Shown here: piece after piece, positions 1-64,000 of the stretch
Layout: each line of letters opens with the position of its first letter
Numbering within the stretch: position 1 is the first letter of the stretch
IMG/VR virus record: IMGVR_UViG_2974640449_000001
Span: 64,242 to 128,241 of that record
From: a virus
Lineage: Duplodnaviria > Heunggongvirae > Uroviricota > Caudoviricetes > Demerecviridae
Length of the DNA stretch: 64,000 nt
Strand: one strand, 5' to 3'
The notes under the pieces: model-generated
What the model was told of the DNA's origin: nothing
Databases searched by the model: none
The model's input: the letters and a program-made list of their open reading frames with translations, nothing else
Program-made: the position numbers and the translations under genes

Positions 1-1
1 T

Positions 2-355
2 AAAATTGACTTTGAAGCTCAGTTTATTCCTTACAGCTCAGGCGGGCATATCTGTTATGGTGAGTTCCCTAACATGCGCCATAATATCGAAGCCCTTGAA
101 AATGTGTGGGACTATGCTTACAGCAAAGTACCTTACTATGGGACTAATACTCCGATAGACGAGTGCTACGAATGCGGATTCAAAGGTGAATTTAACTGTA
201 CAAGTAAAGGGTTTGAATGCCCTAACTGTGGCAACCACGACCCTGATAAATGCTCCGTTACTAGACGTGTGTGCGGTTACTTAGGTAATCCTGGTACTCG
301 TCCTTTTAACGCTGGCAAACAGTCAGAAATGACTAAACGTGTAAAACATCTTTAA
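2..355 (+). CDS. nrdD: anaerobic ribonucleoside-triphosphate reductase NrdD, C-terminal fragment; the 5' end lies upstream of the window
   Basis: ORF open to the window edge in frame 2. C-terminal CxxC...CxxC zinc ribbon (ECYECG...CPNCG) and glycyl-radical motif TRRVCGYLG, then a hairpin terminator. Confidence 0.85.
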   Translation, partial: KIDFEAQFIPYSSGGHICYGEFPNMRHNIEALENVWDYAYSKVPYYGTNTPIDECYECGFKGEFNCTSKGFECPNCGNHDPDKCSVTRRVCGYLGNPGTRPFNAGKQSEMTKRVKHL

Positions 356-378
356 GAGGGCGAATGCCCTCTTTTTAA
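355..378 (+). terminator. rho-independent terminator after nrdD
   Basis: AGAGGGC-gaat-GCCCTCT followed by TTTTT. Confidence 0.7.
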
Positions 379-393
379 CCCTAGGAGAAAAGT

Positions 394-606
394 ATGAAAC
401 TATTTATGGCATCTTGGTGCAAATACTGCCAACCAGTAAAAGAACTAATAAAAGAAAAGAATCTGGATGTGCAGCTAGTGGATATTGACCACTCATTCGA
501 ATTAGCTACTAAGCATCGAATTACACAAATTCCTGCTTTACTAAAAGACGATAATACTGTTATGTTTGAATCTAAAGATATTATGGCGTACCTGGAGGCT
601 CTATAA
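394..606 (+). CDS. nrdH: glutaredoxin-like protein (NrdH/Grx type)
   Basis: 70 aa with N-terminal MASWCKYCQ CxxC thioredoxin-fold motif. RBS AGGAGA. Sits inside the RNR locus. Confidence 0.7.
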   Translation: MKLFMASWCKYCQPVKELIKEKNLDVQLVDIDHSFELATKHRITQIPALLKDDNTVMFESKDIMAYLEAL

Positions 607-1598
607 TGGCGGTTCGTTGTCAAACATTTAAAGAAGCCTATACCTTCGATTATCCAGAAGCTGTCGCATTCGCAGACGCTCAAAACTCCGTAATTTGGTT
701 CCACCACGAAATCAACGTAGAAAAAGACATTCAAGACATTCGAGTAAATATGACACCTGCTGAAGCACATGGTGTTATCACTACTCTAAAACTGTTTACA
801 CTGTATGAGCTAGTTCTAGGTAACGAATACTGGGGTGGACGCTTTAAACGCATGTTCCCTCGTCATGATTTCCGTCAAATGGGTAACTCATTCTCATTCG
901 CTGAGCTTAATATACATGCACCTTTCTACAATAAAATCAACGAAGCACTGATGCTTAATACTGATGAGTTCTATACCAGTTACGTAGATGATCCTATCCT
1001 GAAATCTCGTATGGAATTTGTAGAGTCATTAGTATGTGATCCTGATGATTTAGTATCTGTAGGTGCATTTAGTATGATTGAAGGTGCTGTGCTATACAGT
1101 GCATTCGCGTACCTAAAACACTTCCAAGCTCAAGGTAAGAACAAGATTCTAAACGTAGTACGTGGTATTAACTTCTCAGTACGTGATGAAAACCTACACT
1201 GTGAAGGTGGAGCTTGGGCATTCAACACTCTACGCAGAGAGTTGGAAAAAGACGGCGAGCTAACCACATCTCAGTTTAGAAAAGTATCACGACGCCTACA
1301 GGATGCAGGTCGTCAAGTATACGAGCATGAATCACGCATTATTGATATGATGTTTGAAATGGGAGAGATTGAAGGTTTCCATGCAGAAGACCTTAAAACT
1401 TTCGTAAAATCACGTATCAACCTATGTCTAGGGCATCTAAGAATTGCTCCAATTTTTGAAATTGGTGAAAACCCTATTGCAGCTTGGTTCTATGACAATA
1501 TTAACGCATTGAAGTTCCATGACTTCTTTACAGGTACAGGTTCAGAATATAACCGTGATTGGGATGAATCACGACTAAGATGGAAGGTGAAAGTATAA
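606..1598 (+). CDS. nrdB: class I ribonucleotide reductase small (R2) subunit
   Basis: Matches E. coli NrdB blocks: [12 protein letters not shown] ~ [36 protein letters not shown] ~ [37 protein letters not shown] ~ WAFSETIHSRSY (E, H, Y conserved), RDENLHCEG ~ RDEALH. The first metal-site residue is Glu, not Asp. Confidence 0.8.
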   Translation: [330 protein letters not shown]

Positions 1599-3295
1599 TG
1601 GCAAGTATTTACGATAAATTAGGTGCAGAACGAAAAGAAGGTCAAGCAAAAGGTCAAATTCCTCAATGGATGACTACTGCGGGCTACCAGCTACTAAAAC
1701 AGAAGTATCTTTCAGAAGGCGAAACTGTATTAGGTAGATACATCGCTATTGCTAAAACCGCAGCAAAACATATGCCAACACACCAGGATATTTGGGAGAA
1801 TCGCTTTTTCGAACTATTCTGGAAAGGCTGGCTTGCGGCATCAACACCTGTACTAGCAAATATGGGTACTAATAAAGGCATGCCTGTTAGTTGTTCAGGT
1901 GGTTACATTGACGACTCTATTCATGGATTTTATGACACCTTACATGAAACAGCAATGCTAACTAAAAATGGTTTTGGTACTTCTGGCTATCTTGGTGACA
2001 TTCGTCCTCGTGGTTCTAGCATCTCCATTGGTGGTACGGCCGCAGGTGTTATGCCTGTAATTGAAGATTACGTTCAATGTATGCGAGACGTAGCTCAAGG
2101 TGCTACACGTCGTGGTGCTTGGGCTGGTTATCTACCAATGGATCATGGTGACTTCTATGAAGTTGTTACCCACTTAAAGAACTATCCTGACGACTTAAAC
2201 TTAGGCTGGAATATTTCAGATGAGTTTGTCAGAAAACTAGAAGCAGGTAACGAAGACGCTATCGACAGATTGGCTAAGTCTCTACATACTAAGCTTATTA
2301 CAGGTAAAGGCTACTACTTCTTCCCTGATAAAGTTAATCGTCAGTCACCTCAAATGTACAAAGACTTAGGTTTGGATGTACGTGCAAGTAACCTATGTAC
2401 TGAAATTAACTTATTCAGTGACCCAGACCACACATTTACATGCGTACTAAGCTCAATGAACTTGGCACGTTACGATGAGTGGAAAGACACTGATGCAGTA
2501 TTTAACGCTACAGTGTTCCTAGACTGTGTGGCAGAAGAGTTCATTGAACAAGCACGATATATACCTGGTCTAGAAAAAGCGGTACGCTTTACAGAAAAAT
2601 CTCGTGCGTTAGGTTTAGGTGGCTTAGGTTTTCATACATACTTACAAGATAATATGATTGCTTTCGAGTCTTTTGAGGCACACATGAAGAACCTAGAAAT
2701 CTTCACCCATATATCCAATGAAGCACTAAGAGCTTCTAAGTGGATGGCTGAGGATATGGGAGAGCCTGAGTGGTGTAAGGGTTACGGAGTACGTAATACT
2801 CATCGTCTAGCAGTTGCTCCAAATACATCTAGTGCATTGATCTGTGGTGGCGTATCTCAAGGTATCGAACCAATCCCAGGCAACAGCTATGTACAACCAA
2901 GTGCTGCTGGTGAGTTGACTCGATTGAACCCATCCTTCTTGAAATTCTGTAGAGAAAAGGGTGTAGAAGTAGATAGAGAGCTTATCAAATCTATTAACGA
3001 TAAACTAGGTTCAGTACAGCATTTAGATTGGCTATCAGACCATGAAAAACTAGTATTTAAAACAGCTTATGAGATTGATCAAATGGCAATTATTCGACTA
3101 GCAGCAGCTCGTCAGCCTAGAATTTGCCAAGGTCAGTCATTGAACCTATTCTTTGCCGCAGATGAAGATGAAGAATACATTCTAGAGGTACACCAAGAAG
3201 CATTTACCAATGAGAACATTAAGCAGCTATACTACATGCGTACTATGGCAGGTGTTCAAGCATCAAAAGGTGAGTGTGTAGCTTGCGAGGGCTAA
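1598..3295 (+). CDS. nrdA: class I ribonucleotide reductase large (R1) subunit, short form without ATP cone
   Basis: Motifs VSCSGG..DDS, GGTAAGVMPV, QGATRRGAWAGYLPMDHGD, active-site SNLCTEINL, C-terminal YY...CVACEG. Start chosen at the TAATG overlap with the nrdB stop (the ORF track opens at 1580). Confidence 0.85.
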   Translation: MASIYDKLGAERKEGQAKGQIPQWMTTAGYQLLKQKYLSEGETVLGRYIAIAKTAAKHMPTHQDIWENRFFELFWKGWLAASTPVLANMGTNKGMPVSCSGGYIDDSIHGFYDTLHETAMLTKNGFGTSGYLGDIRPRGSSISIGGTAAGVMPVIEDYVQCMRDVAQGATRRGAWAGYLPMDHGDFYEVVTHLKNYPDDLNLGWNISDEFVRKLEAGNEDAIDRLAKSLHTKLITGKGYYFFPDKVNRQSPQMYKDLGLDVRASNLCTEINLFSDPDHTFTCVLSSMNLARYDEWKDTDAVFNATVFLDCVAEEFIEQARYIPGLEKAVRFTEKSRALGLGGLGFHTYLQDNMIAFESFEAHMKNLEIFTHISNEALRASKWMAEDMGEPEWCKGYGVRNTHRLAVAPNTSSALICGGVSQGIEPIPGNSYVQPSAAGELTRLNPSFLKFCREKGVEVDRELIKSINDKLGSVQHLDWLSDHEKLVFKTAYEIDQMAIIRLAAARQPRICQGQSLNLFFAADEDEEYILEVHQEAFTNENIKQLYYMRTMAGVQASKGECVACEG

Positions 3296-3296
3296 T

Positions 3297-3770
3297 ATGA
3301 ATTATATGAATTACTACCCAACAGACGTAGTAAACGGAGAGGGGACGCGTTGCGTCCTCTTTGTGTCTGGATGCTCACATGGATGCAATGGCTGCTATAA
3401 TGAAGCGGCCTGGAATCCAAATAGTGGGCATAAGTTTACTAAAGAAATGGAAGACCAGATCATCCAGGATTTACAAGATACTCGTATCAAACGCAGAGGT
3501 CTGACACTATCTGGAGGCGACCCGCTTCATAAGCGTAATTTTGCGTCGGTTTTGCGCTTGTGTAAGAGAGTTAGAAAGGAATGTCCAACTAAAGATATTT
3601 GGCTGTACACAGGATATACTCTAGAGCAAGTAAAAGAGGGTCGGTTTTGTGCTATACTAGACTATATAGATGTGCTTGTTGATGGTAAATTCGAAAAAGA
3701 TCTGTATGACGCAGGGCTTAAATTCCGTGGTAGTAGTAACCAAAATATCATTTACTTAGGGAAGGCGTAA
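3297..3770 (+). CDS. nrdG: anaerobic RNR activating protein (radical SAM)
   Basis: CVLFVSGCSHGCNGCYN CxxxCxxC cluster motif; about 157 aa. Completes nrdD/nrdG. Confidence 0.85.
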   Translation: MNYMNYYPTDVVNGEGTRCVLFVSGCSHGCNGCYNEAAWNPNSGHKFTKEMEDQIIQDLQDTRIKRRGLTLSGGDPLHKRNFASVLRLCKRVRKECPTKDIWLYTGYTLEQVKEGRFCAILDYIDVLVDGKFEKDLYDAGLKFRGSSNQNIIYLGKA

Positions 3771-3797
3771 GCCCTCCCTTATTATTCGAAAATTCAT

Positions 3798-3826
3798 TTG
3801 CTTTTGTGAGTGAATTTCCGTATAAT
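3798..3826 (+). promoter_or_regulatory. early promoter TTGCTT-17-TATAAT
   Basis: aTTTGCTTttgtgagtgaatttccgTATAATtatctcataaattgaaaatggagatt. Confidence 0.55.
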
Positions 3827-3857
3827 TATCTCATAAATTGAAAATGGAGATTAAATT

Positions 3858-4253
3858 ATGTTTTTAGATTACCAATTCTGCGAGAACAACCAGATATTGA
3901 TTGAGAAAATGTATCACATGAGTTCTCTTTTTACCGGACTAATGGATAGTGAAGTAGACGACCTTAATCGTGACCTTGACGGTGCTCAAAATCAGTTAGT
4001 GATTACTGACAAAACTAAGCAACTGGCTGACATACTAGACGAATGTTACGAAAATAACATGGCTAATGACGATATTTTATCTCGTCTGTACTCAGCAGGA
4101 TTTAACCGTGGTTGTGTATTTGAGCTATCAATTACTAACCCTAGCGGTATTGGTCGCTACCTGCTATATGTATACGTAGAATCTGAGCTAGAGCTGAGAG
4201 CGTATGCAGAAGAACTAGCAGCCAAGGTATGGAGCAAGCATGAAGAAAATTAA
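3858..4253 (+). CDS. hypothetical protein
   Basis: Early promoter and conserved leader upstream (3798-3857). 131-aa ORF with RBS GGAGAT. Confidence 0.5.
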   Translation: MFLDYQFCENNQILIEKMYHMSSLFTGLMDSEVDDLNRDLDGAQNQLVITDKTKQLADILDECYENNMANDDILSRLYSAGFNRGCVFELSITNPSGIGRYLLYVYVESELELRAYAEELAAKVWSKHEEN

Positions 4254-4698
4254 CAGTTTCCGAGGGGAGTATGCGTTTCTCTCTAATATGTTTGAAGTGG
4301 TAATTGAACATGACGGCATTACTTATCCTTCTAGTGAGAACATGTATCAAGCGTTCAAAGCAGAAGAAAGACGAGAACGTAAACTGATTGCTAAGTTACC
4401 TCCAAACCAATCAAAGAACTACTGGAAATTTAATCCAGTTAAAAACCAGTTATTCCATTGTAATAAACTAGTTTACATGGAGAAATGTTTACGAGCTAAG
4501 TTTGCTGACCCACACCTAGCACACTTACTACTAGCAACCGGCGACGCAGAACTAATTGAAGGTAACTGGTGGGGCGATGGTTTCTGGGGAGTCTCGGATA
4601 AAACGGGTCACGGCCATAACCACCTAGGTAAGTTACTAATGAAGCTTCGGGAGGAGATTCGTGAAAGTATTGAAGGAAAACCTACTAAAGAATCCTAA
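4240..4698 (+). CDS. NADAR (YbiA/DUF1768) domain protein, N-glycosidase / ADP-ribosyl hydrolase family
   Basis: FRGEYAFLSNMF...YPSSENMYQAFKA, CLRAKFADPHLAHLLLATGDAELIE, NWWGDG...GHNHLGKLLMKLREEI align with E. coli YbiA blocks. Confidence 0.8.
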   Translation: MKKINSFRGEYAFLSNMFEVVIEHDGITYPSSENMYQAFKAEERRERKLIAKLPPNQSKNYWKFNPVKNQLFHCNKLVYMEKCLRAKFADPHLAHLLLATGDAELIEGNWWGDGFWGVSDKTGHGHNHLGKLLMKLREEIRESIEGKPTKES

Positions 4699-4891
4699 AT
4701 TAAAGTGTGGGGTAGGCTTGCGAACTGCCACACCTGATGAAGTAGCAGAAATGAAAAAGTGGCTAGATTTTCATGGTATTCAATATGTGCATCAAACCAC
4801 TCATCTAAAAACAGGCAATCCTTTACCTTACAATGGCTTGCTTATTATCAATATCATAGGAACTAAAAAGAATGCTAAAAATTTATACTGA
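4661..4891 (+). CDS. hypothetical protein (76 aa)
   Basis: ORF only; overlaps its neighbours. Confidence 0.3.
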   Translation: MKVLKENLLKNPKLKCGVGLRTATPDEVAEMKKWLDFHGIQYVHQTTHLKTGNPLPYNGLLIINIIGTKKNAKNLY

Positions 4892-5330
4892 CGGAGCTTG
4901 CCGTGGCAACCCAGGCGTAGGTGCTTGGGCTTTCGCTGTTTTCGAGGGCTGGGCTAAGAAAGGTACTAAAAGCGCAGCTATGCCACACACTACAAACAAT
5001 GAGGCTGAACTTACAGCCATTGTAAAAGCGTTAGAGTGGGCTATTCGTGCTAACCTATCTCAAGTAGAGATTCTTACAGACTCTAACTACGCATGTCAAG
5101 GTTATAAGACGTGGATGCACGGTTGGGTAAAGAAAGGCTGGGTGACTGCGGGAGGTACTCCAGTCAAGAATCTAGAACTTTGGAAGACTCTATATAATAT
5201 TTCTCAAAAAATTGATGTAACCATGACAAAAGTCAAAGGTCACTCTGGTGATGAAGGTAACGAGCTAGCAGATACTCTATGTAATTGTGCAATTGATGAG
5301 TATGAGCTACAGACAGTGGTGATGAAATAG
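4872..5330 (+). CDS. rnhA: ribonuclease HI
   Basis: MLKIYTDGACRGNPG, NNEAELTA, ILTDSNY, HSGDEGNELADTL: RNase H DEDD residues in the canonical order. Confidence 0.8.
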   Translation: MLKIYTDGACRGNPGVGAWAFAVFEGWAKKGTKSAAMPHTTNNEAELTAIVKALEWAIRANLSQVEILTDSNYACQGYKTWMHGWVKKGWVTAGGTPVKNLELWKTLYNISQKIDVTMTKVKGHSGDEGNELADTLCNCAIDEYELQTVVMK

Positions 5331-5339
5331 GAGTTAGTT

Positions 5340-5678
5340 ATGCAAAAGTATCCTAAAGGCACACTAGTGGAGATTGTCAAACATGAGTGGCGGCAAGACC
5401 TTATTGGTAAGCAGTTCGCTGTAGAAGACACCCAGGTAGGAAACCTAATAGTGGGTAAGGCAAGTACTCAAAGAGTGTTAACCAACGTATTAATGTACAG
5501 AACACCATTCATGTCAGCTCGTCCTAGCGGTAACAATAGAAATATATGGCTTACCGAGGAGTATTTAAGACCTGTACGTGGCGACTACCCGGAAGACGAG
5601 GGCTTCGAGTTTGATGAATCTAAGCTTGTATGGACGCCTACAGTAATTGTAGAAGACGGGGAGGCACTAGTAGTATGA
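5340..5678 (+). CDS. hypothetical protein
   Basis: 112-aa ORF, RBS GGAG. Confidence 0.5.
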   Translation: MQKYPKGTLVEIVKHEWRQDLIGKQFAVEDTQVGNLIVGKASTQRVLTNVLMYRTPFMSARPSGNNRNIWLTEEYLRPVRGDYPEDEGFEFDESKLVWTPTVIVEDGEALVV

Positions 5679-5855
5679 GTCCTTTCGTTTGGAACATCAA
5701 TCTCCTAATTTTCTGGCGTTTAGCATGGCTAGAAAAGCAGTCTGGAAAAGTGGTTATGGATGGGTGGGGTAATATAGGTAGACTATATTACCGTAAACAA
5801 ACCGACCCTGTAGGTTTCTACATCAAGCCTTTAGGCAAGAAAATTAAAAACCTAA

Positions 5856-5884
5856 TTGCTAAAGACTGAAAAACAACGTATAAT
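5856..5884 (+). promoter_or_regulatory. early promoter TTGCTA-17-TATAAT with full conserved leader
   Basis: aaTTGCTAaagactgaaaaacaacgTATAATagttccataaagttgagaaacggagatt. Confidence 0.65.
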
Positions 5885-5916
5885 AGTTCCATAAAGTTGA
5901 GAAACGGAGATTAAAA

Positions 5917-6123
5917 ATGATTTTACCAGAAGATATTCAACCTAAAACCCACTATACCGTATACATCGCTAAAGTGCCTTTCGGTGAGTTTCAGAAAGGC
6001 GACCCTGTGTTTGTGTACAAAACAATCGAAGGTCTAGGTGATTTAAAGGTACACAAAGGCGTCCCTATTGATGGTGACAAAGTTCATTACTTCTTTGACC
6101 ATGAACTAGATTTGGAGCAGTAA
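5917..6123 (+). CDS. hypothetical protein
   Basis: Promoter and leader at 5856-5916; 68 aa. Confidence 0.5.
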   Translation: MILPEDIQPKTHYTVYIAKVPFGEFQKGDPVFVYKTIEGLGDLKVHKGVPIDGDKVHYFFDHELDLEQ

Positions 6124-6125
6124 TT

Positions 6126-6392
6126 ATGATAAGCATGAATAAAGAGCCTGTTGTAGCCACTGGTTTTGAAGCAGTCGTCTGTAAGACCTGGGAAGGCTGG
6201 GATATGGTTGACACATGTTATCTCTATTTTGAGCAGGTAGTATTAACTGCACCATATGCAACAATGCTAGGTGTTAAAGAGATACCTTTTGTTGAATTTG
6301 ATCTAAACAACATGGTTGTACACTTTTTCTTAACCGATGAAGAAAACGCTAAACCAATCACCAAGAAATTACAACTTAGCGTATTAGATTAA
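6126..6392 (+). CDS. hypothetical protein
   Basis: 88-aa ORF, translationally coupled. Confidence 0.5.
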   Translation: MISMNKEPVVATGFEAVVCKTWEGWDMVDTCYLYFEQVVLTAPYATMLGVKEIPFVEFDLNNMVVHFFLTDEENAKPITKKLQLSVLD

Positions 6393-6400
6393 AAATCTAA

Positions 6401-6429
6401 TTGCTAAACATCGAAAAATTTAATATAAT
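6401..6429 (+). promoter_or_regulatory. early promoter TTGCTA-17-TATAAT
   Basis: aaTTGCTAaacatcgaaaaatttaaTATAATattcccatagtttgaaaac. Confidence 0.6.
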
Positions 6430-6467
6430 ATTCCCATAGTTTGAAAACAAAGAAAGGAAAAATCAAT

Positions 6468-6743
6468 ATGACTGAACAAAAAGTAACTCTAAAACCTGTA
6501 GCTGGCGACGCTCTTCTAATCGGTAAATACCAGTCAGGTGTAGACCGTAAGGGTAAACCTGTGTTCCGTTCAATGCCAAAAGGCAAAGAACCTTCAACTA
6601 TCGTGGAAGCGGTGTTTGAAGATGGTCGTGTTCGCTCTAAAGAAGGCGATGTATTTGAAGTTCGCCTGAACAAACGCCCAACAGTCATTAAGACTAAGCA
6701 AGGTGAAAAAGCACTACCTGCTCAATGGATTACTGTAGCGTAA
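6468..6743 (+). CDS. hypothetical protein
   Basis: Promoter 6401-6429. Start moved to ATG 6468 behind RBS AAAGGAAA. Confidence 0.5.
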   Translation: MTEQKVTLKPVAGDALLIGKYQSGVDRKGKPVFRSMPKGKEPSTIVEAVFEDGRVRSKEGDVFEVRLNKRPTVIKTKQGEKALPAQWITVA

Positions 6744-6910
6744 TGGCTAAAGTGCTTGTTGATGAGTCCCTACTCTGGGACTTAATTCACTCAAATATAC
6801 TACTTATGCACCTAGAAAACGAAGGTGTAGATAACTGGAGTGGTTATTACCATCCAGAAGACATTGATGAACAAACTGATAAATTATTGAAGGAAATTAA
6901 GCATGGCTAA
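6725..6910 (+). CDS. hypothetical protein (61 aa)
   Basis: ORF only. Confidence 0.35.
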   Translation: MDYCSVMAKVLVDESLLWDLIHSNILLMHLENEGVDNWSGYYHPEDIDEQTDKLLKEIKHG

Positions 6911-7163
6911 ACAACTAACTTCTGCTCAAAAAGCTGCTCGTCGTACTCACAAAGTTGCACAAACAGCTAAGAACAAGGCTGCTAAACGTGCTCGTCACGC
7001 TAAGGCACACCCTAATGACGCTCAAGTAGCTAAGGGTAAGTTCACTGAGCGTAAAGCCCCTCGTGTGAAAGGTAACTTTCGTAAGGTAAATAAAGCTTAC
7101 CGTGATGAAGCAGGTCACGTATTACCTGCTCCTAGCTTTGCTCCCATTGCAAAAGCTAAGTAA
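6903..7163 (+). CDS. highly basic Lys/Ala-rich protein (histone H1-like, putative nucleic-acid binding)
   Basis: 86 aa, about 30% K/R/A. Confidence 0.5.
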   Translation: MAKQLTSAQKAARRTHKVAQTAKNKAAKRARHAKAHPNDAQVAKGKFTERKAPRVKGNFRKVNKAYRDEAGHVLPAPSFAPIAKAK

Positions 7164-7305
7164 ATGGTTAGCAGGCTAAAACCTGCTGCTCCACCTGGTA
7201 TACGATACATTCCGGCTAGCTGCTGGAGTGTATCCACAGCAGCTAACTTAAACAAGAAAATGCAGATAAGGTATAAAGCAGAAAGATTCTATGTGAGGTA
7301 TAGAA

Positions 7306-8247
7306 ATGAACAACTTCGTAGCAAAACATTGCCGAACGTTTAACAAGGCAACTGTCCAACGTGACAGAACTAAATATCATCGTCCTAGCTCTAAGAGCCT
7401 AATGGATGAGTGGTTTGAAGACGAAAATGACGGGTTCGAGCACCCAGGAATGGTCGAGCCAAAGGAGCTTGAGACTCCTTCTATAAGCGGTAGCGTTTAT
7501 AAAAGAAGTTTCACTAACAAACAGGAGATAACTATGGAGCAAACTATTGCCCTACAGCAAGAAATTCATAACAAGTTATATGGTAACGTAGACCCTGACT
7601 TACTAGAAGTAAGTCCAGTGAGCCATAACCACTTAAACTGGGTTTTTGACCTAGAAACATATGCGACTTGTCAGAATGCCATCGTACCTGAGCTTTCAGC
7701 CGTAGCGTTCGATATTCTTTCAGGCGAAGTTTTTCATGAAGCCACGTTCCATCTTGATGTAGACTCTCAAGTTGCTCTGGGGCGCGAAGTTTCAGCGTCT
7801 ACGCTATCATTTTGGCTAATGCAGTCAGAAGAAGCTCGTATGAAAATGTTGCTCGCCGACCCTGAACACTGTCGCAATAACGGCCTACCAATGCCACTGC
7901 AAATTAGTGGAGCTATGGCACAACTGAGCCATATGATTAAAATAGTGTCAAAGACCTGGGCAGAGCAAACCGGTCTCAGCAAGGAACCTCTAGTATGGGG
8001 TAACGGTATTACTTTTGATTTAGGTAAGACTATCTCGTTGTTCGAAACAGCTCAAGTTCCATTGCCTTGGCAATTCTGGGCAGAGCGCGATGCTCGCACA
8101 TTAATGGACTTAGCCCCAGGCATCAAGAAAGCGTTCGGTAAGGACTTCCGTGGTGTACCTCATTACGGTCTTGACGACTGTAAACACGAGCTGCGTTACT
8201 TATCAGCTACTTACATTAAAATCTGGGAAATGAGCAAAGAAAGTTAA
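7306..8247 (+). CDS. DnaQ-like 3'-5' exonuclease (DEDDh family)
   Basis: WVFDLETY exo I motif and HYGLDDCKHELRY exo III (H..D) motif. Confidence 0.6.
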   Translation: MNNFVAKHCRTFNKATVQRDRTKYHRPSSKSLMDEWFEDENDGFEHPGMVEPKELETPSISGSVYKRSFTNKQEITMEQTIALQQEIHNKLYGNVDPDLLEVSPVSHNHLNWVFDLETYATCQNAIVPELSAVAFDILSGEVFHEATFHLDVDSQVALGREVSASTLSFWLMQSEEARMKMLLADPEHCRNNGLPMPLQISGAMAQLSHMIKIVSKTWAEQTGLSKEPLVWGNGITFDLGKTISLFETAQVPLPWQFWAERDARTLMDLAPGIKKAFGKDFRGVPHYGLDDCKHELRYLSATYIKIWEMSKES

Positions 8248-8255
8248 AAACTTAA

Positions 8256-8284
8256 TTGCTCAAACACTAAAAACTTTATATAAT
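8256..8284 (+). promoter_or_regulatory. early promoter TTGCTC-17-TATAAT
   Basis: aaTTGCTCaaacactaaaaactttaTATAATatattcctaaattgagaaaac. Confidence 0.6.
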
Positions 8285-8322
8285 ATATTCCTAAATTGAG
8301 AAAACAGAAGAAGGAAAACAAA

Positions 8323-8517
8323 ATGGCTAAACGCTCTAAACTGATTGGTATTAAAATGTCTGACCGCACTCGTAAAATGGCAGGTGAATTTGGTATCAAA
8401 CAACTCGAAAGTCGCCGTGCTGGTCTAGCAAAAATCCTAGGCTTGCTTGCAAAAGGTACTCGCGTATCAAATCATCCTCGTGCGGTTGAATACACAGCGG
8501 CTCAATTCGGTCTTTAA
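8323..8517 (+). CDS. hypothetical protein
   Basis: Promoter 8256-8284. Start at ATG 8323 behind AAGGAAAA. Confidence 0.45.
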   Translation: MAKRSKLIGIKMSDRTRKMAGEFGIKQLESRRAGLAKILGLLAKGTRVSNHPRAVEYTAAQFGL

Positions 8518-8519
8518 TT

Positions 8520-8747
8520 ATGGGTGAGTTACCAGAGTGGTTTGAACGTCTGCTAGAAGAGCAGCGTTCTCTTAAAGAAAAGATAGACAAATTGCAGGCT
8601 AATCTGTGTGCACCAGCGGATGTACCTAGGGGGCATCTAGAGTCTTATAGACTGCGCACATTACTGCTAACAGAGCAGCTATCTCATATGCGTGCATATG
8701 AAAACCTACTAAATATTCGAATCAACCTCTACAGAGAAGGTAAATAA
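8520..8747 (+). CDS. hypothetical protein
   Basis: 75-aa ORF. Confidence 0.45.
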   Translation: MGELPEWFERLLEEQRSLKEKIDKLQANLCAPADVPRGHLESYRLRTLLLTEQLSHMRAYENLLNIRINLYREGK

Positions 8748-8749
8748 GT

Positions 8750-8992
8750 ATGAATGGTAAACAAGCAAAAATTCTTCGTCGCATCGCTCGTGGTCTTGAA
8801 GTAGTTAACGGTGGCGAACTAGTAGAAGTTCACGGTACAAAACGTGTACGTACTTCGGCTAACGGTGGTAAAATCCAAACAGTTACAATGGCTCACCGTA
8901 AAGGTAGCTTCCGTAACGTGTTAAAACAAATCAAGCGTGACAAAATCGCACCTTTCAATCCTAGCGAAAACAATCATGCACTAGTAGCATAA
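8750..8992 (+). CDS. hypothetical protein
   Basis: 80-aa ORF. Confidence 0.45.
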   Translation: MNGKQAKILRRIARGLEVVNGGELVEVHGTKRVRTSANGGKIQTVTMAHRKGSFRNVLKQIKRDKIAPFNPSENNHALVA

Positions 8993-9028
8993 TCTCTCAT
9001 AGCAGAGAGCACAAAAATTAAAAATTGA

Positions 9029-9058
9029 ATTGCTCTCTGCTAAACTTCTTGATATAAT
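9029..9058 (+). promoter_or_regulatory. early promoter TTGCTC-18-TATAAT (no ORF immediately downstream; hairpin gaagaaaacctcttc follows)
   Basis: aaTTGCTCtctgctaaacttcttgaTATAATgattatctac. Confidence 0.5.
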
Positions 9059-9127
9059 GATTATCTACTTTGAAGAAAACCTCTTCATCAAATTTGAAAG
9101 CATTTGGTACTTAAATTAAAAATTGTC

Positions 9128-9156
9128 TTGCTAAGTGCTTTGAAACTTGATATAAT
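9128..9156 (+). promoter_or_regulatory. early promoter TTGCTA-17-TATAAT with leader
   Basis: cTTGCTAagtgctttgaaacttgaTATAATagttccataaattgataaggaattgaag. Confidence 0.6.
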
Positions 9157-9186
9157 AGTTCCATAAATTGATAAGGAATTGAAGAT

Positions 9187-9342
9187 ATGAAAAAACGTGG
9201 TAAAATTCAAAAGATTGCAATGTTCGCTCTTGGTTACGGCTCTAGTATCCCTATGGCGAGTAAGAAATCTGGTTTAGGTTTACGTCGTACTAAGACTCTA
9301 GCTAAACATATTGCTGAAAACGGTTTTCGTATTCGAGACTAA
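9187..9342 (+). CDS. small basic protein (51 aa); not in the supplied ORF track
   Basis: Promoter 9128-9156 plus leader; RBS GGAATTGAAG; sequence MKKRGKIQKIAMFALGYGSS... Confidence 0.35.
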   Translation: MKKRGKIQKIAMFALGYGSSIPMASKKSGLGLRRTKTLAKHIAENGFRIRD

Positions 9343-9347
9343 ATAAT

Positions 9348-9424
9348 TGCGAGAATGGAGAAATGGCGTCTTGCGAGGTTCATATCCTCGATAACGGGTG
9401 GTTCGAATCCACCGCTCGCATCCA
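9348..9424 (+). tRNA. tRNA-Met/Ile2 (anticodon CAT)
   Basis: Anticodon arm CGAGG-TTCATAT-CCTCG, T arm GGTGG-TTCGAAT-CCACC, 3' CCA encoded. D arm is irregular. Confidence 0.6.
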
Positions 9425-9430
9425 AATTAT

Positions 9431-9507
9431 GCGCGTGTAGCTCAGTTGGTTAGAGCATCTGACTTTTAATCAGGTGGTCGAAGGTTCGAGTCCTTCTACG
9501 CGCACCA
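9431..9507 (+). tRNA. tRNA-Lys (TTT)
   Basis: GCGCGTG acceptor, TAGCTCAGTTGGTTAGAGC D arm, loop CTTTTAA, T arm TTCGAGT, CCA. Confidence 0.8.
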
Positions 9508-9513
9508 TACAAT

Positions 9514-9590
9514 TCTCGGGCAGACCATCTGGTTGAGTCACTACCCTTTCAAGGTAGGATTAGCGGGTTCAATTCCCGTCCCGAGAACCA
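9514..9590 (+). tRNA. tRNA-Glu (TTC)
   Basis: Acceptor TCTCGGG/CCCGAGA, anticodon arm CTACC-CTTTCAA-GGTAG, T arm GCGGG-TTCAATT-CCCGT, CCA. Confidence 0.65.
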
Positions 9591-9596
9591 AATTAC

Positions 9597-9673
9597 GGGG
9601 AATTAGCTCTAATTGGGAGAGCATCTGCTTTGCACGCAGGGGGTTATCGGTTCGAATCCGTTATTCTCCACCA
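9597..9673 (+). tRNA. tRNA-Ala (TGC)
   Basis: GGGGAAT acceptor, loop TTTGCAC, TTCGAAT T loop, CCA. Confidence 0.8.
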
Positions 9674-9679
9674 AATTAT

Positions 9680-9756
9680 AGAGGCTTGGCTGAGTTGGTT
9701 ATAGCGACTCCTTCATGCGGAGTAAGACGGGGGTTCAAGTCCCTCAGCCTCTACCA
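9680..9756 (+). tRNA. tRNA-Met (CAT)
   Basis: Acceptor AGAGGCT/AGCCTCT, anticodon arm ACTCC-TTCATGC-GGAGT, TTCAAGT T loop, CCA. Confidence 0.7.
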
Positions 9757-9764
9757 AGAACAAT

Positions 9765-9854
9765 GGTTGAATGCGACGAATTGGTAAGTCAGCGGATTGT
9801 AAATCCGTAGTCACCGAAAGGGGCATCTAGGTTCAAGTCCTAGTTCAACCACCA
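9765..9854 (+). tRNA. tRNA-Tyr (GTA), type II
   Basis: GGTTGAA acceptor, loop TTGTAAA, long variable arm, T arm CTAGG-TTCAAGT-CCTAG, CCA. Confidence 0.75.
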
Positions 9855-9860
9855 AATTTT

Positions 9861-9936
9861 GGGGAATTAACTCAGTGGTTAGAGTGGCGTCCTGTTAAGT
9901 CGCTGGTCGGTGGTTCGAGTCCACCATTCCCCGCCA
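9861..9936 (+). tRNA. tRNA-Asn (GTT)
   Basis: GGGGAAT acceptor, loop CTGTTAA, T arm GGTGG-TTCGAGT-CCACC, CCA. Confidence 0.8.
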
Positions 9937-9943
9937 AATTAAT

Positions 9944-10021
9944 GCGACTGTGGTCTAGTGGTTTAGGATACCTCCCTGTCACGGAGTGTGGTCGTGGGTT
10001 CAAATCCCATCAGTCGCGCCA
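9944..10021 (+). tRNA. tRNA-Asp (GTC)
   Basis: GCGACTG acceptor, loop CCTGTCA, TTCAAAT T loop, CCA. Confidence 0.8.
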
Positions 10022-10027
10022 AATTAT

Positions 10028-10104
10028 CTCTCCTTAGCTCAGTCTGGTAGAGCGTCCCGTTTGGGGCGGGAAGGTCAAACGTTCGAATCGTTTAGGGGAG
10101 ACCA
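10028..10104 (+). tRNA. tRNA-Pro (TGG)
   Basis: TAGCTCAGTCTGGTAGAGC D arm, loop TTTGGGG, T arm AAACG-TTCGAAT-CGTTT, CCA. Confidence 0.75.
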
Positions 10105-10404
10105 AATGAAGAAACAGTATCCTTGCTCAAATGGATACTCACTGAGGGACGAGCAATCCCAATATGTGCGGGCTGTCTAGCATATGCAGCTTTCGGTTGA
10201 AGCCACATGTTTAGTAATGCGAACCCATTAGCTGAGGCTTGGGAGCTCGCCCCTTACTCGGTTAAGTCCAAGAACCGCTGTGGAATATGTAAAGTCGTGA
10301 TTCCTTCGGGATAGCGCCTTCGGAAGTTATCTTCTGACTGCTAGCAAGTCCATAGCTATAAACCGTGACGAAAGGCAGCTCACGGGGCAGTGCAAAAGAT
10401 AATT
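10105..10404 (+). ncRNA. candidate structured non-coding RNA inside the tRNA block (about 300 nt)
   Basis: No ORF and no cloverleaf. Multiple hairpins: AGTATCC...GGATACT, TTCG tetraloops (gcagctttcggttgaagc, ccttcgggatagcgccttcggaag). Flanked by tRNA-Pro and tRNA-Leu. Confidence 0.35.
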
Positions 10405-10408
10405 TAAT

Positions 10409-10495
10409 GCAGGAGTGGCGTAATTGGTAGCCGCGCTGGATTTAGATTCCAGTGGTCTTAGTACCGTGAGGGTTCAAGTCCCTCCTCCTGTACCA
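10409..10495 (+). tRNA. tRNA-Leu (TAG), type II
   Basis: GCAGGAG acceptor, loop ATTTAGA, long variable arm, T arm GAGGG-TTCAAGT-CCCTC, CCA. Confidence 0.8.
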
Positions 10496-10568
10496 AACAA
10501 TGCGGGAACCAGAGTTAATAATTGCAGTTGTTAAGCAGCGATAGCTAACTCTCCCGCGCCAAATAAAT

Positions 10569-10662
10569 GGAAGGGCAATCCGATGGTTGGCGACGGAACT
10601 GGTCTTGAAAACCAGCGAGTGCTAATAGCGCCTTGAGAGTTCGATCCTCTCTCCTTCCGCCA
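10569..10662 (+). tRNA. tRNA-Ser (TGA), type II
   Basis: GGAAGGG acceptor, loop CTTGAAA, long variable arm, T arm GAGAG-TTCGATC-CTCTC, CCA. Confidence 0.7.
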
Positions 10663-10669
10663 AATTAAT

Positions 10670-10756
10670 GCGTACTGAAGACTGAGCGGTCGGTCACTAG
10701 CCTTCCAAGCTAGCGCCCTTAATCGGGATAGGGTTCGACTCCCTCTGTACGCTCCA
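10670..10756 (+). tRNA. non-canonical type II tRNA-like gene, anticodon TCC (Gly reading) with a long variable arm
   Basis: Perfect anticodon arm CTAGC-CTTCCAA-GCTAG, T arm AGGG-TTCGACT-CCCT, acceptor GCGTACT/TGTACGC with a T-T mismatch, variable arm CCC-ttaatc-GGG, CCA. Confidence 0.5.
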
Positions 10757-10774
10757 AATTACTTAAAAATGGAA

Positions 10775-10803
10775 TTGCTTAAAACGTTAAATCAACGTAT
10801 AAT
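10775..10803 (+). promoter_or_regulatory. early promoter (TTGCTT-17-TATAAT) with conserved leader fused directly to tRNA-Thr
   Basis: ggaaTTGCTTaaaacgttaaatcaacgTATAATagttccataaagttgagaaac. Confidence 0.6.
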
Positions 10804-10827
10804 AGTTCCATAAAGTTGAGAAACAAA

Positions 10828-10903
10828 GCTTCTTTAGCTCAGTTGGGAGAGCAGCTCACTTGTAATGAGCAGGTCGTCCGTTCGAATCGGACAAGGAGCA
10901 CCA
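10828..10903 (+). tRNA. tRNA-Thr (TGT)
   Basis: GCTTCTT acceptor, loop CTTGTAA, T arm GTCCG-TTCGAAT-CGGAC, CCA. Confidence 0.8.
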
Positions 10904-10922
10904 CTTTACTACGGAGAAGATT

Positions 10923-11105
10923 ATGATTTATTTCAAAAATAAAGCAGGAAAACTTGGTGTAGTATCTTTCGATGATGCAGAATACGAACTCCAAGCCGTA
11001 CAAAACCCAAAAGAGTTACACAAAGATGTAACCGTAGCTGTAAGAGGACTTCCTAAAGACTGTCTTCCGGCAGAAAAGACTGCGTTCTTAACTGTAGTCA
11101 AATAA
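10923..11105 (+). CDS. hypothetical protein (60 aa)
   Basis: RBS GGAGAAGATTATG; lies between two tRNAs. Confidence 0.4.
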   Translation: MIYFKNKAGKLGVVSFDDAEYELQAVQNPKELHKDVTVAVRGLPKDCLPAEKTAFLTVVK

Positions 11106-11112
11106 GAATAAT

Positions 11113-11189
11113 AGGGGATTAGCTTAGCTGGCCGAAAGCAACGGACTTTGAATTCGTGACCGCAGGTTCGAATCCTGCATCCCCCGCCA
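11113..11189 (+). tRNA. tRNA-Gln (TTG)
   Basis: D arm GCTT-AGCTGGCCGA-AAGC, anticodon arm ACGGA-CTTTGAA-TTCGT, T arm GCAGG-TTCGAAT-CCTGC, CCA. Position 1-72 is an A-C mismatch. Confidence 0.7.
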
Positions 11190-11498
11190 TCTTTTGGGTA
11201 CTAAGCGTAACATATAACTATGTAGTGAAAGTAGCTTGTTACAATCCTAGGTGAATGCGCTAATACACTCTAGACCCAAATACAATACGGAGAGTCACTA
11301 CCGTACTAATCAAAAGTGTGAGCTTGAAAATTACTCTATTGTGAACGTGCTATGCTTCATCGGAAGCCTCTAACGACGGATGTACTTACCGCTGCATTTG
11401 CAAGTAACCAGTTTCATTGTATCATAAAGCCTCCAAGTAGTGGTTATGACCGAGAATAAGCCTAATAACGAGGTCGGGTATAGAGGATAAAATATTTC
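11190..11498 (+). ncRNA. candidate non-coding / structured RNA region in the tRNA block (about 300 nt, no ORF, no tRNA)
   Basis: ORF-free; sits between tRNA-Gln and tRNA-Val. Confidence 0.25.
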
Positions 11499-11574
11499 AC
11501 TCCCTTAGCTCAGTGTGTAGAGCACCTCCCTTACAAGGAGGGGGTCGTTGGTTCGAATCCAGCAGGGAGTACCA
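11499..11574 (+). tRNA. tRNA-Val (TAC)
   Basis: TAGCTCAGTGTGTAGAGC D arm, anticodon arm CCTCC-CTTACAA-GGAGG, TTCGAAT T loop, CCA. Confidence 0.75.
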
Positions 11575-11745
11575 TTTCATTTGCATTCTCATGTTATATA
11601 ACGTCTCAGGTCGTGCTGAGGTTATAGAAGCACCCTATACAGAGTAGTGACTGTGGGGAAGAGCTGTGTGCGGACAACACTAGGAAGCATGGGGTTTGAT
11701 AGAGAGTGTCATTGAAATGGTAACACAATAACAAAGGATGAAGAT

Positions 11746-12153
11746 ATGCAACTCGATGAAATGCAAGCTAAATTGTTAGAAGTACGTAAGGCTCGTAACG
11801 CCGTAGGTAAATCTGTTATGCAGTCTCTTATCGCAGACTTCGACAAGCAGGCTCGTACTGGTAAAGAAGTTGACGGTATGGCTCTTATCAAGAAATACTT
11901 AGCTAATGCTAATAGCAACTATGACCTAGAAGTACAGCGAGGCAACACTGCAAAAGCCGAAGAAACATATGGTAAAGAAATTGAGTTCCTAGAATCTCTA
12001 CTACCAAAGCAGCTAACCCAAGCAGAGCTTCGTAACATTATCGAAACTGGTAACTTTGCCAATATCGGTGAAGTAATGAAATTCTTACGCTTCAATTACC
12101 AAGGTCGTTATGACGGTAAAGCAGCGTCAGCTATTGCTAAGGAAGTTCTATGA
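11746..12153 (+). CDS. GatB/YqeY-domain protein
   Basis: 135 aa with the YqeY-like layout (LLEVRKARN...EFLESLLPKQLTQAELRNIIE...GEVMKFL...GRYDGKAASAIAKEVL), embedded among tRNA genes. Confidence 0.55.
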   Translation: MQLDEMQAKLLEVRKARNAVGKSVMQSLIADFDKQARTGKEVDGMALIKKYLANANSNYDLEVQRGNTAKAEETYGKEIEFLESLLPKQLTQAELRNIIETGNFANIGEVMKFLRFNYQGRYDGKAASAIAKEVL

Positions 12154-12380
12154 ACGAAGTAGAATTAAAAGTACGACAAGACCTTATCGACTCGGAGCTT
12201 AAATCTATCTCTGACAGCACAAAGGTACTGATGAGTCGTAAGAGAAAGCTAGAAAGTGAAAAAGCACGGTTGCAGGCAATCCAACAAACAGCGTGTGACC
12301 ACCCACGAGAAGCACGCGATTTCGTTATGGTTAATAATGAACCCGAATACTTCTGTACATTGTGTGGTAAAGATTTTTAA
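12150..12380 (+). CDS. hypothetical protein with C-terminal CxxC...CxxC zinc ribbon
   Basis: 76 aa; ACDHP...CTLCGK. Confidence 0.45.
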   Translation: MNEVELKVRQDLIDSELKSISDSTKVLMSRKRKLESEKARLQAIQQTACDHPREARDFVMVNNEPEYFCTLCGKDF

Positions 12381-12388
12381 TTAACAAT

Positions 12389-12464
12389 ATTGGGTAGCAT
12401 AATGGTATGCGGCAGGTCTCCAAAACCTTGCATGGAGAGGGTTCGATTCCCTCACCCTTTGCCA
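12389..12464 (+). tRNA. putative tRNA-Trp (CCA), atypical
   Basis: D arm GCAT-AATGGT-ATGC, anticodon loop CTCCAAA, T arm GAGGG-TTCGATT-CCCTC, CCA. Acceptor ATTGGGT/ACCCTTT has two T-T mismatches and the anticodon stem has a bulge. Confidence 0.45.
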
Positions 12465-12480
12465 AAAATAAAGAGGAAAT

Positions 12481-12768
12481 ATGGACGCAGCTAAAAGAAA
12501 ACGCGAAAGAGAAAAGCGTGATCTGGGCATGGCTCCATCTACTGCCAGAGATAGGCTAATGAAAAAGTTAGTATTCTCTCATATACAGTCCAGAGGTATA
12601 GTATGCCACCACTGTGGTAAAGAAATGACAGTAGACACTTTCTCCATAGAGCATATTAAGCCTTGGAGAGGTGAACCGAATGCAGCAGAACTGTACTTCG
12701 ACCTAGATAATGTAACATATAGTCATCGTTCTTGTAACTACAAATTTACCAGACAAAATGGCTACTAA
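12481..12768 (+). CDS. HNH endonuclease
   Basis: CHHCGK...EHIKPW...N...HRSCN: the HNH C..C / EH / N / H..C motif set. Confidence 0.7.
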   Translation: MDAAKRKREREKRDLGMAPSTARDRLMKKLVFSHIQSRGIVCHHCGKEMTVDTFSIEHIKPWRGEPNAAELYFDLDNVTYSHRSCNYKFTRQNGY

Positions 12769-12774
12769 AACAAT

Positions 12775-12850
12775 ACTTCCGTAGCTCAGTTGGTAGAGCG
12801 TTCGACCGATAATCGAAGGGTCACTGGTTCAAGTCCAGTCGGGAGTACCA
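12775..12850 (+). tRNA. tRNA-Ile (GAT)
   Basis: TAGCTCAGTTGGTAGAGC D arm, anticodon arm TTCGA-CCGATAA-TCGAA, T arm ACTGG-TTCAAGT-CCAGT, CCA. Confidence 0.75.
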
Positions 12851-12868
12851 ATTTAAATAAGGGCTAGT

Positions 12869-13039
12869 ATGAAACTATCAATGATTTCACCTCATACCGA
12901 GATTAGAGTACATCGCTACTCTAAGCAGCAAGGAGAGTTGCGCAATAAGCTCAAAAAGTGGAAGAAACAAGGAAAAGTAATACTAGTCAAAACGACAGCG
13001 ACAGAGTTCATCTACAAAAAATACTGTCGCTGGTTATAG
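12869..13039 (+). CDS. small basic protein (56 aa); not in ORF track
   Basis: RBS AAGGGCTAGTATG; MKLSMISPHTEIRVHRYSKQQGELRNKLKKWKKQGKV... Confidence 0.3.
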   Translation: MKLSMISPHTEIRVHRYSKQQGELRNKLKKWKKQGKVILVKTTATEFIYKKYCRWL

Positions 13040-13114
13040 TCCCTTTAGCTCAGTGGTTAGAGCGTCCGGCTCATAACCGGAGGGTCACTGGTTCAAGTCC
13101 AGTAAGGGGCACCA
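13039..13114 (+). tRNA. tRNA-Met (CAT), third CAT tRNA
   Basis: TAGCTCAGTGGTTAGAGC D arm, anticodon arm CCGGC-TCATAAC-region with CAT, T arm ACTGG-TTCAAGT-CCAGT, CCA. Confidence 0.7.
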
Positions 13115-13243
13115 TATTGCAATAGCACAACCCCGTGCTTGGGCGGTGTTCACTCAAGAATCGTAGTCAGTGAACTAAGTAATAAAAACTAGGGGATCGT
13201 AGCATCCGCCCACCAATTATTATAATTATCATGGAGATACTAT

Positions 13244-13420
13244 ATGAAAACAGCTAATCTACTAAAGTTCGCAGCAGAAAAACCATTCGTAGTTAACCGC
13301 CACAAGCGTTCTCAAGAAAAACTACGCTCTCAATGCCAACGTCTTGTTAAATCAGGTCGTCTAGTAGAAGTTGAAAAGACACATGACCAAGTCATGTATC
13401 GTACTCCAGTAACAGAATAA
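13244..13420 (+). CDS. small basic protein (58 aa); not in ORF track
   Basis: RBS ATGGAGATAC; MKTANLLKFAAEKPFVVNRHKRSQEKLRSQCQRLVKSGRLVEV... Confidence 0.3.
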   Translation: MKTANLLKFAAEKPFVVNRHKRSQEKLRSQCQRLVKSGRLVEVEKTHDQVMYRTPVTE

Positions 13421-13421
13421 A

Positions 13422-13497
13422 GCGGGAATAGCTCAGCAGGTAGAGCACTTGGTTGAAGACCTTGGTGTCGCTGGTTCAACTCCAGCTTCCCGCACCA
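13422..13497 (+). tRNA. tRNA-Phe (GAA), weak anticodon stem
   Basis: GCGGGAA/TTCCCGC acceptor, TAGCTCAGCAGGTAGAGC D arm, loop TTGAAGA, T arm GCTGG-TTCAACT-CCAGC, CCA. Confidence 0.65.
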
Positions 13498-13505
13498 CTA
13501 ACAAT

Positions 13506-13583
13506 ACACGACTAGCTCAATTGGATAGTAGCAGCACCCTACGAAGGTGAAGGTTCGGGGTTCGAGTCCCTGGTCGTGTGCCA
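13506..13583 (+). tRNA. tRNA-Arg (ACG)
   Basis: ACACGAC/GTCGTGT acceptor, TAGCTCAATTGGATAG D arm, loop CTACGAA, TTCGAGT T loop, CCA. Confidence 0.7.
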
Positions 13584-13603
13584 ATTTAAAGAGAGAAGAT
13601 ATT

Positions 13604-13888
13604 ATGGCAATCCCCTCAGCAAAAGAATTAACTCAACGTATTGCACTAGATAATGCAGGTAAAGCTCTAGAAGCTGAAAAGGCTCTAGAAGTGGCGTTTA
13701 AGCGAGTAGAATCTATTCCTAGAAATGGAGTCTTCGATATAAGCGTTGGATTAGGTAGTACACATAAAGCTGTTATGGAAGAGCTTTTGCGTAAAGCTGG
13801 ATACCACTTAATATCTATTCACTTCTCTACGTGGCGTAACGAACCTTCAGCACAGATTCGTTTACAAATACCACCACAAGCAGAATAA
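13604..13888 (+). CDS. hypothetical protein (94 aa)
   Basis: Track ORF 13547 overlaps tRNA-Arg. Start moved to ATG 13604 behind RBS AGAGAGAAGAT. Confidence 0.45.
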   Translation: MAIPSAKELTQRIALDNAGKALEAEKALEVAFKRVESIPRNGVFDISVGLGSTHKAVMEELLRKAGYHLISIHFSTWRNEPSAQIRLQIPPQAE

Positions 13889-13890
13889 TT

Positions 13891-13980
13891 GGAGAGATGC
13901 CCGAACTGGTTAAGGGAGCTCCCTGCTAAGGAGTCGGCTGCTAACACGGTCTGTGGGTTCAACTCCCACTCTCTCCGCCA
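13891..13980 (+). tRNA. tRNA-Ser (GCT), type II
   Basis: GGAGAGA/TCTCTCC acceptor, loop CTGCTAA, long variable arm, T arm GTGGG-TTCAACT-CCCAC, CCA. Confidence 0.8.
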
Positions 13981-14109
13981 ATTAATATCCTAGTAACCGC
14001 TAGGGAGTCCACGAGAACTCATAAGGATGCTCGAAGATGCTTTATTATTATAACGATTTTTCTCGAATAGAAACTGTAACTCCTGTTACGGTCACACTAG
14101 GAGAGAAAC

Positions 14110-14313
14110 ATGGATCGAAGACATAAACTAAGAGTAAACTGGCATCGACGTCTTAAAGACGATGAAATTGCAATTGAGAATGGTTTTACCACACGCTTGT
14201 TCAAGCAAACCGAAGTCTATATGTACGACTTATCTTGGTGGGATTACCCACGCAGAACACTTGAGCGTAGTTGGAAAAACCAATCTAAAAAACGTAAACA
14301 ATGGGAACGCTAG
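14110..14313 (+). CDS. hypothetical protein (67 aa, basic)
   Basis: RBS GGAGAGAAACATG. Confidence 0.35.
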   Translation: MDRRHKLRVNWHRRLKDDEIAIENGFTTRLFKQTEVYMYDLSWWDYPRRTLERSWKNQSKKRKQWER

Positions 14314-14341
14314 ACGTTCCCATTTATTTTGAGGAAAAATT

Positions 14342-14722
14342 ATGAGATGGTTTTTTAATAAAGAAAAAACAGAACAAAAAGAAGAGCCTAACGTACCCAT
14401 GCTTGAAAAATATGCTACATCTCTTCCAAGGAAAGAAGACTTATCAGCATACCAGGAGGAGCTCTATCAATACTTCAAAAAAGTAGTAGATACTACTCTG
14501 AGGGAGGCGATAAATAATCACATTAAACCTAAGGATACCTTTCCTTTAAGTATACCAAGGGATAGCTTAAACGTACCTACTGAGGTGTTTAGTTACGTTA
14601 TTCCTAGGCTTCTAAAAGAGAAGGGGTATTCAGTTACACGCTATAGCGAGACAATTACTTTTCCACATGGCGTGTGCCACGAGTACCTACTATTATTAAA
14701 TGAAACAACTTCTCAGGAGTAA
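14342..14722 (+). CDS. hypothetical protein
   Basis: 126-aa ORF, RBS GAGGAAAAATTATG. Confidence 0.45.
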   Translation: MRWFFNKEKTEQKEEPNVPMLEKYATSLPRKEDLSAYQEELYQYFKKVVDTTLREAINNHIKPKDTFPLSIPRDSLNVPTEVFSYVIPRLLKEKGYSVTRYSETITFPHGVCHEYLLLLNETTSQE

Positions 14723-14724
14723 AT

Positions 14725-15273
14725 ATGAAACATCAAATCTATCTAGCAGGTGACATGCTAAACCGTGGTGCTCAACTTCAACGAGCAGAAGAAAAACGTG
14801 ACTTACTTAATCTAGGTTATGACTTATACGTGCCTCAAGATAATAAAGAGATTAATGATAAAGAAAATCTCAACTCGAATGATGGTCTAGCAGAAAAAAT
14901 TGTTCGTGCAGATACTAATGGCATTATGCAGTCTGACATAGTGGTTATGGAAGCCCGTGAAGCAGCATTGGGTACTTGTATTGAACTTGGTCAGATTAAA
15001 GGTATGAAAGACGTCGCTAAAACAGTCTTGTCTATGCTAGAGTCTGGTTGCTCTCTTAAAGAAGTAATTCATAATATGGAGCAAATTCGTGATAAGCTTG
15101 TTCTAGTTCACAACTCAGATATTCGCCGAGCAGGTAATCCTACCGAAACAGGCGATCGTCGCTCTTATGCTCCTCACCAGTACATGTATGGCGTAGTGCT
15201 TGATGTTACTAACGGGCACGGCTACTATGATTGGGGTGAAATTACATACATTCTAGATAAGGACAACGCATAA
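14725..15273 (+). CDS. nucleoside 2-deoxyribosyltransferase-like protein (Ndt/DNPH1 family)
   Basis: N-terminal MKHQIYLAGDML motif typical of the family; 182 aa. Confidence 0.45.
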   Translation: MKHQIYLAGDMLNRGAQLQRAEEKRDLLNLGYDLYVPQDNKEINDKENLNSNDGLAEKIVRADTNGIMQSDIVVMEAREAALGTCIELGQIKGMKDVAKTVLSMLESGCSLKEVIHNMEQIRDKLVLVHNSDIRRAGNPTETGDRRSYAPHQYMYGVVLDVTNGHGYYDWGEITYILDKDNA

Positions 15274-15899
15274 TGTTAGAGAAGATTTGGTCAGCATTAG
15301 CAGTCCTATTAGTAATGGCTGCTTGTCTTATTTCGGGGGCGGATTTATTCGTATCTGCCTTATCTTTAGTGGGTATTCTATTTGTACTTGGAGTTTCCTT
15401 CAAGCACCCTGAATCCCAATTGCTAGGAGCAGTCTTCTGTGCATTCCTAGCATTTGCCTCCTTTGGGGCTGGCTTTTACGCTAATGCCTTAGTTAATGGA
15501 GCTTTTTTACTTCCTGCATCTATATTTGGTTACTTTTATTGGAAACGCCGAACGGGCGCAGGGAATCTTGAGCGGAGTCTCACTTCAGAACAGTTTGGAA
15601 AAGTGGCAGCCATTATTGCGGTTGCAACTATCATAACGTTCTACTTTACTATAGGAGCTGGCGGAGCACTTCCTTTTATGGATGCACTGACTGCGGTAAT
15701 GCCAGTGGCAGCCACCCTATTAATGATTGGAGCTTATCGTGACCAATGGCTATTATGGATACCTTTCAATGCAATCCAAGCCTTTATGTGGTTCTCGGCA
15801 GCCTCTTTACAACCCGCAGTATTAGCTGTGTTTGTATTAAAAATGGTCTTTCTAGTCAACTCAGTGATTGGATACTATCAATGGAGAAAGGGGGCGTAA
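15273..15899 (+). CDS. multi-pass membrane protein, PnuC-like nicotinamide riboside/NMN transporter candidate
   Basis: 208 aa, about 6-7 hydrophobic helices with Trp-rich segments (FGYFYWKRR, WLLWIPFNAIQAFMWF). Confidence 0.45.
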   Translation: MLEKIWSALAVLLVMAACLISGADLFVSALSLVGILFVLGVSFKHPESQLLGAVFCAFLAFASFGAGFYANALVNGAFLLPASIFGYFYWKRRTGAGNLERSLTSEQFGKVAAIIAVATIITFYFTIGAGGALPFMDALTAVMPVAATLLMIGAYRDQWLLWIPFNAIQAFMWFSAASLQPAVLAVFVLKMVFLVNSVIGYYQWRKGA

Positions 15900-15921
15900 G
15901 CCTCCTTCTTAAAAGTTTTAT

Positions 15922-15950
15922 TTGCTAAACTCTCTTATTTAACGTATAAT
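15922..15950 (+). promoter_or_regulatory. early promoter TTGCTA-17-TATAAT
   Basis: tTTGCTAaactctcttatttaacgTATAATtattacataaatt. Confidence 0.55.
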
Positions 15951-15981
15951 TATTACATAAATTAATGAGAGAGGTTATCAA

Positions 15982-16242
15982 ATGATTGACACTTGGGAAT
16001 GGGCAGAAGTTGCCGCACATATTTTAGGTCTTCCAGAAGAAACTGATGAAGAAGTAGTTGAACGAGAACTCCTCCAAGAGTTCGGTCTAGACTTGGAATG
16101 TTTTGGCAACATTGCCGATAAGCTCCTTGGCATGACCGTGCCTGTTGAAACAGCTCTAGGTGGCTCTATTGTACAAGCATTTGTTAAATTCGAAGACACC
16201 CATGTAAGAGCACTAGCTAAGAAGGATTTCAAACGTGATTAA
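15982..16242 (+). CDS. hypothetical acidic protein (86 aa)
   Basis: ORF behind promoter 15922. Confidence 0.45.
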   Translation: MIDTWEWAEVAAHILGLPEETDEEVVERELLQEFGLDLECFGNIADKLLGMTVPVETALGGSIVQAFVKFEDTHVRALAKKDFKRD

Positions 16243-16382
16243 ACTATCTTTACAACAAGCAGAAACTATGCTAGCTCTTCTTAATGACATTGAAGAAGAG
16301 AAAGGCAATCTACTTCCCCAAGAAGAAGAATTACAAGCCTATCTTGACGCAGCAATTGATGCTGAAAAAGATAAAAACTGAA

Positions 16383-16411
16383 TTGCTAAACTGCTTTAAA
16401 GTCTGTATAAT
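16383..16411 (+). promoter_or_regulatory. early promoter TTGCTA-17-TATAAT with leader, upstream of tRNA-Cys/His
   Basis: aaTTGCTAaactgctttaaagtctgTATAATagttccataaagttga. Confidence 0.6.
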
Positions 16412-16437
16412 AGTTCCATAAAGTTGATTAAACAAAT

Positions 16438-16514
16438 GGGTTGTATGCTGAAGTGGACGAAGCGCGGGATTGCAAACCCCGTCTTACTCGGTTCGAGTCC
16501 GAGACTTCCCTCCA
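16438..16514 (+). tRNA. putative tRNA-Cys (GCA), atypical
   Basis: Anticodon arm CGGGA-TTGCAAA-CCCCG, T arm CTCGG-TTCGAGT-CCGAG, CCA. Acceptor GGGTTGT/ACTTCCC has two T-T mismatches. Confidence 0.45.
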
Positions 16515-16520
16515 AACAAT

Positions 16521-16598
16521 GGTGTTAGTAGCTCAAATGGATAGAGCCCCTGCTTGTGACGCAGGAGGTTGCGGGATCGTACCCCGTCTAACACCCCA
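16521..16598 (+). tRNA. tRNA-His (GTG) with an encoded G-1
   Basis: G-1 paired to C73, TAGCTCAAATGGATAGAGC D arm, anticodon arm CCTGC-TTGTGAC-GCAGG, CCA. Confidence 0.8.
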
Positions 16599-16606
16599 AA
16601 TTTAAG

Positions 16607-16810
16607 GTGATAGTAGTGATTAAGAAAATCATTCGTCGTAATAAACAAAAATTTACTGCAATCTTCAAAGAAGGTCGCAGAATGTTCCCGAAAGGTGAGT
16701 TCAACAATGTAACTTACCTAGGACAGTCCAACGGTATGAATCTATTTCGTGCTGATGAAGGCTTTGCTTACAAAGGCATGACTTTCTGTAACGAAGCGAC
16801 TTGGTCTTAA
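16607..16810 (+). CDS. hypothetical protein (67 aa), GTG start
   Basis: ORF between tRNA-His and tRNA-Arg; RBS AAGG. Confidence 0.35.
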   Translation: MIVVIKKIIRRNKQKFTAIFKEGRRMFPKGEFNNVTYLGQSNGMNLFRADEGFAYKGMTFCNEATWS

Positions 16811-16820
16811 ACAAATTAAT

Positions 16821-16897
16821 GCGCCCTTAGCTCAGCTGGATAGAGCACGTCCCTTCTAAGGATGTGGTCGTAGGTTCGAATCCTACAGGGCGTGCCA
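16821..16897 (+). tRNA. tRNA-Arg (TCT)
   Basis: GCGCCCT/AGGGCGT acceptor, TAGCTCAGCTGGATAGAGC D arm, loop CTTCTAA, T arm GTAGG-TTCGAAT-CCTAC, CCA. Confidence 0.8.
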
Positions 16898-16916
16898 TTT
16901 TCTATTGGAGAAGATA

Positions 16917-17081
16917 ATGTTCACACTAGGCGTAATATGGCTTATTTTTCAAGGTATAACTTGTACTGCTCTAGCTGATTGTAAAAGTGAAGACATGTGT
17001 AATAAAATTATGTGGATGCCAACGATAGTACGTTGGATTATCTTTACTGTCCCGTCCTTAGTCGTATGGGCTAATAAATAA
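16917..17081 (+). CDS. small membrane protein (54 aa); not in ORF track
   Basis: RBS ATTGGAGAAGATAATG; MFTLGVIWLIFQGITCTALADC... Confidence 0.3.
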   Translation: MFTLGVIWLIFQGITCTALADCKSEDMCNKIMWMPTIVRWIIFTVPSLVVWANK

Positions 17082-17092
17082 CGGAGAAGATT

Positions 17093-17422
17093 ATGTTTAC
17101 TAGAGAACAAAAATACGTTGTAATATCTCTTAGAGATATTCGTGAAGGACTAGATGAAGGTCAAAAAATGGCTTTAGCTGGTCTACTATCAAAGATGGAA
17201 AACCATCGTAAAGCTCGTGGCAGAGAGCCAATTGAAGCAGTAGTTATTGACAAAAACACTCTAGGTGAACTACCGTATGAGGACGGTTTCAAAATTGTTG
17301 AATCAGCAGTACATGCAAAACATCAACGAAACTGCGAACATACATATAAACGTGACATTGCAGTTATGGGTGGTCTAGACGTACTAACCTGTACCAAATG
17401 TGGTCACGTAGAACTTGAATAA
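17093..17422 (+). CDS. hypothetical protein with C-terminal zinc ribbon (C..H..C..C)
   Basis: 109 aa; RBS GGAGAAGATTATG. Confidence 0.45.
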   Translation: MFTREQKYVVISLRDIREGLDEGQKMALAGLLSKMENHRKARGREPIEAVVIDKNTLGELPYEDGFKIVESAVHAKHQRNCEHTYKRDIAVMGGLDVLTCTKCGHVELE

Positions 17423-17427
17423 ACAAC

Positions 17428-17514
17428 GCTGGCGTGGTGGAATTGGTAATACACGTGGGGCTTAAAACCCCATGCCCTAGAGGATTGAGAGTTCGAGTCT
17501 CTCCGCCAGTACCA
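17428..17514 (+). tRNA. tRNA-Leu (TAA), type II
   Basis: GCTGGCG/CGCCAGT acceptor, anticodon arm TGGGG-CTTAAAA-CCCCA, long variable arm, T arm GAGAG-TTCGAGT-CTCTC, CCA. Confidence 0.75.
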
Positions 17515-17532
17515 AATTCCTAAAAACTTGAA

Positions 17533-17561
17533 TTGCGAAGTAGGTCAATCTCAAGTATAAT
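17533..17561 (+). promoter_or_regulatory. early promoter TTGCGA-17-TATAAT
   Basis: aaTTGCGAagtaggtcaatctcaagTATAATatatacataaattgaag. Confidence 0.5.
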
Positions 17562-17591
17562 ATATACATAAATTGAAGAAGGAAACAGAAT

Positions 17592-18218
17592 ATGCAAATT
17601 ACAGTAACTAAAGCACTTACTGAAATCAAAAAACTAGACAAACAAATCGCTAAACATACCCAACGTGGTCAGTTTATCCTAACCGCAACTCGCGGTCGTG
17701 TAGCAGGTTTCGCTTCTGTTGAAGAAGCTGGCAAAACTGTTAAGAGTAACTTTGACAAAATTCAAGCTCTGATGAAGCGTCGCGCTAACATCAAGGCAAA
17801 AGTTACAGCATCTAACGCTGCGACTAAGCTAACAATCGCTGGTAGCGAAATGACAGTAGCGGAAGCAATTGAACGCAAAGACTCAATCGAGATGGAAGAA
17901 AACCTTCTTCAAGTAATGAAGAACCAGTTCAACCAAGCTGTTAATAAACAGGTTCGTCACGAATCTCAAGTTCAAGACGAAATCGACCGTAAGGTTGAGC
18001 AAGTCTTCGGTAACGCTAAGAAAATCGACACTAACGATGGTACTTACAAGGCTATCCGTGAGCAAGTCGAAGCAGCTAACAAGTTTGAGCTTGTTGACAC
18101 TAACAAGCTAGCGGATCAAATCGAGCAGTTGGAAGACCGCATCGACGACTTCCGTGCTAACGTTGACGTAGAGTTGTCCGTTTCTAACGCGACTACCAAC
18201 ATCGAAATCGACGATTAA
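17592..18218 (+). CDS. hypothetical acidic coiled-coil protein
   Basis: 208 aa, strong RBS GAAGGAAACAGAATATG. Confidence 0.5.
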   Translation: MQITVTKALTEIKKLDKQIAKHTQRGQFILTATRGRVAGFASVEEAGKTVKSNFDKIQALMKRRANIKAKVTASNAATKLTIAGSEMTVAEAIERKDSIEMEENLLQVMKNQFNQAVNKQVRHESQVQDEIDRKVEQVFGNAKKIDTNDGTYKAIREQVEAANKFELVDTNKLADQIEQLEDRIDDFRANVDVELSVSNATTNIEIDD

Positions 18219-18536
18219 TAAATTTTCTAGGGGTTGGTGAAAAGAAGTAACTAGCTCACTCTTCCAAAGCGGTAGGGAGTATAAACAATACCGCTTACCA
18301 AACTAACTAATCGACATAGTATGATAAATGTTTTCGGGCTTTGCCGCTCTAAATCATTTCCTTAGTAAAAGTTCAGCTTTTAGCGTTCAAGATTTAAGTG
18401 TTAGTTTTTAAGTTTTAAGTATTACGCCTTACACGCTTATGCTTTATACGCTTATCAAATCCCTGAGTAGTTTAGTGAGTGATGAGGCTATTGACTCCAT
18501 TCTTTGTACAGGGCTGCCAATTCCTAGAACCCATTC

Positions 18537-18567
18537 AGCCCCTTAGCTATCAGCGAGGGGCTTTTTC
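18537..18567 (+). terminator. rho-independent terminator
   Basis: AGCCCCT-tagctatcagcg-AGGGGCT followed by TTTTT. Confidence 0.6.
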
Positions 18568-18581
18568 GTAGGTGTCAATTT

Positions 18582-18848
18582 ATGACAAAAATTATTAATA
18601 TAAAGAATGAAGATTGTGATGTGTATATCGGTAGAGGCTCTCCATTAGGTAATCCCTTTTCTCGTGCCACATTTGGGAGATTAAAAGCAATCGAACTGTA
18701 TCATGAACATTACTTACCAGCCATGAGAAAGCAAGGAAGAATTACGGACGATTACTTACGTTCTCTAAAAGGTAAAAGACTAGGATGCCATTGCAAGCCA
18801 CAACCTTGTCATGGAGATAAGCTAGTAGAGATTATAAATAATGTTTAA
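18582..18848 (+). CDS. conserved Cys/His protein (DUF4326-like: YIGRG..GNPF...CHC..C.GD)
   Basis: 88 aa; DVYIGRGSPLGNPF and CHCKPQPCHGD. Confidence 0.5.
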   Translation: MTKIINIKNEDCDVYIGRGSPLGNPFSRATFGRLKAIELYHEHYLPAMRKQGRITDDYLRSLKGKRLGCHCKPQPCHGDKLVEIINNV

Positions 18849-19212
18849 CCCATACGTAATCATTGGTGTACTTTCTGTATCGCTAGCTGGCGCAGGGTAT
18901 TTTGGGTATTACCAAACCAAACAGTTAGGTGCAGCCGAGGTAAAGCTAGACGCTGCCAATCTAGAAATTAAGAATAAAGAAGCTACCATTACACAGCTTC
19001 AAATCGAAAATGGAAAAATTATTGAAAAAGCTCAATGGTATCAGGCTGATGTTCAGCGTGTACAGCTTGAGAAAGATAAAATAAAAGAAAAAGCCATTAA
19101 AGACTTAGGTAGGGTCGAGAAGATCGCTAAAAGAAAGTCAAAATTATATGAAAAATTAATTAATAAAGATTATAAGAATACACAACGTCAATTGGAGGAG
19201 CTAACTCAATGA
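18841..19212 (+). CDS. putative i-spanin (N-terminal TM helix plus periplasmic coiled coil)
   Basis: MFNPYVIIGVLSVSLAGAGYFGYY TM segment, then an E/K/Q-rich coiled coil; 123 aa. Confidence 0.45.
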   Translation: MFNPYVIIGVLSVSLAGAGYFGYYQTKQLGAAEVKLDAANLEIKNKEATITQLQIENGKIIEKAQWYQADVQRVQLEKDKIKEKAIKDLGRVEKIAKRKSKLYEKLINKDYKNTQRQLEELTQ

Positions 19213-19499
19213 GATATTTAGCTACTCTTCTATTGCTAGTTGGCTGCGTATCTGTAGAACCAAAACCTGATGATGTTGCTCTACAGACATATAAACCTAC
19301 CAAACCATCACCAGTACAAACCTATAATGTAGACTGGAAGGTAGATGCTAATGGTAATGTGTATCTTTCTAGTGAAGACGGTGTTAAAGTAAATGCCGAA
19401 AGAAAAGATACTCTAAGATATATTAAAGACATGCAAAATCTTGTATGTTACTACGAAGACTCATACTCATTCTGTAAGGAGAATATTAATGAAAAATAA
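19209..19499 (+). CDS. putative o-spanin lipoprotein
   Basis: Signal peptide with lipobox LLLVGC; 96 aa; translationally coupled to the preceding TM/coiled-coil gene. Confidence 0.45.
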   Translation: MRYLATLLLLVGCVSVEPKPDDVALQTYKPTKPSPVQTYNVDWKVDANGNVYLSSEDGVKVNAERKDTLRYIKDMQNLVCYYEDSYSFCKENINEK

Positions 19500-20136
19500 A
19501 TGCACCGCTGGCTTTGCTCGTTCAGGAAAAGATACTTTTGCAGGATTTCTAGCAGATAAGCTAAACATGGATACATATGCTCTAGCACAACCTATTAAAG
19601 ACATTATGTGCGCTCTATTTGGTTGGGGTGACGAGCATCGTGACGGTTCTTATAAAGAAATAGAAATGCTATATTCAATCTCCCCAGAAACCCTTGATCA
19701 AGCTGGTATTCTATATAACCAATATGGATTAGACAACTATGAAGCATTCCATGACTGCTGGGATAAACTTGTAATTCTCTTCGGTATAGAAATCAGAGAA
19801 GATGATCTAGGTTACTGTGTAATAAGTCCTAGACGTGCATTCCAACTATTTGGTACAGAGTGGGGCAGAACCATCCATGATGATATTTGGCTAGAGATTG
19901 CTCCTAAAGAAAATACTATAATTACTGATGTTCGTTTCGACAATGAAGCTAAATATTTCAATGCGCTAGGTGCTGAAATAATTCATATTGAACGTCCTGG
20001 ATTCAGACCAGTAACAAACGGACATGCTAGTGAAGCTGGTGTATCCTACGAGCTTGTAGACTTCTTTATTGTTAATGATAAAGGACTAAAAGAGTTACAA
20101 GAAGCTGCCAATGAAGTAGCTAAGGCAGTGAAATAA
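19489..20136 (+). CDS. dnk: deoxynucleoside monophosphate kinase
   Basis: GFARSGKDT P-loop resembles T4 gp1 (VKRSGKDT). Start at ATG 19489 behind AAGGAGA. Confidence 0.65.
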   Translation: MKNKCTAGFARSGKDTFAGFLADKLNMDTYALAQPIKDIMCALFGWGDEHRDGSYKEIEMLYSISPETLDQAGILYNQYGLDNYEAFHDCWDKLVILFGIEIREDDLGYCVISPRRAFQLFGTEWGRTIHDDIWLEIAPKENTIITDVRFDNEAKYFNALGAEIIHIERPGFRPVTNGHASEAGVSYELVDFFIVNDKGLKELQEAANEVAKAVK

Positions 20137-20144
20137 ATAAGTTT

Positions 20145-20176
20145 AAGCCCTTGCAGAGATGCAGGGGCTTTTTTGT
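20145..20176 (+). terminator. rho-independent terminator
   Basis: AAGCCCTTGCA-gaga-TGCAGGGGCTT followed by TTTTTT. Confidence 0.7.
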
Positions 20177-20220
20177 ATCTGAATAAAATGATCTTCATGT
20201 AACATCTATTAAACATTTCT

Positions 20221-20249
20221 TTACATTTTTGTAAAATTCTCCTATAATA
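20221..20249 (+). promoter_or_regulatory. sigma70-like promoter TTACAT-17-TATAAT
   Basis: tTTACATttttgtaaaattctccTATAATattaac. Confidence 0.45.
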
Positions 20250-20291
20250 TTAACAAATGTTGAACAAATATTTATAAGGAGAAAGAAATAA

Positions 20292-20627
20292 ATGGCATAT
20301 CAAATTTTTACAAGTGACAAGAAAGGTATTGGGGAGATCATCGAACTACCTATCTCCCCAGAGTACGCTCACTGTTTTGCAGGAGTTCGATACTTCGATT
20401 CTAACGATAATCAAATAGTTCCTACATCTGGCTCAGTAAATATTAAAGCCAGACACCTAACTAATAATAACTATGATGACGTAGTTAATGCGGATCTAGA
20501 TGCATCAGAAGCAGGGGCGGAAGCAGAGTGGGGTGGTAATGTTACCTCAGTAAAAGCAACACCTTCTAGTCTTGCCGGAACAGATCTTGCTACATATCAA
20601 GTAGTAGTTGTTCAAAACTTAAGTTAA
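20292..20627 (+). CDS. hypothetical protein (111 aa)
   Basis: RBS AAGGAGAAAGAAATAAATG; first gene of the operon holding the two large proteins. Confidence 0.45.
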   Translation: MAYQIFTSDKKGIGEIIELPISPEYAHCFAGVRYFDSNDNQIVPTSGSVNIKARHLTNNNYDDVVNADLDASEAGAEAEWGGNVTSVKATPSSLAGTDLATYQVVVVQNLS

Positions 20628-20637
20628 GGAGAATAAT

Positions 20638-23151
20638 ATGGGATTTGGCCCAGCCTATGGTACTGGTAGGGGCGGTGGAGCAGTAGACATCTTTACTAAA
20701 AAGGATGGGAACCCTGCCATTTTCGCCAATACTGGTGCTAGAGACACATACTTTACAACAAACCCTGATGAATTAGCTAAAGTAAAATCATCAGGTAATG
20801 CAGTAGCAATAGGTACTACTGATCAAATAACAGCTGCCTATGTATATAAAAATAATGCATGGCAAGCAATTGCAACCAACTTCAAGGGCGACAAAGGTGC
20901 TCCAGGTGCTCCAGGAGATGGGATTGATTACAGTCACCTAGAGGACAATCAATTACCTAAGTGGGATTCAAAAGCAAAAATGTTTGTTAGCTCAGGCATA
21001 CTTTCCCAAGAAGATGGTGAAATAAGAATGGCACCTAACTCCTTGACCTTTGGGCACCACAAAATGTCCTCTGCTATAGCAGATGTTACCTTCACTAACC
21101 TAGGCACAAACGAAAACTACTCGTTTGTTTATCAGACAATGAACCCTGGCGATAAGGATGCTTACATACGTGAAATAGATAGCAATATAGAAGAGATCGT
21201 AAGGGTACCTGTGGGGACAGATGATGTTGTGAACCCATCAAATACAGTTACAGTAGATGTTGATGAAATATTCCTAGGCGGTACTTTTATACTATCACAA
21301 GATACACAAGATGTGTTAATGGAGGTATATAATTTTGATAATCCTACTCAACTTATTTGGAGAGATAACTTAGGTGATATGCCTTCAGGAGAAAACACAG
21401 TTACCTTCGATACACCATTTAAATGTAGAGCTGGTTTTAAGTATATTATCCACCTACTAAGTAAGGCAGGTGACTTAGTAGCAAAAGGTTCCGGTAGCTC
21501 TTTCAGTTGGAAGATCAACCGTGCGAAAATGTACATTAAAAAAGTTGCCTCTCAAGATTGGGTAAATGAACAGCCGTTTATTGATGACGTTACTTTAACC
21601 GGTAACATGTTTACCTTTACTATGGCGAATGGGGCAACTAAATCTGTTACTTTACCTCCAGCTACAGGTGGTGTCGCATCACCTTACGACTTTACTAGCT
21701 TTAATTCTGATAAAACTCCTGTTCTATCAGAGGTTGCGAATAGTACCCCAGTATACCACTTTAATGGTCTAGCAGATTCTACCTTTACGTTACCATCTAC
21801 GGACATTTTACCGCCTAATAAAAACATCGCCCTACTAATTAGAAATGCAAGCCCCAATAACTCTTCCCTAAGTGTAGTGTCTAGTGGGACTGATTTTATA
21901 GATAGAGCAAACATTCGTACACTAAATATACCGCAAGGTATGCTGGCCATGTTTATAAGTGATTATACTAGAGACCTATGGCACATGGTACCTCTTGATT
22001 CAGCTAGTAGTGGACAGAATCTAAATACTAATCAAATAGTTAAGAGCATACAACCAACAGCAAGTGGTAATGGTCTAGTTACTACATACTACGACGACAC
22101 AAGTATAACTACCACATTCGATCCTTGGGTTTCGGATATTAATAAACTTAACGACGCTGTAGATACGCTACAAAGACAACTTAAATCTAAGACTAGATAC
22201 TATGTGTATAAGGGAAGTAACACCCCACCACCAGATATCCCAACTGGAGCTAGGGGCGGGTACTACTTTACCTTTACAGGTACTTCAGCTGATGTAGTAT
22301 TACCAGCACCAAGCAGAACAGCGGCAATAGCTGATGGTACAATCCTGTTTGTTGATAACAACAGTACAAGCTATAAAGTGACTGTAACAACCTCAGGGTC
22401 TGATACTATTGCAGGTGGTACCAAGGTAGATCTACCAGCTGAATCAGCAGCCTGGTACGTTCGTAACGGAAATAACTGGCAAGAACTGTACTCAGGTTAC
22501 TTACCAGAATCGCATAAAAAGCTAATAGACGAGATAAAAACTCTAATATCAGCAAGTAATACTTTTATGCGAGATGTTGGTGTACAAGGTGATGATCCTA
22601 ACGCAGGTAAAGTAGAGTGTACAGAACTAGAGTTTCATAAGTGTAAGGTAACTCAAGATACCACAGTGCCTACTAAAGGTATTGTTAAGTTTGAAGGTAC
22701 TACGTTTGTAAACCCAGACGGTTCAAAAATAACCACAGATGTTATTAAATTGGTAGGGATGGAATTGGTTGATCCATTAGATGGTACACCACCTAAACTA
22801 TTACTACATGGTAGTGGTAACTTACCTACGCCACACCCAACTAGTGGTTACGGTTTCTTTAGTGATTCTGCATCTACACCTGATACTGTTAACTTAAATA
22901 GTCTTCCAGTATTTAGAAATGGTAGAGTAAGTATACATAAAGATACAACTGATCCACAATACGCATATATCCTACTACCACCAGGTGAAGGTACTGATGC
23001 TGACCGAATTGGTGAGCTAGGTGGACTTCCTTCTTACTGGGCTAAGAGTGAGAAAATCTATAATATTGGTGGCGTATCAAGAACATATACAGTGTTCCGT
23101 TCCCCTTATCCATTTAAGGAGCAGGATGTAACACTAATAATTTACCATTAA
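20638..23151 (+). CDS. large (837 aa) Ser/Thr/Gly/Asn-rich protein with collagen-like GDKGAPGAPGDG segment; putative fibre / host-interaction protein
   Basis: RBS TAAGGAGAATAATATG; Gly-X-Y triplets at aa 84-95; beta-rich, low-complexity composition typical of tail fibres. Confidence 0.55.
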   Translation: MGFGPAYGTGRGGGAVDIFTKKDGNPAIFANTGARDTYFTTNPDELAKVKSSGNAVAIGTTDQITAAYVYKNNAWQAIATNFKGDKGAPGAPGDGIDYSHLEDNQLPKWDSKAKMFVSSGILSQEDGEIRMAPNSLTFGHHKMSSAIADVTFTNLGTNENYSFVYQTMNPGDKDAYIREIDSNIEEIVRVPVGTDDVVNPSNTVTVDVDEIFLGGTFILSQDTQDVLMEVYNFDNPTQLIWRDNLGDMPSGENTVTFDTPFKCRAGFKYIIHLLSKAGDLVAKGSGSSFSWKINRAKMYIKKVASQDWVNEQPFIDDVTLTGNMFTFTMANGATKSVTLPPATGGVASPYDFTSFNSDKTPVLSEVANSTPVYHFNGLADSTFTLPSTDILPPNKNIALLIRNASPNNSSLSVVSSGTDFIDRANIRTLNIPQGMLAMFISDYTRDLWHMVPLDSASSGQNLNTNQIVKSIQPTASGNGLVTTYYDDTSITTTFDPWVSDINKLNDAVDTLQRQLKSKTRYYVYKGSNTPPPDIPTGARGGYYFTFTGTSADVVLPAPSRTAAIADGTILFVDNNSTSYKVTVTTSGSDTIAGGTKVDLPAESAAWYVRNGNNWQELYSGYLPESHKKLIDEIKTLISASNTFMRDVGVQGDDPNAGKVECTELEFHKCKVTQDTTVPTKGIVKFEGTTFVNPDGSKITTDVIKLVGMELVDPLDGTPPKLLLHGSGNLPTPHPTSGYGFFSDSASTPDTVNLNSLPVFRNGRVSIHKDTTDPQYAYILLPPGEGTDADRIGELGGLPSYWAKSEKIYNIGGVSRTYTVFRSPYPFKEQDVTLIIYH

Positions 23152-23164
23152 GGAGTGAGTAAAT

Positions 23165-25729
23165 ATGACAAAAATAACAGTTGGTACTCCAGTTACAGCA
23201 CCTCTTACACCAGGTCGTGATGATACCAATGTTTGGCCAACACATTTAGCCAAGTATGGTGCTGGTGGTCTGGAAGTAGTAGAAACTACCAGCGATAGAG
23301 ACGCCATTTCTGATGAAAGAAAGGTAGACAAAGCTGTACTAGTACGTTCAGATGATGGAGGGCTACCTGCCCTCTATGAATGGTCTTCAGGTGGCTGGAA
23401 TAAAGTAGATATCGGAGATTTCTCCGGTATGACAATCACAGATGGAGCTAATGTCTTCAATGACATATTAGAAATAAAACTAGCTAATATAACAGCTAAT
23501 CAGTATCCAAACGACTCAGTTGACTCTGTGACACTAACAGCACAAGGTTCTCTAGATTGGGCTACAATGGGTGATCCTTCCTCTGGTAGTAGAGCAACAT
23601 CAGTATTAGTAGAGCCGCCTCTACAAACATACCCAGACCCAGATAATACAGGGGTTACTCGTCTCAGAGTGAAGGAAGGTTCCTATGAGCCTATGAAAGC
23701 TCCAGGATACTTAGCTTATGTCGACTTCCCTGAAAAAGTCATTGGTAAGCTGGGCTACCATACTCTAGGTCACTATGATAGTGCTATTTGGCCTACTGAT
23801 GTTGTAGTATCAGGTGGTGGCCTAATCCCGACTATAGCAAACAAAAAATATATCGGATTGCAAGAGTATGACGGGAAAGATCCTAGTAAGACAGGTGGCA
23901 CAGACTTTTTAGTAGCTTTCCGAGTTGCTTTTAAGGGTCACGCTGTAAACGCAGGTAAAATTAAAGCTTACCTAGCTAAGCAACCTGCACCTGGTACTTC
24001 CGCTTCCGCTGATTACCTAAGAGATGTAAACGGTGAGTTACTAGTTCGAGAAGTTAACTATAAAACCGGAGATGAGTACGGTTATATAGAGGTACTTGGT
24101 ATTGTTAATGCCAAAGGCCTTACTAACATGTCTATGCATGTAGAGCATAACTTCAGCGACAGTTTACTTATCGAGGAACGAGCTGTAGGTTTGTCCGGTG
24201 TAATGGTACAAGCCCTAGAATCTACATCTAAAACCGGTGCTGCTCTAATGCAGTATGAAGTAGATACTAAGCAAAACATCGAGTTTAATAAGATCTATTA
24301 TGGTGATAGTATTATGGATTTCAACTGGGAAGCTACTCATGGCCTACCAATGGAAGAAATCCAAGCGGGCGTAGGAGCAAACCTTCCGGATGGTTTCCAC
24401 TTTAAAAACCTGTCAAACATTCACATCGGTAGTGAAAATGGCCACATCTATATACATGATGCTGGTACAGTGTGTGACTTCAGTCTAGGTAAAATCTTTA
24501 ATGCCTTCGATACTAGAGCACTGCACGGTAAAGAAATCAACGTTAAAGCTACGATTATAGACAAAGATGCACCATTTACTATCGGCGTAGTTAAATGGAC
24601 AGGAAAACCAGATCAATACACTAATAACATTTTCTCTAGCAGAAACAATGCGGCAGTAGTATTTGACTCTGGTTGGGAACTAGTAGGTTCATTATTCTTC
24701 CCTTCGGATGCTGTAACAGGTGACCATACCCTAACTAAGAAGTTTACAGTACCTTCGGATGCTAAGAACTTTGCGGTTATTATTTACCCTGGTGTACCTA
24801 ATTCTCCACTTACACTGAAAATTAAAGACTTCGATGTTGATGTGGTTAACCCTTTCTATGGATACGAAATGTATGTGGCCGGAAAGCTTAATGAACTACA
24901 CCTAGAAGAAGACACTGAGTTTGCTCATTTCAGTCAAGCTAATGAGAATTATGTATCTCTTCGCTATACAATAGGTAAGTCAGCAGACGGTGACCCAATG
25001 CCTGTAGGTGTTTTGAGAAAGGGTAAAGCTGATATTACATTAGACCCATCAATTAATAAAATTGTTGGTTCAGCTGCTACAAGTGGTGAAGGTGGTCTTA
25101 AGTTCGGAAAAGATGGTAAAGCTATTGTTAATACCACTTTATGGATTCACTCAGAGCAACCTGACAAAACCTCATCAGATGTTACGTTCTGGTATGAGCT
25201 GGTTAACTCTAATGGTATAGCTACTAAAATTGTACCGTCAGAAACTACCTTTAAGGTTAGTGGTAATTCTTCAGGGGATTACTCAATGAAAGAGTTTTCA
25301 CTTGATGTAATAACTGGCGATAGAATCATTCTTAAAGCTTCTGCTGATAAGGATGACGGTGCATTTATTCAATCCAATTCACCTGCCCATCCGCTGGTTG
25401 ATATTGAGATTAGAATTGATGAGCTAACAGCCTTTGCTAATGACGATCCATTTACAGGTATAGAGCTAGATCAATTTGATAAAGTATATACCGGAGTACT
25501 TACAGCTACTAAGTATGTATCACATACTGACTCAGCTACATTCCGTATTGAAGTACCAGATGATATGAATGTATCAGTACTAGAAGCTATTAAGAAGCTT
25601 GATGATGGTACAGTAACAACAGTGAAAAGCCTAGATTGGTCTTACAACTTGAAATCCCAAATGCTAACAGTATATTTTGGTGAAGTTGTAGAAGAATGTG
25701 CGATTACTCTAGGTATTTATACAGCATAA
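23165..25729 (+). CDS. large (854 aa) putative fibre / host-interaction protein
   Basis: RBS TAAGGAGTGAGTAAATATG; S/T/G/N/D-rich repetitive beta-type composition; co-operonic with the 837-aa protein. Confidence 0.55.
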   Translation: MTKITVGTPVTAPLTPGRDDTNVWPTHLAKYGAGGLEVVETTSDRDAISDERKVDKAVLVRSDDGGLPALYEWSSGGWNKVDIGDFSGMTITDGANVFNDILEIKLANITANQYPNDSVDSVTLTAQGSLDWATMGDPSSGSRATSVLVEPPLQTYPDPDNTGVTRLRVKEGSYEPMKAPGYLAYVDFPEKVIGKLGYHTLGHYDSAIWPTDVVVSGGGLIPTIANKKYIGLQEYDGKDPSKTGGTDFLVAFRVAFKGHAVNAGKIKAYLAKQPAPGTSASADYLRDVNGELLVREVNYKTGDEYGYIEVLGIVNAKGLTNMSMHVEHNFSDSLLIEERAVGLSGVMVQALESTSKTGAALMQYEVDTKQNIEFNKIYYGDSIMDFNWEATHGLPMEEIQAGVGANLPDGFHFKNLSNIHIGSENGHIYIHDAGTVCDFSLGKIFNAFDTRALHGKEINVKATIIDKDAPFTIGVVKWTGKPDQYTNNIFSSRNNAAVVFDSGWELVGSLFFPSDAVTGDHTLTKKFTVPSDAKNFAVIIYPGVPNSPLTLKIKDFDVDVVNPFYGYEMYVAGKLNELHLEEDTEFAHFSQANENYVSLRYTIGKSADGDPMPVGVLRKGKADITLDPSINKIVGSAATSGEGGLKFGKDGKAIVNTTLWIHSEQPDKTSSDVTFWYELVNSNGIATKIVPSETTFKVSGNSSGDYSMKEFSLDVITGDRIILKASADKDDGAFIQSNSPAHPLVDIEIRIDELTAFANDDPFTGIELDQFDKVYTGVLTATKYVSHTDSATFRIEVPDDMNVSVLEAIKKLDDGTVTTVKSLDWSYNLKSQMLTVYFGEVVEECAITLGIYTA

Positions 25730-25786
25730 TATAGGGGCAATACAGCCCCTCTAACAGAGGGTATAACCCTATTATAGGTAAAAACT

Positions 25787-26257
25787 ATGAATAAACTAAA
25801 ACTACTAACGTTAGCAGTACTAGCCTCAGTAGGTATGAGCGGAGCAGCTCTAGCAAATACAGTTAACGCTGACTTCTCTACAAGCCTACAAAGCTACTGT
25901 ACTATTGGTCAAACCTCCCCAGGTATTATGCACCTAGATGGTACAGCACTTACTACAGATACTCCTGCACAACTTGTTGTAAACAACAACGATGCCGGTG
26001 TTTACCAAGTAAGTATTAATGCTCCTGCTGACTTTACAAATAAACCAAATAGCTATGCAGGTACTACATCGTTTACCTCAGCATTTGGTCTACAAGGTCA
26101 AAACCCTACAGATAGCCCTGTTGCTAATGGTGCAACTCATGCGCTAGCTAACAGTGGTACTGATAATATGAGTGTATCTATCTTTGGTACCTCTACAACT
26201 GACTTTACAGCAGGTAACTACTCAGCGGTAGTTGTAGCATCATGCGTAGCTCAGTAA
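25787..26257 (+). CDS. Sec-secreted protein (fimbrial-subunit-like; Cys near both termini)
   Basis: Signal peptide MNKLKLLTLAVLASVGMSGAALA; 156 aa, T/S/N-rich. Confidence 0.5.
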   Translation: MNKLKLLTLAVLASVGMSGAALANTVNADFSTSLQSYCTIGQTSPGIMHLDGTALTTDTPAQLVVNNNDAGVYQVSINAPADFTNKPNSYAGTTSFTSAFGLQGQNPTDSPVANGATHALANSGTDNMSVSIFGTSTTDFTAGNYSAVVVASCVAQ

Positions 26258-26649
26258 TACTACTAAGCCTATTAATCTCAGGGTGGGCAAATGCGCTCAC
26301 CCTATCACCAATGTATAAAGATGACTTGGTGTATCAGGATTTATATATGGCTAAGTTCAAATTAGAGAATAATGGAGCAACTCTACAAGAATATGACGTA
26401 TCATTGCATAAAGAATCCCCAGAAGGCGAAATACTATATACTTCCGAGGATGTTCTTGGTGGAGATGGCTACAAGTCTTTAAGTGTTCCTATTTACGATA
26501 TAAAACCAGATAAGTTACAAAAGTATTATATATGTGTAACAGAAAAACCTAAGGAGAATCAGAAATGGGGTGTAGTTGGAAGAGCTTGTGCAAAAGTGCG
26601 GTTATATTGGCCACAATCACAGCTACGTCAGTTAGCGCAGCAGGATTAA
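26242..26649 (+). CDS. Sec-secreted protein
   Basis: Signal peptide MRSSVILLSLLISGWANA; 135 aa. Confidence 0.45.
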   Translation: MRSSVILLSLLISGWANALTLSPMYKDDLVYQDLYMAKFKLENNGATLQEYDVSLHKESPEGEILYTSEDVLGGDGYKSLSVPIYDIKPDKLQKYYICVTEKPKENQKWGVVGRACAKVRLYWPQSQLRQLAQQD

Positions 26650-26942
26650 TCCCTAGCCCAGAGCTACCTTACGGAAATGATTCTATACGTACTCCAGACG
26701 GTTTCCAATGCTCTAGTGCCATAGCTCCTTCTGCCTACATGGACGCTGGTGTGTATCAAGAAGACGACAATAGTAAGTATGGGGACCCAGATAGAGGAGT
26801 ATACGTACGAATAATGGTACCTTTATATAGCGGTACCAAAAGGCTTGATTGTAGCCAGCTTTACAAACAAGCATTAAGGGAGAGACAGCGTGAGCAAGCT
26901 CTCAACGATATTAAATACAACGTGTTTAAGTCTAATAATTAG
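26565..26942 (+). CDS. secreted protein (signal peptide, AXA site VSAAG)
   Basis: 125 aa; overlaps the upstream ORF by 85 nt in another frame, so the start is uncertain. Confidence 0.4.
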   Translation: MGCSWKSLCKSAVILATITATSVSAAGLIPSPELPYGNDSIRTPDGFQCSSAIAPSAYMDAGVYQEDDNSKYGDPDRGVYVRIMVPLYSGTKRLDCSQLYKQALRERQREQALNDIKYNVFKSNN

Positions 26943-27093
26943 TGGTTGCACATTCAACTTTACTATAGACACGGATTATGCATCACAAAGAGATCATGGT
27001 GGACCAATTGAAGAAGAAGTCACAACTCATAACAAAACTGAGACAGATCCTAATGTCGACGCGAACATAGAAGTTCCTGGGGCAGCCTTATGA
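26890..27093 (+). CDS. small lipoprotein (67 aa)
   Basis: Lipobox LIISGC after a hydrophobic leader. Comparable in size to the T5 Llp superinfection-exclusion lipoprotein, which is an inference. Confidence 0.45.
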   Translation: MSKLSTILNTTCLSLIISGCTFNFTIDTDYASQRDHGGPIEEEVTTHNKTETDPNVDANIEVPGAAL

Positions 27094-27299
27094 GATTATC
27101 ACCAGATGTGGAAAGAATCCTAGAGGCTATCAACACTATAAAAGGTGGAGCGAGTATTGTTCCCGAGGACATAGACTCTGCAGTAAGTCACGTACTATCA
27201 GGCTTACCTAAAAATGCTCGTATGGAGTGCATAGGTATGCGGCCTGAACAGAAGCGTGCATTTTTACTAGGGTATGCAGCATGTCTGCGCTTTCATTAA
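27090..27299 (+). CDS. hypothetical protein (69 aa)
   Basis: ORF, translationally coupled. Confidence 0.4.
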   Translation: MRLSPDVERILEAINTIKGGASIVPEDIDSAVSHVLSGLPKNARMECIGMRPEQKRAFLLGYAACLRFH

Positions 27300-27387
27300 T
27301 AGTGGCAGCTACCTGTACTAGTTTTATACTAGACTGGAGCATACCAAAATCATTAGCAATATTATTTATTACTATATTATTTATATA

Positions 27388-27416
27388 AGCCGAGGTCAAA
27401 AGCCTCGGCTTTTTAT
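27388..27416 (+). terminator. rho-independent terminator
   Basis: AGCCGAGG-tcaaaa-GCCTCGGCT followed by TTTTTATTT. Confidence 0.75.
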
Positions 27417-27474
27417 TTGTTACATGCATATAACACTTTTGCACACAAGTTCTTAACATCTCCACGAAATGTCT

Positions 27475-27502
27475 TGAAATTGAGACATTTATATTATATA
27501 CT
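27475..27502 (+). promoter_or_regulatory. sigma70-like promoter TTGAAA-16-TATACT upstream of the lysis genes
   Basis: cTTGAAAttgagacatttatatTATATACT, then RBS GGAGGTG. Confidence 0.4.
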
Positions 27503-27523
27503 AACAATTGGAGGTGTTTATCT

Positions 27524-28195
27524 ATGAACAAAATGAATCTTTTAGCCTCTCTATACGCTTTATTGCAGGACATAAAAGATCCAAAAACTCTGTTAATGAG
27601 AGTAATTTCTATTTTTATTCTCTTGGTTAGCTACCTAATAGTAACCAATCAGAGCACCTTCTTTGACTTTGCCAAAAACTTTTCTAGAACTACCGTTGTA
27701 GAGCAAGTGCAAGCTGAAAGAGTAGCGCAGTATCCTAGGGTTGCCAAGGAAAAAGCTTCAATGCTATATGTGCAAGCTAACTCGGATGCTGTGTTCATTG
27801 CGGAATACACACCTAAGTTTATAAATAACTACCAAGATATTATAGCTTGGGAAGGTAGAATAAACGTTGATCCGTCCAAACTAAGGAAGGCAGTTATTGA
27901 CAAGGCAAGTACGACCTATCAAAATCATTTGGTGGGTCGTAATGAATCAATACTGTTTGAAAATAAACTACCATTACGCGGGGCATTTGTAACTAATGGA
28001 CTAGAATATCAATCTCTAGGCATTAAATATATGTACACTTGCCCTATATTTAACCAGGCAAATAGCTACTCTGGTTACATTGGTATAGCTTGGGCGGAAA
28101 AACCTTTTGAAGATAAAAATGAAAAGGCTCTATTGGAAGCATATCTAGAAAGGGTATGTAATCCACAAGCAAGGGCACTTGGGAGATCAAAGTAA
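27524..28195 (+). CDS. putative holin (single N-terminal TM, T5 holin-like size)
   Basis: 223 aa, TM segment VISIFILLVSYLIVT, immediately upstream of and overlapping the endolysin gene. Confidence 0.5.
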   Translation: MNKMNLLASLYALLQDIKDPKTLLMRVISIFILLVSYLIVTNQSTFFDFAKNFSRTTVVEQVQAERVAQYPRVAKEKASMLYVQANSDAVFIAEYTPKFINNYQDIIAWEGRINVDPSKLRKAVIDKASTTYQNHLVGRNESILFENKLPLRGAFVTNGLEYQSLGIKYMYTCPIFNQANSYSGYIGIAWAEKPFEDKNEKALLEAYLERVCNPQARALGRSK

Positions 28196-28586
28196 TATGG
28201 GATGGTCATTACCTTTCGGAAAATTATGGACTGGGTTCAGTCGTAAAGAGTTCGCATGTAAATGCGGATGTGGGTATGATACTGTAGATGCGGAACTACT
28301 ACAAGTACTGAAGAGACTTAAAAAGCACTTTGGTAATAAGCTAGTGTTTATTGATAGTGGTTGTCGTTGTGTACAGCATAATAAAAAAGTGGGAGGAGCA
28401 GCTAAGTCTCAACACTTATTCGGTAGGGCAGCCGATGTACGTGTTTCTGGCGTATTCCCTGATATGGTAGCAGAGTATTTAATGGAAACTTATCCAGGTA
28501 AATACGGTATTGGACGCTACCGTTCATTCACTCACATTGATACAAGAAAAGTAGAAGCACGTTGGGACAACCGTGCTAAACTGTAA
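28179..28586 (+). CDS. endolysin, peptidase M15 family (L-alanyl-D-glutamate peptidase type)
   Basis: SGCRCVQHNKKVGG...SQHLFGRAADVRV...FTHID: H-x-D...H zinc-peptidase motif; 135 aa, like the T5 Lys protein. Confidence 0.75.
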   Translation: MGDQSNMGWSLPFGKLWTGFSRKEFACKCGCGYDTVDAELLQVLKRLKKHFGNKLVFIDSGCRCVQHNKKVGGAAKSQHLFGRAADVRVSGVFPDMVAEYLMETYPGKYGIGRYRSFTHIDTRKVEARWDNRAKL

Positions 28587-28590
28587 ATTT

Positions 28591-28617
28591 ATGGGAGCTT
28601 CGGCTCCCATTTTTATT
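28591..28617 (+). terminator. rho-independent terminator
   Basis: ATGGGAGC-ttcg-GCTCCCAT followed by TTTTTATTT. Confidence 0.75.
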
Positions 28618-28624
28618 TCTTGAA

Positions 28625-28653
28625 TTGTCAAACATAAAAAATTTTCATATAAT
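28625..28653 (+). promoter_or_regulatory. early promoter TTGTCA-17-TATAAT
   Basis: aaTTGTCAaacataaaaaattttcaTATAATatataaag. Confidence 0.55.
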
Positions 28654-28677
28654 ATATAAAGAAATTAAGGAGAGCTT

Positions 28678-29139
28678 ATGAAGATTGAAAAATTAGAACA
28701 CCTACTAGCAACAGCCGAACAGTGGGCAAAAGACCTACATGCTGGTCAAAAATACGCTTTCGACGACGATTACTTCGAGGCACACATCAAAGAAGTAGAG
28801 AAAACAGTAATTGAGCTTACTCGTAGCTCTTCGTTTACACGAACAGAACGCTATTTAGCACGTATTGTGGCTTTGTTGCACGATATTATTGAAGATACAG
28901 ATTGTACACTAGCAGATGTACAGCGTACTTTTGGGACTCGTATTGCTCAGTGTGTTCTCAACCTAACTAAAGTGTCGAAAGAGTCTTGGGAGGCTCAGTG
29001 GTCTCGCGCTACTCGTGACCCAATCTCTCTGGTAGTTAAGAAAGCGGCTATGATGGTAAACCTTCGCACCTCTCTAGCTAACAGCCGCATTAACTTAATT
29101 GAAAAATACACAACTGGGTTACGTTATTTATCTTTATAA
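28678..29139 (+). CDS. small HD-domain hydrolase, (p)ppGpp hydrolase (RelA/SpoT HD, Mesh1/SAH-like)
   Basis: WAKDLHAGQKY...HI and LARIVALLHDIIEDT...FG..IA match the SpoT HD signature AALLHDVIEDT; 153 aa. Confidence 0.6.
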   Translation: MKIEKLEHLLATAEQWAKDLHAGQKYAFDDDYFEAHIKEVEKTVIELTRSSSFTRTERYLARIVALLHDIIEDTDCTLADVQRTFGTRIAQCVLNLTKVSKESWEAQWSRATRDPISLVVKKAAMMVNLRTSLANSRINLIEKYTTGLRYLSL

Positions 29140-29168
29140 TTGCTAAACGCTGTTAAAAAGCGTATAAT
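29139..29168 (+). promoter_or_regulatory. early promoter TTGCTA-18-TATAAT with conserved leader
   Basis: aaTTGCTAaacgctgttaaaaagcgTATAATagttacataaagtt. Confidence 0.6.
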
Positions 29169-29195
29169 AGTTACATAAAGTTAGGAGATTGTCTT

Positions 29196-30236
29196 TTGAA
29201 TATTTTTGTATTAGACCTAGACCCCAAGATGGCTGCGCAGTATCACTGTGATAAGCATGTAATCTCTCAGATGAAAGAGGGAGTGCAGATGCTTACTACA
29301 GCTCTAATTTATTGGGGTAATAAAGTTCCGTTAAATAAATCTGGCGACCCATATAAGAAAGCTCACGAAAATCATCCCTGTACGGTATGGGCTAGACAAG
29401 GTTTGTCCAACTATCAGTGGTTATGGGACTTAGTATATGCGCTTGTTGAAGAAGCAGAGTATCGTTTTGGTAATACTTACCATATTGCAAGTATTATGCG
29501 TGATGGATCATTACCTCGTACTCCAGAGTTCCATCCAGTACCCGACTTACGTACACCTTTTGCTAATGCTACAGCAGATTGGCTTAAATCTGCTGATACT
29601 TGGGATGATAAGTCCACCTTTGCTACGTTAACAGCTATTGACATTTATCGTCTCTACTACATTGTAGATAAGATGCACATGACAGCAGTTGAGATGGGTG
29701 AGCAAAACATCCATTGGCAGTCTAAGCACACGCTAGGCGAAGAATTTACAGATTACTCTATTTGGACTAAACGTGGAGCACCGGAATTTATGGGCGACAG
29801 ATTTTACCGACAACAATGCGATTACTTTGGTATTAAAGCTACCGACCTTATCTTAATGGGTCGTTTCCCAGATTCCGAAGAATCTAAGAAGCTAAAAGCT
29901 AAGATGTATCGTAAACTTGGTAAAAAGTCCACTGGTACGGTTGCGTCTGCTAAAGCTAAGAAAACTACTAAAGCGGATGTTCTAGTAGATATTCGTGAGC
30001 TTATGGGTCATGAAGGTATGGACTGTTTACTTAAACTAACCTTACCAGACTTACAAAAAGTTAAGCTAGCTCTAATAGCTATGCACGAAAATCAGGTAGA
30101 GTACCCTGATATGCCAACAGGCAGAGTCAAAGCCCCATACGCGGCAGCAGTTAAGCAATTATTTAATTGTGATGCCGACTTTAATAAACTAACCTTAGCG
30201 GGACTTAAAGAATTACTTGAGCACTTCGGTGCTTAA
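29196..30236 (+). CDS. conserved hypothetical protein (N-terminus MNIFVLDLDPKMAAQYHCDKHV resembles the TIGR02328-like phage family)
   Basis: 346-aa ORF with TTG start behind GGAGATTG. Confidence 0.45.
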   Translation: MNIFVLDLDPKMAAQYHCDKHVISQMKEGVQMLTTALIYWGNKVPLNKSGDPYKKAHENHPCTVWARQGLSNYQWLWDLVYALVEEAEYRFGNTYHIASIMRDGSLPRTPEFHPVPDLRTPFANATADWLKSADTWDDKSTFATLTAIDIYRLYYIVDKMHMTAVEMGEQNIHWQSKHTLGEEFTDYSIWTKRGAPEFMGDRFYRQQCDYFGIKATDLILMGRFPDSEESKKLKAKMYRKLGKKSTGTVASAKAKKTTKADVLVDIRELMGHEGMDCLLKLTLPDLQKVKLALIAMHENQVEYPDMPTGRVKAPYAAAVKQLFNCDADFNKLTLAGLKELLEHFGA

Positions 30237-30253
30237 TTAATTAAAACTTGACT

Positions 30254-30281
30254 TGCTTAACTGACTTAATTTTTATATAAT
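30254..30281 (+). promoter_or_regulatory. early promoter TTGCTT-16-TATAAT
   Basis: acTTGCTTaactgacttaatttttaTATAATatacgcatagtttgaaaggagatt. Confidence 0.55.
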
Positions 30282-30308
30282 ATACGCATAGTTTGAAAGG
30301 AGATTAGC

Positions 30309-30611
30309 ATGGCTAAAGAAGAATTTGAAAAAGCAGCAAATGATTACGACAAACCTGAGCTTGTATATGCAGTAGGTTTGATGCTAAATCTTCATGATAT
30401 GCCTCATGAAGTAAATAAGCTATCTAAGAAAGCCCTATGGCGTATTTTTGACGGTAGCAAAGAACGTGGCAATGCTTTTGCAAACCTAGAAGACGATAAG
30501 CGTCGTCTAGAACGTGAAGTACTAGAGCTTCGCACTCGCGCAGAAATTGCTGAAAAGAAAGTTAAGAAAATGGAGAGCAACCGTGGTAAACGTACCAAAG
30601 CACGTAAATAA
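30309..30611 (+). CDS. hypothetical charged coiled-coil protein (100 aa)
   Basis: RBS AAGGAGATTAGCATG. Confidence 0.45.
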   Translation: MAKEEFEKAANDYDKPELVYAVGLMLNLHDMPHEVNKLSKKALWRIFDGSKERGNAFANLEDDKRRLEREVLELRTRAEIAEKKVKKMESNRGKRTKARK

Positions 30612-30783
30612 TACTCTACCTCCAGTAGACTTGTTTATCTATGTTAAAGTTGGCGACGAGTTTATTCGTTGTAAACGTAAGACATGGGCTACCTCTCACC
30701 ATCCGAATCACTTTGAGGTGTTCGAAGAAGATGGTACACCACATTTAGTTAAAATGGAGAAATCACAATGGTTCTATCCGTAA
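30547..30783 (+). CDS. hypothetical protein (78 aa); start uncertain
   Basis: Overlaps the upstream ORF by 65 nt. Confidence 0.3.
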   Translation: MLKRKLRKWRATVVNVPKHVNNTLPPVDLFIYVKVGDEFIRCKRKTWATSHHPNHFEVFEEDGTPHLVKMEKSQWFYP

Positions 30784-30968
30784 AACAACAAGACCGCTTC
30801 TGGTTATTTACCTCATTCCTAGTAGTGTTTGCATACTGTTTAAATGCTGTAAACACAGGAGAAATCGGTGCAGCTTATCAAATGACCACATTTGCGTGGG
30901 GATTTTGGGACTTCTTCCGCTGTATTGGTGACTATGAGTATGACGTTAAGGGGATTTCGTGTCAGTAG
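30768..30968 (+). CDS. small membrane protein (66 aa)
   Basis: Hydrophobic core FWLFTSFLVVFAYCL. Confidence 0.35.
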   Translation: MVLSVKQQDRFWLFTSFLVVFAYCLNAVNTGEIGAAYQMTTFAWGFWDFFRCIGDYEYDVKGISCQ

Positions 30969-31330
30969 AATTAAAAGAATTTTTAGAAGAAAAAATTAAG
31001 CCAACGTATCACGCAGAAGATAAGTCATTTCCTGCACACATTCAGGAAGAATATCTGACTAAGGAAGGTTGGCTAGATAAACACTACATATGCAAAAGCC
31101 TAAAACTGCATATGTCAACTGCTACTTTTCGTAAAGTAGTTAAGCAAATTTTTGGTGAATCCCAATTCACAATACTTCCAACGGAAACCGAACTAACAAA
31201 AGAAGAGTTCCTAGAACATTATGAGTTCGAGAAATTCCCATTTGGTCGTGGCTGGGTTGGATACATGTACGGATTAACCGGTAAGGTAGCAAGACGTGAA
31301 GATATACTTGGGTGGATTTGCAGTAATTAG
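30959..31330 (+). CDS. hypothetical protein (123 aa)
   Basis: ORF. Confidence 0.45.
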   Translation: MSVELKEFLEEKIKPTYHAEDKSFPAHIQEEYLTKEGWLDKHYICKSLKLHMSTATFRKVVKQIFGESQFTILPTETELTKEEFLEHYEFEKFPFGRGWVGYMYGLTGKVARREDILGWICSN

Positions 31331-31547
31331 TTTTTGTGTGGCGAGCTTCTTCGCAGGAGCTTACGTACAGAAACTTCGTCTAGAAGCAGTAGAAAAACCA
31401 TTTCCGCTACGAGCGATTCAAGCTACATGTACTAAGACAAATGACTGTACTATATATTTGTACCAAAACATTCCAGAGGTACAATCAGTAGCTTCTGGTA
31501 AAGACCAAACGCCTAGAAAGGCGAAAACCGTAATAGTAAGGAATTAG
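31296..31547 (+). CDS. hypothetical membrane-anchored protein (83 aa)
   Basis: N-terminal hydrophobic segment. Confidence 0.35.
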   Translation: MKIYLGGFAVISFCVASFFAGAYVQKLRLEAVEKPFPLRAIQATCTKTNDCTIYLYQNIPEVQSVASGKDQTPRKAKTVIVRN

Positions 31548-31548
31548 T

Positions 31549-31872
31549 ATGAAAGTTGTAGTACCACAAGACCCTATTGATAGTTTAATGACACAACAGG
31601 ACTTTATCAAGAAAGTCGAAGAATGCGTTAATTCAGAGAATTTACGACTAATTGGTATTGCACTTTATAACATTACTAATATCAATGCCCAAGCAGGGGT
31701 ACATATATTGAATGCAATTTCAATGTTAAAGCCTATCGCTATTGCAGACCCAGCGTTAGCCCAAGCTATTTCTGGTGAGTTAAATAAAGCGACGGCTTGC
31801 TTAACTAATTTGACTAACCATTTTGAAATAGAAAAGGCAATGGGAGAGAAACTCCATGCAACAAAACATTAA
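31549..31872 (+). CDS. hypothetical protein (107 aa)
   Basis: ORF, coupled. Confidence 0.45.
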   Translation: MKVVVPQDPIDSLMTQQDFIKKVEECVNSENLRLIGIALYNITNINAQAGVHILNAISMLKPIAIADPALAQAISGELNKATACLTNLTNHFEIEKAMGEKLHATKH

Positions 31873-32077
31873 AGTACCAGAAATTAATAAGTTCCTAGAC
31901 GATACACACCCAGGTAACTTAGAAAGACTGAGAGCACGGTTGGCACAGGGAAAATGGCATTGGATGTTCCCAGATACTTGGGAAAATAATAAAACTAATA
32001 GAAACGTCCTATTTCATGCCATTAACGCTAAGCTGATGCCTAAGCCAACTTTTGGTTTCGGGAGTACCCGAAAATGA
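31856..32077 (+). CDS. hypothetical protein (73 aa)
   Basis: ORF. Confidence 0.4.
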   Translation: MQQNIKVPEINKFLDDTHPGNLERLRARLAQGKWHWMFPDTWENNKTNRNVLFHAINAKLMPKPTFGFGSTRK

Positions 32078-32238
32078 GTTGGATAGGTATTACGGCTATT
32101 GTAGGTGTTTTGGTAGTCTTTGCCTCACTAATAGCCGCATATTGTAGAGGGTATAAAGAAGGCTATCGGGATGGTGAAGTATCAGGGCATATATTAAGCT
32201 CACTGGACTCACTAGATCCAGAGGGGGAGATGAAATGA
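32074..32238 (+). CDS. small membrane protein (54 aa); not in ORF track
   Basis: MSWIGITAIVGVLVVFASLIAAY...; coupled ATGA. Confidence 0.3.
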   Translation: MSWIGITAIVGVLVVFASLIAAYCRGYKEGYRDGEVSGHILSSLDSLDPEGEMK

Positions 32239-32546
32239 AAGGCTCAATGAAGTTAAAGTTTGATTTGGGATGGGTGTTTTCCGTAATGCTTTGTATTAGC
32301 CTTGTCATTTTCGGCGCTGCTAGATTAAGTTTTGCAATGGAAGCACAGGAGCGGTTAGCCACATCTTGTCAACTGTTTGAAGAAAGCCTATATGACGCTC
32401 TAGATAAAGACCCTGGTGATAAACGTGGGTTAGTTACAAAACAGTGCTTAAATGAATATAAAAAGTCTACCTTAGCTATTGCTATGGACACAGACAAGTG
32501 GTCTTTTCAAGAAGTTTACGCTGATGCGCTAAGAACTTTAAAATAA
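32235..32546 (+). CDS. signal-anchored hypothetical protein (103 aa)
   Basis: N-terminal hydrophobic helix. Confidence 0.45.
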   Translation: MKGSMKLKFDLGWVFSVMLCISLVIFGAARLSFAMEAQERLATSCQLFEESLYDALDKDPGDKRGLVTKQCLNEYKKSTLAIAMDTDKWSFQEVYADALRTLK

Positions 32547-32548
32547 CA

Positions 32549-32578
32549 ATTGCTAAACAGCGTTAAATTCTCTATAAT
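32549..32578 (+). promoter_or_regulatory. early promoter TTGCTA-18-TATAAT
   Basis: aaTTGCTAaacagcgttaaattctcTATAATatacatataaattaaagagaagga. Confidence 0.55.
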
Positions 32579-32610
32579 ATACATATAAATTAAAGAGAAG
32601 GAAGATTAAA

Positions 32611-33831
32611 ATGTTAAATAAACGAATGGAGGGTAAGTTACTCTCCCAAGAGCTGGCGTTTGGGATAACGAAGAATGTCCCAAAAGCACGGGCTGTTATC
32701 GGCAGTATAAATATTGCTGAAATCTTTGAAAAGTCTCGTGGTATTATCAGTATCCCAAGCAACTTCAAAGATTATTTTTCTTGGGCTAATGGGAAGCCTT
32801 CTAAACACGGATTTAACTTTGAAGCTCGCTTCGACTTCTGGGCTGAATCTAAGAAAGGTATGGAAGGGGTAGCGTTTATTACTTGTGGTGGACGTTTAAT
32901 TTTCCCACTGTACCGTGACGATGATACTGTACGCGGTGTGGATTTAGACTCCGGTTGTATTACGGCACAAGATATTACTAACCTAATGCCTCTATTCCCT
33001 AGAGCAGTATTGGCAACTATGACTGGCAGTGAACGAGCAGCGTTCAATGACTTTCAAGACCATATCGCTAGTCTTTGTGACATGCGTACACGTTGGCTAG
33101 AAGGTAAAGAAAAACCAATTAGCGGAGGTCGTCTAGACCCCGACTATGAAGGCAGTATTACTCCTGCTGCGGCAGAGGCAATTGCAGAATTAGAGGAACC
33201 ATCATTGGCATCTTCATCTTGGAGCATGGTAGGTCGTCGTGGTATGGGGAATAGTCCTTTTACTGTCAAAAGAGACAAGCGACCAAACCCATGGGAACTA
33301 ACAAACACACCAGAAGGTAATGTATTCATTACCAAAGAAATGCTTGAAAAAGCAGCCTCAACAACTATTTCAAACGAAACTATTCTAAAAGGTAAAGAAG
33401 ATATGACTAAAGCAACTCAAGTAAAAGCAGGCATGATTAACGTAAACAAAGAAGCTCTAAAACAAGTAGGTTACTTGAACGCGGGTCGTGCTTCAAACAA
33501 ACTAATCAAAGAATCTATCCGCCCACTGTTGAACGCTATGTTCAAACCGACTTTCATGCAGAAAATCGCAATGAAGCTTTTCAAAATGGAAAACCCAGTG
33601 GATGTTGCACTAAAATCAGGTATGTCTGATTTGCTATGTGCTCAAATGGTTCAAGCGATTGTTGAAATCAAAGGTGTTGATAACCCATACGTTCGTGAAG
33701 TAACTCAAGCTGGTATCACCCAGGCAGGTTACGAGCTATCAAAAGCTATTCCTTTTGAAGAAGCTATCGACAAAGTGGTTGCTAACCTAGAAAAAGGTGC
33801 TGAAGGCATCGTGGCAAAAATCTCAAAATAA
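32611..33831 (+). CDS. hypothetical protein (406 aa)
   Basis: Strong RBS AGAGAAGGAAG; no recognisable motif. Confidence 0.55.
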   Translation: MLNKRMEGKLLSQELAFGITKNVPKARAVIGSINIAEIFEKSRGIISIPSNFKDYFSWANGKPSKHGFNFEARFDFWAESKKGMEGVAFITCGGRLIFPLYRDDDTVRGVDLDSGCITAQDITNLMPLFPRAVLATMTGSERAAFNDFQDHIASLCDMRTRWLEGKEKPISGGRLDPDYEGSITPAAAEAIAELEEPSLASSSWSMVGRRGMGNSPFTVKRDKRPNPWELTNTPEGNVFITKEMLEKAASTTISNETILKGKEDMTKATQVKAGMINVNKEALKQVGYLNAGRASNKLIKESIRPLLNAMFKPTFMQKIAMKLFKMENPVDVALKSGMSDLLCAQMVQAIVEIKGVDNPYVREVTQAGITQAGYELSKAIPFEEAIDKVVANLEKGAEGIVAKISK

Positions 33832-33834
33832 CAG

Positions 33835-33864
33835 TTGCTATAGCGGGTGAAAACCCGCTATAAT
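33835..33864 (+). promoter_or_regulatory. early promoter TTGCTA-18-TATAAT with a hairpin in the spacer
   Basis: gTTGCTAtagcgggtgaaaacccgcTATAATaatcacataaattga. Confidence 0.55.
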
Positions 33865-33903
33865 AATCACATAAATTGATAAAACAACCAAAGGAAATAC
33901 TTA

Positions 33904-35253
33904 ATGATCAAACTATCGGGTAAGACAATTGCAGGACTTGTAGCGGGAACCTTAGCTCTAGGTACCTTATTTATCGGTACGTTCTCACTAGACGACGGTG
34001 AGTTTGCAGCAGTACGACAGGCAGGTGGTGACGTAACAGTTTACACAGAACCAGGCCTACATTGGCGTACCCCGTTTATCACCTCTAAAAATGAATACAC
34101 AGAAGTATCTACAGTGTGTTTCGATCAACGTGAAGACGACTCCGCAAGCCTAGACAAAGATATGTATTCTGTAACCTTCAGCGACACATATAAAGTAGGT
34201 CTTAACATCTGTTTTCGTCTACAGATGCCAGCAGACCCAGAAAAGATCGAGTACATTAACGGCATTGCAAAAGGTAAATACAATTTACTACGCAATACCT
34301 ATGCAGCCAGCCTTACAGACCTAATGGCTTACACGGCTAATCAGTTTACTGGTGAAGACTTCATGCAGGGTGGTTTCAACGAGTTTAAAAATCGACTATC
34401 AGATCAGGCACGAAACGGTCTATACCTCACAAAACGAGTACCAGTAGAAGTTACTCGCCAAGCCGCTAACGCCGGTGTAGAGGTTGACTCTAAGCAGATA
34501 TCTAAAGGTCAATCTATTATTTATAAAGCTGAAATTCAGCGAGACCCTGAAACTAACGAGCCGTTACGTCAGGAATCTCAACTAGCAACGCTTGGCGTTA
34601 AAATTGTTCAGATTTCTATCACAGGAGACCCAGTACCGGAAAAAGACCTGCAAGATTTCATGCAGAAGAAAAAAGACCGTATTCGCGAACGCGCTTCAAT
34701 TAAAGAAGAGCAAGAAACTGAACGTCAAAAAGCGATTACAGAGCAGTTAAAAGGTGATCGTGAACGTATCCAAGCTAAACAAAAAATGCTTCGTGAAAAA
34801 GATGCAGCCGAAATCGGTGCTGCTAAAGAAATCGCTCTAGCTAAAGCTGCTGCTCAACGAGAAACAGTTGAACGACAAAAAGTAGCCGACCTAGCTAAGA
34901 TCGACAAACAACGTGAACTAGACATTGCTAAAGCCAACGAAGGCATCCAGAAAGCAAACTCTATGGCAGCTAAATATGAAGCTCTAGCCATTAAAGAGAA
35001 GGGTTTAGCAGAAGCAGTAGTTACTAAAGCTAAGTACGATGCGCTAGCTAAGAATAAGGAAGTTTACCTAGCAGAAGTACAGCGTGACATTGCTAAGACT
35101 ATGTACGACAACCTACGTAACTTCAAGGTAGAAATGCCACAAAACTACGTTAACGGTTCAGGTGGTACTCAAATGCAGTCAAACTTAGATGTTATCACAG
35201 GCTTTGGTGCTCTAGGTATGATGGAAAAGTCTCAAAACCTATCAGATAAGTAA
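33904..35253 (+). CDS. SPFH/band-7 (HflK/C-stomatin-flotillin-like) membrane protein
   Basis: N-terminal TM GLVAGTLALGTLFIG, SPFH-like core, then about 200 aa of E/K/A/Q-rich coiled coil (KEEQETERQKAITEQLKGDRERIQAKQK...). Confidence 0.6.
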   Translation: MIKLSGKTIAGLVAGTLALGTLFIGTFSLDDGEFAAVRQAGGDVTVYTEPGLHWRTPFITSKNEYTEVSTVCFDQREDDSASLDKDMYSVTFSDTYKVGLNICFRLQMPADPEKIEYINGIAKGKYNLLRNTYAASLTDLMAYTANQFTGEDFMQGGFNEFKNRLSDQARNGLYLTKRVPVEVTRQAANAGVEVDSKQISKGQSIIYKAEIQRDPETNEPLRQESQLATLGVKIVQISITGDPVPEKDLQDFMQKKKDRIRERASIKEEQETERQKAITEQLKGDRERIQAKQKMLREKDAAEIGAAKEIALAKAAAQRETVERQKVADLAKIDKQRELDIAKANEGIQKANSMAAKYEALAIKEKGLAEAVVTKAKYDALAKNKEVYLAEVQRDIAKTMYDNLRNFKVEMPQNYVNGSGGTQMQSNLDVITGFGALGMMEKSQNLSDK

Positions 35254-35267
35254 CAATTAACTACATT

Positions 35268-35291
35268 AGCCACCTTCGGGTGGCTTTTTTC
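35268..35291 (+). terminator. rho-independent terminator
   Basis: GCCACC-ttcg-GGTGGC followed by TTTTTT. Confidence 0.75.
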
Positions 35292-35322
35292 GTATATGCA
35301 CACGTAACACTTGGAGGATTCT

Positions 35323-35721
35323 ATGAATTGGCGGCGAGGCGCGGGTAAAATCTGCGTTGGTGTATGTTACTTCGGTATTTGGACTTATTTTTCAGTAGTA
35401 GCGTCCCTTGTGCTGTATTATACTAAGTCCGCAGTTTTATTTGCAGCTACTATATTAATTATGTCAATAGCATTCTTTGGTATGATAGATAAAATAAACC
35501 GCAAGACAAAACTAATATATGCAGAAATGAAAAAACAAGAAATATTACAGGCATTGCAGGATGATTCTAACTGGACTGTAGTTTCTAGGAAATTGAGAGA
35601 TTTTCTTACGGATGAAATGTACAATAAACCTATAAGAACTATAGAAGGGCTACAATTTAAGACATGGTACGTTAATAGAATGCGCGGAATTGTTATAGGA
35701 GAAAGAATATGGCGAATATAG
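35323..35721 (+). CDS. membrane protein (132 aa, two TM helices)
   Basis: Start at ATG 35323 behind GGAGGATTCT. Confidence 0.45.
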   Translation: MNWRRGAGKICVGVCYFGIWTYFSVVASLVLYYTKSAVLFAATILIMSIAFFGMIDKINRKTKLIYAEMKKQEILQALQDDSNWTVVSRKLRDFLTDEMYNKPIRTIEGLQFKTWYVNRMRGIVIGERIWRI

Positions 35722-36104
35722 ATCAATTTGCTAAAAAGTTTAGCATGTTGTCAGATGAAGAAAAACAAGCTTTGCTAGACGTGGTAAAACTTGATAAAAT
35801 AAAGGCTGAATTTGAAGAACACAAAAAATCACTTTCAAAGTTAGGCTATCACATTACTTCTCATAATCCAACATACGAATATGTGAATTTTGCAAAGAAT
35901 ATACTGGAAGATAAGCCAACACTTCACCTTAAACTCACTCGAAACGACTTAGGTGAGTGGCGATGTGAAATATCGCATATGATAGGGCTAGTTAAAGTCA
36001 CTTCTGGTGAATTTTGCTATCCTCATAATAATTTTTCGAGAATATTTGAGAAGCAAGTTATAAATGTTGCTATGGCAACCTTACATCTTCAACCAGGGAG
36101 ATAA
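35709..36104 (+). CDS. hypothetical protein (131 aa)
   Basis: ORF, coupled. Confidence 0.45.
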   Translation: MANIDQFAKKFSMLSDEEKQALLDVVKLDKIKAEFEEHKKSLSKLGYHITSHNPTYEYVNFAKNILEDKPTLHLKLTRNDLGEWRCEISHMIGLVKVTSGEFCYPHNNFSRIFEKQVINVAMATLHLQPGR

Positions 36105-36106
36105 TA

Positions 36107-36217
36107 TATGAAAGAAAGGTTACTTTGGGGTTGTACTCTAGGAGTTATAGGTTTTGTTTTTACTACTAGCCTACCTGTAACAGTGATTTGTTTTATTATA
36201 GGAGTATTACTACCATG
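36107..36217 (+). CDS. tiny membrane peptide (36 aa); not in ORF track
   Basis: RBS GGGAGATAATATATG; MKERLLWGCTLGVIGFVFTTSLPVTVICFIIGVLLP; ATGA coupling to the next gene. Confidence 0.25.
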
Positions 36218-36955
36218 AGCGTAATTGATATTACAGATAGACGAAATATTTACTTTGTAGGGGACTTGCATGGGGACTGGAAAGCTCTCAAGTTCTTCTT
36301 AGACCAAGTACAGTTTAACTACAGGGATATTATTATTTCTGTAGGAGATTTAATAGACCGTGGAGAACAAAACCTAGATGTGCTAAACTTCTTTTTGTTT
36401 ACTGAGAATGCTTTGGCGGTTCGTGGAAACCATGAAGATATGGCTATCCAAGGTTTGTTACACGGAGAAAACAACCAAGCAGCGAGCTGGATTATGAATG
36501 GCGGCGGGTGGATGATGGACTACCCACAGGCTATGATTGAAGGTATTCTGCGAAAAGTAGAGCAGGAGTTCCCTCTTGTTCTAACATTAAGATACGAAAA
36601 CACTAAATTTGGAGTAACACATGCAGAAGCACCAACAGAAGTCTGGGACGACTATGTTCAACGAGCTGGTAAATACTTCCCTGACGACAATCGAGCAGTT
36701 TGGGGACGTGACGCTATTAAAGGTCGTAGATTTTCTAAAATACGTGGGGTTGACTACACTATTCATGGGCACTCTGTTCGTGACAGTGTTACTAGCTTTG
36801 GGAATCAAATGTGGATTGATACTGGTTCAGTATTTGATGGCGGCGATAGAAAATACGGACTCACAATAATGGAATGGGATAATGGTGGTTGGGTAAATCA
36901 CCGCATTATCCGAAACCACTTTGAACCAGGTGGGCTAGAACATTTGATTCTTTAA
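36215..36955 (+). CDS. Ser/Thr protein phosphatase (PPP-family calcineurin-like metallophosphoesterase)
   Basis: GDLHGDW, GDLIDRG, GNHE motifs. Confidence 0.7.
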   Translation: MSVIDITDRRNIYFVGDLHGDWKALKFFLDQVQFNYRDIIISVGDLIDRGEQNLDVLNFFLFTENALAVRGNHEDMAIQGLLHGENNQAASWIMNGGGWMMDYPQAMIEGILRKVEQEFPLVLTLRYENTKFGVTHAEAPTEVWDDYVQRAGKYFPDDNRAVWGRDAIKGRRFSKIRGVDYTIHGHSVRDSVTSFGNQMWIDTGSVFDGGDRKYGLTIMEWDNGGWVNHRIIRNHFEPGGLEHLIL

Positions 36956-36984
36956 TTGCTAAAGAACGTTAAAAACCGTATAAT
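36956..36984 (+). promoter_or_regulatory. early promoter TTGCTA-17-TATAAT with conserved leader
   Basis: aaTTGCTAaagaacgttaaaaaccgTATAATagttacataaagttgagaaacggagat. Confidence 0.65.
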
Positions 36985-37017
36985 AGTTACATAAAGTTGA
37001 GAAACGGAGATAGTCTT

Positions 37018-37281
37018 ATGGCAGATTTTTGGGACAAACACCTTACAAAAGAGCAGCAGTACGAAATCGTAGATTCAGTTGCAGGTACTTGTGATACAGG
37101 TTGTAATGCTGAATACTGGCAAAAAGAGTTTGGCTTCAGCAATGAAGTTCGTGACGAGTTAAACTGGGATTTTCCTAGTCTAGCTGCTAAATTCGAGCTA
37201 TTCCGCTGTGAAGATTGCATGTGGTGGGGTGACATGGGTGAAGTTGGTGACTGTAATGAATGTGGTGGAGAGTTAGTATGA
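37018..37281 (+). CDS. Cys-rich zinc-ribbon protein (87 aa)
   Basis: CDTGC...CEDC...CNEC. Confidence 0.45.
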   Translation: MADFWDKHLTKEQQYEIVDSVAGTCDTGCNAEYWQKEFGFSNEVRDELNWDFPSLAAKFELFRCEDCMWWGDMGEVGDCNECGGELV

Positions 37282-38204
37282 AATTCAACGTACAAGATTT
37301 GATTGACCGTGGCTTGGTTAAAGCTAAAGAATATGATAATGGACTAAAAGTATTGAAGTACGACCGCTCGGTATTCTTCAAAAACTTGTGGCATCTAGAC
37401 GAACGCTTGCTTGAGTGTCGTGGTCGCGTGGTTGATGCTGACTGGAATGTGATTATTAATCCATTCAAAAAAGTATTCAACTATGGTGAAAACGGTACTG
37501 GTAACGAGCTACGAAAAGACTGTCTGTACCGTGAAGTACACAAGCTCAATGGTTTCCTGGGTTGTGTTACTCGTTCCTCAGAGTATGGTATGTTGTACTC
37601 TACTACTGGTACACTAGACTCAGAGTATGCGCAGATGGTTAAAGATATGTTTCTAGAGCATACTCGTCACATTGATGAAATTCATCCAGATTTCACACTG
37701 ATGTTCGAAGTATGTCACCAAGACGACCCACATATTGTACCAGAGCAGGTAGGTATCTACTTGATCGGTTGCCGCCATACTGGTGAGGGCGAAGAATGCG
37801 AAGAAGAGCAGTTTACAGAGAAAGAGCTAGATAAACTTGCACGTCATTTCGGTTGGCGTCGTCCAGAGCATCGTCTAGATACTCTGGAAAATATCCTAGC
37901 ACGAGCTAAGGCATCTAAAACAGAAGGTGTTATGGTGTGTTCAGCACTTAACGACGAGCACTTGTTTAAGTACAAGACTCCACACTACCTGTCCAAGAAA
38001 CTACTTATGCGTCTAGGTAAAGCCCGTGTAGAACAGCTGTTTGACAATCCAGAACAGTTTAAAAAGAGCTTAAAGGATGAGGAGTTCTTCGGTTTTGTAG
38101 ATTACGTGGCTCGGTACATCGGTCGAGATATGTGGAAAACACTAAAAGACCAAGAGCGTCGTGAACTGATTGAGTGCTGGTTCGACAAAAACAACGCTTT
38201 TTAA
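37278..38204 (+). CDS. RNA ligase 1 (T4 Rnl1-like tRNA ligase)
   Basis: LLECRGRVVD ~ T4 Rnl1 ALECRGIMF; VHKLNGFLG in the position of the Rnl1 motif-I lysine block (TKEDGSL). Confidence 0.65.
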   Translation: MKFNVQDLIDRGLVKAKEYDNGLKVLKYDRSVFFKNLWHLDERLLECRGRVVDADWNVIINPFKKVFNYGENGTGNELRKDCLYREVHKLNGFLGCVTRSSEYGMLYSTTGTLDSEYAQMVKDMFLEHTRHIDEIHPDFTLMFEVCHQDDPHIVPEQVGIYLIGCRHTGEGEECEEEQFTEKELDKLARHFGWRRPEHRLDTLENILARAKASKTEGVMVCSALNDEHLFKYKTPHYLSKKLLMRLGKARVEQLFDNPEQFKKSLKDEEFFGFVDYVARYIGRDMWKTLKDQERRELIECWFDKNNAF

Positions 38205-38205
38205 A

Positions 38206-38234
38206 TTGCCAAAGCAAGGAAGCTTTGATATAAT
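38206..38234 (+). promoter_or_regulatory. early promoter TTGCCA-17-TATAAT
   Basis: aaTTGCCAaagcaaggaagctttgaTATAATatctgtagaaattgaggagatt. Confidence 0.5.
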
Positions 38235-38259
38235 ATCTGTAGAAATTGAGGAGATTGTT

Positions 38260-38523
38260 ATGATTATTTCTAAGTATGATGTAGTCGTGAGTTTTGGTAC
38301 AAGTAGTTACTGCGATGTAACTATGTGCCAAAGTGATTTTTGTCAGATTAAGGACGAACTTGTAGAGAGACTAGGAGAGTTTGGTGGAGAGATCTGTGTA
38401 ACACTTACCACTATCTCTTTCACTATCTCAGGTGTTGAAGACGCTGCATACGCCGAAGAGCTAGAAACTAAGCTAGCTGATATTGGTGAATACTTACTTG
38501 AATGTTTATGGGAGCAAGAATAA
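38260..38523 (+). CDS. hypothetical protein (87 aa)
   Basis: RBS GAGGAGATTGTTATG. Confidence 0.4.
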   Translation: MIISKYDVVVSFGTSSYCDVTMCQSDFCQIKDELVERLGEFGGEICVTLTTISFTISGVEDAAYAEELETKLADIGEYLLECLWEQE

Positions 38524-38927
38524 TGAAAAAACTATATTTGATTCGTGGTGTGTCTGGTTCTGGCAAAACTACTCTAGCTAAGTCAATGGAACAAGGTATG
38601 CGATACTCTCGTGCTGTTGCTGCTGACGATTACTTCATGTTTGAAGGTAAGTATCTATTTGATGTTAACAAGCTACATGCAGCGCATCAATGGTGTCAAG
38701 ACCAAGTTGACGGTCTTATGATTTGTGAGATGCACCACATTATTGTGCATAACACCTTCACTACAGAAAAAGAAATGAAGCCGTACTTTGACTTAGCGGA
38801 GAAATACGGCTATGAAGTAACCACCCTAGTGGTTGAGAACCGTCACGGCAATGATTCAGTACACGATGTGCCAGAAGAAACATTAACACGCCAACGTCAA
38901 CGCCTACGTGCCAACATCCGTCTATAA
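38523..38927 (+). CDS. P-loop polynucleotide 5'-kinase-like protein (Pnk kinase-domain homolog)
   Basis: MKKLYLIRGVSGSGKTTLAK Walker A motif; 134 aa; sits between the RNA ligase and a phosphoesterase. Confidence 0.55.
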   Translation: MKKLYLIRGVSGSGKTTLAKSMEQGMRYSRAVAADDYFMFEGKYLFDVNKLHAAHQWCQDQVDGLMICEMHHIIVHNTFTTEKEMKPYFDLAEKYGYEVTTLVVENRHGNDSVHDVPEETLTRQRQRLRANIRL

Positions 38928-38936
38928 GGAGAAGAT

Positions 38937-39500
38937 ATGCGTCTACAGTTCGGAGCAAAACTAAACCCAGATGTGAATTACTTTATCACGTCTGACCTAC
39001 ACTTCTTTCATACTAACATCATGAAGTTCTGTCCAAAAACACGTCCTTGGGCTGAACGCGATGAAATGAATGAAGCACTTATTGCACATTGGAACTCTAT
39101 TGTGGGTGAAGATGATGTAGTCTTCCACATTGGAGACTTTTCATTCGCAGGGATGGATAAAACTCAGGGTATCCTAGACCGATTGAATGGTACAATTATC
39201 TTTGTAATGGGCAACCATGATAAGACCATTCGAAATCAGTTGAAGTCTCACAACAAGTTCGAATATCTCGAAGTTACTTATAATAAAATCAAAATTTGTA
39301 TGTTCCACTATGCGATGCGTGTTTGGAATCAACAACATCGTGGAGCAGTTCACTTTTATGGGCACTCCCATGGGTCACTACCAGGTACTGGACGTTCTAT
39401 GGATGTAGGCTTCGATGCTCACGGTAAAATCCTGCCTCTAGATTGGGCAGTAAAACAAATGCTTAAAATTGAAAACACTGAAACAGAGGATCACCACTAA
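38937..39500 (+). CDS. calcineurin-like metallophosphoesterase (putative 2',3'-phosphatase partner of the kinase)
   Basis: DLHFFH, GDF, GNHD, GHSH motifs; 187 aa. Confidence 0.6.
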   Translation: MRLQFGAKLNPDVNYFITSDLHFFHTNIMKFCPKTRPWAERDEMNEALIAHWNSIVGEDDVVFHIGDFSFAGMDKTQGILDRLNGTIIFVMGNHDKTIRNQLKSHNKFEYLEVTYNKIKICMFHYAMRVWNQQHRGAVHFYGHSHGSLPGTGRSMDVGFDAHGKILPLDWAVKQMLKIENTETEDHH

Positions 39501-40078
39501 TGAAAAAGTTTCTAGTATTACTTGCTGCTACCCTATCTTTTAACGCATTTGCAGGTAGCTGTGCACAATCAGTTAATAACATTAGTGGCTTGGATAAAGC
39601 CACTAAACAACAAATGATAATTCAGTGTGAGCAGGCAAAGCTTGACACTATCACACAAATACCAGGGGAAGTATCTGACGCTACCGTTGAAAAGATGGAT
39701 AAATGGTCAGAAATCTCCTTAAAGTTTGCTAAAGCTATCGGTGTAGCTGCACGTGAAGTAGGGGTAGCTACTAATGAGTTCTTGCAGACACCCGCAGGTA
39801 AGTTCACTGCCGCAATTATACTATGGAAGGTATTAAGTATATCGCAATGGACTATGTTCTTCTTAATTACTGGTGTAACTACTATTGTAGTTCGTAGTTT
39901 CATACGTCTTATGCGATTGTCCCACTATGAAGAACGCGAGACAAAGTTCTTTGGCAGGCGTAAGCAGCCAATTTACAGCACCTGGCGTGACTTAGGAGAT
40001 ACCCAAGCATTCTTTGTTGTATGTGGTTATGCTGTAATAATTATAGTATTCTTAGTTGCAGGGATTAATATATTATGA
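39500..40078 (+). CDS. secreted / membrane protein (signal peptide plus 2 C-terminal TM helices)
   Basis: MKKFLVLLAATLSFNAFA signal peptide; hydrophobic segments. Confidence 0.5.
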   Translation: MKKFLVLLAATLSFNAFAGSCAQSVNNISGLDKATKQQMIIQCEQAKLDTITQIPGEVSDATVEKMDKWSEISLKFAKAIGVAAREVGVATNEFLQTPAGKFTAAIILWKVLSISQWTMFFLITGVTTIVVRSFIRLMRLSHYEERETKFFGRRKQPIYSTWRDLGDTQAFFVVCGYAVIIIVFLVAGINIL

Positions 40079-40500
40079 TTAAATATGTAATAACATTGGT
40101 ATGCCTAGTATTAACGCTAGGCTTTTCTTTCGATGCTGCTGCGGATGACAGCATCTACCTAGGTGGCTTCTCATACCATTTTGAGGACGACCGAAATAAC
40201 ATTAACCCGTTGCTATTCTATCAAAAAGATGGTTACGTAGGAGGCTATTTTTATAATAGCTTTGAAAATCATAGCCTATTACTAGGAAAAGACTTTAGTA
40301 TACACAGGGATGGTATTACTATTGGAGTAGTACCTAGTATTATCTATGGGTATGAGAAGAAACAAACATTGGCTGCGTGTACAGGTAAAATATGTCTGGG
40401 AGCGTTGCCATACATAAAATTCGATTATGATGAGCATTGGAGTCCTGCGGTTATAGTAGGCGGTACATTCTTTACTGCTATCGTAGAGTATAAATTTTAA
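40075..40500 (+). CDS. small outer-membrane beta-barrel-like protein (Ail/Lom/PagP-sized)
   Basis: Signal peptide; alternating aromatic/hydrophobic pattern; C-terminal ...VEYKF ends in Phe, typical of an OMP sorting signal. Confidence 0.4.
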   Translation: MIKYVITLVCLVLTLGFSFDAAADDSIYLGGFSYHFEDDRNNINPLLFYQKDGYVGGYFYNSFENHSLLLGKDFSIHRDGITIGVVPSIIYGYEKKQTLAACTGKICLGALPYIKFDYDEHWSPAVIVGGTFFTAIVEYKF

Positions 40501-40506
40501 ATCTTA

Positions 40507-40537
40507 GGTTGCTTCGGCAACCTTTTTTACGTATAAT
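40507..40537 (+). promoter_or_regulatory. terminator hairpin GGTTGCTTCGGCAACC-T6 whose loop supplies the -35 (TTGCTT) of an early promoter (TATAAT at 40532)
   Basis: aGGTTGCTTCGGCAACCttttttacgTATAATatatacataaattaaagagaagga. Confidence 0.6.
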
Positions 40538-40567
40538 ATATACATAAATTAAAGAGAAGGAAACAAC

Positions 40568-41437
40568 ATGTCAAATATTAGCATTATGTGTAATGGTTCT
40601 AAATCTTACGAACTACAAGTAGGCTTCACTAAGTTCTCAGATGGAGCAGAAACCTGTACTATTCGCAAGACTAATGTAGACCTTACACAATCAACCTTTG
40701 TATGCGTGTCAGTTAAGTTTAAAGACGTTACTCGTGATATTGTACGTCTACTTCTGGTAAAAGACGCACTAGACCAAATGCGTGCTGAAACCTGTATCAA
40801 CTGGAAACGTATCGCCCTAAATATGCCATACATCCCTAACGCCCGCGCTGACCGTAAGTTTGGTTTCGGTATGCCGATGCCAATGAAAGTCTTTGCTAAC
40901 CTTATCAATGCAATGGACTTCGATGAAGTAATGGTAGAAGACCCTCACTCAGATGTTAGTGTAGCATTAATCAATAATGCTACTGTACTAGACCAAGCAT
41001 CCTTGGTTAGCATGATGGAGCCTCATATTAATCGCTATATGCCAGAGTTTACTTTGTGTGCTCCAGACCTTGGTGCTGCTAAGAAAATCTTTGATGTAGC
41101 GTTTGCTCTAGAAAAACGAGACTGGATTCAGGGTCTAAAAATCCGTGATGTACTTACTGGCGACATTGTTAAGTGTGACCTAGTGCAAGATGAAGTGCCT
41201 GAAAATGTGTTAATTGTAGACGATATTTCAGATGGTGGAGCTTCATTCAAGTTCTTGGCTAAGAAACTAAAAGAGCGTGGAGCTAAGAAAGTAGGTCTAT
41301 ATGTTACTCATGGTATCTTCTCTAAAGGGCTAGACCCAATCCGTGAAGATATTGACTATGTATTCATTCATAACTTTATTGGTGGTTATATCAATGAAGC
41401 TAATGTACTAGCATTCAACGAAGGTAAAGATGTATGA
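40568..41437 (+). CDS. ribose-phosphate pyrophosphokinase (Prs)-like protein; candidate ADPR-pyrophosphate synthetase (NARP1 Adps-like)
   Basis: PRPP-type nucleotide-binding loop VLIVDDISDGGAS; 289 aa; adjacent to the macro and NAMPT-like genes. Confidence 0.65.
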   Translation: MSNISIMCNGSKSYELQVGFTKFSDGAETCTIRKTNVDLTQSTFVCVSVKFKDVTRDIVRLLLVKDALDQMRAETCINWKRIALNMPYIPNARADRKFGFGMPMPMKVFANLINAMDFDEVMVEDPHSDVSVALINNATVLDQASLVSMMEPHINRYMPEFTLCAPDLGAAKKIFDVAFALEKRDWIQGLKIRDVLTGDIVKCDLVQDEVPENVLIVDDISDGGASFKFLAKKLKERGAKKVGLYVTHGIFSKGLDPIREDIDYVFIHNFIGGYINEANVLAFNEGKDV

Positions 41438-41910
41438 TTAAAGTAGTAAAAGGTGATATGGTCAAACACCTACAATCAAAAGACCATCTAGATGCATACG
41501 CTCACCAGTGTAACTGTTTTTGTAGAATGGGGAGAGGCATTGCGCCTCTTCTAGCTAAAGCAGTTCCTGGTCTTAGACAGGCAGACGATATGACTGTGCC
41601 TGGGGATAAATCTAAGTTGGGTAGTGTGTCTTTAGCTGCACATCCCAACGGTGCAGTAGTATTCAATGTATATGGACAATATCATTGGCACGCTCATAAA
41701 GTAGCCCCAGGTAGAAATACTGACTACGATGCGCTAGAGAAAGGGCTGTGGAGAGTGTTAGCGGATATGCTAAAAGACGACATGAAAACGTTGGGTTTAC
41801 CTCTGATTGGTTGCGGTCTAGCAGGGGGTGATTGGGATAATGTAGTGCTCCCAATGATTCACAAAGTATTTGATAATTCAGGCGTTGACGTAACTATTTT
41901 TAAATTGTAA
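41434..41910 (+). CDS. macro-domain protein (ADP-ribose binding / hydrolase fold)
   Basis: AHQCNCFCRMGRGIA ~ macro NAANxxLxGGGGVxxAI; PLIGCGLAGGDW ~ macro FPAISTGIYG. Confidence 0.6.
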   Translation: MIKVVKGDMVKHLQSKDHLDAYAHQCNCFCRMGRGIAPLLAKAVPGLRQADDMTVPGDKSKLGSVSLAAHPNGAVVFNVYGQYHWHAHKVAPGRNTDYDALEKGLWRVLADMLKDDMKTLGLPLIGCGLAGGDWDNVVLPMIHKVFDNSGVDVTIFKL

Positions 41911-41920
41911 TTGCTTAACT

Positions 41921-41949
41921 AGCTAAATTTACGTATAATATATTCATAA
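41921..41949 (+). promoter_or_regulatory. early promoter TTGCTT-17-TATAAT
   Basis: aaTTGCTTaactagctaaatttacgTATAATatattcataaattaaagagaagga. Confidence 0.55.
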
Positions 41950-41971
41950 ATTAAAGAGAAGGAAATAATCT

Positions 41972-43582
41972 ATGTCATACAACATCCCTTACCTAGCAGC
42001 ACTTATCACTGACGGCTACAAAGTATTCCACCCGTTTGCTTACCGCCTAGGCACTACTCATGTATACAGTAACGGTACTGCCCGTTTTAATAAACACTCG
42101 AACGTACCAAATAACGCTGAAATCGTTCACTTTGGTATCCAAATGGCTCTACAGAAGCTAAACACATTGTGGAACGAGAACTTCTTCAAACACCCTAAAG
42201 AAGCAGTTCTAGCAGAATACCAACGTGTTATCTCTGGCTACCTAGGCAAGAAAATTAGCGTAGACCATATTGCTAAACTACACGATGTTGGTTATCTGCC
42301 AATCGAAGTTAAGTCACTACCCGAAGGTTCTCTTGTACCTTACGGTGTGCCACCATACACTATTCATAACACTGTGGAAGGTCTAGGTTGGGTGACTAAC
42401 TTGCTAGAAACTCCATTCAGTGCTGAATATTGGCCAGCAGTAACATCTGCAACTACTGCGTTTGCTTACCGCTCTCGCTTTGAACAAGTACCTGCACTAC
42501 GTGCTGGCGGCATGATTAAGTTCATGGGTCACGACTTCTCTGCTCGTGGACTATGGGGTATGTTTGCACCAGAGCAGAATGGTCACTTGACTTCATTCGT
42601 CGGTACAGACTCTATGGTATCAGGTCTAGCAATGGAACAATACTATGATGCTCGTATCGACAAAGAGCTAGTAATGGCTTCTGTTGATGCTACAGAACAC
42701 TCAGTAATGTGTTCATACGAAACAGAGAACGAGCTAGAATCATTGATTCACTTGATTAGCAACGTTACTCCAAACGGTATTATCTCTATCGTTTCGGACA
42801 CATGGGACTTCTGGCAGTTGGTAACTCAATACCTACCACAAATTAAAGACCTAATCATGTCTCGTGATGGTACAGTGGTTATTCGCCCAGACTCAGGCGA
42901 CCCAGTTGAAATCTTGTGTGGTTTGGAAAAACACCCTTACTTCTACGATACTATCGACGAAGCATACGCTAAACTTGACGGCTTCTTTGAAGTAGAAGGT
43001 AAAGTTGTAGATATTGCAGGACAGTGGCGTCGTGCGTCTATCAATCTAGATGGACGTGTTGGTTTTGGTAAACCAATTCCAGAGCACGAAGTGAAAGGTC
43101 TAGTAGAATGTCTATGGGATACCTTCGGTGGTACAGAAGTTGATGGTCTACGTCTACTAGATTCACACATTGGAGCTATCTACGGTGACTCTATTACTCT
43201 AGAACGTCAAGACCAAATTATTAATCGTTTGATTGCTAAAGGTTTCGTTCCTAGCGTAGTCCTTGGTATTGGTTCGTTCACATACCAGTACGTTACTCGT
43301 GATACTCACGGCTTTGCTATTAAAGCTACTGACATTCAAGTTGGTGAAGGCAATCACATTGCTATTAGCAAAGACCCTAAAACTGACCAGAGCAAAAAGT
43401 CTGCTAAAGGCTTGCTGATGGTCGTAAAAGACGGCGATAGCTACCGTCTAGTGGCAGACGTTACTCCAGAGCAGGAAGCTTCTGACGAAAACTGCCTAAA
43501 AACTATCTTCAAAGACGGTGAGTTCGTTAAACGTACCTCACTTGCTGAAATCCGTGCTCGAATTGACTCGCATTTCGAATAA
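41972..43582 (+). CDS. nadV: nicotinamide phosphoribosyltransferase (NAMPT/NadV) family protein; candidate Namat of a NAD+ reconstitution pathway
   Basis: N-terminal ALITDGYKVFHPFAY ~ NAMPT LLATDSYKVTHYKQY; 536 aa. Confidence 0.8.
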   Translation: MSYNIPYLAALITDGYKVFHPFAYRLGTTHVYSNGTARFNKHSNVPNNAEIVHFGIQMALQKLNTLWNENFFKHPKEAVLAEYQRVISGYLGKKISVDHIAKLHDVGYLPIEVKSLPEGSLVPYGVPPYTIHNTVEGLGWVTNLLETPFSAEYWPAVTSATTAFAYRSRFEQVPALRAGGMIKFMGHDFSARGLWGMFAPEQNGHLTSFVGTDSMVSGLAMEQYYDARIDKELVMASVDATEHSVMCSYETENELESLIHLISNVTPNGIISIVSDTWDFWQLVTQYLPQIKDLIMSRDGTVVIRPDSGDPVEILCGLEKHPYFYDTIDEAYAKLDGFFEVEGKVVDIAGQWRRASINLDGRVGFGKPIPEHEVKGLVECLWDTFGGTEVDGLRLLDSHIGAIYGDSITLERQDQIINRLIAKGFVPSVVLGIGSFTYQYVTRDTHGFAIKATDIQVGEGNHIAISKDPKTDQSKKSAKGLLMVVKDGDSYRLVADVTPEQEASDENCLKTIFKDGEFVKRTSLAEIRARIDSHFE

Positions 43583-43603
43583 TAAATTAAAGTAAATAAA
43601 AGA

Positions 43604-43628
43604 AAAGGCTACCTAGGTAGCCTTTTAT
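43604..43628 (+). terminator. rho-independent terminator
   Basis: AAAGGCTACC-tag-GTAGCCTTTT. Confidence 0.7.
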
Positions 43629-43645
43629 ATTCGTGGGAGAATATA

Positions 43646-44293
43646 TTGATAGAATTATTAGATTTTCATGGTAGCGACAACGCTATTGCTAACAGTGCTC
43701 GTGTTAGTTTTGCTGATTTTGGTGTCTGGAATGAAATTCCAGAGAATTACTCCGTGGAGCGACGGAATAAACTAATCAAGTACCTAGCCAACCATAAACA
43801 TTTAACCCCATTCAGACACACTTCACTAAGTATTCGCTGTAAAGCACCTATTTTTATCGCACGGCAGTTAGGTAAACACCAAGCAGGTTTATCTTGGAAT
43901 GAAGTATCTAGACGTTATGTAAAATCTAATGTAGAGTTCTTTATTCCTGAAAAATGGAGAGCAGCACCTGAAGGTAGTATAAAGCAGGGGAGCGCAGGTA
44001 CACACCCAGATAATGATAATATTAAGCTAGGCTATGATCACTTTATCGAGCATTGTGAGGAGTTCTATAATAGACTTCTCTCCGATGGAGTGGCTCCAGA
44101 AATGGCTAGAATGGTTCTCCCTCAATCTATGATGACAGAATGGGTATGGACGGGTAATCTACTTGCGATGGCTCACATTTATAAGGAACGAAGTGCTCCT
44201 GGAGCGCAGGAAGAAGTGAGAGAGTTCGCTAAAGAATTAGACTCAGTTATAAGACCACTCTTTCCAATTTCTTGGTCTGCTTTAGTAGATTAA
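43646..44293 (+). CDS. thyX: flavin-dependent thymidylate synthase
   Basis: RHTSLSIRCKAPIFIARQLGKH ~ ThyX RHR..S...Q.xR signature; TTG start behind GGGAGA. Confidence 0.65.
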   Translation: MIELLDFHGSDNAIANSARVSFADFGVWNEIPENYSVERRNKLIKYLANHKHLTPFRHTSLSIRCKAPIFIARQLGKHQAGLSWNEVSRRYVKSNVEFFIPEKWRAAPEGSIKQGSAGTHPDNDNIKLGYDHFIEHCEEFYNRLLSDGVAPEMARMVLPQSMMTEWVWTGNLLAMAHIYKERSAPGAQEEVREFAKELDSVIRPLFPISWSALVD

Positions 44294-44305
44294 TTAAAAT
44301 TAGGC

Positions 44306-44334
44306 TTGCTTCGGCAAGCCTTTTAACGTATAAT
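44306..44334 (+). promoter_or_regulatory. terminator hairpin GGCTTGCTTCGGCAAGCC providing the -35 of an early promoter with full leader
   Basis: GGCTTGCTTCGGCAAGCCttttaacgTATAATagttacataaagttgagaaacggagattg. Confidence 0.65.
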
Positions 44335-44366
44335 AGTTACATAAAGTTGAGAAACGGAGATTGAAT

Positions 44367-44567
44367 ATGTATTTAATGAGTGTTACTGCCTACTTCGCCA
44401 CTACTTTCTTCAAGTATGGTTTTCTAGCTACCACCACTGAAACCTTTCCTACAAAGGAGCAGTGTGAGGCTGCTAAGTCTCAAGTAGTTTACCAGATTCG
44501 CCAAAGCACCAAAGGCGACATAGATAAACTTAACGCATCTTGTACTTATATTGGAGACGAGAAATGA
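44367..44567 (+). CDS. hypothetical protein (66 aa)
   Basis: ATG 6 nt after GGAGATTGAAT. Confidence 0.4.
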   Translation: MYLMSVTAYFATTFFKYGFLATTTETFPTKEQCEAAKSQVVYQIRQSTKGDIDKLNASCTYIGDEK

Positions 44568-44818
44568 CAGATTTGATTGAAAAACGTTTACGTGCTGAAC
44601 TAGGTAAGGCTGTACATGCTTTTGGGGCTGGCGTTGATAAAATTGAGCGCCTTAATAAAATCCAAGCCGAAGGCACAGACGGGCTAAAGGTAACAAAGAA
44701 GGCATATAAAGCTATCCGAGAGCTAGAAGACGCCTGGCTAGCTAAAAGTGCGTTACAGGGCGAGCTAAATCGTTGTGAACGTAACCTAAAGAACTACCTA
44801 TTTGAAAAATACATGTAA
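44564..44818 (+). CDS. hypothetical coiled-coil protein (84 aa)
   Basis: ATGA coupling. Confidence 0.4.
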   Translation: MTDLIEKRLRAELGKAVHAFGAGVDKIERLNKIQAEGTDGLKVTKKAYKAIRELEDAWLAKSALQGELNRCERNLKNYLFEKYM

Positions 44819-44827
44819 GGTGAAGAT

Positions 44828-45196
44828 ATGAAGGCATTTGAAGTAAACCTACAAACTGAGCCAGTAATCGTATTCTGCGACCCAGAAAAAGCACAGCAAT
44901 TTTTCATTGACGACAATGCTAAAGATGCTTGGCGTAATTACTTTTGGGGCTGCGACGATTTAGGAGATTTAGCAGAGAACCTTGCTAAAATGTTCTACCA
45001 CCAAAAGGACTGCCTAGGCGACCCGTTTATTGAAGGTTTTGGCGTAGCTAAGTTCAACACCACCAAGAAAGTGTGGGAAATTGAAGATTCACATTTCGGT
45101 AAGATTATTATCGAGATGGAAGACATAGACCACCATTGGGATGTGCAAGACGTTAGCAAAAACCTTAATAAAGAACTTGCTCGTTTGGTAAAATAA
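44828..45196 (+). CDS. hypothetical acidic protein (122 aa)
   Basis: RBS AAGGTGAAGATATG. Confidence 0.45.
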   Translation: MKAFEVNLQTEPVIVFCDPEKAQQFFIDDNAKDAWRNYFWGCDDLGDLAENLAKMFYHQKDCLGDPFIEGFGVAKFNTTKKVWEIEDSHFGKIIIEMEDIDHHWDVQDVSKNLNKELARLVK

Positions 45197-45205
45197 ACGT
45201 ATAAT
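45177..45205 (+). promoter_or_regulatory. early promoter TTGCTC-17-TATAAT with full conserved leader
   Basis: cTTGCTCgtttggtaaaataaacgTATAATagttacataaagttgagagacggagattg. Confidence 0.6.
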
Positions 45206-45236
45206 AGTTACATAAAGTTGAGAGACGGAGATTGTC

Positions 45237-45755
45237 ATGGAAAATACAGAAAAGAAAGTGTGGGTTTACAGAGTTGGTAGCGGTCGTCTATGGCATATGC
45301 CTAGTCCTTCTAGTTTTCACCTAATGGACAAAGGCGAGCCAATGACCCACGAAGATGCTCAGGAGCGTTTATGGGAAGAACGTGAGACTCATGCCGATGG
45401 ACATGAAGAATATGAAATGTGCATGGAATGTCAAGGCGACGGTTGCGAAAACTGTGACGACGAAGGTGGTTGGTACGAAGATTGGTCTGAAACAGTAGAG
45501 CGTACTACATATTGCTACCTAGAAGAATACGACCCTGAAGTACATTACGTAGTTAAGTCTAACTTCCCTGAACACCTATTATGGAAGGCTCGTGAAGTAG
45601 AAAAACAACACCAACGTCAAGCTGATATGCTAGACAGCAAGATAGAAGAATTACAAAAGCAACTCTACGAAGCTAAAGTAAAGCGTGGTGAAGTAGGCTA
45701 TCAACTTGCAGCGGCTAAACTAAATCGTAAAGAAACAGAGGATAAATACGCATGA
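45237..45755 (+). CDS. acidic protein with CxxC..C..CxxC metal-binding cluster (172 aa)
   Basis: CMECQGDGCENCDDEGG. Confidence 0.45.
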   Translation: MENTEKKVWVYRVGSGRLWHMPSPSSFHLMDKGEPMTHEDAQERLWEERETHADGHEEYEMCMECQGDGCENCDDEGGWYEDWSETVERTTYCYLEEYDPEVHYVVKSNFPEHLLWKAREVEKQHQRQADMLDSKIEELQKQLYEAKVKRGEVGYQLAAAKLNRKETEDKYA

Positions 45756-46129
45756 TTGTTAAAGACACATTAAAACTTCAACTAGCTAGCCTAATCGACT
45801 TTGCTAACGTGTTGGGCTTCTACCTAACACAAAACGAGCGTGGTCACAAATTCTTTGAAGATAAGCGTGGCTTTAAAGTATCAATGAATCATATGATTGG
45901 CTACCATAACGGTAATGTTAGAGGCTGTCATACTTTCCATACATTCCAAGATGTTGCTCGCTCTCTGTCTAATATCTTGTGTACTGAGTTCACAGCTAAC
46001 CAAGTTGAAGTAGCATACAACAGCCGTCGTTGCTACACATTTAAATACCGTTATAATAAAAAGACAGCTAAATTTATTGGTTCACAATATGATAACGTTG
46101 TCAAACTACTACCAGGAGTAACTCTATGA
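45752..46129 (+). CDS. hypothetical protein, paralog of 47556-47951
   Basis: About 45% identity over 120 aa with the 47556 ORF (ASLIDFANVLGFYLTQNERGHKFF vs LSLVAFANSLGFYMVQNERGLRFF). Confidence 0.5.
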   Translation: MIVKDTLKLQLASLIDFANVLGFYLTQNERGHKFFEDKRGFKVSMNHMIGYHNGNVRGCHTFHTFQDVARSLSNILCTEFTANQVEVAYNSRRCYTFKYRYNKKTAKFIGSQYDNVVKLLPGVTL

Positions 46130-46323
46130 GAATGTTAATGCTACCTCTATGCTTAATTGCAGGTCTATTTATTGGTGAGCTTATCAAGGGCAACATCAAC
46201 AGTACCGAATATTGGCAAGACTATACTTGTGAAGAGCTAGCAGAAGTACCTGAGTCTGGGTATCCTCAAGAAGCAAAAGACAAAGCACTAGAAGTTTTTA
46301 ACACCAAATGCGCAATTAAGTAA
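46126..46323 (+). CDS. small membrane protein (65 aa)
   Basis: MRMLMLPLCLIAGLFIG TM segment. Confidence 0.4.
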   Translation: MRMLMLPLCLIAGLFIGELIKGNINSTEYWQDYTCEELAEVPESGYPQEAKDKALEVFNTKCAIK

Positions 46324-46336
46324 GAGAGAAGATATA

Positions 46337-47323
46337 ATGGAAGCAATTAAATACCCAAGCACCGGTCAATTCCGTAACGCAGCTAAATTCCTACAACATA
46401 ACACTCCGGCAGGTTCTCTAGTGCCTATGGTTGGTACTGTTAAAATCCACGGTACTAACGGTAGTATGGTTATGCTAGAAGATGGTACTATCCACTTCCA
46501 GTCTAAGAGCCGTGTACTAGATACCCACAATGATAACTCTGGCTTCTGTAACTACATGCTAGAACAGCCTGTAGAAGAACTATTTGAGAAGTTCATTGCT
46601 CAGTACAAAAAATATTACGGCAAGCACCCAGCATTCCCTATCGAAATCGCAGGTGAATGGGCAGGTAAAGGTATCCAAAAAGGTGTGGCTGTCAGTGAAG
46701 TAGATAAGTTCTTCACTATCTTCGGATTCCGTGTTGGTTGCGAAGTAGATAATGGCGGTAAGCTAATTGGTTGGCTAACTAACCACAAGTTCAACGATGT
46801 GAGCCTACACGAAAGTCGTATCTACAACGCTTACGACTTCGGTTGCTACCGAATCACTATCAACACTGCAATGCCTCAATTGGCAACTGAGCGTCTTCAA
46901 GAGCTTACCCTAGAAGTAGAGAAGGAGTGTCCGGTAGGTAAATACTTCGGTATTGAAGGTGTTGGTGAAGGTATCGTATGGACTCCGGTTGACGATGCAC
47001 TAGCAGACAACCCAGGTGGCTGGTTCAAGGTTAAAGGTCAGAAGCACAGCGTTAGCAAAGTCAGCAAACTAGCGTCTGTAGACCCTGAAAAACTACGCAA
47101 CATCCAAGAGTTCGTGGATTACGCTGTAACTGAAAACCGTCTAGAACAAGGTCTACAGGAAGTGGGTCTGGACATGAAACTAACTGGAAAGTTCATCGGT
47201 TGGGTTAACAAAGATATTTACAAAGAAGAAAAGGATGTTCTGGAAGCTAATGGCTTGACTATGAAGGAAGTTGGCAACCTACTAAGTCAAAAAGCTCGTG
47301 AATTTTACTTCTCTAAGATGTAA
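46337..47323 (+). CDS. RNA ligase 2 family (T4 Rnl2-like) nucleotidyltransferase
   Basis: Motif I VKIHGTNGSM matches Rnl2 EKIHGTNFSL; 328 aa. Confidence 0.65.
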   Translation: MEAIKYPSTGQFRNAAKFLQHNTPAGSLVPMVGTVKIHGTNGSMVMLEDGTIHFQSKSRVLDTHNDNSGFCNYMLEQPVEELFEKFIAQYKKYYGKHPAFPIEIAGEWAGKGIQKGVAVSEVDKFFTIFGFRVGCEVDNGGKLIGWLTNHKFNDVSLHESRIYNAYDFGCYRITINTAMPQLATERLQELTLEVEKECPVGKYFGIEGVGEGIVWTPVDDALADNPGGWFKVKGQKHSVSKVSKLASVDPEKLRNIQEFVDYAVTENRLEQGLQEVGLDMKLTGKFIGWVNKDIYKEEKDVLEANGLTMKEVGNLLSQKAREFYFSKM

Positions 47324-47340
47324 TTAAGATAAAAACGGGG

Positions 47341-47369
47341 TTGCTAAAACAGCCCCGTTCAAGTATAAT
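47341..47369 (+). promoter_or_regulatory. hairpin (ACGGGGTTGCTAAAACAGCCCCGT) overlapping the -35 of an early promoter with leader
   Basis: ggggTTGCTAaaacagccccgttcaagTATAATagttacataaagttgagaaac. Confidence 0.6.
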
Positions 47370-47555
47370 AGTTACATAAAGTTGAGAAACGCACGAAAGA
47401 TTATGAAAAAGCTTTTCTAACCTGCGACGGTCAGGTCAAGTGGCTTCAACGACGAGAGAAAGAACTCCAGAAAGAGTTGAAGCAAGTAAAAACACAATTA
47501 GGTCTTGCAGTACACGCTAGAGCGGCTGCCAAACTAAAACTAAGAGAGAATAAAG

Positions 47556-47951
47556 ATGATTAAAGATACACTATTTATTCAAGAACTAAGTCTAGTTGCT
47601 TTTGCTAACTCACTAGGCTTCTACATGGTACAGAACGAACGTGGTCTACGTTTCTTCGCAGACGCTCGTGACGTGAAAGTTTCATTCGACCGCATGATTG
47701 AATGGCACAACGGTGTGGTTCGTGGTCGTGGTTTCTGGTGTATGTCACTAGCTAACATCTCTGAGTGGATTTCTCAAGTAGCGTGTCGTCGCATCACAAA
47801 AGAAGAGCTAGCAAAAGCTTATGATGAGCGTCTTGTGTGCGAGATCAAGTACAAATACAGCAAGAAGAAAGCTCGTTGGGTTAAACAATACGACACTGAC
47901 AACATCATCAAATACACTGAACGTGGTCGTGCTAACTACGGCATTAAGTAA
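47556..47951 (+). CDS. hypothetical protein, paralog of 45752-46129
   Basis: See the paralog; 131 aa. Confidence 0.5.
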   Translation: MIKDTLFIQELSLVAFANSLGFYMVQNERGLRFFADARDVKVSFDRMIEWHNGVVRGRGFWCMSLANISEWISQVACRRITKEELAKAYDERLVCEIKYKYSKKKARWVKQYDTDNIIKYTERGRANYGIK

Positions 47952-47963
47952 AGGAGAAACATT

Positions 47964-48236
47964 ATGAATAAAACCTACAAACTACCTATTACGTTAACAC
48001 TACTAGTTTGTTGTATAATGATGTTGTTAGGCATCGCAATCCCTACAATAGCAGGGCATTTGACTTTCTTAACTGGTGTTATAGGAACAGCCTTATGTAT
48101 GGTCGCTTTTATACTTAATAGTATCTTTGGTAGTATACAAGCTTTTAGGTTAGAGCAAAAGAATAATGCTATATTCTTGGAATCCTTGTCGATTAATATA
48201 GCTAGAATTCAAGGGGCGATGGAGAGTACGAAATAA
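47964..48236 (+). CDS. membrane protein (90 aa, 2 TM)
   Basis: LPITLTLLVCCIMMLLGIAIPTIAG. Confidence 0.45.
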   Translation: MNKTYKLPITLTLLVCCIMMLLGIAIPTIAGHLTFLTGVIGTALCMVAFILNSIFGSIQAFRLEQKNNAIFLESLSINIARIQGAMESTK

Positions 48237-48249
48237 TTAAAATAAAGGG

Positions 48250-48278
48250 TTGCTTCGGCAGCCCTTTTCGCGTATAAT
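48250..48278 (+). promoter_or_regulatory. terminator hairpin GGGTTGCTTCGGCAGCCC providing the -35 of an early promoter with leader
   Basis: GGGTTGCTTCGGCAGCCCttttcgcgTATAATagttacataaagttgagaaag. Confidence 0.65.
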
Positions 48279-48311
48279 AGTTACATAAAGTTGAGAAAGA
48301 GAGAAAAGCTT

Positions 48312-48593
48312 ATGTCAAACATCCAACAGATTTTTCGTGTTCAAATGATGCTAGGTAACAAAGGTCAAGAAGACTTTAAAACGTTCTACAGCAACTTTGA
48401 AAAGGATTCTCAATATTCTGCTGGACGCCATGAGTTCTACATCGAGTATATGGGTAATGAGTGGTGGATTGATACTTTCTCAAGACACCTATGCTGTGTA
48501 ACTGAGTTCGATACTATTGAAGCTGCACAAAAAGCAGAACAAGAAGGCTTTGAAATCCTAGCGTCATACGGTTACTGGAAGGAAGAAGAATAA
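48312..48593 (+). CDS. hypothetical protein (93 aa)
   Basis: Start moved to ATG 48312. Confidence 0.45.
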   Translation: MSNIQQIFRVQMMLGNKGQEDFKTFYSNFEKDSQYSAGRHEFYIEYMGNEWWIDTFSRHLCCVTEFDTIEAAQKAEQEGFEILASYGYWKEEE

Positions 48594-48877
48594 TGAAGAT
48601 TAAAGAACTATGGCAAGTAAAGTGTGTTAATGGCTGGACTTATGTAGGTGATTGGAGATATTGGGGTGACCCTGAAGGTATGATTCTAGTTACTTTTAGA
48701 CGTAGCCAGCTTCAAGAGCTTCTATCGTGTTTGACTAGACGTTGCAAAACAGACAACTTCAAATACCTATATGGTAGCAATCTAGTTAATATACGTAGCG
48801 AAGAACATAACTCTAACATCTACTGCCACGAAGCGTACATCCCATCTATTATTAAAACACTGGAGAATTTACGATGA
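48593..48877 (+). CDS. hypothetical protein (94 aa)
   Basis: ATGA coupling. Confidence 0.45.
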   Translation: MKIKELWQVKCVNGWTYVGDWRYWGDPEGMILVTFRRSQLQELLSCLTRRCKTDNFKYLYGSNLVNIRSEEHNSNIYCHEAYIPSIIKTLENLR

Positions 48878-49026
48878 AAAAGAAAATCATAGAGCTACTG
48901 GAGAGCATTATCAAAAATCAGTTGGAAATTATTAATAATCAGAAAAAGATTAAAGCAGCTATAGCGGATTTAAGCGTGGAAAGATACAGTCAGAAAAGAA
49001 ACGATTGTATGAGTGGTTGGGATTGA
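48874..49026 (+). CDS. small coiled peptide (50 aa), paralog of the minus-strand ORF 56558-56695
   Basis: MKKKIIELLESIIKNQLEIINNQKKI vs MKKIIELLQLVVNNQKLILENQRVI. Confidence 0.35.
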   Translation: MKKKIIELLESIIKNQLEIINNQKKIKAAIADLSVERYSQKRNDCMSGWD

Positions 49027-49042
49027 TTTTTCATTTCTTGAT

Positions 49043-49071
49043 TTGTCAAAACATCGAAATCTTTATATAAT
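49043..49071 (+). promoter_or_regulatory. early promoter TTGTCA-17-TATAAT with leader
   Basis: atTTGTCAaaacatcgaaatctttaTATAATatatacataaattgaaacggagattg. Confidence 0.6.
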
Positions 49072-49101
49072 ATATACATAAATTGAAACGGAGATTGTCT
49101 T

Positions 49102-49659
49102 ATGAAATTTGATATGTACTGTGATTGGGCACCATTTGGTATTGGCGTAGTTGTTGTTGAAGAAGGTCGTGGTGTTTACTTTAACCGCTACGAGACTCAG
49201 TGGACTAACCAAAGCAACTCATGCCAAGGTGAACTAGAAGCCATCAACATCTGTCTTGATATTATTGATGAGCTAGGGTTACAGAACGTTACGATTCATA
49301 CAGACCATGAGCCGTTGACTCAATCATTAGAGCGTGGAACTATCCCACAATGTAAAAAGACTAGAAAGAAAGCTTCTCGTGCTAACAAGGTTGCTTTATA
49401 CACTAAAACCATTAATCGTATCAAAGAAGGCAACATTAATGTAGAGCATTGTAAAGCGCACTCTGGTCATGTTTACAGCAACGCTGCTGATGTACTTACT
49501 CGTAAAAATACAGAAGCTCACCCAGAATGGATGGATAGACTACGTGCTAACAATAAATTCCACCAAGCGGCTAAGAAAGTGACTAAACCAAATCCTACCC
49601 TTTGGGACGTTGTTCAAGCTTGGTTCATCAACCTAACTTACGGAGCAGTAGCATGTTAA
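49102..49659 (+). CDS. RNase H-like fold protein (second RNase H-type gene)
   Basis: YCDWAP..G.GVVV...., ...QGELEAI...., TIHTDHE..., HCKAHSGHVYSNAADVL: D/E/D/H...D order as in RNase HI. Confidence 0.45.
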   Translation: MKFDMYCDWAPFGIGVVVVEEGRGVYFNRYETQWTNQSNSCQGELEAINICLDIIDELGLQNVTIHTDHEPLTQSLERGTIPQCKKTRKKASRANKVALYTKTINRIKEGNINVEHCKAHSGHVYSNAADVLTRKNTEAHPEWMDRLRANNKFHQAAKKVTKPNPTLWDVVQAWFINLTYGAVAC

Positions 49660-49811
49660 AAGATATTCCGGCAGATGTATGGAAAGTAGCAGCAGTGAGT
49701 ATTCCTATTCTTATGGGTCTTGGAGCACCATTCTTACTTGCAGTAGTCAACGTAGCTATTTGTATTTACAGTGCTAAAACAGCACCATTACTGGAGGTGT
49801 TTAAAAAATGA
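49653..49811 (+). CDS. small membrane protein (52 aa)
   Basis: Start at ATG 49653 overlapping the upstream stop; VSIPILMGLGAPFLLAVVNVAICIY. Confidence 0.35.
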   Translation: MLKDIPADVWKVAAVSIPILMGLGAPFLLAVVNVAICIYSAKTAPLLEVFKK

Positions 49812-50434
49812 AACTAGAATACACTTTTACACCAAAATTTAAAAATAAAGTTCGAGAGCTAAGAAACCAGCTTCGAGAACGTCGTGCAGAGTATGAAGCA
49901 CTGCTTGACAGCTTCTATCAAGAAGCAAACAAACACAAAATCGAGATGTATTCTCTAGCTAGAAACTTCTTAACTAATAGCATGGAAATTAATAAACAGC
50001 GACCAGTTAAATGGGGGTTGTTTAATCTACAAACTCGTTTTGAAACATACACTATTAAGGACTTTGACAAAGAAAAGGCAATCGAGTCAGTTAAACCACA
50101 TAAAGTAAGAGAAATCACCAAAGATGCTTTTATTATTGACTTAGTGTGGGATGCACCTGACTTAGAGCGTTTTAATATTCCTGGTGTATGTAAAGTAGAC
50201 GAGAACATGAGCTATGCAGTAGCAAGAGCTAGCAATAGATATAGTGAGTGGTACGAGAACCACAGACAGATTGCTGTTAGTATCTCTAACATTCCACCAA
50301 CATATCGTCTAGTACCAGAAGTTAGCCAAGCTCAGATTGACCAACTTACAAAAATCCTAGAATGTAACGCTGATAAGCTTATTTTCGAAGAAAAGGAAAT
50401 CAGAGCGTTAATCCGACTAGGTTTAAAACTTTAG
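49808..50434 (+). CDS. hypothetical protein (208 aa)
   Basis: ORF, coupled. Confidence 0.5.
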   Translation: MKLEYTFTPKFKNKVRELRNQLRERRAEYEALLDSFYQEANKHKIEMYSLARNFLTNSMEINKQRPVKWGLFNLQTRFETYTIKDFDKEKAIESVKPHKVREITKDAFIIDLVWDAPDLERFNIPGVCKVDENMSYAVARASNRYSEWYENHRQIAVSISNIPPTYRLVPEVSQAQIDQLTKILECNADKLIFEEKEIRALIRLGLKL

Positions 50435-50463
50435 TTGCTTAGGTTTGTAAATTCTTATATAAT
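50435..50463 (+). promoter_or_regulatory. early promoter TTGCTT-17-TATAAT with leader
   Basis: agTTGCTTaggtttgtaaattcttaTATAATatatgtataaattgaaacggagatag. Confidence 0.6.
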
Positions 50464-50494
50464 ATATGTATAAATTGAAACGGAGATAGTCTTT

Positions 50495-51034
50495 ATGAAA
50501 AACTTGTGTGATAACCTACGTGACCTTACAACTAAATCTATCAACGACCTAGAAGTAGTTCTAGCACGTTGTGAGAAAGAAAACCCTGTAATCATTAAGC
50601 TGCTAAATCTACCTTCACAAGTCTTGTATAACTTAACAAAGACTTACAAGAATGACCTAAACAGCGTGTGGGGCTTAGTTCATTCTCTACGACATGCTTT
50701 TGTAGACGACGGTGACTGGTCTATCGTTCGTAAAGTTAACAAAGACATTCTAGAAATGCGGGCACGATTGGGGCTAGATACTGAAAATGACATTCCATAT
50801 ACTTACAGTATCGAGCCAGGTGACTGGACTATGAATGATGGTGTGGAAGCCATTATCCTATTCGAAGAAGATTGGGATGCACTAATTGATACTTACATGC
50901 TTCATATTAATTACTACAACGATAACCGTGAAGCTGTAGATAACCATAGTGAAGTGGAAAATAAAAAGTATTGGGAGCTGTTACGAAAATCTGATGAACT
51001 ATACGAAAGCTGGTTCAAAGAACGATTAAACTAA
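50495..51034 (+). CDS. hypothetical protein (179 aa)
   Basis: ORF behind the promoter. Confidence 0.5.
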   Translation: MKNLCDNLRDLTTKSINDLEVVLARCEKENPVIIKLLNLPSQVLYNLTKTYKNDLNSVWGLVHSLRHAFVDDGDWSIVRKVNKDILEMRARLGLDTENDIPYTYSIEPGDWTMNDGVEAIILFEEDWDALIDTYMLHINYYNDNREAVDNHSEVENKKYWELLRKSDELYESWFKERLN

Positions 51035-51063
51035 TTGCTTAACTAACTAAATTCTTATATAAT
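51035..51063 (+). promoter_or_regulatory. early promoter TTGCTT-17-TATAAT with leader; near-identical copy at 51710-51738
   Basis: aaTTGCTTaactaactaaattcttaTATAATatatacataaattgaaacggagatag. Confidence 0.65.
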
Positions 51064-51094
51064 ATATACATAAATTGAAACGGAGATAGTCTTT

Positions 51095-51439
51095 ATGAGA
51101 AAGTACCTTTATGTAGTTCGTATGGATGGTGACATTTGCGGTATCGAGCAACACGACCTTGTAGCGTTCGAAACTGATACTCCTGCAAAACTTACTCAGT
51201 TTTACCAGATTATCCATGAAATGGCTAGCGACCATGTTTCTCAATACATCGACGAAGATGAGTACGAAGAAGAAACTGGCACTGAGATGGAAGTGGACTC
51301 TGAAATCTTCCACTACACACCTGAGCAATGGGGTGATTGGTACACTTGTGCAGAAGGATTGTGGCACGTTAAAGAAGGCTTCCACAACATTGAGCAAGAC
51401 GAAAATGGTTACTGGTATGTTGTAGAGGGAGATAAGTAA
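51095..51439 (+). CDS. hypothetical acidic protein (114 aa)
   Basis: ORF. Confidence 0.45.
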   Translation: MRKYLYVVRMDGDICGIEQHDLVAFETDTPAKLTQFYQIIHEMASDHVSQYIDEDEYEEETGTEMEVDSEIFHYTPEQWGDWYTCAEGLWHVKEGFHNIEQDENGYWYVVEGDK

Positions 51440-51699
51440 TGGCAGAGAAGCGTAAATATGGCTTGCTTGTTAGGGGTGGCAATACACACCAGAAGCTAGC
51501 CTTCACTACTTCAGCAAGCAGTGCAGAAGAAGCACTAAAGGGTTTCACTAGATACTACCAATACAAGCTAGGCGTTAATCCCGACAAGATGGAGACATTC
51601 TTTGTAGTGCCTATTATCGACGGTCAACTAGATTTCTATAGTACTGACTCTAATGGCTGGGATATTAACGACAAGTTCTATCCTGCATGTAACAAATAA
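51439..51699 (+). CDS. hypothetical protein (86 aa)
   Basis: ATGA coupling. Confidence 0.45.
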   Translation: MAEKRKYGLLVRGGNTHQKLAFTTSASSAEEALKGFTRYYQYKLGVNPDKMETFFVVPIIDGQLDFYSTDSNGWDINDKFYPACNK

Positions 51700-51709
51700 A
51701 AATCTAGAA

Positions 51710-51738
51710 TTGCTTAACTAACTAAATTCTTATATAAT
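51710..51738 (+). promoter_or_regulatory. early promoter, duplicate of 51035
   Basis: The 48-bp block ttgcttaactaactaaattcttatataatatatacataaattgaaacggagatagtct is repeated. Confidence 0.65.
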
Positions 51739-51767
51739 ATATACATAAATTGAAACGGAGATAGTCT

Positions 51768-52268
51768 ATGAAAATGAAATGTTACGATTGCGAAGCTGTT
51801 TTTGATGCTGCTGAATACTGCCCTGAGTGTGGCTCAAATGGTTGTCATGAAACTATTGAAGAACCAAAGACTGCTATCTTTGCTGAAATGCAGGCACTAG
51901 AAGGTCAGATATTATGCCTAGCAGGTGACTACATCAAGGCTCTTACTGACAAAAGTATTCCACTAGAGCAGCGTTGGCAAGCTTATGTAGATGCTCCTAA
52001 GTGCATCCACAAACATGATGAATATGTGTATAACGGCTACGATGATTTCTGTCAGAAAGTGTGGGGCGAGTCTATGATGTCTAGATTCTACGATGGTCAG
52101 CGTTACCAACAGTTTGATTGTGTGGACTCTATTCTAGATATCCTTATCTACCACATTGAAGATGAGCTAGGGGTGGACGAAAAAGACGTTGAAGACCACG
52201 AGCTACTTGTTGAGTTCCGTGAGCTAGTTCTTAAATGTCGTGTTGAAACTTGTGTGTGGGATTGGTAA
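51768..52268 (+). CDS. hypothetical protein with N-terminal CxxC...CxxC zinc ribbon (166 aa)
   Basis: MKMKCYDCEAVFDAAEYCPECG. Confidence 0.45.
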   Translation: MKMKCYDCEAVFDAAEYCPECGSNGCHETIEEPKTAIFAEMQALEGQILCLAGDYIKALTDKSIPLEQRWQAYVDAPKCIHKHDEYVYNGYDDFCQKVWGESMMSRFYDGQRYQQFDCVDSILDILIYHIEDELGVDEKDVEDHELLVEFRELVLKCRVETCVWDW

Positions 52269-52269
52269 T

Positions 52270-52500
52270 ATGTGGGTATCCGTTTACGAATTTGTAGCAA
52301 TGGTTGAAGCAACTAACTCGCTGTTTTGTTTAAGACAGCGAACTACACGATTAGAGCCCGCAGCATTAGCTAAACAATGCCAGCGAGACGTTTATGGAGT
52401 GTACCATAACAAAGAACATAATTGCACAAGTCTAGAAGAACGTACAGTGATGGCTGTAATGGATAAGGTACTAGAAGATGCGAAAAGTAATATTTCTTGA
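52270..52500 (+). CDS. hypothetical protein (76 aa)
   Basis: Start moved to ATG 52270 just after the upstream stop. Confidence 0.3.
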   Translation: MWVSVYEFVAMVEATNSLFCLRQRTTRLEPAALAKQCQRDVYGVYHNKEHNCTSLEERTVMAVMDKVLEDAKSNIS

Positions 52501-52957
52501 TTTCGACGGTGTTATTAACGCCCAGACAGGTGAGTGGAAGACTACAGAAGTTCCTGACTATTTAGGCTACTGCCCTCACAACCCAAAACTTATACAAACA
52601 CTAAATATCTTGATAGAACGTTCACAAGCTGATTTAGTTATCTCAAGTACTTGGCGTCTTGGTACAGACGTTACTACATTACAGCAAGTTTGTACTGCGC
52701 TTGGTATTAAAGGCAAAGTCATTGGTAAGACTGACTCACTAGGCAAGTGGACAGTACGTGGCAATGAGATTGACAAATACATCGACGAGCACAAAGAGCA
52801 GTTAGGCTACGATTACTCATGGAATTACAAGTCATACGTTATTTTGGACGACGACTCGGACATGCTTCTGCCGCAAGCGGCTAACTTTGTCCGAATTGAT
52901 AATGAAGTGGGTATTACACTAAAAGACGTTGAAAAGGCTATGCAGGTGTTATCATGA
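52478..52957 (+). CDS. HAD-superfamily phosphatase (T4 Pnk phosphatase-domain-like DxDG motif)
   Basis: VIFLDFDGVIN motif I; VILDDD motif near the C-terminus; 159 aa. Confidence 0.5.
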   Translation: MRKVIFLDFDGVINAQTGEWKTTEVPDYLGYCPHNPKLIQTLNILIERSQADLVISSTWRLGTDVTTLQQVCTALGIKGKVIGKTDSLGKWTVRGNEIDKYIDEHKEQLGYDYSWNYKSYVILDDDSDMLLPQAANFVRIDNEVGITLKDVEKAMQVLS

Positions 52958-53214
52958 CAGACGTAGCTGACCGGTATAGAGTTAAGAAGATTCTAGACCG
53001 AATTAGAATGAAGTACGAGACGGAACTCGTATCTGACCATGAAGGATTTAGAGAATTACACATTTACTGTTGCAAGACACGTTGTAACAGAGTAAACATC
53101 ACCGTTTGGAAGCGTGACCAGACATTTGGGATTTTCGGTGATGATGACAGTCCACAGGGCAAAGAAAGCATTCCTCTTGACAAGCTAGAGGATTTATTGG
53201 AGATTATCTTATGA
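52954..53214 (+). CDS. hypothetical protein (86 aa)
   Basis: ORF, coupled. Confidence 0.4.
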   Translation: MTDVADRYRVKKILDRIRMKYETELVSDHEGFRELHIYCCKTRCNRVNITVWKRDQTFGIFGDDDSPQGKESIPLDKLEDLLEIIL

Positions 53215-53450
53215 AATCTAAGTTTTGGTTAACTATTGCATCATTCCTAGCACCTTTTACTGCTCAAGCTAATATTGACATTCGAGAGCACGAGCTTTGG
53301 TGTGTTAAGATTCAAGATGTTATGTATAACGTTGAGATTGTAGAAATAAAAGGTGAGTTGGTACGAGTCAAGTACATTGACGGCTTGATTGGTATGACTA
53401 ACAAGAAGGATGTTAAATGGTTAACAAAACTGTCCTCAGACTTCATCTAA
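53211..53450 (+). CDS. secreted small protein (79 aa, signal peptide)
   Basis: MKSKFWLTIASFLAPFTAQA. Confidence 0.4.
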   Translation: MKSKFWLTIASFLAPFTAQANIDIREHELWCVKIQDVMYNVEIVEIKGELVRVKYIDGLIGMTNKKDVKWLTKLSSDFI

Positions 53451-53536
53451 GAGTATTGCGATGGTTACGTAAGATTGCCATCGACACTGAAGACCAAGTA
53501 GCTATCGAGAAAGAGATAGCAGATGTATTAAGAAAG

Positions 53537-53562
53537 ATAGCCTCCTAGTGAGGCTATTTTTG
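53537..53562 (+). terminator. rho-independent terminator
   Basis: ATAGCCTC-ctagt-GAGGCTAT followed by TTTTTG. Confidence 0.7.
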
Positions 53563-53587
53563 TATGTGCACATCTAATAAAAATTGT

Positions 53588-53616
53588 GTTGCTCTCGTGG
53601 TATAAATCCCTTATAA
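53588..53616 (+). promoter_or_regulatory. early promoter TTGCTC-17-TATAAT
   Basis: gTTGCTCtcgtggtataaatcccTTATAATatacaggaagaaggag. Confidence 0.5.
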
Positions 53617-53639
53617 TATACAGGAAGAAGGAGAAAACT

Positions 53640-54872
53640 ATGACTAAACTATTAACTAAGGTACAAAAAGAACGACTACATTGGCTATACAATTTGGCGG
53701 AGACATATGACGTTAACGACAAACACATCCCTATCCCAGACTTATCAGAAGAGTCTCATAAGCTGCTAGCAGCTACAGTACTAGCACCCTCTAAAAATGC
53801 ACCTACCCGTTGGAGTATTGATTGGGCACAGCTTGGACTTTCAGGGGCAGATACCAAAGGTATTTGGATTTACTTACAGAAAGAAATAGACAACATTCAC
53901 ACGACGACTAAATTACACAGAAAACGCTCGTTCAAACCTTTCCCACATATGTTCGACCCTCTAGAACCAGAGATGCTAGAATACATAAATAAAGAAGAAA
54001 CTGATGCGCAGAATGTCTATAATATTTTCTTAGCAACACAAAAAATAGTGCATAGAACAGCTATTAGACAGCAAGACGATGCAGAGAGAAACTCGGCAGC
54101 CGTTACACAAATTAAGAAACTAATCACTAAACTTAACCCTGACGTTTCAGAGTGTGGAGCATTGATTGAGCACCTAACTCAGTCCATTAAGAACAAAACA
54201 AAACGTTATAGTATGCTAGTCCCTGCACCTGATTATATTGTAAGTGCCGCTACTGCACTGTATAATAAATACCACAAAGCTATGCCAGTTCCTAGAGTAA
54301 GTGTTAAAGAGAATATACATATACTTGCAGAGCTAGCTACACTAGGATATTTGGTCGGTCCGGTATATAAACACTTTATATCAGACGATGCTTATGAGTT
54401 TCGTTTTGAGCATGTGGGTAATGCCGCATTCTGGAGGGATGAGATTCAGAATGATAAGACATTGCTATCCAGTGTGGTGGGTATGCGCTTAATGCCGTTC
54501 GCATTTGAGGCTAACAGATGTATGAACAACAAGGGTTGCACACCCTCCCTAGAATATAGTAAGGAAGCCAAAATCCAAGCGTTTGATTCTCCTACAGGTC
54601 AAAGTAAGTATGGTATCACACTAGAAGAGTACATGGATTACTGCATGTCCACGTGGTCTGAGCACAAAGATATTATAGTACCAATGATTCAAAGACCTAA
54701 GCCTTGGTATATCTCACAGAGAGCTCCTAGAACTAAGCATGAATGGAACTACTCTGCAATTGCTTTGGATATTAAGCATGAGACTGGCACCCTTATCAAC
54801 CCAGATACTTTAAGATTGCTAAGAAACCATATGTTCGAGAAAACCCCACAGGAGTGGCTAAGTGAAATTTAA
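53640..54872 (+). CDS. hypothetical protein (410 aa)
   Basis: RBS GAAGGAGAAAACTATG; no recognisable motif. Confidence 0.5.
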   Translation: MTKLLTKVQKERLHWLYNLAETYDVNDKHIPIPDLSEESHKLLAATVLAPSKNAPTRWSIDWAQLGLSGADTKGIWIYLQKEIDNIHTTTKLHRKRSFKPFPHMFDPLEPEMLEYINKEETDAQNVYNIFLATQKIVHRTAIRQQDDAERNSAAVTQIKKLITKLNPDVSECGALIEHLTQSIKNKTKRYSMLVPAPDYIVSAATALYNKYHKAMPVPRVSVKENIHILAELATLGYLVGPVYKHFISDDAYEFRFEHVGNAAFWRDEIQNDKTLLSSVVGMRLMPFAFEANRCMNNKGCTPSLEYSKEAKIQAFDSPTGQSKYGITLEEYMDYCMSTWSEHKDIIVPMIQRPKPWYISQRAPRTKHEWNYSAIALDIKHETGTLINPDTLRLLRNHMFEKTPQEWLSEI

Positions 54873-55224
54873 ATACCTAGGGGATACTTATACTATCCCC
54901 GAATCCACCTATAATTTTTGTAAACAAAGAAATCTAGTGCGCAAGCTTTTCAGTGATGCAATACCAACAAACCCAGACTATAGCGCGAAGCGCTATCATC
55001 TTCAAATAGTATCATATTACGAAGACTCTGATGACCTGCGCTGGTGTGTTATATACTCTCAAAATAAAAACTACTATAAGAGATTCACTGATACAGTACG
55101 ACATTTCAGTATCCCTAATCTAACTAAGAAACAATGTCAGTATCTAAAAACCAAGCTAGAGAAGCTACCTGATTTTAGACAAGCAATTACATTAGCCAAG
55201 GAGGAAATAAAAGTATTTTCATAA
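54862..55224 (+). CDS. hypothetical protein (120 aa)
   Basis: ORF; last + strand gene before the repeat region. Confidence 0.45.
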   Translation: MKFKYLGDTYTIPESTYNFCKQRNLVRKLFSDAIPTNPDYSAKRYHLQIVSYYEDSDDLRWCVIYSQNKNYYKRFTDTVRHFSIPNLTKKQCQYLKTKLEKLPDFRQAITLAKEEIKVFS

Positions 55225-55228
55225 AATT

Positions 55229-55258
55229 CTTGACAGTGAAACAAAAATCCCTTATAAT
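55229..55258 (+). promoter_or_regulatory. consensus promoter TTGACA-18-TATAAT with no downstream ORF
   Basis: tcTTGACAgtgaaacaaaaatcccTTATAATataactgtactctagag. Confidence 0.55.
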
Positions 55259-55264
55259 ATAACT

Positions 55265-55400
55265 GTACTCTAGAGATATTTCTAGCAGTGCGAGGCTCAG
55301 GACAACCTTTTCCAGTCTTGATACTGGGAGTGTGGGTGTCCTGGGTAAGATGCCTCGCAGCTGGGAAAGTTATGGGGGAGTATTAACTGAAGAAAACTGA
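55265..55400 (+). ncRNA. candidate small structured RNA transcribed from promoter 55229
   Basis: No ORF. Nested complementary segments GCGAGGC/GCCTCGC, CAGGACAAC/GTGTCCTG, CCAGTCTTGATACTGG. Confidence 0.35.
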
Positions 55401-55499
55401 TATTATAGATGAACAGAATACGCCCCGCATCCCTCTAGCTCTACTCTAGTATCAACTTATTTAATCCCTAGCTTCTTATGATGTTAGGGATTTTGTCAT

Positions 55500-56020
55500 T
55501 TTAGCACCTATAATATTATCTCTAGAATTTGCACCTATAATATTATCTCTAGAATTTGCACCTATGATTTGGCTTGTTATGATGCGAAGCATTGAGTCTA
55601 GCCATGATTCCCCATGTCAATTCTAAAGCATAGGAATTGCACCTAATTGTATAGGTTATTTCGATAATAGTAAAAGACGGATTGACACCGGTTCAAGGAG
55701 CGACCCCCGTAATTGTCAATTGGTTTTTTCAAAAATCTGCCCCAAACGCCCCAAAACTTTATTTTCCTCCATAAAACCCACCAAATAGCACCAAAATCTC
55801 CATATATCTCTAGAATTCGCACCTATCTCATATCCCTAGCACCTATCAATTTTGCACCTATCAATTTTGCACCTACCCCAATAGCGGCATGTTTTGTGCG
55901 CAGCACGAGTCTAGCCGCAAACCCCCATGTCAATTTTGCACCTATAGAATTTGCACCTATAGAATTTGCACCTACATGTATCACTTTTGCACCAATCGGA
56001 TTTGCACCCGCAGGCGCAGA
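55500..56020 (+). repeat. iteron-like array: about 13 copies of a TTTGCACCTAT(a/c) core, including 28-bp and 19-bp tandem units, plus two copies of a GAGTCTAGCC...CCCATGTCAATT block
   Basis: ttTGCACCTATaatattatctctagaa x2.5 at 55500-55575; GCACCTATcaatttt x2 at 55840-55880; tttGCACCTATagaa x2 then variants at 55925-56015. Confidence 0.75.
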
Positions 56021-56086
56021 GGATTAGAGATTACTAATAAAGTATGCCCTAAATTAGGGTTCACTACATTAGGGATTTCTAATAGA

Positions 56087-56170
56087 CGTCTGGATGGCTA
56101 TACGTCCAGATGGCTAGAAGTCTAGAAGTCCAGATGGCTATACGTCCAGATGGCTAGAAGTCCGTATGCC
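56087..56170 (+). repeat. tandem direct repeats (about 22-bp unit tacgtccagatggctagaagtc, 3 or more copies)
   Basis: cgtctggatggctatacgtccagatggctagaagtctagaagtccagatggctatacgtccagatggctagaagtccg. Confidence 0.7.
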
Positions 56171-56199
56171 ATACCGTATAAAATATGGCACGATTTTTG

Positions 56200-56320
56200 C
56201 TTATTAAAAAGTTATCCACAACTGTATATTTATACATGGCTCTAAAACGCTCTATACAGAGTTATCCACAACCTTATCCACCGCAAAACTACTGTATATT
56301 TATACAGTGCTTTTCAGGTA
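56200..56320 (+). promoter_or_regulatory. DnaA-box cluster (TTATCCACA x2, TTATCCACC) interleaved with CTGTATAtttATACAG palindromes; putative replication-origin element
   Basis: DnaA boxes at 56212-56220, 56262-56270 and 56274-56282; palindromes at 56222-56238 and 56291-56308. Confidence 0.55.
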
Positions 56321-56557
56321 GCAGATTATTCCGAATACCGTTTAAAGCTCTTGTAAGCCTCGCTAACAGCATCCTAGCGTTGTAGCAATACCCTAGCAAG
56401 GGGTAAGCCCTAAACAGCCCACACGTAGTACATGCAAGAACCATGCCAACCTGCCTGACGGGCGCGCCGAAATGATAACTATTCTCATTTGCCCGTATAC
56501 AGTACGCCATACGGTAAAAGGTCAAACAAAACGGCGTACCGTGACGCCGTAACAGTT

Positions 56558-56695
56558 TTAATTTTTTAGTCGCTCTACTACCCAATCGCAGCGGCGGTCT
56601 AACTTATCTAATTTTTCGTCAATAACTCGCTGATTCTCTAGTATCAGCTTTTGATTGTTAACGACTAGCTGCAACAGCTCTATAATCTTTTTCAT
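56558..56695 (-). CDS. small coiled peptide (45 aa), paralog of 48874-49026; not in ORF track
   Basis: ATGA-coupled to the upstream minus-strand gene; MKKIIELLQLVVNNQKLILENQRVIDEKLDKLDRRCDWVVERLKN. Confidence 0.3.
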   Translation of the reverse strand: MKKIIELLQLVVNNQKLILENQRVIDEKLDKLDRRCDWVVERLKN

Positions 56696-56916
56696 CGCGG
56701 CTCAAAATCTTTTACTATTTCTAGAAATTCACGGATAGTAATTCCATCGCATCGTATTTCTTCATCCGAGTGTTGAGTATGGCGTACTGTAAACTTGTCG
56801 TATTCTACTTGCTCAATTTCTGAGACTAGCACACCTTTATAGTATAAACCACGTTTTTTGTGTGGCTCATAAACTTGTTGCAAGAATGATACTAACATTT
56901 CACTAGGTCTTAACAT
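56692..56916 (-). CDS. hypothetical protein (74 aa)
   Basis: Minus-strand ORF in a translationally coupled chain. Confidence 0.45.
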   Translation of the reverse strand: MLRPSEMLVSFLQQVYEPHKKRGLYYKGVLVSEIEQVEYDKFTVRHTQHSDEEIRCDGITIREFLEIVKDFEPR

Positions 56917-57158
56917 TAGTCTATCCCCTGTTCACTGATAAACTCACCTATAGCAAACATGCGCTCGCTATCGTTCGGGTAAGCGTCTGAATCAGCCATT
57001 TCAACAATAATAGCTAAATTAGATAAGCCTTGTTTAGCGATTACTAAATCACGGAGCATGTTTTGAGTTACTACGTCTAGCGGATTATGTATCAAACGTG
57101 TATTGAGCATATGCTCAATACGTGCTAGTGCTTCCTGACTTTGTTTTATAGTAGCCAT
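56916..57158 (-). CDS. hypothetical acidic protein (80 aa)
   Basis: Coupled ATGA overlaps on both sides. Confidence 0.45.
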   Translation of the reverse strand: MATIKQSQEALARIEHMLNTRLIHNPLDVVTQNMLRDLVIAKQGLSNLAIIVEMADSDAYPNDSERMFAIGEFISEQGID

Positions 57159-57352
57159 TACCAGGTAGCCTCCAATTGATAAAGCTTCTCAATTACATCG
57201 AATTGCTCGCCTTGCTCATTTTGCCAAACTTGCCCAAATTCGGTGTTTTCTACGTGCTTCATTGCCATAGGTATTGTGTAATATTGCATTTCCCCCATAA
57301 ATGCAATATTACACATCCAGACTTGCCCTAGGGTTTCGACATGTACTTTCAT
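57158..57352 (-). CDS. hypothetical acidic protein (64 aa)
   Basis: Coupled. Confidence 0.4.
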   Translation of the reverse strand: MKVHVETLGQVWMCNIAFMGEMQYYTIPMAMKHVENTEFGQVWQNEQGEQFDVIEKLYQLEATW

Positions 57353-57520
57353 TTTTTAGCCTCCATTAGCTCGCCTAATGAGATTACTATAACCATTGCT
57401 AGAAATGCTCCAGTCATTTTTCAATCACCAAAATTTTGTTATAGTCCATACGTACAGTAAAAAACGGCTTGCCGTTTCTAACCGCCCACAATAGGGCGGT
57501 AGCGTAGTTGTCAAACTCCA

Positions 57521-57841
57521 TTAGACTTTTAACCAACCATTAACAAACGTTGCGCCTTCATAAATAGAACGCCATGTTAATAAATCAGCTCTAGCGTATT
57601 GAAAAAGCATACCGCCATTAGTTGCGCCCTTAGCAAAAGCAATGGCATATGTCAATACTTTTGCTTTTAAAATTTCTTCGACTGACTCAAACAAACTAAT
57701 ATGGGTTGTCAGGTCAAAATGATACTCTTTGTTTGACAAAAAGCATTGCGCCATTTCCATGCGCTTGCTGATAGAAGTGTCAGCATTCAATTGGTAAGCC
57801 GTGCTTACTACTGGAGTAGTTAGATATTGTTTGTATTCCAT
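57521..57841 (-). CDS. hypothetical protein (106 aa)
   Basis: Minus-strand ORF; RBS present. Confidence 0.45.
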   Translation of the reverse strand: MEYKQYLTTPVVSTAYQLNADTSISKRMEMAQCFLSNKEYHFDLTTHISLFESVEEILKAKVLTYAIAFAKGATNGGMLFQYARADLLTWRSIYEGATFVNGWLKV

Positions 57842-57900
57842 TTTGTTGCCCTCGCTTTCTAGCGGTAGTTAGTGGGGACTTTCGTCCCCCCGTTGATTAA

Positions 57901-58284
57901 TTAGTGCGCCATAATGCAATCAGGGTTTTCCCCGATTACCGTATATTCTTCAATCGCACGCTTACCAACACTTTCCCAAGATTGGTCATTTTTTGTTTTA
58001 TTAGCTACACCGTGTAGGTAATAGCCGTTACCAGTATCACGCTCTAATGAGAATGGTTTACCCATATCAAAAGCATTATTATAAAAGTGATGTTCCCAAG
58101 TACCTTCGACATCAAACCAGCGCCACATATAATGCTCGAACATAGCTTTCATTTTGTCTAGTGCTAGCTGACATTCAACCTCGCTGATAATATCAGCCTC
58201 AAAACCGTTGCGAATAATGGCAACGGCTTTATTCCAACCTAGTGAATCAATGGTATCAGACAAGACAAGAAAATCAATTTTCAT
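57901..58284 (-). CDS. hypothetical protein (127 aa)
   Basis: Start moved to the ATG at 58284 behind RBS GAGAGG (track start 58332). Confidence 0.45.
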   Translation of the reverse strand: MKIDFLVLSDTIDSLGWNKAVAIIRNGFEADIISEVECQLALDKMKAMFEHYMWRWFDVEGTWEHHFYNNAFDMGKPFSLERDTGNGYYLHGVANKTKNDQSWESVGKRAIEEYTVIGENPDCIMAH

Positions 58285-58392
58285 GGTAAAACCTCTCGCC
58301 AAAATCGGTGGCGGTATCCGTTTAGGCATCAATTGCCTAGGTCTTTATAATACTAAAACCTAGGCAGGATGTAAAGTGATTTAGCTCACATT

Positions 58393-58728
58393 TTACGATG
58401 TATAGTGAAAATCTACTTGGTCTATACCAATTTCACGCCATACCATAGAACTTGTTTCAAGTCCATAGTTATCTAGCATATCTGATAAATTGGCTAGTTC
58501 GTCTAGGTCGCAATAGCCCTCGATACCCATATCAGAGTTATAGAACATCATACCGTAGGCAGGATGAATCATAACGGCTAACTGAGAATCGTTATCAATA
58601 TACCATATGGTATTTTCAGGGTCTTCATTAAATGCGTTCCCGTCTTCCTTAGTAACAAGGATTATTGAGTCTAGACTCAATAGTGTTGGTGTTTCGGTAC
58701 AGTTAAAAGCCATTATTTCAATCTCCAA
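58393..58728 (-). CDS. hypothetical strongly acidic protein (111 aa)
   Basis: RBS TTGGAGATTGAAATAATG on the minus strand; D/E-rich. Confidence 0.45.
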   Translation of the reverse strand: MEIEIMAFNCTETPTLLSLDSIILVTKEDGNAFNEDPENTIWYIDNDSQLAVMIHPAYGMMFYNSDMGIEGYCDLDELANLSDMLDNYGLETSSMVWREIGIDQVDFHYTS

Positions 58729-59049
58729 TACGGGTAAAAACCTACCGCCATAGCGGTAATAAACATTACTGATTCAAACATACTATGCCTACCTTGTCAA
58801 ATAGTTTTTTCATGGTAGAAGCCGAGGCGATAAACTCGCCAGTGTCGATACTTACACACCACCAAATTACATCAAAGAAAATACGATACATTTTACCGCC
58901 TCCGTTGTTTGGGTAGGTCTATATTTACTCATATTCTAGCCCACTTGTCTAATAACATTTAGTTATATAAAACGATTCTGGCAACGCCAGGCGTTATAAG
59001 CGCTGTAAGCCATTCTGAGAGGTTCTAACAAAAAGCCTTACTTTAATAT

Positions 59050-59180
59050 GTCTAGGTTGTGGATAACCGCTCACAATGGATTCTAGGGGCAGGAAACGCC
59101 ATTCTATATCGGATAAGCTGTGATTTAGGGTAGATAACTTCCATTTTCCTGTTGATAAGTTGTGGATATACAGTAGATAA
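59050..59180 (+). promoter_or_regulatory. second DnaA-box cluster in inverted orientation (TGTGGATAA, TGTGGATAT, GATAAG variants)
   Basis: 59058-59066 TGTGGATAA is the reverse complement of TTATCCACA; 59161-59169 TGTGGATAT; ggataagctgtg at 59111. Confidence 0.5.
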
Positions 59181-59424
59181 CCAGTATTATTAGAGATTGC
59201 TAATGTGAATAAGTCTGTTGATAAAAAGTTGGCACGAAAATTTCCATAGAACAAAGTCAAATAAAAATTCGCTATATAATATAAACAAAAATTCTTTGAC
59301 AAATAAAAATCCTTCGTTCTAGTTCTATTCACAAAAGTGCATGAATATGCAGTTTTTAGGGCAAAAGTGCATAAACCATTTAGTAATGCAATGGTATGGC
59401 TAAGGGCTAAAATCGCTTAGAATC

Positions 59425-59470
59425 GCATACAGAGCGTTTTAAAGGTATGTATAAATATACAGTAGTTTTT
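59425..59470 (+). repeat. inverted copy (about 85% identity) of the 56216-56310 palindrome/DnaA element
   Basis: The reverse complement aaaactactgtatatttatacatacctttaaaacgctctgtatgc aligns with 56216-56258 and 56283-56308. Confidence 0.55.
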
Positions 59471-59749
59471 AAGTTGGCATGATTTTTGAGGGTATGACAA
59501 AGTTCACATTTTATATATACAAGTTTGACTTTTCATTCTAGCTATGGTAGACGCGCGCCCGTTTCCTTATATTTATAGGGCAAAAATACCTGATAGGCAA
59601 AACCTATCAATCTAGTGTTTTTTAAAGATTTAAACGATTAGACTAATTTTCTCAATTCGCTATTATATACCCATACCAACGAGACAGGGCAGCAACAAAA
59701 CCCTATCAAGTTGAGTATAGAAAGACTGAAAAGTTTTTCAAAAAAGTAG

Positions 59750-59778
59750 TTGACAAGCCAAACGGCTTTTGAGATACT
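59750..59778 (+). promoter_or_regulatory. promoter TTGACA-17-GATACT upstream of the pre-early-like genes
   Basis: gTTGACAagccaaacggcttttgaGATACTactaacg; followed at 59858-59890 by the perfect inverted repeat GTTAACCGA..TCGGTTAAC. Confidence 0.4.
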
Positions 59779-59942
59779 ACTAACGTTCCCAAGGGAACAC
59801 GCTCTTTAACAATTTGGAATATGTGATTTGACCCATTGCTTACTGGACTGTTTAACGAGTGTTAACCGTTAACCGATTCATAACGAGTCGGTTAACTGAG
59901 AAACACTCTCATTTAAACTAACCTATTAAGAGGAAAAATATC

Positions 59943-60386
59943 ATGGCTAAGAAATGGACAGAAGAATCAGCAGCAAAAGCGGCAGAACTTTACAATGCTA
60001 AACTAGAAGCAGACGGTAAAGAAGCAGCAGCGCACAACGATTTTCTAGATGAAATCGCTAAACACGAAGAAGTTCAAGCGGTATCAGGTAAAGCAGTGCG
60101 CTCAAAACTTACTGTTATGGGTATCTATCAGAAACCGGACGCAGTTGCAAGTGTTGCGAAAACTAATACAGTGCGAAAAGAGCATTATGTACGTGCTCTA
60201 GCTCATACGCTAGGCTTAGATGTTGATGATTTGGACAGCCTTAAAAACGCTAAAATGTCAGCCCTAGAAGCTGTTTCGACTGCAATCGGTATTACTGACG
60301 TTATGACAGCAAGTGCAAAAGACTACAAACCAGATTTAGAAAAGGTTTGTGAAGCATTCGAAAATGCTCGCGGTCTAGACATTTAA
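59943..60386 (+). CDS. hypothetical protein (147 aa), pre-early-type
   Basis: RBS GAGGAAAAATATCATG. Confidence 0.5.
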   Translation: MAKKWTEESAAKAAELYNAKLEADGKEAAAHNDFLDEIAKHEEVQAVSGKAVRSKLTVMGIYQKPDAVASVAKTNTVRKEHYVRALAHTLGLDVDDLDSLKNAKMSALEAVSTAIGITDVMTASAKDYKPDLEKVCEAFENARGLDI

Positions 60387-60399
60387 CCGTCTAATAAAT

Positions 60400-60480
60400 T
60401 GGGGTAGCAATACCCCAATTTACAGTGTAAATTGCTTATCAGTTTACACTGTAAATTAAACCCGTAAATGGAGATATAAT
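60400..60480 (+). promoter_or_regulatory. hairpin (GGGGTAGCAATACCCC) plus 13-bp inverted-repeat operator (TTTACAGTGTAAAT / ATTTACACTGTAAA) and GGAGAT RBS
   Basis: ggggtagcaataccccaaTTTACAGTGTAAATtgcttatcagTTTACACTGTAAATtaaacccgtaaatggagatataatcATG; a second copy is at 60868-60955. Confidence 0.55.
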
Positions 60481-60481
60481 C

Positions 60482-60853
60482 ATGTCACAACAAACTCAAA
60501 TCATTGCATTAGGTTCACTTCTAGAAGCAGGTAACGCAAAATCAGAGCTACAACAAAAAGTTGCTAAACTAATTAACGTGCGTTTTGGTTGGCGTAAAAA
60601 CGACCGTATTTCTAGCAATACGTTACAAGCTGTTATCAATTTGATTGAAACATACGGTGGCAAAAAGCTGTTTCTAGAAAGCGAGCTAGATTCATTAGTA
60701 TATGCTAATAAAGCGGCTAAACTGACAGTATTCAGCCTACTATGTGAGGCGTTAAAAATCACTGATGTAACAGAGCGTAAAAATATTATGTCTATTGTTA
60801 CTAGTGGCGGGGAGCGCGAATTTCCGGTTCAAGTTCTAAAAGCATTCTGTTAG
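60482..60853 (+). CDS. hypothetical protein (123 aa)
   Basis: RBS ATGGAGATATAATCATG. Confidence 0.5.
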   Translation: MSQQTQIIALGSLLEAGNAKSELQQKVAKLINVRFGWRKNDRISSNTLQAVINLIETYGGKKLFLESELDSLVYANKAAKLTVFSLLCEALKITDVTERKNIMSIVTSGGEREFPVQVLKAFC

Positions 60854-60867
60854 TCAGGTATAAATTA

Positions 60868-60955
60868 GGGTAGCAATACCCTAATTTACAGTGTAAATTT
60901 ACCCAAGTTTACACTGTAAATTTCAAACCAACCCCATAGTGGAGATATACACAAA
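60868..60955 (+). promoter_or_regulatory. second copy of the hairpin plus palindromic operator
   Basis: gggtagcaataccctaaTTTACAGTGTAAATttacccaagTTTACACTGTAAATttcaaaccaaccccatagtggagatatacacaaATG. Confidence 0.55.
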
Positions 60956-62610
60956 TGACTAAACAACTAGTAGAAAACAAAGCTCAAATCCTTAAACTTG
61001 CAAAAGGCGAAAACTTTTGGGGCAAACGCCTAGACTCAAAACGTCGTGAGGTTGCAATTTCAATCCGTGAAGCTCTTAAACTAGATATTCATTCTAGCGA
61101 TTTGGTTGATTTTCTGGACGATAACAAACCAGTTAAAAAGACGCAGCAAAAATCACACGCTCAACAGGCAAGTGCAGACATTGAGCCAACTTTTGCAGGT
61201 AGTTTGCAGGGGCGTGATTATGAAAATCTAGACGATGGTTTATATATCATCACGGCAGCGCAAAACAATACTAAACCACATCCAGTATTAAATACATTGC
61301 TCTCAATGGCTAAATCATTGGATGCTGAATTTGGTATCATGCCGATTAAATACACAACTACGTTGCAAGGCTTGGAGCGTAAAAAGCCTAGTTTTCACGC
61401 AGACGTTAAAAAGCATCTGCTAGATAATGTCGATACATGGTTGGGTGGCGAAGGTAACGTGCTACTTGCTAACAGTGCTCAAATTCTACCGACTGCAAAA
61501 CAACCTATCAATGCAGCCGAAAAGCTTAATACAGGCGAGTCAATGACTATCGTTGCATCGCCTCGACGCCAAACAAAAACCCTACCTCGCCAGAAAAACG
61601 GTGCGCATCGTTGGGTTTATACAACGTCCGTTTGTACTCTTAAACACTACACTGATAGTCGTGCAGGGGCAGAGGCAGAAGCTGAGCATTGTTTCGGTGG
61701 TATCTTGATTCAAGTCACTAACGGCATGGTAAATCACCGCCGCCTAGTAGCTGACGAAAACGGCGTTATTGTTGATAATGGTTCGGTGTACTTCCCTGAT
61801 GGTACAATCAAAGCTTACAACGATGTATTTGATAATCAGCCCGTTATTGTGCTAGGTGATTTACACTGCGAAAAAATGTGCGACGACTCATTTCAACGTG
61901 CTACAGATTGGGCATTCGCTAACAATCCTCGCCTAATTGTGGTACACGATGCGCTAGATTTTATGAGCCGTAACCATCATAACCGTGAAGATTGGACATT
62001 CTTGTATCAAATGCAAGACCGTGCAGTAATCGAAGATTTAACCGATGTTATCAATCACTTGAATGCGCTTGCTGACATTGCGCCAGTATTTATTGTTGAA
62101 TCAAATCATGATTTAGCCCTAGATTCTTGGCTACGTGATAATAAATTCGACGTACGCAAAGACCCGAAAAACGCCCGTACTTATCACGCTCTAATGCTTG
62201 CTTACATTGAAGCTATGGATAACGGCACTTTTGACGACCTAGCGAAAATGGATTTAGCGTTTGCAGCCCTAGCCGATAAGCTACCAGAACTAAACCCAAA
62301 TATTGAGTTTGGCAAGCTGGATAATCAAAAACTAGCTTATGGTTATGATATTTCAATGCACGGTCACGTTGGTACAGGTGGGGCGAGAGGTAGCGCAGTA
62401 TCATTTAAGAAAATGCGCATTAAAACAATTACAGCTCATACCCATTCACCTTTTGAAGATAACAACAATATTGTTGTCGGTGTAACTGGTTCGATGGAAA
62501 TGGGCTACAACAAAGGCGGTACAACTTGGGACAGAGCAAACGCTATTGTTTATCCTAACTCAACTTGTCAGCTTATCCCGATGTATCTAATCGGTGAACA
62601 ACAATACTAA
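60955..62610 (+). CDS. A1-like pre-early protein (551 aa) with metallophosphoesterase-type motifs
   Basis: VVLGDLHCE, VVHDALD, GHVGTGG, HTHSP; size and position (next to the dmp-like gene) match T5 A1 (556 aa), which is an inference. Confidence 0.5.
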   Translation: MTKQLVENKAQILKLAKGENFWGKRLDSKRREVAISIREALKLDIHSSDLVDFLDDNKPVKKTQQKSHAQQASADIEPTFAGSLQGRDYENLDDGLYIITAAQNNTKPHPVLNTLLSMAKSLDAEFGIMPIKYTTTLQGLERKKPSFHADVKKHLLDNVDTWLGGEGNVLLANSAQILPTAKQPINAAEKLNTGESMTIVASPRRQTKTLPRQKNGAHRWVYTTSVCTLKHYTDSRAGAEAEAEHCFGGILIQVTNGMVNHRRLVADENGVIVDNGSVYFPDGTIKAYNDVFDNQPVIVLGDLHCEKMCDDSFQRATDWAFANNPRLIVVHDALDFMSRNHHNREDWTFLYQMQDRAVIEDLTDVINHLNALADIAPVFIVESNHDLALDSWLRDNKFDVRKDPKNARTYHALMLAYIEAMDNGTFDDLAKMDLAFAALADKLPELNPNIEFGKLDNQKLAYGYDISMHGHVGTGGARGSAVSFKKMRIKTITAHTHSPFEDNNNIVVGVTGSMEMGYNKGGTTWDRANAIVYPNSTCQLIPMYLIGEQQY

Positions 62611-62676
62611 TTAGTGTTTTATTAATAGGCATTCTAGCGAGTGCCTATTGTTGAACCCACTAATGGAGATAGACAA

Positions 62677-63180
62677 ATGTCAATTGAAGCAGTATTAACT
62701 CAAAAAGCAGAAGCTAAACAAGAAGCCAAAAAACAAAAAGCTATCTATCAAGAAGCTAAACACAAGCACAGCATAGCAGCTAGTAAAGCGTTATTTACAG
62801 AAGCCGATAAAGAGCTAATAGCCGAGCAGGTTAACACGCTTAAAAGTTTTGGTACTACGCCTCTTATGTCATGGGGGGACTTATCAAAACATGGCAATAT
62901 TCTAAAATATCTCAAGCTGTTTGATATTGACAAGGACGTGAAATTATTTGCTACGTCTATCCTTTGTGACGACGACTTGAAAAAAGCTATTACTGAATAC
63001 GACACGGCAAAAGAAATTTACTGCAAAGCATTGCGTGAATTAATGTTGTCTAAAGCTACACTTCTAAATGCTTTGATTCAGAATAAATTGTTTGGTTTCT
63101 TACGTGTCAGTACCAAGAAGTTAGCAAAAGCGGCAGCAGATATGCGCAAGCATTCAGAACGCTACAACACACAATACTAA
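62677..63180 (+). CDS. hypothetical pre-early protein (167 aa)
   Basis: Hairpin AATAGGCA-ttctagcgag-TGCCTATT then RBS AATGGAGATAGACAAATG. Confidence 0.45.
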   Translation: MSIEAVLTQKAEAKQEAKKQKAIYQEAKHKHSIAASKALFTEADKELIAEQVNTLKSFGTTPLMSWGDLSKHGNILKYLKLFDIDKDVKLFATSILCDDDLKKAITEYDTAKEIYCKALRELMLSKATLLNALIQNKLFGFLRVSTKKLAKAAADMRKHSERYNTQY

Positions 63181-63260
63181 TCCTACGCCATACGGCTCGA
63201 CGGGCGCAAATGTGACGCCCGTCACACTTTACAAATTACCCAATTATGGAGATTAAACCA

Positions 63261-63899
63261 ATGACTAAAGCATATGTATTCGACCTAGACGGCACAACTA
63301 TCGACAGCTTTCACCGTGTTGCGCCATGCCTAGACAGCAACGGCAACCTAAACCTAGATAAGTATATCAAAGAGGCTTGCACACCTGAGAAAGTCGCAAA
63401 TGATACACTCTTACCACTTGCCGGATATATGCAGCAGCTTATTAAGGATGGTCAAATAGTAATCATTCTCACCGCCCGTTACATGCTTAATCATGATTAT
63501 GTTTACCTACGCAAGAATCAATTGAGAACGCCTATCATTTGCAGCCGTGACCAATTGAGCCGTGTATTTGGTGAAGGTAATGCAGCCCGTATCAGTGCAA
63601 TGTCAGATGCGCCATATAAGCGCCAGTGGTTCGAGCATTTATTTGCTAGTATGCCACACGTTACAGAGTGGTCATTCTTTGACGACCATGATGGTATATT
63701 AGAAATGGCTAATTCATTAAAAGGTGTTACAGCTACGGATGCTAAACTCATGAATGAGCTGTTACAAATGCAATGGGCTGATATTTACCGCCAAGGCGAA
63801 CAAGACACCGCCGAGTTGATTCAAGACCTAATTGCTGAATGTTCAACTCAAGATGTGATTTGCAAGCCTGAATGGATTGATGAGCTTTTAGCTCAATAA
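63261..63899 (+). CDS. dmp: HAD-family 5'-deoxyribonucleotidase-like protein (Dmp-like)
   Basis: MTKAYVFDLDGTTID HAD motif I; hairpin GACGGGCG..CGCCCGTC plus RBS TATGGAGATTAAACCAATG upstream. Confidence 0.55.
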   Translation: MTKAYVFDLDGTTIDSFHRVAPCLDSNGNLNLDKYIKEACTPEKVANDTLLPLAGYMQQLIKDGQIVIILTARYMLNHDYVYLRKNQLRTPIICSRDQLSRVFGEGNAARISAMSDAPYKRQWFEHLFASMPHVTEWSFFDDHDGILEMANSLKGVTATDAKLMNELLQMQWADIYRQGEQDTAELIQDLIAECSTQDVICKPEWIDELLAQ

Positions 63900-63925
63900 A
63901 TAAAGAAAAGCTGTACAAATAAGAA

Positions 63926-63950
63926 TGGCTCTCAATTGAGAGCCATTATC
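63926..63950 (+). terminator. hairpin terminator
   Basis: ATGGCTCTCAATTGAGAGCCAT followed by T-rich sequence. Confidence 0.5.
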
Positions 63951-64000
63951 ATCTAGGGGGCGGTAATGAGACTAGTTCTCATTTGCATATAGGGGTACAC

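Follow-up and report, generated by a model that had tools for sequence, protein, structure and literature searches.

The promoter-plus-leader module that recurs through the 64,000-nt stretch of DNA analysed here (the window) is the standard early-gene promoter class of T5-like phages. The window is a 100% match to bases 64242-128241 of Vibrio phage Ceto (NC_042094), the right half of the genome of a T5-like phage of the family Demerecviridae. The Ceto repeat is genuine but ordinary, and it belongs to a class that is already known: early promoters with a conserved transcribed part have been recognised in coliphage T5 since the 1980s. At a probability of roughly 0.8, we consider the Ceto modules to be early-class sigma-70 promoters of a T5-like phage, used by host RNA polymerase, with activity, start site and timing predicted from homology to T5.

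Distribution and architecture of the repeated promoter

The pattern TTGCT-N18-TATAAT, allowing at most one mismatch, matched 27 times in the window as compared to 3.1 +/- 1.8 times in shuffled sequences, and a position matrix gave 27 matches above 20 bits, whereas none of 20 shuffles scored higher than 8.4 bits; on the minus strand of the window the matrix gave zero matches. Inspection left 28 true copies, all on the plus strand between 3798 and 53640, so the earlier note was right that the repeat is real but put it too high at about 35 copies. The -35/-10 pair is present with at most one mismatch in 25 of these, with TTGTCA as the -35 in two, and with an 18-bp spacer in one. The prediction that the modules are promoters is supported. 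A site at 59750-59778, formerly counted as a member, is a different promoter (TTGACA-17-GATACT) that lacks the leader and lies in the terminal repeat, the pre-early region.

A scan of the whole genome added about seven sites to these 28, which all belong to the rightward early region. The additional sites are on the minus strand in the leftward early (replication) region, and none fell in the late structural genes or the 8301-bp terminal repeats. Read against the annotation, the class keeps to early genes, the tRNA region among them, and the pre-early and late regions have none. The module had been said to organise nearly every transcription unit, which holds for rightward early genes but not for the block at 17.6-28.6 kb or the terminal repeat at 55700-64000, neither of which contains any module. 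Most copies sit 0-38 nt downstream of the preceding gene, mostly without a terminator. These promoters carry no annotation in the genome record.

Taking ranges from the -35 to the last leader base, all on the plus strand, modules precede gp80 (3798..3857, found by pattern and matrix scan), gp92 (8256..8322, matrix scan), gp95 with a nine-tRNA cluster (9128..9186), gp137 (17533..17591), gp153 (29140..29195), gp154 (30253..30308), gp163 (32550..32610), gp177 (41911..41971), gp182 (45177..45236, its -35 within the end of gp181) and gp194 (50435..50494). Those recovered by the matrix scan also include the modules before gp88 (6401..6467, variant start ATAGTTTGA), gp170 (38206..38259, -35 TTGCCA), gp191 (49043..49101, -35 TTGTCA) and gp152 (28625..28677, likewise TTGTCA, with an upstream terminator at 28591-28610). 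Several copies are joined to hairpins. For example, a terminator hairpin (15888-15907) lies upstream of the module before gp128 (15922..15981), another (40506-40523) is built into the -35 and spacer of that before gp175 (40509..40567), and the 18-bp spacer of the module before gp164 (33835..33903) contains a hairpin at 33839-33862. Hairpins overlap the -35 before gp179 (44306..44366; hairpin 44302-44321), before gp188 (48250..48311; 48244-48267), and in a module (47341..47402; 47334-47359) with a 5-codon mini-ORF downstream and a leader of 180 nt before gp186. Two members are weak: a tandem promoter of 27 bits located 98 bp upstream of the next module (9030..9065), and one of 25 bits before gp202 (53589..53639, matrix scan).

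The layout is an A-tract at -45 to -41, a -35 of TTGCTa, a 17-bp spacer, a perfect TATAAT, a discriminator, and a predicted start at the A of CATAAA(G)TTGA, in a fixed geometry 7 nt past the -10 hexamer. Among 25 copies, A occupies 18-22 at each of positions -45 to -42 and 13 at -41, a tract resembling an UP element. The 6-nt, A/T-rich discriminator reads ATATAC/ATATTC or AGTTAC/AGTTCC in most copies. A ribosome-binding site and then a start codon, or else a tRNA, follows 16-33 nt past the predicted start. Downstream of the -10 hexamer, and outside the rule by which copies were selected, there are about 15.8 bits of conservation. The core CATAAA(G)TTGA is present in 20 of the 28 copies, and we found no occurrence of it detached from the promoter; the weak members at 9030 and 53589 lack the conserved transcribed part altogether. 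Purines make up 74% of the transcribed part from +1 to +20 and A/T makes up 80% from +1 to +11, and the first 45 nt are nearly unstructured (-2.35 kcal/mol as compared to -6.41 for random 45-mers, p = 7e-10).

An identical 21-nt leader had been reported in about half of the copies. In fact it is exact in only three, before gp86 (5856..5916), gp168 (36956..37017) and gp179, with one mismatch in another and three mismatches in two more; the elements that do recur widely are the shorter core and GGAGAT, the latter at 12 of the 24 genes that come first after a module. In several sub-families identity extends to the start codon as GGAGAT[T/A]GTCTT-ATG. As the earlier note observed, the leader also abuts tRNA genes: a module with an 18-nt leader (10775..10827, +1 at 10810) directly drives tRNA-Thr, which begins at 10828, and one with a 20-nt leader (16383..16437, +1 at 16418) directly drives tRNA-Cys/His, beginning at 16438. 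Both copies keep the first 10-15 nt and have lost the Shine-Dalgarno part. Indeed, this retention, together with the absence of the core apart from a promoter, agrees with the view that the leader is more than a ribosome-binding context.

The leader as the transcribed part of a T5 early promoter

The annotated early-region promoters of T5 (NC_005859) share the layout of Ceto, AAAAA / TTGCTt / 17 bp / TATAAT / ATATTc / ATAAATTGA, and the named examples include P11, P13a/b, P14a/b, P15a-c, P16-17 and PD/E33, of which P13b, P14a, P15b and P16-17 have a tRNA or stable-RNA gene downstream rather than a coding gene. The initial transcribed consensus, ATAAATT(T)GA, is identical in the two phages. The scan of relatives that had been proposed found the class, with its leader conserved, in each: the Ceto matrix identified 17 sites in bases 1-45000 of T5 (the early region), its counts in the Vibrio phages Thalassa, VPT02 and the distant D30 were 27, 23 and 20, and every site was on the early-gene strand. 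At orthologous sites in Thalassa and VPT02 the module is mostly retained. Because T5 has the same architecture and the matrix finds sites in T5 and the Vibrio phages, the block called a leader is what an already known class of promoters transcribes first, and no extra function, such as the one beyond promoter strength that had been suggested, is required to account for it.

T5 early promoters (PN25, P10a and others) resemble those of Ceto in the A-tract near -43, the -35 of TTGCT(T/A), the perfect TATAAT, the 17-bp spacer with its A/T-rich 3′ half, the A/T-rich discriminator, the start at the A of CATAAA, and the transcribed ATAAATT(T)GA with a purine-rich Shine-Dalgarno sequence after it. In both phages many copies are spread across the early region, some driving tRNA or stable RNA and some overlapping terminators. 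The host is a Vibrio for Ceto and E. coli for T5; the discriminator is often AGTTAC in Ceto but ATATT in T5; the Ceto leader often contains an inserted G (ATAAAGTTGA), unlike T5; the Shine-Dalgarno-proximal part is ACGGAGAT in Ceto and GAGAGGA in T5; and five Ceto copies, unlike T5, have a terminator hairpin inside the -35 and spacer.

PN25 and other T5 early promoters are the subject of Gentz & Bujard 1985, as cited in PMC7472727. In PN25 TATAATAGATTCAT spans -12 to +2, which places +1 at the A of CATAAA, and the T5 early promoters have a common ATATT discriminator (PMC7472727). For PN25 the limiting step is escape, which is fastest with the native A/T-rich transcribed sequence, and an "anti" transcribed sequence yields about 10-fold less full-length RNA (PMC12464699). 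By analogy, the near-consensus upstream elements of the Ceto modules would bind host RNA polymerase very tightly, and the leader, as the A/T-rich, purine-rich transcribed part ATAAA(G)TTGA(GAAAC) of the promoter, would let it exit quickly rather than cycle abortively. The 3′ half is a conventional Shine-Dalgarno sequence within a 5′ UTR that is short and free of structure, and it is dropped ahead of tRNAs. Transcription would probably be re-initiated again and again along the rightward early region, since the copies mostly follow closely on the preceding gene with no terminator between.

This escape model needs only an A/T-rich, purine-rich sequence, and it does not obviously explain why CATAAAtTGA is fixed from T5 to the Vibrio phages; the fixed motif could reflect sequence-specific reading by polymerase or a phage factor. 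For the identity that reaches the ATG in several sub-families, copying between modules or a constraint from translation is a better account than escape.

Translation, RNA processing and exchange between copies

A possible but doubtful account of the block is that it is a standardised translation-initiation leader, an unstructured A-rich 5′ UTR with optimal Shine-Dalgarno and spacing that acts as a translational enhancer. Leaders are indeed less structured than other translation start regions (-2.35 vs -4.25 kcal/mol, p = 0.001), GGAGAT at half of the 24 coding genes directly after a module compares with 6 of 80 other genes, the block ending in GTCTT-ATG is recurrent, and the part adjacent to the Shine-Dalgarno varies by host lineage (ACGGAGA in Vibrio phages, GAGAGG in T5). 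However, the most conserved part, +1 to +10, is retained in both copies that drive tRNAs, where Shine-Dalgarno and ORF are absent, T5 promoters of tRNAs and stable RNAs likewise keep it, and 80 internal genes are translated without the block. A translational role, as the earlier note proposed, is therefore plausible for the 3′ half of the leader only. The other RNA-level proposal, that the 5′ end of each transcript carries an RNase processing site or a nut/put-like antitermination signal, is very improbable. Terminators between modules are few, so that read-through transcripts would carry internal copies that could be cut, but the block is fixed 7 nt past a perfect -10 hexamer, as expected of a primary start, it is short and without a stable fold, it matched no Rfam family, and it never occurs without a promoter.

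The modules also exchange sequence. The pair before gp195 (51035..51094) and gp197 (51710..51767) had been described as perfect 48-bp duplicates; the identity is perfect but extends over 60 bp (51033-51092 and 51708-51767). With VPT02 as the outgroup, the spacer of the 51710 module is derived in Ceto and identical to that of its neighbour 675 bp away, which points to gene conversion and makes this module a converted copy that arose in the Ceto lineage. The leader subtype has switched at orthologous sites 29140, 49043 and 51035, and subtypes are clustered by position. The promoter copies thus homogenise one another. The genes flanking the 51035/51710 pair are unrelated, and the whole-cassette duplications once invoked for a recombination hot spot are not there.

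Exchange of this kind recalls the promoter-early stem-loops (PeSL) of T4-type phages, in which promoter and stem-loop are associated with flanking indels and mini-circles (PMC2839356, PMC4122927). On that model the shared 60-80 bp would be portable homology for gene swap, deletion and insertion, generating a mosaic early region. In Ceto as in PeSL, short, strong sigma-70 early promoters recur among small variable genes, some of the promoters carry a terminator stem-loop, and near-identical copies stand beside unrelated genes. Homology boundaries against Thalassa and VPT02 fall inside modules in 21 of 98 cases, although modules span 4.3% of the region, and they gather at module edges. Yet breakpoints concentrate at gene junctions generally (77/98), and junctions with a module were not hit significantly more often than those without (15/27 vs 38/97, Fisher p = 0.19; density 7.1 vs 7.2 per kb). 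The same was true in five closer Thalassavirus genomes (9/17 vs 20/43, 9/16 vs 22/44, 9/17 vs 17/40; p = 0.57-0.78). Boundaries at edges are also expected from selection on a conserved promoter, a stable hairpin is present at only 9 of the 28 modules rather than at every one, and the phage family is unrelated to that of PeSL. We therefore regard a mobile cassette or hot spot as unlikely.

A candidate code for a phage regulator

Binding of a phage factor to the element, another of the roles first suggested, is a possible candidate, and Ceto encodes a homologue of gpT5.026, the RNA-polymerase-binding protein of T5, in gp157 (30959..31330, plus strand). Both proteins match phrog_4215 (E = 3.6e-43 for gp157 and 2.6e-74 for gpT5.026), the direct match between them being weak, and gp157 may be a trans-acting partner of the promoters. 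The discriminator and first transcribed bases would then be a signature through which early promoters are lowered at late onset, an added role compatible with the early-promoter reading but somewhat unlikely in our judgement. In T5, gpT5.026 weakens the contact that polymerase makes at -5/+2, early transcripts go up when the protein is lost, and the main difference between early and late promoters is the discriminator (PMC7472727). The motif is kept in sequence, beyond composition, between E. coli and Vibrio phages. Neither the pre-early promoter at 59750 nor PH22 or P12 of T5 carries it. Against this, the published in vitro effects of gpT5.026 are minor and it makes no contact with DNA (PMC7472727), and Ceto has two discriminators, AGTTAC and ATATAC, which argues against a single strict recognition site. 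The bolder proposal, that A(G/T)(T/A)T(A/C)C-ATAAA(G)TTGA, held from T5 to distant Vibrio phages, is a class code for gp157 or another phage factor, is speculative and on balance improbable. If it were true, the early-to-late transcription switch of T5-like phages, which still lacks an explanation, would have its cis element in the discriminator and the first ten transcribed bases.

Promoters of the T5 early type in Vibrio phage Ceto

A 10-kb piece of the window matched Vibrio phage Ceto (Demerecviridae, Ermolyevavirinae, Cetovirus; MG649966/NC_042094) at 100%, and the whole Ceto genome was put together from retrieved pieces for layout and scanning. The window forms the final 64 kb of this T5-like genome of 128,241 bp, such that subtracting 64241 from a record position gives the window position. 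A terminal repeat of 8301 bp carrying pre-early genes (A1, A2 and dmp homologues) lies at both genome ends, and window positions 55700-64000 are the right repeat, identical to record bases 1-8301. Late structural genes occupy the + strand at 10.5-36.8 kb of the genome and early replication genes the - strand at 36.9-62.3 kb, while window positions 1-55,000 constitute a long rightward early region of nucleotide metabolism genes, 25 tRNAs and many small ORFs. The Ceto record carries no annotation of the promoters described here, and no description of them was found in the literature on Vibrio T5-like phages.

A search of the window for TTGCT-N18-TATAAT with at most one mismatch returned 27 matches, as compared to 3.1 +/- 1.8 in shuffled sequences. 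On inspection, 28 copies were judged genuine, all on the + strand between 3798 and 53640: 25 with at most one mismatch, two with the -35 hexamer TTGTCA (28625 and 49043; copies are named by the start of the -35) and one with an 18-bp spacer (33835). A position matrix gave 27 matches above 20 bits, all of them on the + strand, whereas 20 shuffles peaked at 8.4 bits. About 20 positions 3' of the -10 hexamer are also conserved (~15.8 bits in total), and this counts as independent evidence because only the two hexamers had been used to choose the copies. The repeated module reported in an earlier note from the sequence alone is real, and its reading as a promoter was correct, but the numbers were overstated. 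About 35 copies had been claimed for the window, in a series ending at 59778; however, the element at 59750-59778 is TTGACA-17-GATACT without the leader, inside the terminal repeat, and a TTGACA-type promoter at 55230 was likewise rejected for want of a leader. Similarly, the 21-nt leader said to be identical in about half of the copies is exact in three, carries one mismatch in one and three mismatches in two, and the widespread part is instead a core, CATAAA(G)TTGA, present in 20 of 28 copies. In the whole-genome scan about seven further modules lie on the - strand within the leftward early region, giving ~35 early promoters genome-wide, and none was found in late genes or terminal repeats.

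In most copies the -35 begins 0-38 nt past the stop codon of the preceding gene, and twice it lies inside that gene. An A-tract at -45 to -41 precedes the -35, which is followed by 17 bp, the -10, a 6-nt A/T-rich discriminator (AGTT[A/C]C or ATAT[A/T]C) and CATAAA, whose A occupies the +1 position. The ATG or tRNA 5' end then follows 16-33 nt past this +1, a geometry fixed across copies, and GGAGAT lies upstream of 12 of the 24 coding genes directly after a module. A hairpin is found near only 9 of 28 copies; a terminator-promoter unit in every copy was accordingly rejected, and the promoters probably add for the most part to read-through transcription rather than bounding isolated units.

This architecture closely follows that of coliphage T5, whose RefSeq record has annotated promoters that we read in the transcription direction. 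The T5 early promoters take the form AAAAA..TTGCT(T/A)..N17..TATAAT ATATTC ATAAATTGA(T)GAGAGG; several overlap annotated terminators, and four (P13b, P14a, P15b and P16-17) have a tRNA or stable-RNA gene next, with no coding gene. A matrix built from Ceto copies alone found, above 20 bits, 17 sites in T5 bases 1-45000, 27 in Vibrio phage Thalassa and 23 in Vibrio phage VPT02, as well as 20 sites above 14 bits in the distant Vibrio phage D30, whose homologue of gpT5.026 (the T5 RNA-polymerase-binding protein) is only 33% identical. All of these matches lie on the early-gene strand. The Vibrio phage and T5 consensus sequences are nearly superimposable to about +10 and split by host thereafter, with ACGGAGA in Vibrio phages versus GAGAGG in T5. 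Indeed, every defining sequence-level feature of the T5 early promoter class was tested and found in Ceto. Judged by sequence, a Vibrio phage of the Demerecviridae thus carries the T5-type class of early promoters; from this homology we infer their activity, start site and timing. No known system is closer than the early promoters of T5, which are long known, and the Ceto set adds a member to that class, not a new kind of element.

The transcribed leader

In the T5 early promoter PN25, +1 is the A of CATAAA and TATAATAGATTCAT covers -12 to +2; the ATATT discriminator is common to T5 early promoters and is what chiefly sets them apart from late promoters (PMC7472727). The open complex of PN25 is extremely stable, and this promoter is limited at escape, which is fastest with its native A/T-rich, purine-rich transcribed sequence; an 'anti' swap of +3 to +20 lowers full-length RNA ~10-fold and raises abortive synthesis (PMC12464699). 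The transcribed part of the Ceto modules is 74% purine over its first 20 bases and 80% A/T over its first 11. Since the Ceto leaders match PN25 in composition and nearly in sequence, their 5' half would be transcribed sequence that promotes escape from a promoter bound very tightly, and their 3' half would be a standard Shine-Dalgarno sequence within a UTR that lacks structure. The folding energy of the first 45 nt is only -2.35 kcal/mol, compared with -6.41 in random 45-mers (p = 7e-10) and -4.25 in regions around other translation starts.

Two copies, 10775 and 16383, directly drive tRNA-Thr (at 10828, from +1 at 10810) and tRNA-Cys (at 16438, from +1 at 16418), confirming that the leader can abut tRNAs. 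These copies retain +1 to +10 or +1 to +15 and have lost the Shine-Dalgarno part, showing that something other than translation maintains the leader's 5' half. The fusion varies among relatives: a small ORF sits between leader and tRNA at the counterpart of 16383 in Thalassa and VPT02 and at that of 10775 in Thalassa, whereas the 10775 counterpart in VPT02 runs directly into the tRNA, as in Ceto. The difference is therefore one small ORF, present or absent. The tRNA region also holds two ~300-nt unannotated gaps, at 10105-10408 and 11190-11498, in which Rfam gave no match; the equivalent T5 region encodes stable RNAs of unknown function according to the T5 record.

The strict conservation of the leader had been taken to suggest a function beyond promoter strength, which appears to be mostly the known role of transcribed sequence in this class. 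A translational enhancer could apply to the 3' half of the leader but not to the 5' half. An RNA-processing site or antitermination element has no support, the block having a fixed promoter-proximal position and lacking a stable fold, Rfam match or detached copies: Rfam found only tRNAs, the core motif is missing from all 80 internal genes, and a search of both strands for the core apart from a promoter gave only one-mismatch chance matches, by which an independent RNA element was rejected. GGAGATTGTTATG may resemble the T4 RegA operator, and ATAAAGTT may resemble the 16S segment pairing with the T7 epsilon enhancer, in the same sense as that segment and hence not complementary to it. A protein reader is also conceivable. 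Ceto gp157 (30959-31330), annotated as hypothetical, shares a PHROG family with gpT5.026 (phrog_4215; E = 3.6e-43 and 2.6e-74, respectively). The T5 protein binds RNA polymerase, weakens its contact at -5/+2 and reduces early transcription (PMC7472727). Conserved in sequence across hosts, the discriminator and first transcribed bases could be a class code read by a gpT5.026-family protein.

Exchange between copies and mosaicism

There is clear evidence that module copies exchange sequence. With VPT02 as outgroup, the spacer of Ceto 51710 is derived and the same as its neighbour's, which points to gene conversion; leader subtypes cluster by position and have switched at orthologous sites 29140, 49043 and 51035. 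A perfect duplicate at 51035/51710, earlier given as 48 bp, is in fact 60 bp long, and this identity (51033/51708) adjoins unrelated genes. Whole-cassette duplications, cited in the earlier note as support for a recombination hot spot generating mosaicism, were not found: the proteins after 49043, 50435, 51035 and 51710 are unrelated (15-25% identity in forced alignment), and the repeated unit is the 60-71 bp module alone.

Comparison of module boundaries with breakpoints between relatives did not sustain the hot-spot proposal either. Modules cover 4.3% of the sequence and contain 21 of the 98 boundaries of homology with Thalassa and VPT02, but gene junctions as a whole account for 77 of the 98. 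Boundaries were seen at 15 of 27 module-bearing junctions versus 38 of the 97 that lack a module (p = 0.19), at equal density per kb, and module junctions were not enriched among five Thalassavirus genomes of 93-97% identity (p = 0.57-0.78). Modules as hot spots were therefore rejected for lack of enrichment over the all-junction baseline, which weakens the recombination idea. Its functional analogue is found in the PeSL cassettes of T4-type phages (PMC2839356, PMC4122927), but two of their defining features, a stem-loop in every copy and breakpoint enrichment, are not shared by the Ceto modules. About half of the early-region gene junctions (3000-54000) are homology breakpoints, even at 93-97% identity; gene-by-gene mosaicism is very dense and independent of the promoters.

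Hairpins, repeats and the reach of the T5 design

Five promoters have a G+C-rich hairpin embedded in the -35 and spacer (33839-33862, 40506-40523, 44302-44321, 47334-47359 and 48244-48267). In three of these, TTGC-TTCG-GCAA is both the -35 hexamer and a UUCG-tetraloop stem, followed in two by a T run. The Thalassa counterpart of 44306 keeps the hairpin with compensatory changes (GGGGCTAC ttcg GTAGCCCC) but lacks a -35 and -10, so that the terminator seems to be the older layer. At the Thalassa counterpart of 45177 (L006 ~48476-48520), the promoter was lost by a clean ~31-nt internal deletion of -10 through +15, leaving the Shine-Dalgarno sequence and the -35 within the preceding gene. Downstream of the 47341 module, at 47403-47555, a five-codon mini-ORF (ATGAAAAAGCTTTTCTAA) and 135 nt without an annotated gene precede gp186; the VPT02 counterpart of this module drives a normal ORF.

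Immediately left of the right terminal repeat, 55230-55385 comprises a perfect TTGACA-17-TATAAT followed by a very stable 115-nt hairpin (-52.9 kcal/mol, z = -4.6) where no ORF is annotated, a candidate small RNA. Short tandem repeats of the unit TTTGCACCTAT(A), with 27-nt and 15-nt periods (55504-55565, 55839-55875 and 55935-55974), span the terminal-repeat boundary at 55700 and look like protein-binding sites.

The practical value of this analysis is modest: a promoter map, with predicted start sites, of an unannotated phage genome, comprising 28 early promoters in the window and ~35 in the genome. Natural variants such as AGTTAC/ATAAAGTTGA and ATATAC/ATAAATTGA could be used to test escape models or to build strong Vibrio promoters. 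Demerecviridae with hosts as distant as Escherichia and Vibrio conserve the early-promoter design of T5 together with its transcribed part. This points to sequence-specific constraint on the transcribed sequence, a constraint that bears on promoter escape models based on PN25.

Follow-up and report, generated by a model that had tools for sequence, protein, structure and literature searches.

Orphan NADAR proteins of phages, termed AdfN, counter the DarTG1 defence system (Johannesman et al., Nat Commun 2025, PMC11825919). In E. coli, DarT1 is neutralised by two unrelated orphan members, AdfN-Bas32 of the T5-like phages Bas32/33 and AdfN-Bas60 of phi92-like phages, both of which also restore plaquing of RB69, T5 and Bas25 on cells carrying DarTG1, not on those carrying DarTG2 (PMC11825919). 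AdfN-T4 (T4 gp30.3, PF08010) has guanosine-ADP-ribose (G-ADPr) hydrolase activity and an anti-DarTG1 role, and its counter-defence is lost in the E36A and K43A mutants (PMC11825919). Members of all four NADAR families cleave G-ADPr in vitro, on RNA as well as DNA, and only the Glu-class families also remove cytidine-ADPr (C-ADPr) (PMC11125620, PMC12945103). E. coli YbiA likewise hydrolyses G-ADPr, yet neither YbiA nor the T4 NADAR rescues DarT1 toxicity outside infection, and G-ADPr hydrolysis in vitro is therefore no guarantee of protection in vivo. For Vibrio, DarTG1 has been stated to occur in Vibrio cholerae (Schuller et al.), and the sole experimentally described Vibrio DarTG is of the macrodomain type, whose thymidine modification is not reversed by NADARs. 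We looked for DarT1 in V. harveyi/campbellii and other Vibrio and found none that had been demonstrated.

The gp81 gene and its neighbourhood

The DNA analysed here is a window of 64 kb, which starts at position 64242 of a 128,241-bp phage record and runs to the end of that record; all positions are given in window numbering. The 3-kb region around the gene of interest is 100% identical to Vibrio phage Ceto (NC_042094.1 / MG649966.1), a lytic, T5-like phage of V. harveyi BAA-1116 that is placed in Demerecviridae, Ermolyevavirinae, Cetovirus. The gene, gp81 (YP_009621169.1, 4240..4698, plus strand), encodes a stand-alone NADAR-domain protein of 152 aa that consists of the core fold only. Its deposited label is "hypothetical protein", and the GenBank records of the sister phages VF16 and KIT04 already carry the orthologue as "NADAR family protein". 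The phage annotation also includes 25 tRNAs together with RNA-ligase/phosphoesterase genes, and a PnuC-like transporter.

The gene sits in a tight block of four, gp80 to gp83, all on the plus strand. The first, gp80 (3858..4253, 131 aa, phrog_18867), and the third, gp82 (4661..4891, 76 aa, phrog_13465), are of unknown function and have no Pfam match. The fourth, gp83 (4872..5330), is an RNase H (PF00075, E=6.5e-38). The gp80 and gp81 frames overlap by 14 nt, and a Shine-Dalgarno-like GGAG, read from the sequence at 4231..4234 (plus strand), lies within the 3' end of gp80 and 5 nt 5' of the gp81 ATG, an arrangement that suggests translational coupling. Upstream of the block, in the 87-nt gap after nrdG, we read a possible sigma-70-like promoter at 3798..3826 on the plus strand (TTGCTT, a 17-nt spacer, and TATAAT at 3821-3826). 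It is a candidate only: a consensus promoter scan upstream of gp80 gave nothing convincing, as the -35 hexamer matches the consensus at just 3/6 positions.

The original prediction placed the NADAR gene next to RNase HI. An RNase H gene does lie in the same block, but gp82 stands between the two, overlapping the 3' end of gp81 by 38 nt and the start of the RNase H gene by 20 nt, and the proximity is a feature of the lineage. The block of NrdG, a gp80-like gene, NADAR, the 76-aa ORF and RNase H is kept in Pontus, VF16, PVo5 and KIT04 and largely in JSF12, and gp82 orthologues in PVo5, Pontus, VF16 and KIT04 share 68-83% identity. We found no gp82 homologue at the JSF12 or Bas32 loci; a gp80 homologue adjoins the NADAR gene in neither phage and is kept only in close Vibrio relatives. 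With conservation limited to the close Vibrio clade, gp80 and gp82 were rejected as NADAR partners. The RNase H gene fares no better as a functional link. It is absent beside the NADAR gene in KLPPOU148, Sano and Daubenski, the unrelated phages that carry the closest homologues, and the NADAR homologues of unrelated phages lie between helicase and primase genes (one phage) or among early hypothetical genes. The proximity of NADAR and RNase H is lineage-specific synteny, confined to Demerecviridae.

No toxin or ADP-ribosyltransferase (ART) gene adjoins gp81, and no ART is annotated across the 64-kb window, which makes gp81 an orphan NADAR in a lytic Demerecviridae genome. The gene is real and conserved. 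A NADAR protein of at least 60% identity is encoded in 52/52 phage records that match the region at the DNA level, and pairwise dN/dS among six NADAR orthologues is 0.05-0.16 (dS being saturated in the deepest pairs), which places the gene under purifying selection.

The nearest experimentally described counterpart is AdfN-Bas32. Bas32 is Escherichia phage IrisVonRoten (Markadamsvirinae), and its only NADAR, bas32_0066, lies two genes downstream of RNase H in an RNR/DHFR/TS/RNase H module. It shares 35% identity with gp81 (E=1e-24), or 37% in the tree comparison below, and the RNase H proteins of the two genomes share 46%. Each of the two NADARs is an orphan of about 150 aa, limited to the core fold and encoded in the RNR/RNase H early module of a lytic, T5-like member of Demerecviridae. 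They differ in gene order, as the NADAR gene precedes RNase H in Ceto and follows it in Bas32.

Fold, family membership and active site of gp81

The prediction of a NADAR protein aligning with E. coli YbiA was borne out. Residues of gp81 match the Pfam NADAR family (PF08719 / DUF1768) at 69.5 bits (cutoff 35.1, E=5.3e-19) over profile positions 9-163 of 163, and a phmmer search of PDB sequences aligns residues 8-141 with YbiA (2B3W, E=2.3e-13). PF08719 was the sole Pfam family reported, with no match to PF08010 (Phage_30_3), and the PHROG match is phrog_1017. Modelling with AlphaFold2 from an alignment of 47 sequences (pLDDT 95.4, pTM 0.88) predicts a YbiA-like fold with an alpha-helical core and two small flanking beta-sheets. 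In Foldseek comparisons the model scored TM 0.83 against YbiA and 0.76 against the NADAR-ADPr complex of P. nicotianae (8BAU); of the 60 predicted viral structures matching it at E<=0.001, nearly all are named NADAR.

Within the superfamily, gp81 has neither the N-terminal beta-beta-alpha extension, with its basic DNA groove, of DarG1-type proteins nor an adjacent DarT1 gene. It also lacks the fold extensions and insertions of PnNADAR (8BAU) and S. coelicolor SCO5665, members of the stand-alone 'NADAR' family, from which several ADP-contact residues are also changed. With DarG1 (BC4488 family; G. lovleyi 8BAT, E. coli C7) it shares the superfamily fold, equivalents of E88, K95 and K115 and, as predicted from its sequence, guanine-N2 de-ADP-ribosylation. 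Unlike gp81, YbiA is chromosomal, sits in a LexA-controlled dinG/ybiB neighbourhood and passes TIGR02464, the riboflavin N-glycosidase equivalog model, with 169.5 bits against a cutoff of 73.7; gp81 scores 52.0 and AdfN-Bas32 66.3, both below it.

In a neighbour-joining tree, 96/100 bootstraps supported monophyly of the Vibrio clade, and 76/100 a wider group in which AdfN-Bas32 and generic phage-type homologues joined it, to the exclusion of YbiA and PnNADAR. Exclusive orthology of gp81 and AdfN-Bas32 was not supported, the two forming a sister pair in 0/100 bootstraps, and each averages about 47% identity to the generic phage-type members. Ceto hits served as seeds for the sampling, so the tree should be read as no more than indicative.

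We mapped the active site by aligning the family profile with 8BAU, whose seqres numbering is the paper numbering + 2, and with the 47-sequence alignment; the roles of the residues follow the structures and mutants reported by Schuller et al. 2023 (PMC11543638). The glutamate that positions the distal ribose, E43 in PnNADAR and E88 in E. coli C7 DarG1, is E33 in gp81. The essential phosphate-contacting lysine (PnNADAR K50, C7 K95) corresponds to K40, and the lysine required for in vivo rescue (PnNADAR K75, C7 K115) to K59. The catalytic acid (PnNADAR E125, C7 D171) is E107. D113 and W116 take the places of PnNADAR D130, which makes a water-mediated phosphate contact, and W133, which contacts phosphate. 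All six are thus present, and gp81 lacks none of the catalytic acidic or basic residues of characterised NADARs. In the 47-sequence family alignment S15, E33, K40 and E107 are invariant or nearly so, S15 being the superfamily-wide serine of the conserved Ser/Glu/Lys trio (S69/E87/K94 in SCO5665).

Mutants of two relatives bear on these positions. E36 and K43, at which AdfN-T4 is inactivated as described above, correspond to E33 and K40, and in SCO5665 both E167D and E167Q, at the position of E107, abolish activity. The superfamily is divided by the residue at this last position, PnNADAR E125: the "NADAR" and YbiA families have Glu, DarG1 has Asp and T4-type proteins have His. With E107, gp81 belongs to the Glu-class and carries neither the DarG1-type Asp nor the T4-type His. 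AdfN-Bas32 is also Glu-class; it shares with gp81 the E/K/K/E/D/W residue set, the 'LIEGNxWGDxxWGV' motif and the phage-type clade. The likeness to AdfN-T4 extends to orphan status, a length of 152 aa and the conserved Glu and Lys, but sequence identity is only 19%, and AdfN-T4 differs in its His at the E125 position, in being closest to DarG1, in its failure to remove C-ADPr and in working in a Tevenvirinae context only.

The other half of the pocket is less conventional. At positions that contact adenine, the proximal ribose and the pyrophosphate in PnNADAR, the Vibrio clade has G78->W62, R79->K63 and Y84->K68, with further changes at D86->L71 (D, N or Q in relatives), W89->F72 and R93->K76. 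It also has two small insertions, one extra residue in the contact loop, where the alignment may be off by about one residue, and "DKT" before the GxG motif. The "GR...(D/N)W" motif is retained in generic phage homologues, AdfN-Bas32 and YbiA; Bas32 has the canonical 'GR...DW' ADP-binding motifs where the Vibrio clade reads 'WK...(L/D/N/Q)F'. Given these substitutions, recognition of the ADP moiety may differ in the Vibrio clade. The changes are fixed under purifying selection, so an alternative pocket looks likelier than decay.

The macro domain and the NARP1-AP operon

The original prediction also pointed to a macro domain at 41434 and proposed that the phage carries two distinct ADP-ribose-processing folds. 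Both folds are there, but the macro domain belongs to another system and does not supply a second de-ADP-ribosylase. It is the middle gene of a NARP1-AP operon (40568..43582, plus strand), which we recognised from Pfam matches and from identity to Vibrio phage Gary. The operon comprises Adps, a PRPP-synthetase-like protein (40568-41437, 90.0% aa identity to Gary), Adpp, the macro-domain protein (41434-41910, PF01661 E=1.8e-7, 88.0%), and Namat, which is Nampt-like (41972-43582, 90.5%); all three genes are on the plus strand and follow the order of the Gary operon. Osterman et al. cloned this three-gene operon from Gary and showed that its macro protein, KNV71_gp137, removes the phosphate from ADPR-1''-P to yield ADPR, and that aRES and Nezha defence are both overcome by the operon (bioRxiv 10.64898/2026.01.28.702374).

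By sequence, then, the macro protein of Ceto is Adpp, the ADPR-1''-phosphate phosphatase of NARP1-AP. A role as an independent macromolecular de-ADP-ribosylase was rejected on its place within NARP1-AP and its close identity to the Gary protein. NARP1-AP and gp81 are separate systems, each serving a different, already described counter-defence. Adpp is also recognised by the PADLOC model for the DarG macrodomain (E=4.5e-12).

Proposed role of gp81 and alternative substrates

From the fold, residues, clade, conservation and orphan status described above, we propose, with a probability of roughly 0.6, that gp81 is an orphan, stand-alone NADAR ADP-ribosyl N-glycohydrolase and acts as an AdfN-type counter-defence enzyme against DarTG1. 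The protein would be made from the early/replication block gp80-gp83, with early expression predicted. On phage DNA it would cleave the N-glycosidic bond that joins ADP-ribose to N2 of guanine, a substrate suggested by homology and residue conservation, and so undo the mark written by host DarT1-type guanine-specific ADP-ribosyltransferases. The replication block imposed by DarT1 would then be lifted and phage DNA replication could proceed. The released ADP-ribose might, speculatively, feed the phage's own NARP1-AP pathway. The anti-DarT role that had been predicted for gp81 is thus supported by homology, with orphan phage NADARs, including that of T5-like Bas32, having proven activity (PMC11825919), and the reading matches a published mechanism within the same phage family. 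The idea itself is no longer novel, since it has been shown for homologous phage NADARs in the literature of 2023-2026 and sister phages are already annotated.

It is possible, if rather unlikely, that gp81 de-ADP-ribosylates nucleic acid at a target other than the guanine-ADPr that DarT1 leaves on DNA, such as C-ADPr, guanosine-ADPr on tRNA or mRNA, or adducts of other ARTs (pierisin/ScARP-like, YarT/Rhs-type or an undescribed Vibrio system). The Glu-class to which gp81 belongs clears both C-ADPr and G-ADPr from DNA and RNA, and C-ADPr is left in place by the Asp-class (DarG1) and the His-class (T4). The remodelled adenosine/pyrophosphate subsite, found across the Vibrio clade, is the main reason that alternative substrates stay in play. 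Such a target would also suit a phage with many tRNAs and RNA-ligase/phosphoesterase genes whose host lineage has no demonstrated DarT1. Nevertheless, phage NADARs have been shown to act in vivo only against DarTG1, C-ADPr is without a known physiological role, and gp81 lies in a block for DNA replication and nucleotide metabolism, not beside the RNA-repair genes.

A further reading, which we regard as quite improbable, concerns the Vibrio-Ermolyevavirinae clade as a whole. Having kept the catalytic and distal-ribose site and altered the adenosine/pyrophosphate subsite, these proteins may have shifted in specificity to another ribosyl-nucleobase adduct made by an undescribed Vibrio ART defence. 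Together with NARP1-AP they could perhaps form a loop in which nucleic acid is repaired and the NAD+ consumed by the toxin is restored.

The altered ADP-binding side of the pocket could also be read as a sign that gp81 acts on small molecules instead of macromolecules, hydrolysing N-glycosidic ADPr-derived immune signals or metabolites and possibly yielding ADPR for NARP1-AP. This would accord with the contextual proposal of the Aravind laboratory for phage NADAR, Macro and SLOG domains (PMC9503650), with the heavy investment of the phage in NAD+/ADPR metabolism (NARP1-AP, the PnuC-like transporter) and with NadD(NMNAT)-NADAR fusions in cellular homologues. We consider it very unlikely, as degradation of signalling nucleotides has been shown for no NADAR, all those tested act on nucleobase-ADPr, and the NARP1-AP operon is 36 kb from gp81 and not co-located with it.

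That gp81 is a YbiA-like housekeeping N-glycosidase destroying reactive riboflavin-pathway intermediates (5-phosphoribosylamino-pyrimidines) is highly improbable, given its score below the TIGR02464 cutoff, its separation from YbiA in the tree, the absence of annotated riboflavin genes (ribA/ribD) from the 64-kb window and of any fusion link to them, the lack of an obvious benefit to a lytic phage, the origin of such annotations in the 'ribA/ribD-fused' family name and not in evidence, and the cleavage of G-ADPr by YbiA itself.

If gp81 is indeed an anti-DarTG1 enzyme, AdfN counter-defence would extend from coliphages to marine T5-like phages of Vibrio. The NADAR gene is core in the Vibrio T5-like phages, being present in every record compared, and occurs in only a subset of the T5 relatives that infect E. 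coli and Salmonella. Its core status would then imply that guanine-targeting DNA ADP-ribosylation is a persistent source of selection within Vibrio populations, a point that would bear on phage therapy and on biocontrol in aquaculture. A single lineage would also pair a nucleic-acid de-ADP-ribosylase with extended NAD+ reconstitution through NARP1-AP, covering two NAD+-dependent defences. The current understanding of NADARs is unchanged by gp81, and the pocket changes of the Vibrio clade offer a natural variant for studies of substrate recognition in this family.

The Vibrio clade itself has no close cellular counterpart among the best 80 matches of a contig scan with the Vibrio-clade NADAR alignment, which share at most 48% identity and include no Vibrio genome. 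The nearest non-Vibrio homologues of gp81 lie on phage or jumbo-phage-like contigs. Clustering of the neighbours at 79 cellular loci gave no recurrent partner (at most 4 loci per family) and no ART, and its sole notable item was the occurrence of NadD(NMNAT)-NADAR fusions among the cellular homologues.

The gp81 pocket loop and adjoining reading frames

In gp81, the NADAR-domain protein of Vibrio phage Ceto, the presumed adenosine/pyrophosphate-binding loop (residues 59-76; nt ~4414-4467, plus strand) carries 'SKNYWK...xF' in place of 'AKRxGR...DW', and a 'DKT' insertion occupies residues 119-121 (nt 4594-4602, plus strand). The remodelled loop and the insertion are both clade-wide, being fixed across the NADARs of the Vibrio Ermolyevavirinae.

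The next gene, gp82 (4661-4891, plus strand), is an ORF of unknown function that starts with GTG and codes for 76 aa. It overlaps the 3' end of the NADAR gene by 38 nt and the start of the RNase H gene by 20 nt. Its length is constant at 76 aa in close Vibrio relatives, with identities of 68-83%; the corresponding loci of the comparison phages JSF12 and Bas32 yielded no homologue. Upstream lies NrdG, the anaerobic ribonucleotide reductase activase, deposited as a 107-aa CDS (3447-3770, plus strand). A longer, 157-aa ORF beginning at 3297 (3297-3770, plus strand) spans the whole Fer4_12 profile (1-137), and 157 aa is also the annotated length of NrdG in sister phages. From these sequence comparisons the deposited CDS appears to lack its N-terminus.

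NADAR and NAD+ metabolism

An Oscillospiraceae MAG encodes a NadD-like nicotinate-nucleotide adenylyltransferase domain fused to NADAR (L031:1572-2633), and similar proteins occur in three other cellular loci. In these fusions NADAR forms the C-terminal part and belongs to the same phage-type group.

The three-gene NAD+ reconstitution operon NARP1-AP of Ceto (Adps, macro-domain Adpp and Namat; 40568-43582, plus strand) shares 88-90.5% identity with its counterpart in Vibrio phage Gary, which has been characterised by experiment. The deposited names are, in order, 'ribose-phosphate pyrophosphokinase', 'hypothetical protein' and 'nicotinamide phosphoribosyl transferase'. Adpp also matches the PADLOC model of the DarG macrodomain (E=4.5e-12). 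Immediately 5' of the operon sits a PagP-like ORF (40075-40500, plus strand; lipid A acylation/antimicrobial-peptide resistance) with a signal-peptide-like N-terminus, an unusual cargo for a lytic phage.

Twenty-five tRNA genes form an array (~9348-17514, plus strand) in which small ORFs, an HNH endonuclease and an ORF annotated 'tRNA amidotransferase' are scattered. Also embedded in it are two neighbouring genes, whose annotations are nucleoside 2-deoxyribosyltransferase and PnuC-like nicotinamide mononucleotide transporter (14725-15899, plus strand). This pair is an additional phage investment in NAD+/nucleoside salvage.

RNA-repair-like genes and the right-hand end

Two genes annotated as RNA ligases and an ATPase/phosphoesterase pair form an RNA-repair-like set (37278-39500 and 46337-47323, plus strand). 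The Aravind laboratory has proposed that NADAR or macro proteins also process by-products of RNA repair; if this is true, the set could be of relevance.

Towards the right-hand end the GC skew changes sign within ~54000-58000, and from about 56289 onwards the coding strand turns to minus (gp205-gp215). This switch marks the passage into the terminal, pre-early-like region of a T5-type genome.

Follow-up and report, generated by a model that had tools for sequence, protein, structure and literature searches.

The gene gp152 of Vibrio phage Ceto (Demerecviridae) encodes a stand-alone hydrolase of the RelA/SpoT-type HD family. We think it fairly likely that gp152 represents a phage branch of small alarmone hydrolases (SAHs) that counters alarmone- or toxSAS-mediated arrest, and that the Ceto allele, with alanine at position 124 where relatives carry a metal-binding aspartate, is most likely strongly weakened or inactive. 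As we picture it, the branch would remove 3'-pyrophosphates in a metal-dependent reaction from (p)ppApp and/or (p)ppGpp, possibly also from tRNAs whose 3' ends toxSAS enzymes have pyrophosphorylated, and would thereby release the infected cell from growth arrest imposed by alarmones or toxSAS. The Ceto allele would then be a natural variant that lost its function recently, in a phage gene that is otherwise conserved, one base change having converted the fourth-ligand Asp to Ala (D124A). Phage alarmone hydrolases are among the few countermeasures proposed against RelA/SpoT-type defense toxins (CapRel, FaRel, PhRel, and Tas1-like) and against restriction by the stringent response. An SAH gene in phages is already known in kind, and gp152 adds nothing new in that respect.

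Gene, context, and transcription signals

The window, that is, the whole 64-kb stretch of DNA analyzed here (64,000 nucleotides), is 100% identical to the Ceto genome, and the gene at 28678-29139 is gp152. Window coordinates equal record coordinates minus 64241. The features on which the analysis draws are as follows.

27524..28195, + strand: holin gp150, T4 T-holin family (Pfam Phage_holin_T, E 3e-49; phrog_860, E 7e-69)
28197..28586, + strand: endolysin gp151, Peptidase_M15_3 (PF08291, E 5e-26; phrog_894, E 8e-41), with the RefSeq start ATG at 28197
28591..28620, + strand: intrinsic terminator closing the holin-endolysin pair (8-bp stem, TTCG loop, T-run; found by scan)
28625..28653, + strand: sigma-70-type promoter TTGTCA-17-TATAAT serving gp152 (11/12 matches)
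28667..28672, + strand: Shine-Dalgarno AAGGAG, 5 nt before the gp152 ATG (read from the sequence)
28678..29139, + strand: gp152 coding sequence, ATG to stop, 153 aa; single-domain RelA/SpoT-type HD hydrolase (SAH), GQxY branch
28879..28896, + strand: codons 68-73, H68-D69-I-I-E72-D73 (HD metal motif and ED pair), intact, in invariant or near-invariant alignment columns
29047..29049, + strand: codon 124, GCT (Ala) in place of the fourth metal-binding Asp (RelSeq D144, hMESH1 D122, Aph1 D110)
29140..29168, + strand: next promoter, TTGCTA-17-TATAAT, serving gp153 (promoter scan and relatives)

A preliminary description of this DNA had placed a 153-aa reading frame at exactly 28678-29139 on the + strand behind a holin and an endolysin, with a promoter of its own at 28625-28653; the reading frame, whose translation contains LARIVALLHDIIEDT...TFG, and the Pfam and phrog matches of its neighbors agree with the former, and the consensus match agrees with the latter. 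The promoter is the top-scoring site of a 5-kb scan, and in five diverged relatives both hexamers are invariant while the spacer varies. It is one of a stereotyped set with 17 sites on the + strand and 0 on the - strand of the 64-kb window. The stem of the upstream terminator covaries between phages (GGGAGC/GCTCCC, AGAGAGC/GCTCTCT, and AAGGAGCC/GGCTCCTT when Ceto, L004, L018, and JSF12 are compared). Since the gp153 promoter begins 1 nt past the gp152 stop, gp152 forms a unit of a single gene flanked by two promoters, and it would be transcribed alone, directly behind the holin-endolysin terminator. Its position in the T5-type early block suggests early expression.

The gene order holin-endolysin-SAH-gp153-DUF7179 is conserved as far as the V. 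cholerae phage JSF12, in which the homolog is 38% identical, and gp152 is the sole member of its family in the Ceto genome. PADLOC returned no match for gp152 or gp153, and a PDB sequence search with gp153 (phrog_624) was empty.

Family membership and fold

Sequence profiles and a structural model together place gp152 in the RelA/SpoT-type HD family far beyond chance. The Pfam check proposed in the preliminary description, HD_4 (PF13328), puts gp152 above the cut-off (28.0 bits vs. 27.2; E 2e-6), marginally so for Ceto alone; phrog_990 matches at E 7e-44, and TIGR00691 spoT_relA gives a local match at E 6e-11. Sequence matches of gp152 in the PDB are Lmo0812, Aph1, Rel, Mesh1, and SpoT, and a profile built from its clade matches Aph1, Lmo0812, RelSeq, Rel, and Mesh1 at E values from 4e-9 to 5e-4. 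The AF2 model (pLDDT 96.7, pTM 0.92) is an all-helical HD fold, for which all 19 Foldseek matches in the PDB at E<1e-3 are RSH hydrolases, headed by Aph1 (7SMG; TMq 0.79, TMt 0.85) and followed by MESH1, PaSAH, RelH, Rel, and SpoT. A general dNTPase or 5'-nucleotidase HD enzyme was considered and rejected, as RSH hydrolases outscore YpgQ-type and other HD folds by a wide margin. The earlier assignment to stand-alone hydrolases of the SAH class is thus upheld by the Pfam, phrog, and TIGR matches and the model. The nearest characterized relative by both sequence and structure is Aph1 rather than Mesh1.

Distribution of the phage branch

In a neighbor-joining tree of 110 sequences, the 23 that carry tyrosine as residue 26 group in a single clade free of other sequences, also after removal of the signature columns, and only two of 80 bacterial loci have Tyr at that position. 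In sequence comparison, gp152 accordingly falls in a monophyletic, phage-dominated branch adjoining the compact Aph1/PbcSpo-type SAHs. A word-indexed search with the single protein gave 13 matches only, and profile searches and exhaustive searches of representatives were used instead. With gp152 as the query, tblastn found relatives in 141 phage records, and with other members of the branch in 167-498; in BFVD, 23 viral structures match at E<1e-3, gp152's own entry among them. The carriers are mainly virulent: T5-like Vibrio phages, Pseudomonas myoviruses of the Pakpuna and Otago types, and Acinetobacter and Aeromonas phages. A scan of bacterial genomes yielded no close relative and no Vibrio match, mostly long Rel/SpoT proteins found via the shared peptide HDIIEDTD, and its matches served solely as a conservation control. 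gp152 points to a large phage-specific branch, carried by hundreds of genomes of phages of Vibrio, Pseudomonas, Acinetobacter, and Aeromonas, and the view that such a gene is unusual cargo does not hold. Only two phage SAHs have been functionally tested, both in work from 2020.

Catalytic residues and the fourth metal ligand

Nearly the entire catalytic apparatus is retained (H21, Q24, H36, H68, D69, E72, D73, K121, and N128), including three of the four metal ligands (the upstream histidine H36 and the HD motif, H68 and D69), the ED catalytic pair (E72 and D73), and the helix-8 asparagine (N128). The fourth ligand is the exception. Of 127 relatives, 123 have Asp at the codon-124 position, as do 77 of 77 aligned bacterial homologs, and the clade as a whole keeps it; the Ceto allele lacks it. 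The preliminary description had named missing His-Asp metal residues as grounds for abandoning its reading, and with H36, H68, and D69 present and the fourth Asp replaced by Ala124, that objection therefore applies in part.

The register of helix 8 was fixed by the K121-x-x-D-x-x-x-N128 motif, the alignment with Aph1, and the RelSeq KLAD144...N148 numbering; because the local HMMER alignment of the clade profile with RelSeq is out of register in this helix, we relied on the alignment with Aph1 and on the spacing K-x-x-D-x-x-x-N. A sequencing error at codon 124 was ruled out, since an independent metagenome contig (L019) has the same GCT codon. The metagenomic sibling L020, 97% identical to Ceto gp152, retains GAT (Asp).

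In RelSeq, Mn2+ is bound by H53, H77, and D144 (PMC13299517), and in hMESH1 the metal ligands are H35, H61, D62, and D122 (bioRxiv 10.1101/325266); in the HD enzyme SAMHD1, the equivalent D311A mutant is inactive (PMC7045340). By these comparisons, the Ceto allele is probably hypomorphic, and its product an enzyme with little or no activity. SAMHD1 is an analogy only, and the three remaining ligands plus water might still support a little activity. At least two natural genomes carry the Ala allele, in a reading frame that is otherwise intact and highly conserved, an observation that also fits a working allele.

History of the allele and other losses

Ceto and L019 differ at 11 synonymous sites and 1 nonsynonymous site, all within codons 13-60; these differences match the L020 haplotype, which makes L019 a recombinant. 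From codon 61 onward the two are identical, and the pair is therefore uninformative about selection since D124A; an argument from these counts for purifying selection after the change was rejected, as the recombinant L019 does not differ from Ceto in the stretch around codon 124.

Sequence comparison indicates that other members of the clade lost catalytic residues independently. L017/P0009 carry Ala124 encoded by GCC, together with H36Y, E72V, and D73N; import of this Ala from a Ceto-like phage was rejected, given the different codon and a local DNA identity of ~0.73. The other losses are D69G in L018/P0006, D124T in P0146, and D73N in P0140. The enrichment of such losses is weak (~3/18 in the branch vs. 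3-5/~100 representatives of the rest of the family), and all 40-odd isolated Thalassavirus-type relatives retain every catalytic residue. For gp152, dN/dS is 0.03-0.19, similar to the values for holin and endolysin, with 0.19 for L017 vs. Ceto. L020-type phages, with Asp124, and Ceto, with Ala124, offer a natural pair of alleles that, with Ceto's known host, V. campbellii BAA-1116, could reveal what the enzyme contributes to infection.

Base pocket and substrate

Tyr26, invariant in the clade, stands in the base pocket at the position of Aph1 D24 and of the Rel arginine R43 (TtRel) or R44 (RelSeq). The guanine-contacting Arg that follows the HxGQ motif in proteins of the Rel/SpoT/Mesh1 type is thus absent from gp152, and in RelSeq the R44Q mutation abolishes hydrolysis. 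Of the six-residue Aph1 signature (D24, R96, D116, R119, K133, and Y134), three residues are found (R110, K143, and Y144); D24 is replaced by Y26 and D116 by R130, and the insert that bears R119 is absent. The missing residues are those beside the base, and in Aph1 D24 and R119 set the specificity between ppApp and ppGpp. The pocket of the branch fits the ppGpp type no better than it fits the ppApp type; it matches neither. With Tyr26 in place of both the Rel Arg and the Aph1 Asp, any substrate named for gp152 is a guess, and annotations of these genes as "ppGpp hydrolase" or "GTP pyrophosphokinase" (KIT04 and JSF12) are unjustified. The proposal that gp152 damps the host stringent response by hydrolyzing ppGpp is likewise not the default reading, because the guanine-contacting Arg is Tyr26 and the nearest relative, Aph1, is a (p)ppApp hydrolase.

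Alternative readings

The nearest alternative is that Ceto gp152 is a fully competent SAH despite Ala124 and hydrolyzes (p)ppGpp, (p)ppApp, or a toxSAS product early in infection. All its remaining catalytic residues are intact, its promoter is strong and conserved, the gene is under purifying selection in the clade, and Ala124 is seen in two natural sequences that are independent of each other; alarmone-depleting phage SAHs and the phage MazG protein Atd1 are documented, and phages can be restricted by the stringent response (PMC13483052). We nevertheless regard this reading as unlikely, since the lost Asp is essentially invariant and among the three or four direct metal ligands of RelSeq and MESH1, the analogous mutation kills SAMHD1, and the whole branch has Tyr in place of the Arg on which ppGpp hydrolysis by Rel depends. 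The opposite extreme, to which we give very little weight, is that gp152 is, or is becoming, a noncatalytic pseudo-hydrolase that binds a pyrophosphorylated nucleotide, a tRNA end, or a host or defense protein. Catalytic residues were lost repeatedly and independently within the Vibrio-phage clade (Ceto/L019, L017/P0009, L018/P0006, P0146, and P0140), the variants stay full length with the pocket residues Y26, R110, K121, N128, K143, and Y144 in place, and L017 remains constrained relative to Ceto at the dN/dS given above. However, the cases are few and mostly single metagenomic contigs, the isolated relatives show no such loss and the enrichment is weak, loss of the metal should also reduce binding of a 3'-diphosphate, and alarmones at millimolar levels would exceed the capacity of a stoichiometric binder.

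Two further readings concern the substrate of the family rather than the state of the Ceto allele. The family could act away from alarmones altogether, as a MESH1-like phosphatase of NADPH, pAp, PAPS, or another 2'/3'-phosphorylated adenosine nucleotide, and would then serve the nucleotide and NAD economy of the phage rather than counter-defense. MESH1 is an NADPH phosphatase that also binds PAPS, metabolic promiscuity is documented for an orphan bacterial SAH (PMC9765508), Ceto has NAD-salvage genes (PnuC-like, PRPP synthetase, and NAMPT) and many genes of nucleotide metabolism, the homolog in other phages lies among genes for dCMP deaminase, ligase, primase, and NAMPT, and the Tyr26 base pocket resembles neither characterized type. 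This seems to us improbable in view of the nearest characterized relatives by sequence and structure, which are dedicated (p)ppApp hydrolases (12 of 12 tested Aph1 homologs hydrolyzed ppApp), and of the retention of R110, K143, and Y144, which are thought to hold the pyrophosphate. With slightly less reluctance, though still as a long shot, we entertain the idea that the GQxY branch is a distinct type of SAH whose substrate is neither (p)ppGpp nor (p)ppApp, and in which the losses reflect a switch to counter-defense by binding. Its substrate may be a tRNA's 3' CCA terminus pyrophosphorylated by CapRel- or FaRel2-type defense toxins, or a novel nucleotide signal, and the losses in Ceto, L017, L018, P0146, and P0140 would, if this were true, mark a noncatalytic mode of counter-defense. 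A tRNA-end substrate would suit phages equipped with 25 tRNA genes as well as an RNA ligase/kinase/phosphoesterase repair set; in Pseudomonas phage Kassivere the repair set directly adjoins the homolog. Our preferred reading remains a branch of SAHs acting against alarmone or toxSAS arrest, with a crippled allele in Ceto.

Comparison with known systems

The closest characterized protein is Aph1 (adenosine 3'-pyrophosphohydrolase 1) from a Bacteroides caccae prophage (PDB 7SMG; Ahmad et al. 2023, PMC10083569). It shares 30% identity with gp152 over ~150 aligned columns (E 4e-9 in the best profile-sequence match), and both are phage-borne and compact at ~150 aa, without the extra C-terminal helix; gp152, with 153 aa, has the Aph1-type fold (~140-150 aa, no C-terminal helix 9) at TM 0.85 over ~150 columns. 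Common to the two are the HD and ED motifs, the helix-8 Asn, and the equivalents of R96, K133, and Y134. Aph1 differs in having D24, D116, and a four-residue insert with R119, where gp152 has Tyr26, Arg130, and no insert, and in having the metal ligand D110, where Ceto gp152 has Ala124; gp152 also falls in a separate monophyletic clade. Aph1 adjoins a MuF-fused (p)ppApp synthetase toxin and an immunity gene, whereas no such partner is annotated in Ceto: as far as annotation goes, with ~60% of its genes hypothetical, neither an RSH synthetase nor a MuF toxin appears anywhere in the genome. The setting of a type IV antitoxin or immunity SAH, as in ATfaRel and Aph1, is thus not that of gp152, whose neighbors are the holin, the endolysin, gp153, and DUF7179.

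The ~180-aa dimeric SAHs Mesh1, PaSAH, and RelH and the HD domain of long Rel/SpoT proteins have the same fold as gp152 (TMq 0.70-0.75) and the same H...HD...ED...D...N catalytic layout, and the NLR motif after helix 8 of gp152 resembles the NMR of Rel. They differ in being longer, with at least nine helices, in having Arg at the Tyr26 position, and in their low identity to gp152 (18-24%). Atd1, a MazG-like pyrophosphatase of phages, depletes (p)ppGpp as counter-defense (Ho et al., bioRxiv 10.1101/2022.06.09.495361) and is a functional analog, although its MazG fold is unrelated to the HD fold of gp152. SAHs can also remove the pyrophosphate that FaRel2 adds to tRNA (bioRxiv 10.1101/2021.04.30.441581).

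The SAHs of Salmonella phages PVP-SE1 (PbcSpo) and SSU5 (PaSpo) neutralize all tested toxSAS (Jimmy et al. 2020, PMC7229694) and are for that reason the direct functional precedent. We took gp220 of PVP-SE1 and SSU5_099 to be the tested proteins from their annotation and from being the sole family match (in the whole PVP-SE1 genome and in positions 1-100,000 of 103,299 of SSU5). Their identity to gp152 is low (27% and 25%, respectively). Unlike gp152, gp220 has the full Aph1-type D-K / D..R / K-Y signature; SSU5_099, with 213 aa, has a Rel-like R-K; and both retain the fourth-ligand Asp that Ceto gp152 lacks. Like gp152, they are single-domain RSH hydrolases carried by phages with no adjacent toxin, and PVP-SE1 resembles Ceto in having RNA ligase/ATPase/phosphoesterase genes and PRPP-synthetase/NAMPT genes. 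Countering alarmone- or toxSAS-mediated growth arrest, which the preliminary description had also put forward, is therefore, by the toxSAS neutralization seen with these two proteins, the role with the best precedent for a phage gene of this kind.

Identity of the phage and of gp152

The 4 kb around gp152 match Vibrio phage Ceto (NC_042094/MG649966) at 100% identity, with window coordinates equal to record coordinates minus 64241. Ceto is a T5-like, 128-kb member of the Demerecviridae (Ermolyevavirinae, Cetovirus) whose isolation host is Vibrio harveyi BAA-1116. In RefSeq gp152 is named "metal-dependent phosphohydrolase"; the original GenBank record leaves it hypothetical. The central observation of the preliminary description, a stand-alone small alarmone hydrolase (SAH) gene just after the lysis genes, is confirmed: the reading frame, its 153-aa product and the LARIVALLHDIIEDT...TFG motif match exactly, and holin and endolysin genes lie just upstream.

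27524-28195: holin, T4 T-type, upstream of gp152
28197-28586: endolysin, M15, RefSeq start ATG 28197, upstream of gp152
28591-28610: terminator (hairpin and T-run), after the endolysin and before the gp152 promoter
28625-28653, + strand: promoter-like site of gp152, TTGTCA-17-TATAAT, the best-scoring in the region
28678-29139, + strand: gp152
29047-29049: codon 124 of gp152, one-base change GAT to GCT
29140-29168, + strand: next promoter, beginning 1 base past the gp152 stop

An alternative endolysin start in the ORF listing (TTG 28179) would overlap the holin; RefSeq chooses the ATG. Because an Rz-like spanin is annotated at 19209-19499, ~8 kb before the holin and endolysin genes (27524-28586), the lysis genes of Ceto are split.

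Family and predicted fold

The sole gene of RelA/SpoT-hydrolase type in the Ceto genome, gp152 passes the Pfam HD_4 profile (28.0 bits; gathering cut-off 27.2), matches PHROG 990 (E 7e-44) and, locally, NCBIfam spoT_relA, and has PDB sequence matches to Lmo0812, the (p)ppApp hydrolase Aph1, Rel, Mesh1 and SpoT. An AlphaFold model built from 62 homologues was predicted with high confidence (pLDDT 96.7, pTM 0.92), and its best structural match in the PDB is Aph1 (7SMG; TM 0.79 query-normalised and 0.85 Aph1-normalised; 30% identity over ~150 columns), followed by MESH1, a P. aeruginosa SAH, RelH and the Rel/SpoT hydrolase domains. Unrelated HD enzymes score far worse than these. Taken together, the sequence and structure matches place gp152 securely in the RelA/SpoT hydrolase class. 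The earlier family call was thus right as to SAH, with Aph1 rather than Mesh1 as the closer structural match.

A single-gene transcription unit

Comparison with relatives makes both flanking signals credible: the terminator stem carries compensatory substitutions between phages, and the promoter keeps both hexamers unchanged despite a drifting spacer. The promoter also belongs to a stereotyped set: the window has 17 TTGnnn-N16-18-TATAAT sites on its + strand (for example at 5856, 6401, 9128, 15922, 29140, 32550, 36956, 47341 and 49043) and 0 on its - strand. Most of the 17 lie shortly before a ribosome-binding site and its start codon. The claim that gp152 has its own promoter is therefore borne out. 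In its commonest form, the site reads TTGCTA-17-TATAAT; a conserved AGTTxCATAAAGTT box comes next, ahead of the ribosome-binding site. This looks like a family of phage promoters that share an extended element on their downstream side. As the next promoter begins one base after its stop, gp152 forms a single-gene unit. Its expression would be early, judging from the surrounding + strand block, whose genes specify tRNAs and functions in nucleotide metabolism and NAD salvage; we take this block to correspond to the T5 early region.

A phage branch with an altered substrate pocket

An exhaustive profile search returned ~47,000 relatives, and among the closest 150 the sequences of ~140-200 aa split into two types. 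Most carry the Aph1 signature (D24, R96, D116, R119, K133, Y134), in which D24 and R119 set ppApp-versus-ppGpp specificity (Ahmad et al., PMC10083569). The second type, comprising the Ceto clade and ~17 other 50%-identity representatives, keeps R110, K143 and Y144 (equivalent to R96, K133 and Y134), has Tyr for D24 and mostly Arg or Lys for D116, and lacks the four-residue insert with R119. Even with the signature columns removed, neighbour joining recovers the 23 Tyr-bearing sequences as a single clade that contains no other sequence. Its members have best matches in 141-498 phage records, spanning Vibrio T5-like phages, myoviruses of Pseudomonas aeruginosa, syringae and putida, and phages of Acinetobacter, Aeromonas and Klebsiella, so the gene is common in phages and not the "unusual cargo" it was first called. 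No close relative was found among 185,579 bacterial and archaeal genomes scanned, and just 2 of the 80 loci retrieved from that scan have the Tyr. Four metagenomic proteins (P0014, P0015, P0026 and P0029; 330-350 aa) carry two tandem SAH-type HD domains per chain.

The guanine-contacting Arg of Rel enzymes falls at Tyr26 of gp152 (PMC10083569), and RelSeq R44Q is inactive (PMC13299517). With Tyr in place of this Arg, substrate preference cannot be read from either characterised type, the same conclusion as was drawn for the homologue in Pseudomonas phage Adele (PMC12846349).

Loss of a metal ligand in the Ceto allele

A missing His or Asp metal ligand had been named as evidence against a hydrolase, and one is indeed missing, which weakens that reading in part, for the Ceto allele. 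Helix 8 reads VVKKAD(M/I)(M/L)VNLR in all close relatives, whereas Ceto has VVKKAAMMVNLR, with Ala at position 124. The register is given by the Aph1 alignment (D110/N114 opposite positions 124/128), by RelSeq numbering (KLAD144RLHN148MR150) and by MESH1 helix 8, where D122 and N126 show the i/i+4 spacing. The corresponding Asp binds metal directly, alongside H53 and H77 in RelSeq (D144; PMC13299517) and alongside H35, H61 and D62 in MESH1 (D122; bioRxiv 10.1101/325266), and SAMHD1, another HD enzyme, loses catalytic activity with the analogous mutation D311A (PMC7045340). At position 124, 123 of 127 aligned family members have Asp, as do all 77 aligned homologues from bacteria, among them long Rel/SpoT proteins.

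Error as the origin of Ala124 is ruled out by a metagenomic contig (L019; SRR26726358; 99% protein identity) with the same codon. A sibling contig from a neighbouring run (L020; SRR26726364; 97%) has GAT, and the two alleles thus appear to co-circulate. L019 is recombinant inside the SAH gene, following the L020 haplotype in codons 13-60 and matching Ceto exactly in codons 61-153, and so gives no measure of how old the Ala allele is. Another clade member (L017/P0009) reached Ala124 by an independent event (GCC) together with H36Y, E72V and D73N, in a full-length ORF with pocket residues retained; D69G (L018/P0006), D124T (P0146) and D73N (P0140) occur in further clade members. This recurrent loss of catalytic residues, in few cases and mostly single contigs, could reflect either a loss of activity that is tolerated or a drift away from catalysis towards another role. 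Purifying selection acts on the gene throughout the clade (dN/dS 0.03-0.19, similar to the neighbouring holin and endolysin), and the order holin-endolysin-SAH-gp153-DUF7179 is retained as far as JSF12, a V. cholerae phage whose SAH protein is just 38% identical; the SAH gene is therefore an old and useful resident. The natural Asp/Ala allele pair and the phage-specific branch of predicted SAHs are useful leads.

Neighbouring genes

gp153 (29196-30236), immediately behind the SAH gene, starts with TTG and is served by a separate promoter. Searches match it to phrog_624 ("DNA binding protein") and, weakly and below cut-off, to Pyr_excise at its N-terminus (E 5e-4), with no match in PDB or PADLOC. 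Its synteny with the SAH gene extends as far as JSF12; phage Achelous has another gene behind the same promoter.

A block of ~7 kb (20292-27299) separates the dNMP kinase (19489-20136) from the holin; it encodes a DUF7265 protein, two ~840-aa ORFs and five small ORFs, none with a Pfam match and several with signal-peptide-like N-termini. Because in JSF12 the holin directly follows the dNMP kinase, this block looks like an inserted cargo module of putative secreted proteins.

Ceto has what look like an RNA-repair set (RNA ligase, ATPase, phosphoesterase) and an NAD-salvage set (PRPP synthetase, NAMPT) at ~37278-43582. These genes directly adjoin the SAH homologue in Pseudomonas phage Kassivere (L023 3959-8423), and the same types are present in PVP-SE1 (L109 22126-30203), a phage with an experimentally tested SAH. 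At ~56289-64000, the annotation of gp205-220 mirrors that of gp1-17 at the opposite genome end (dmp 5'-nucleotidase, DNA transfer protein), which would make this the T5-type long terminal repeat with pre-early genes.

Comparison with known systems

Stand-alone phage SAHs are already established: those of PVP-SE1 (PbcSpo) and SSU5 (PaSpo) neutralise 5/5 tested toxSAS toxins (PMC7229694), SAHs also free tRNA of the pyrophosphate attached by FaRel2 (bioRxiv 10.1101/2021.04.30.441581), and Aph1 is prophage-encoded. Depletion of ppGpp as counter-defence is known from phage MazG (Atd1; bioRxiv 10.1101/2022.06.09.495361). By analogy, the counter-alarmone or anti-toxSAS role first proposed for gp152 is plausible. 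Unlike Aph1 or ATfaRel, gp152 has no toxin beside it, and none is annotated in Ceto. PVP-SE1 (searched in full) and SSU5 (bases 1-100,000 of 103,299) yield one family match each, 27% and 25% identical to gp152; in contrast to Ceto, both keep the fourth-ligand Asp. The PVP-SE1 protein, gp220 (L111 36782-37291; PbcSpo), bears the complete Aph1 signature (D-K after GQ, D..R after the helix-8 Asn, K-Y near the C-terminus), and PbcSpo (Jimmy et al. 2020) and the Aph1 family (2023) thus appear to be one group.
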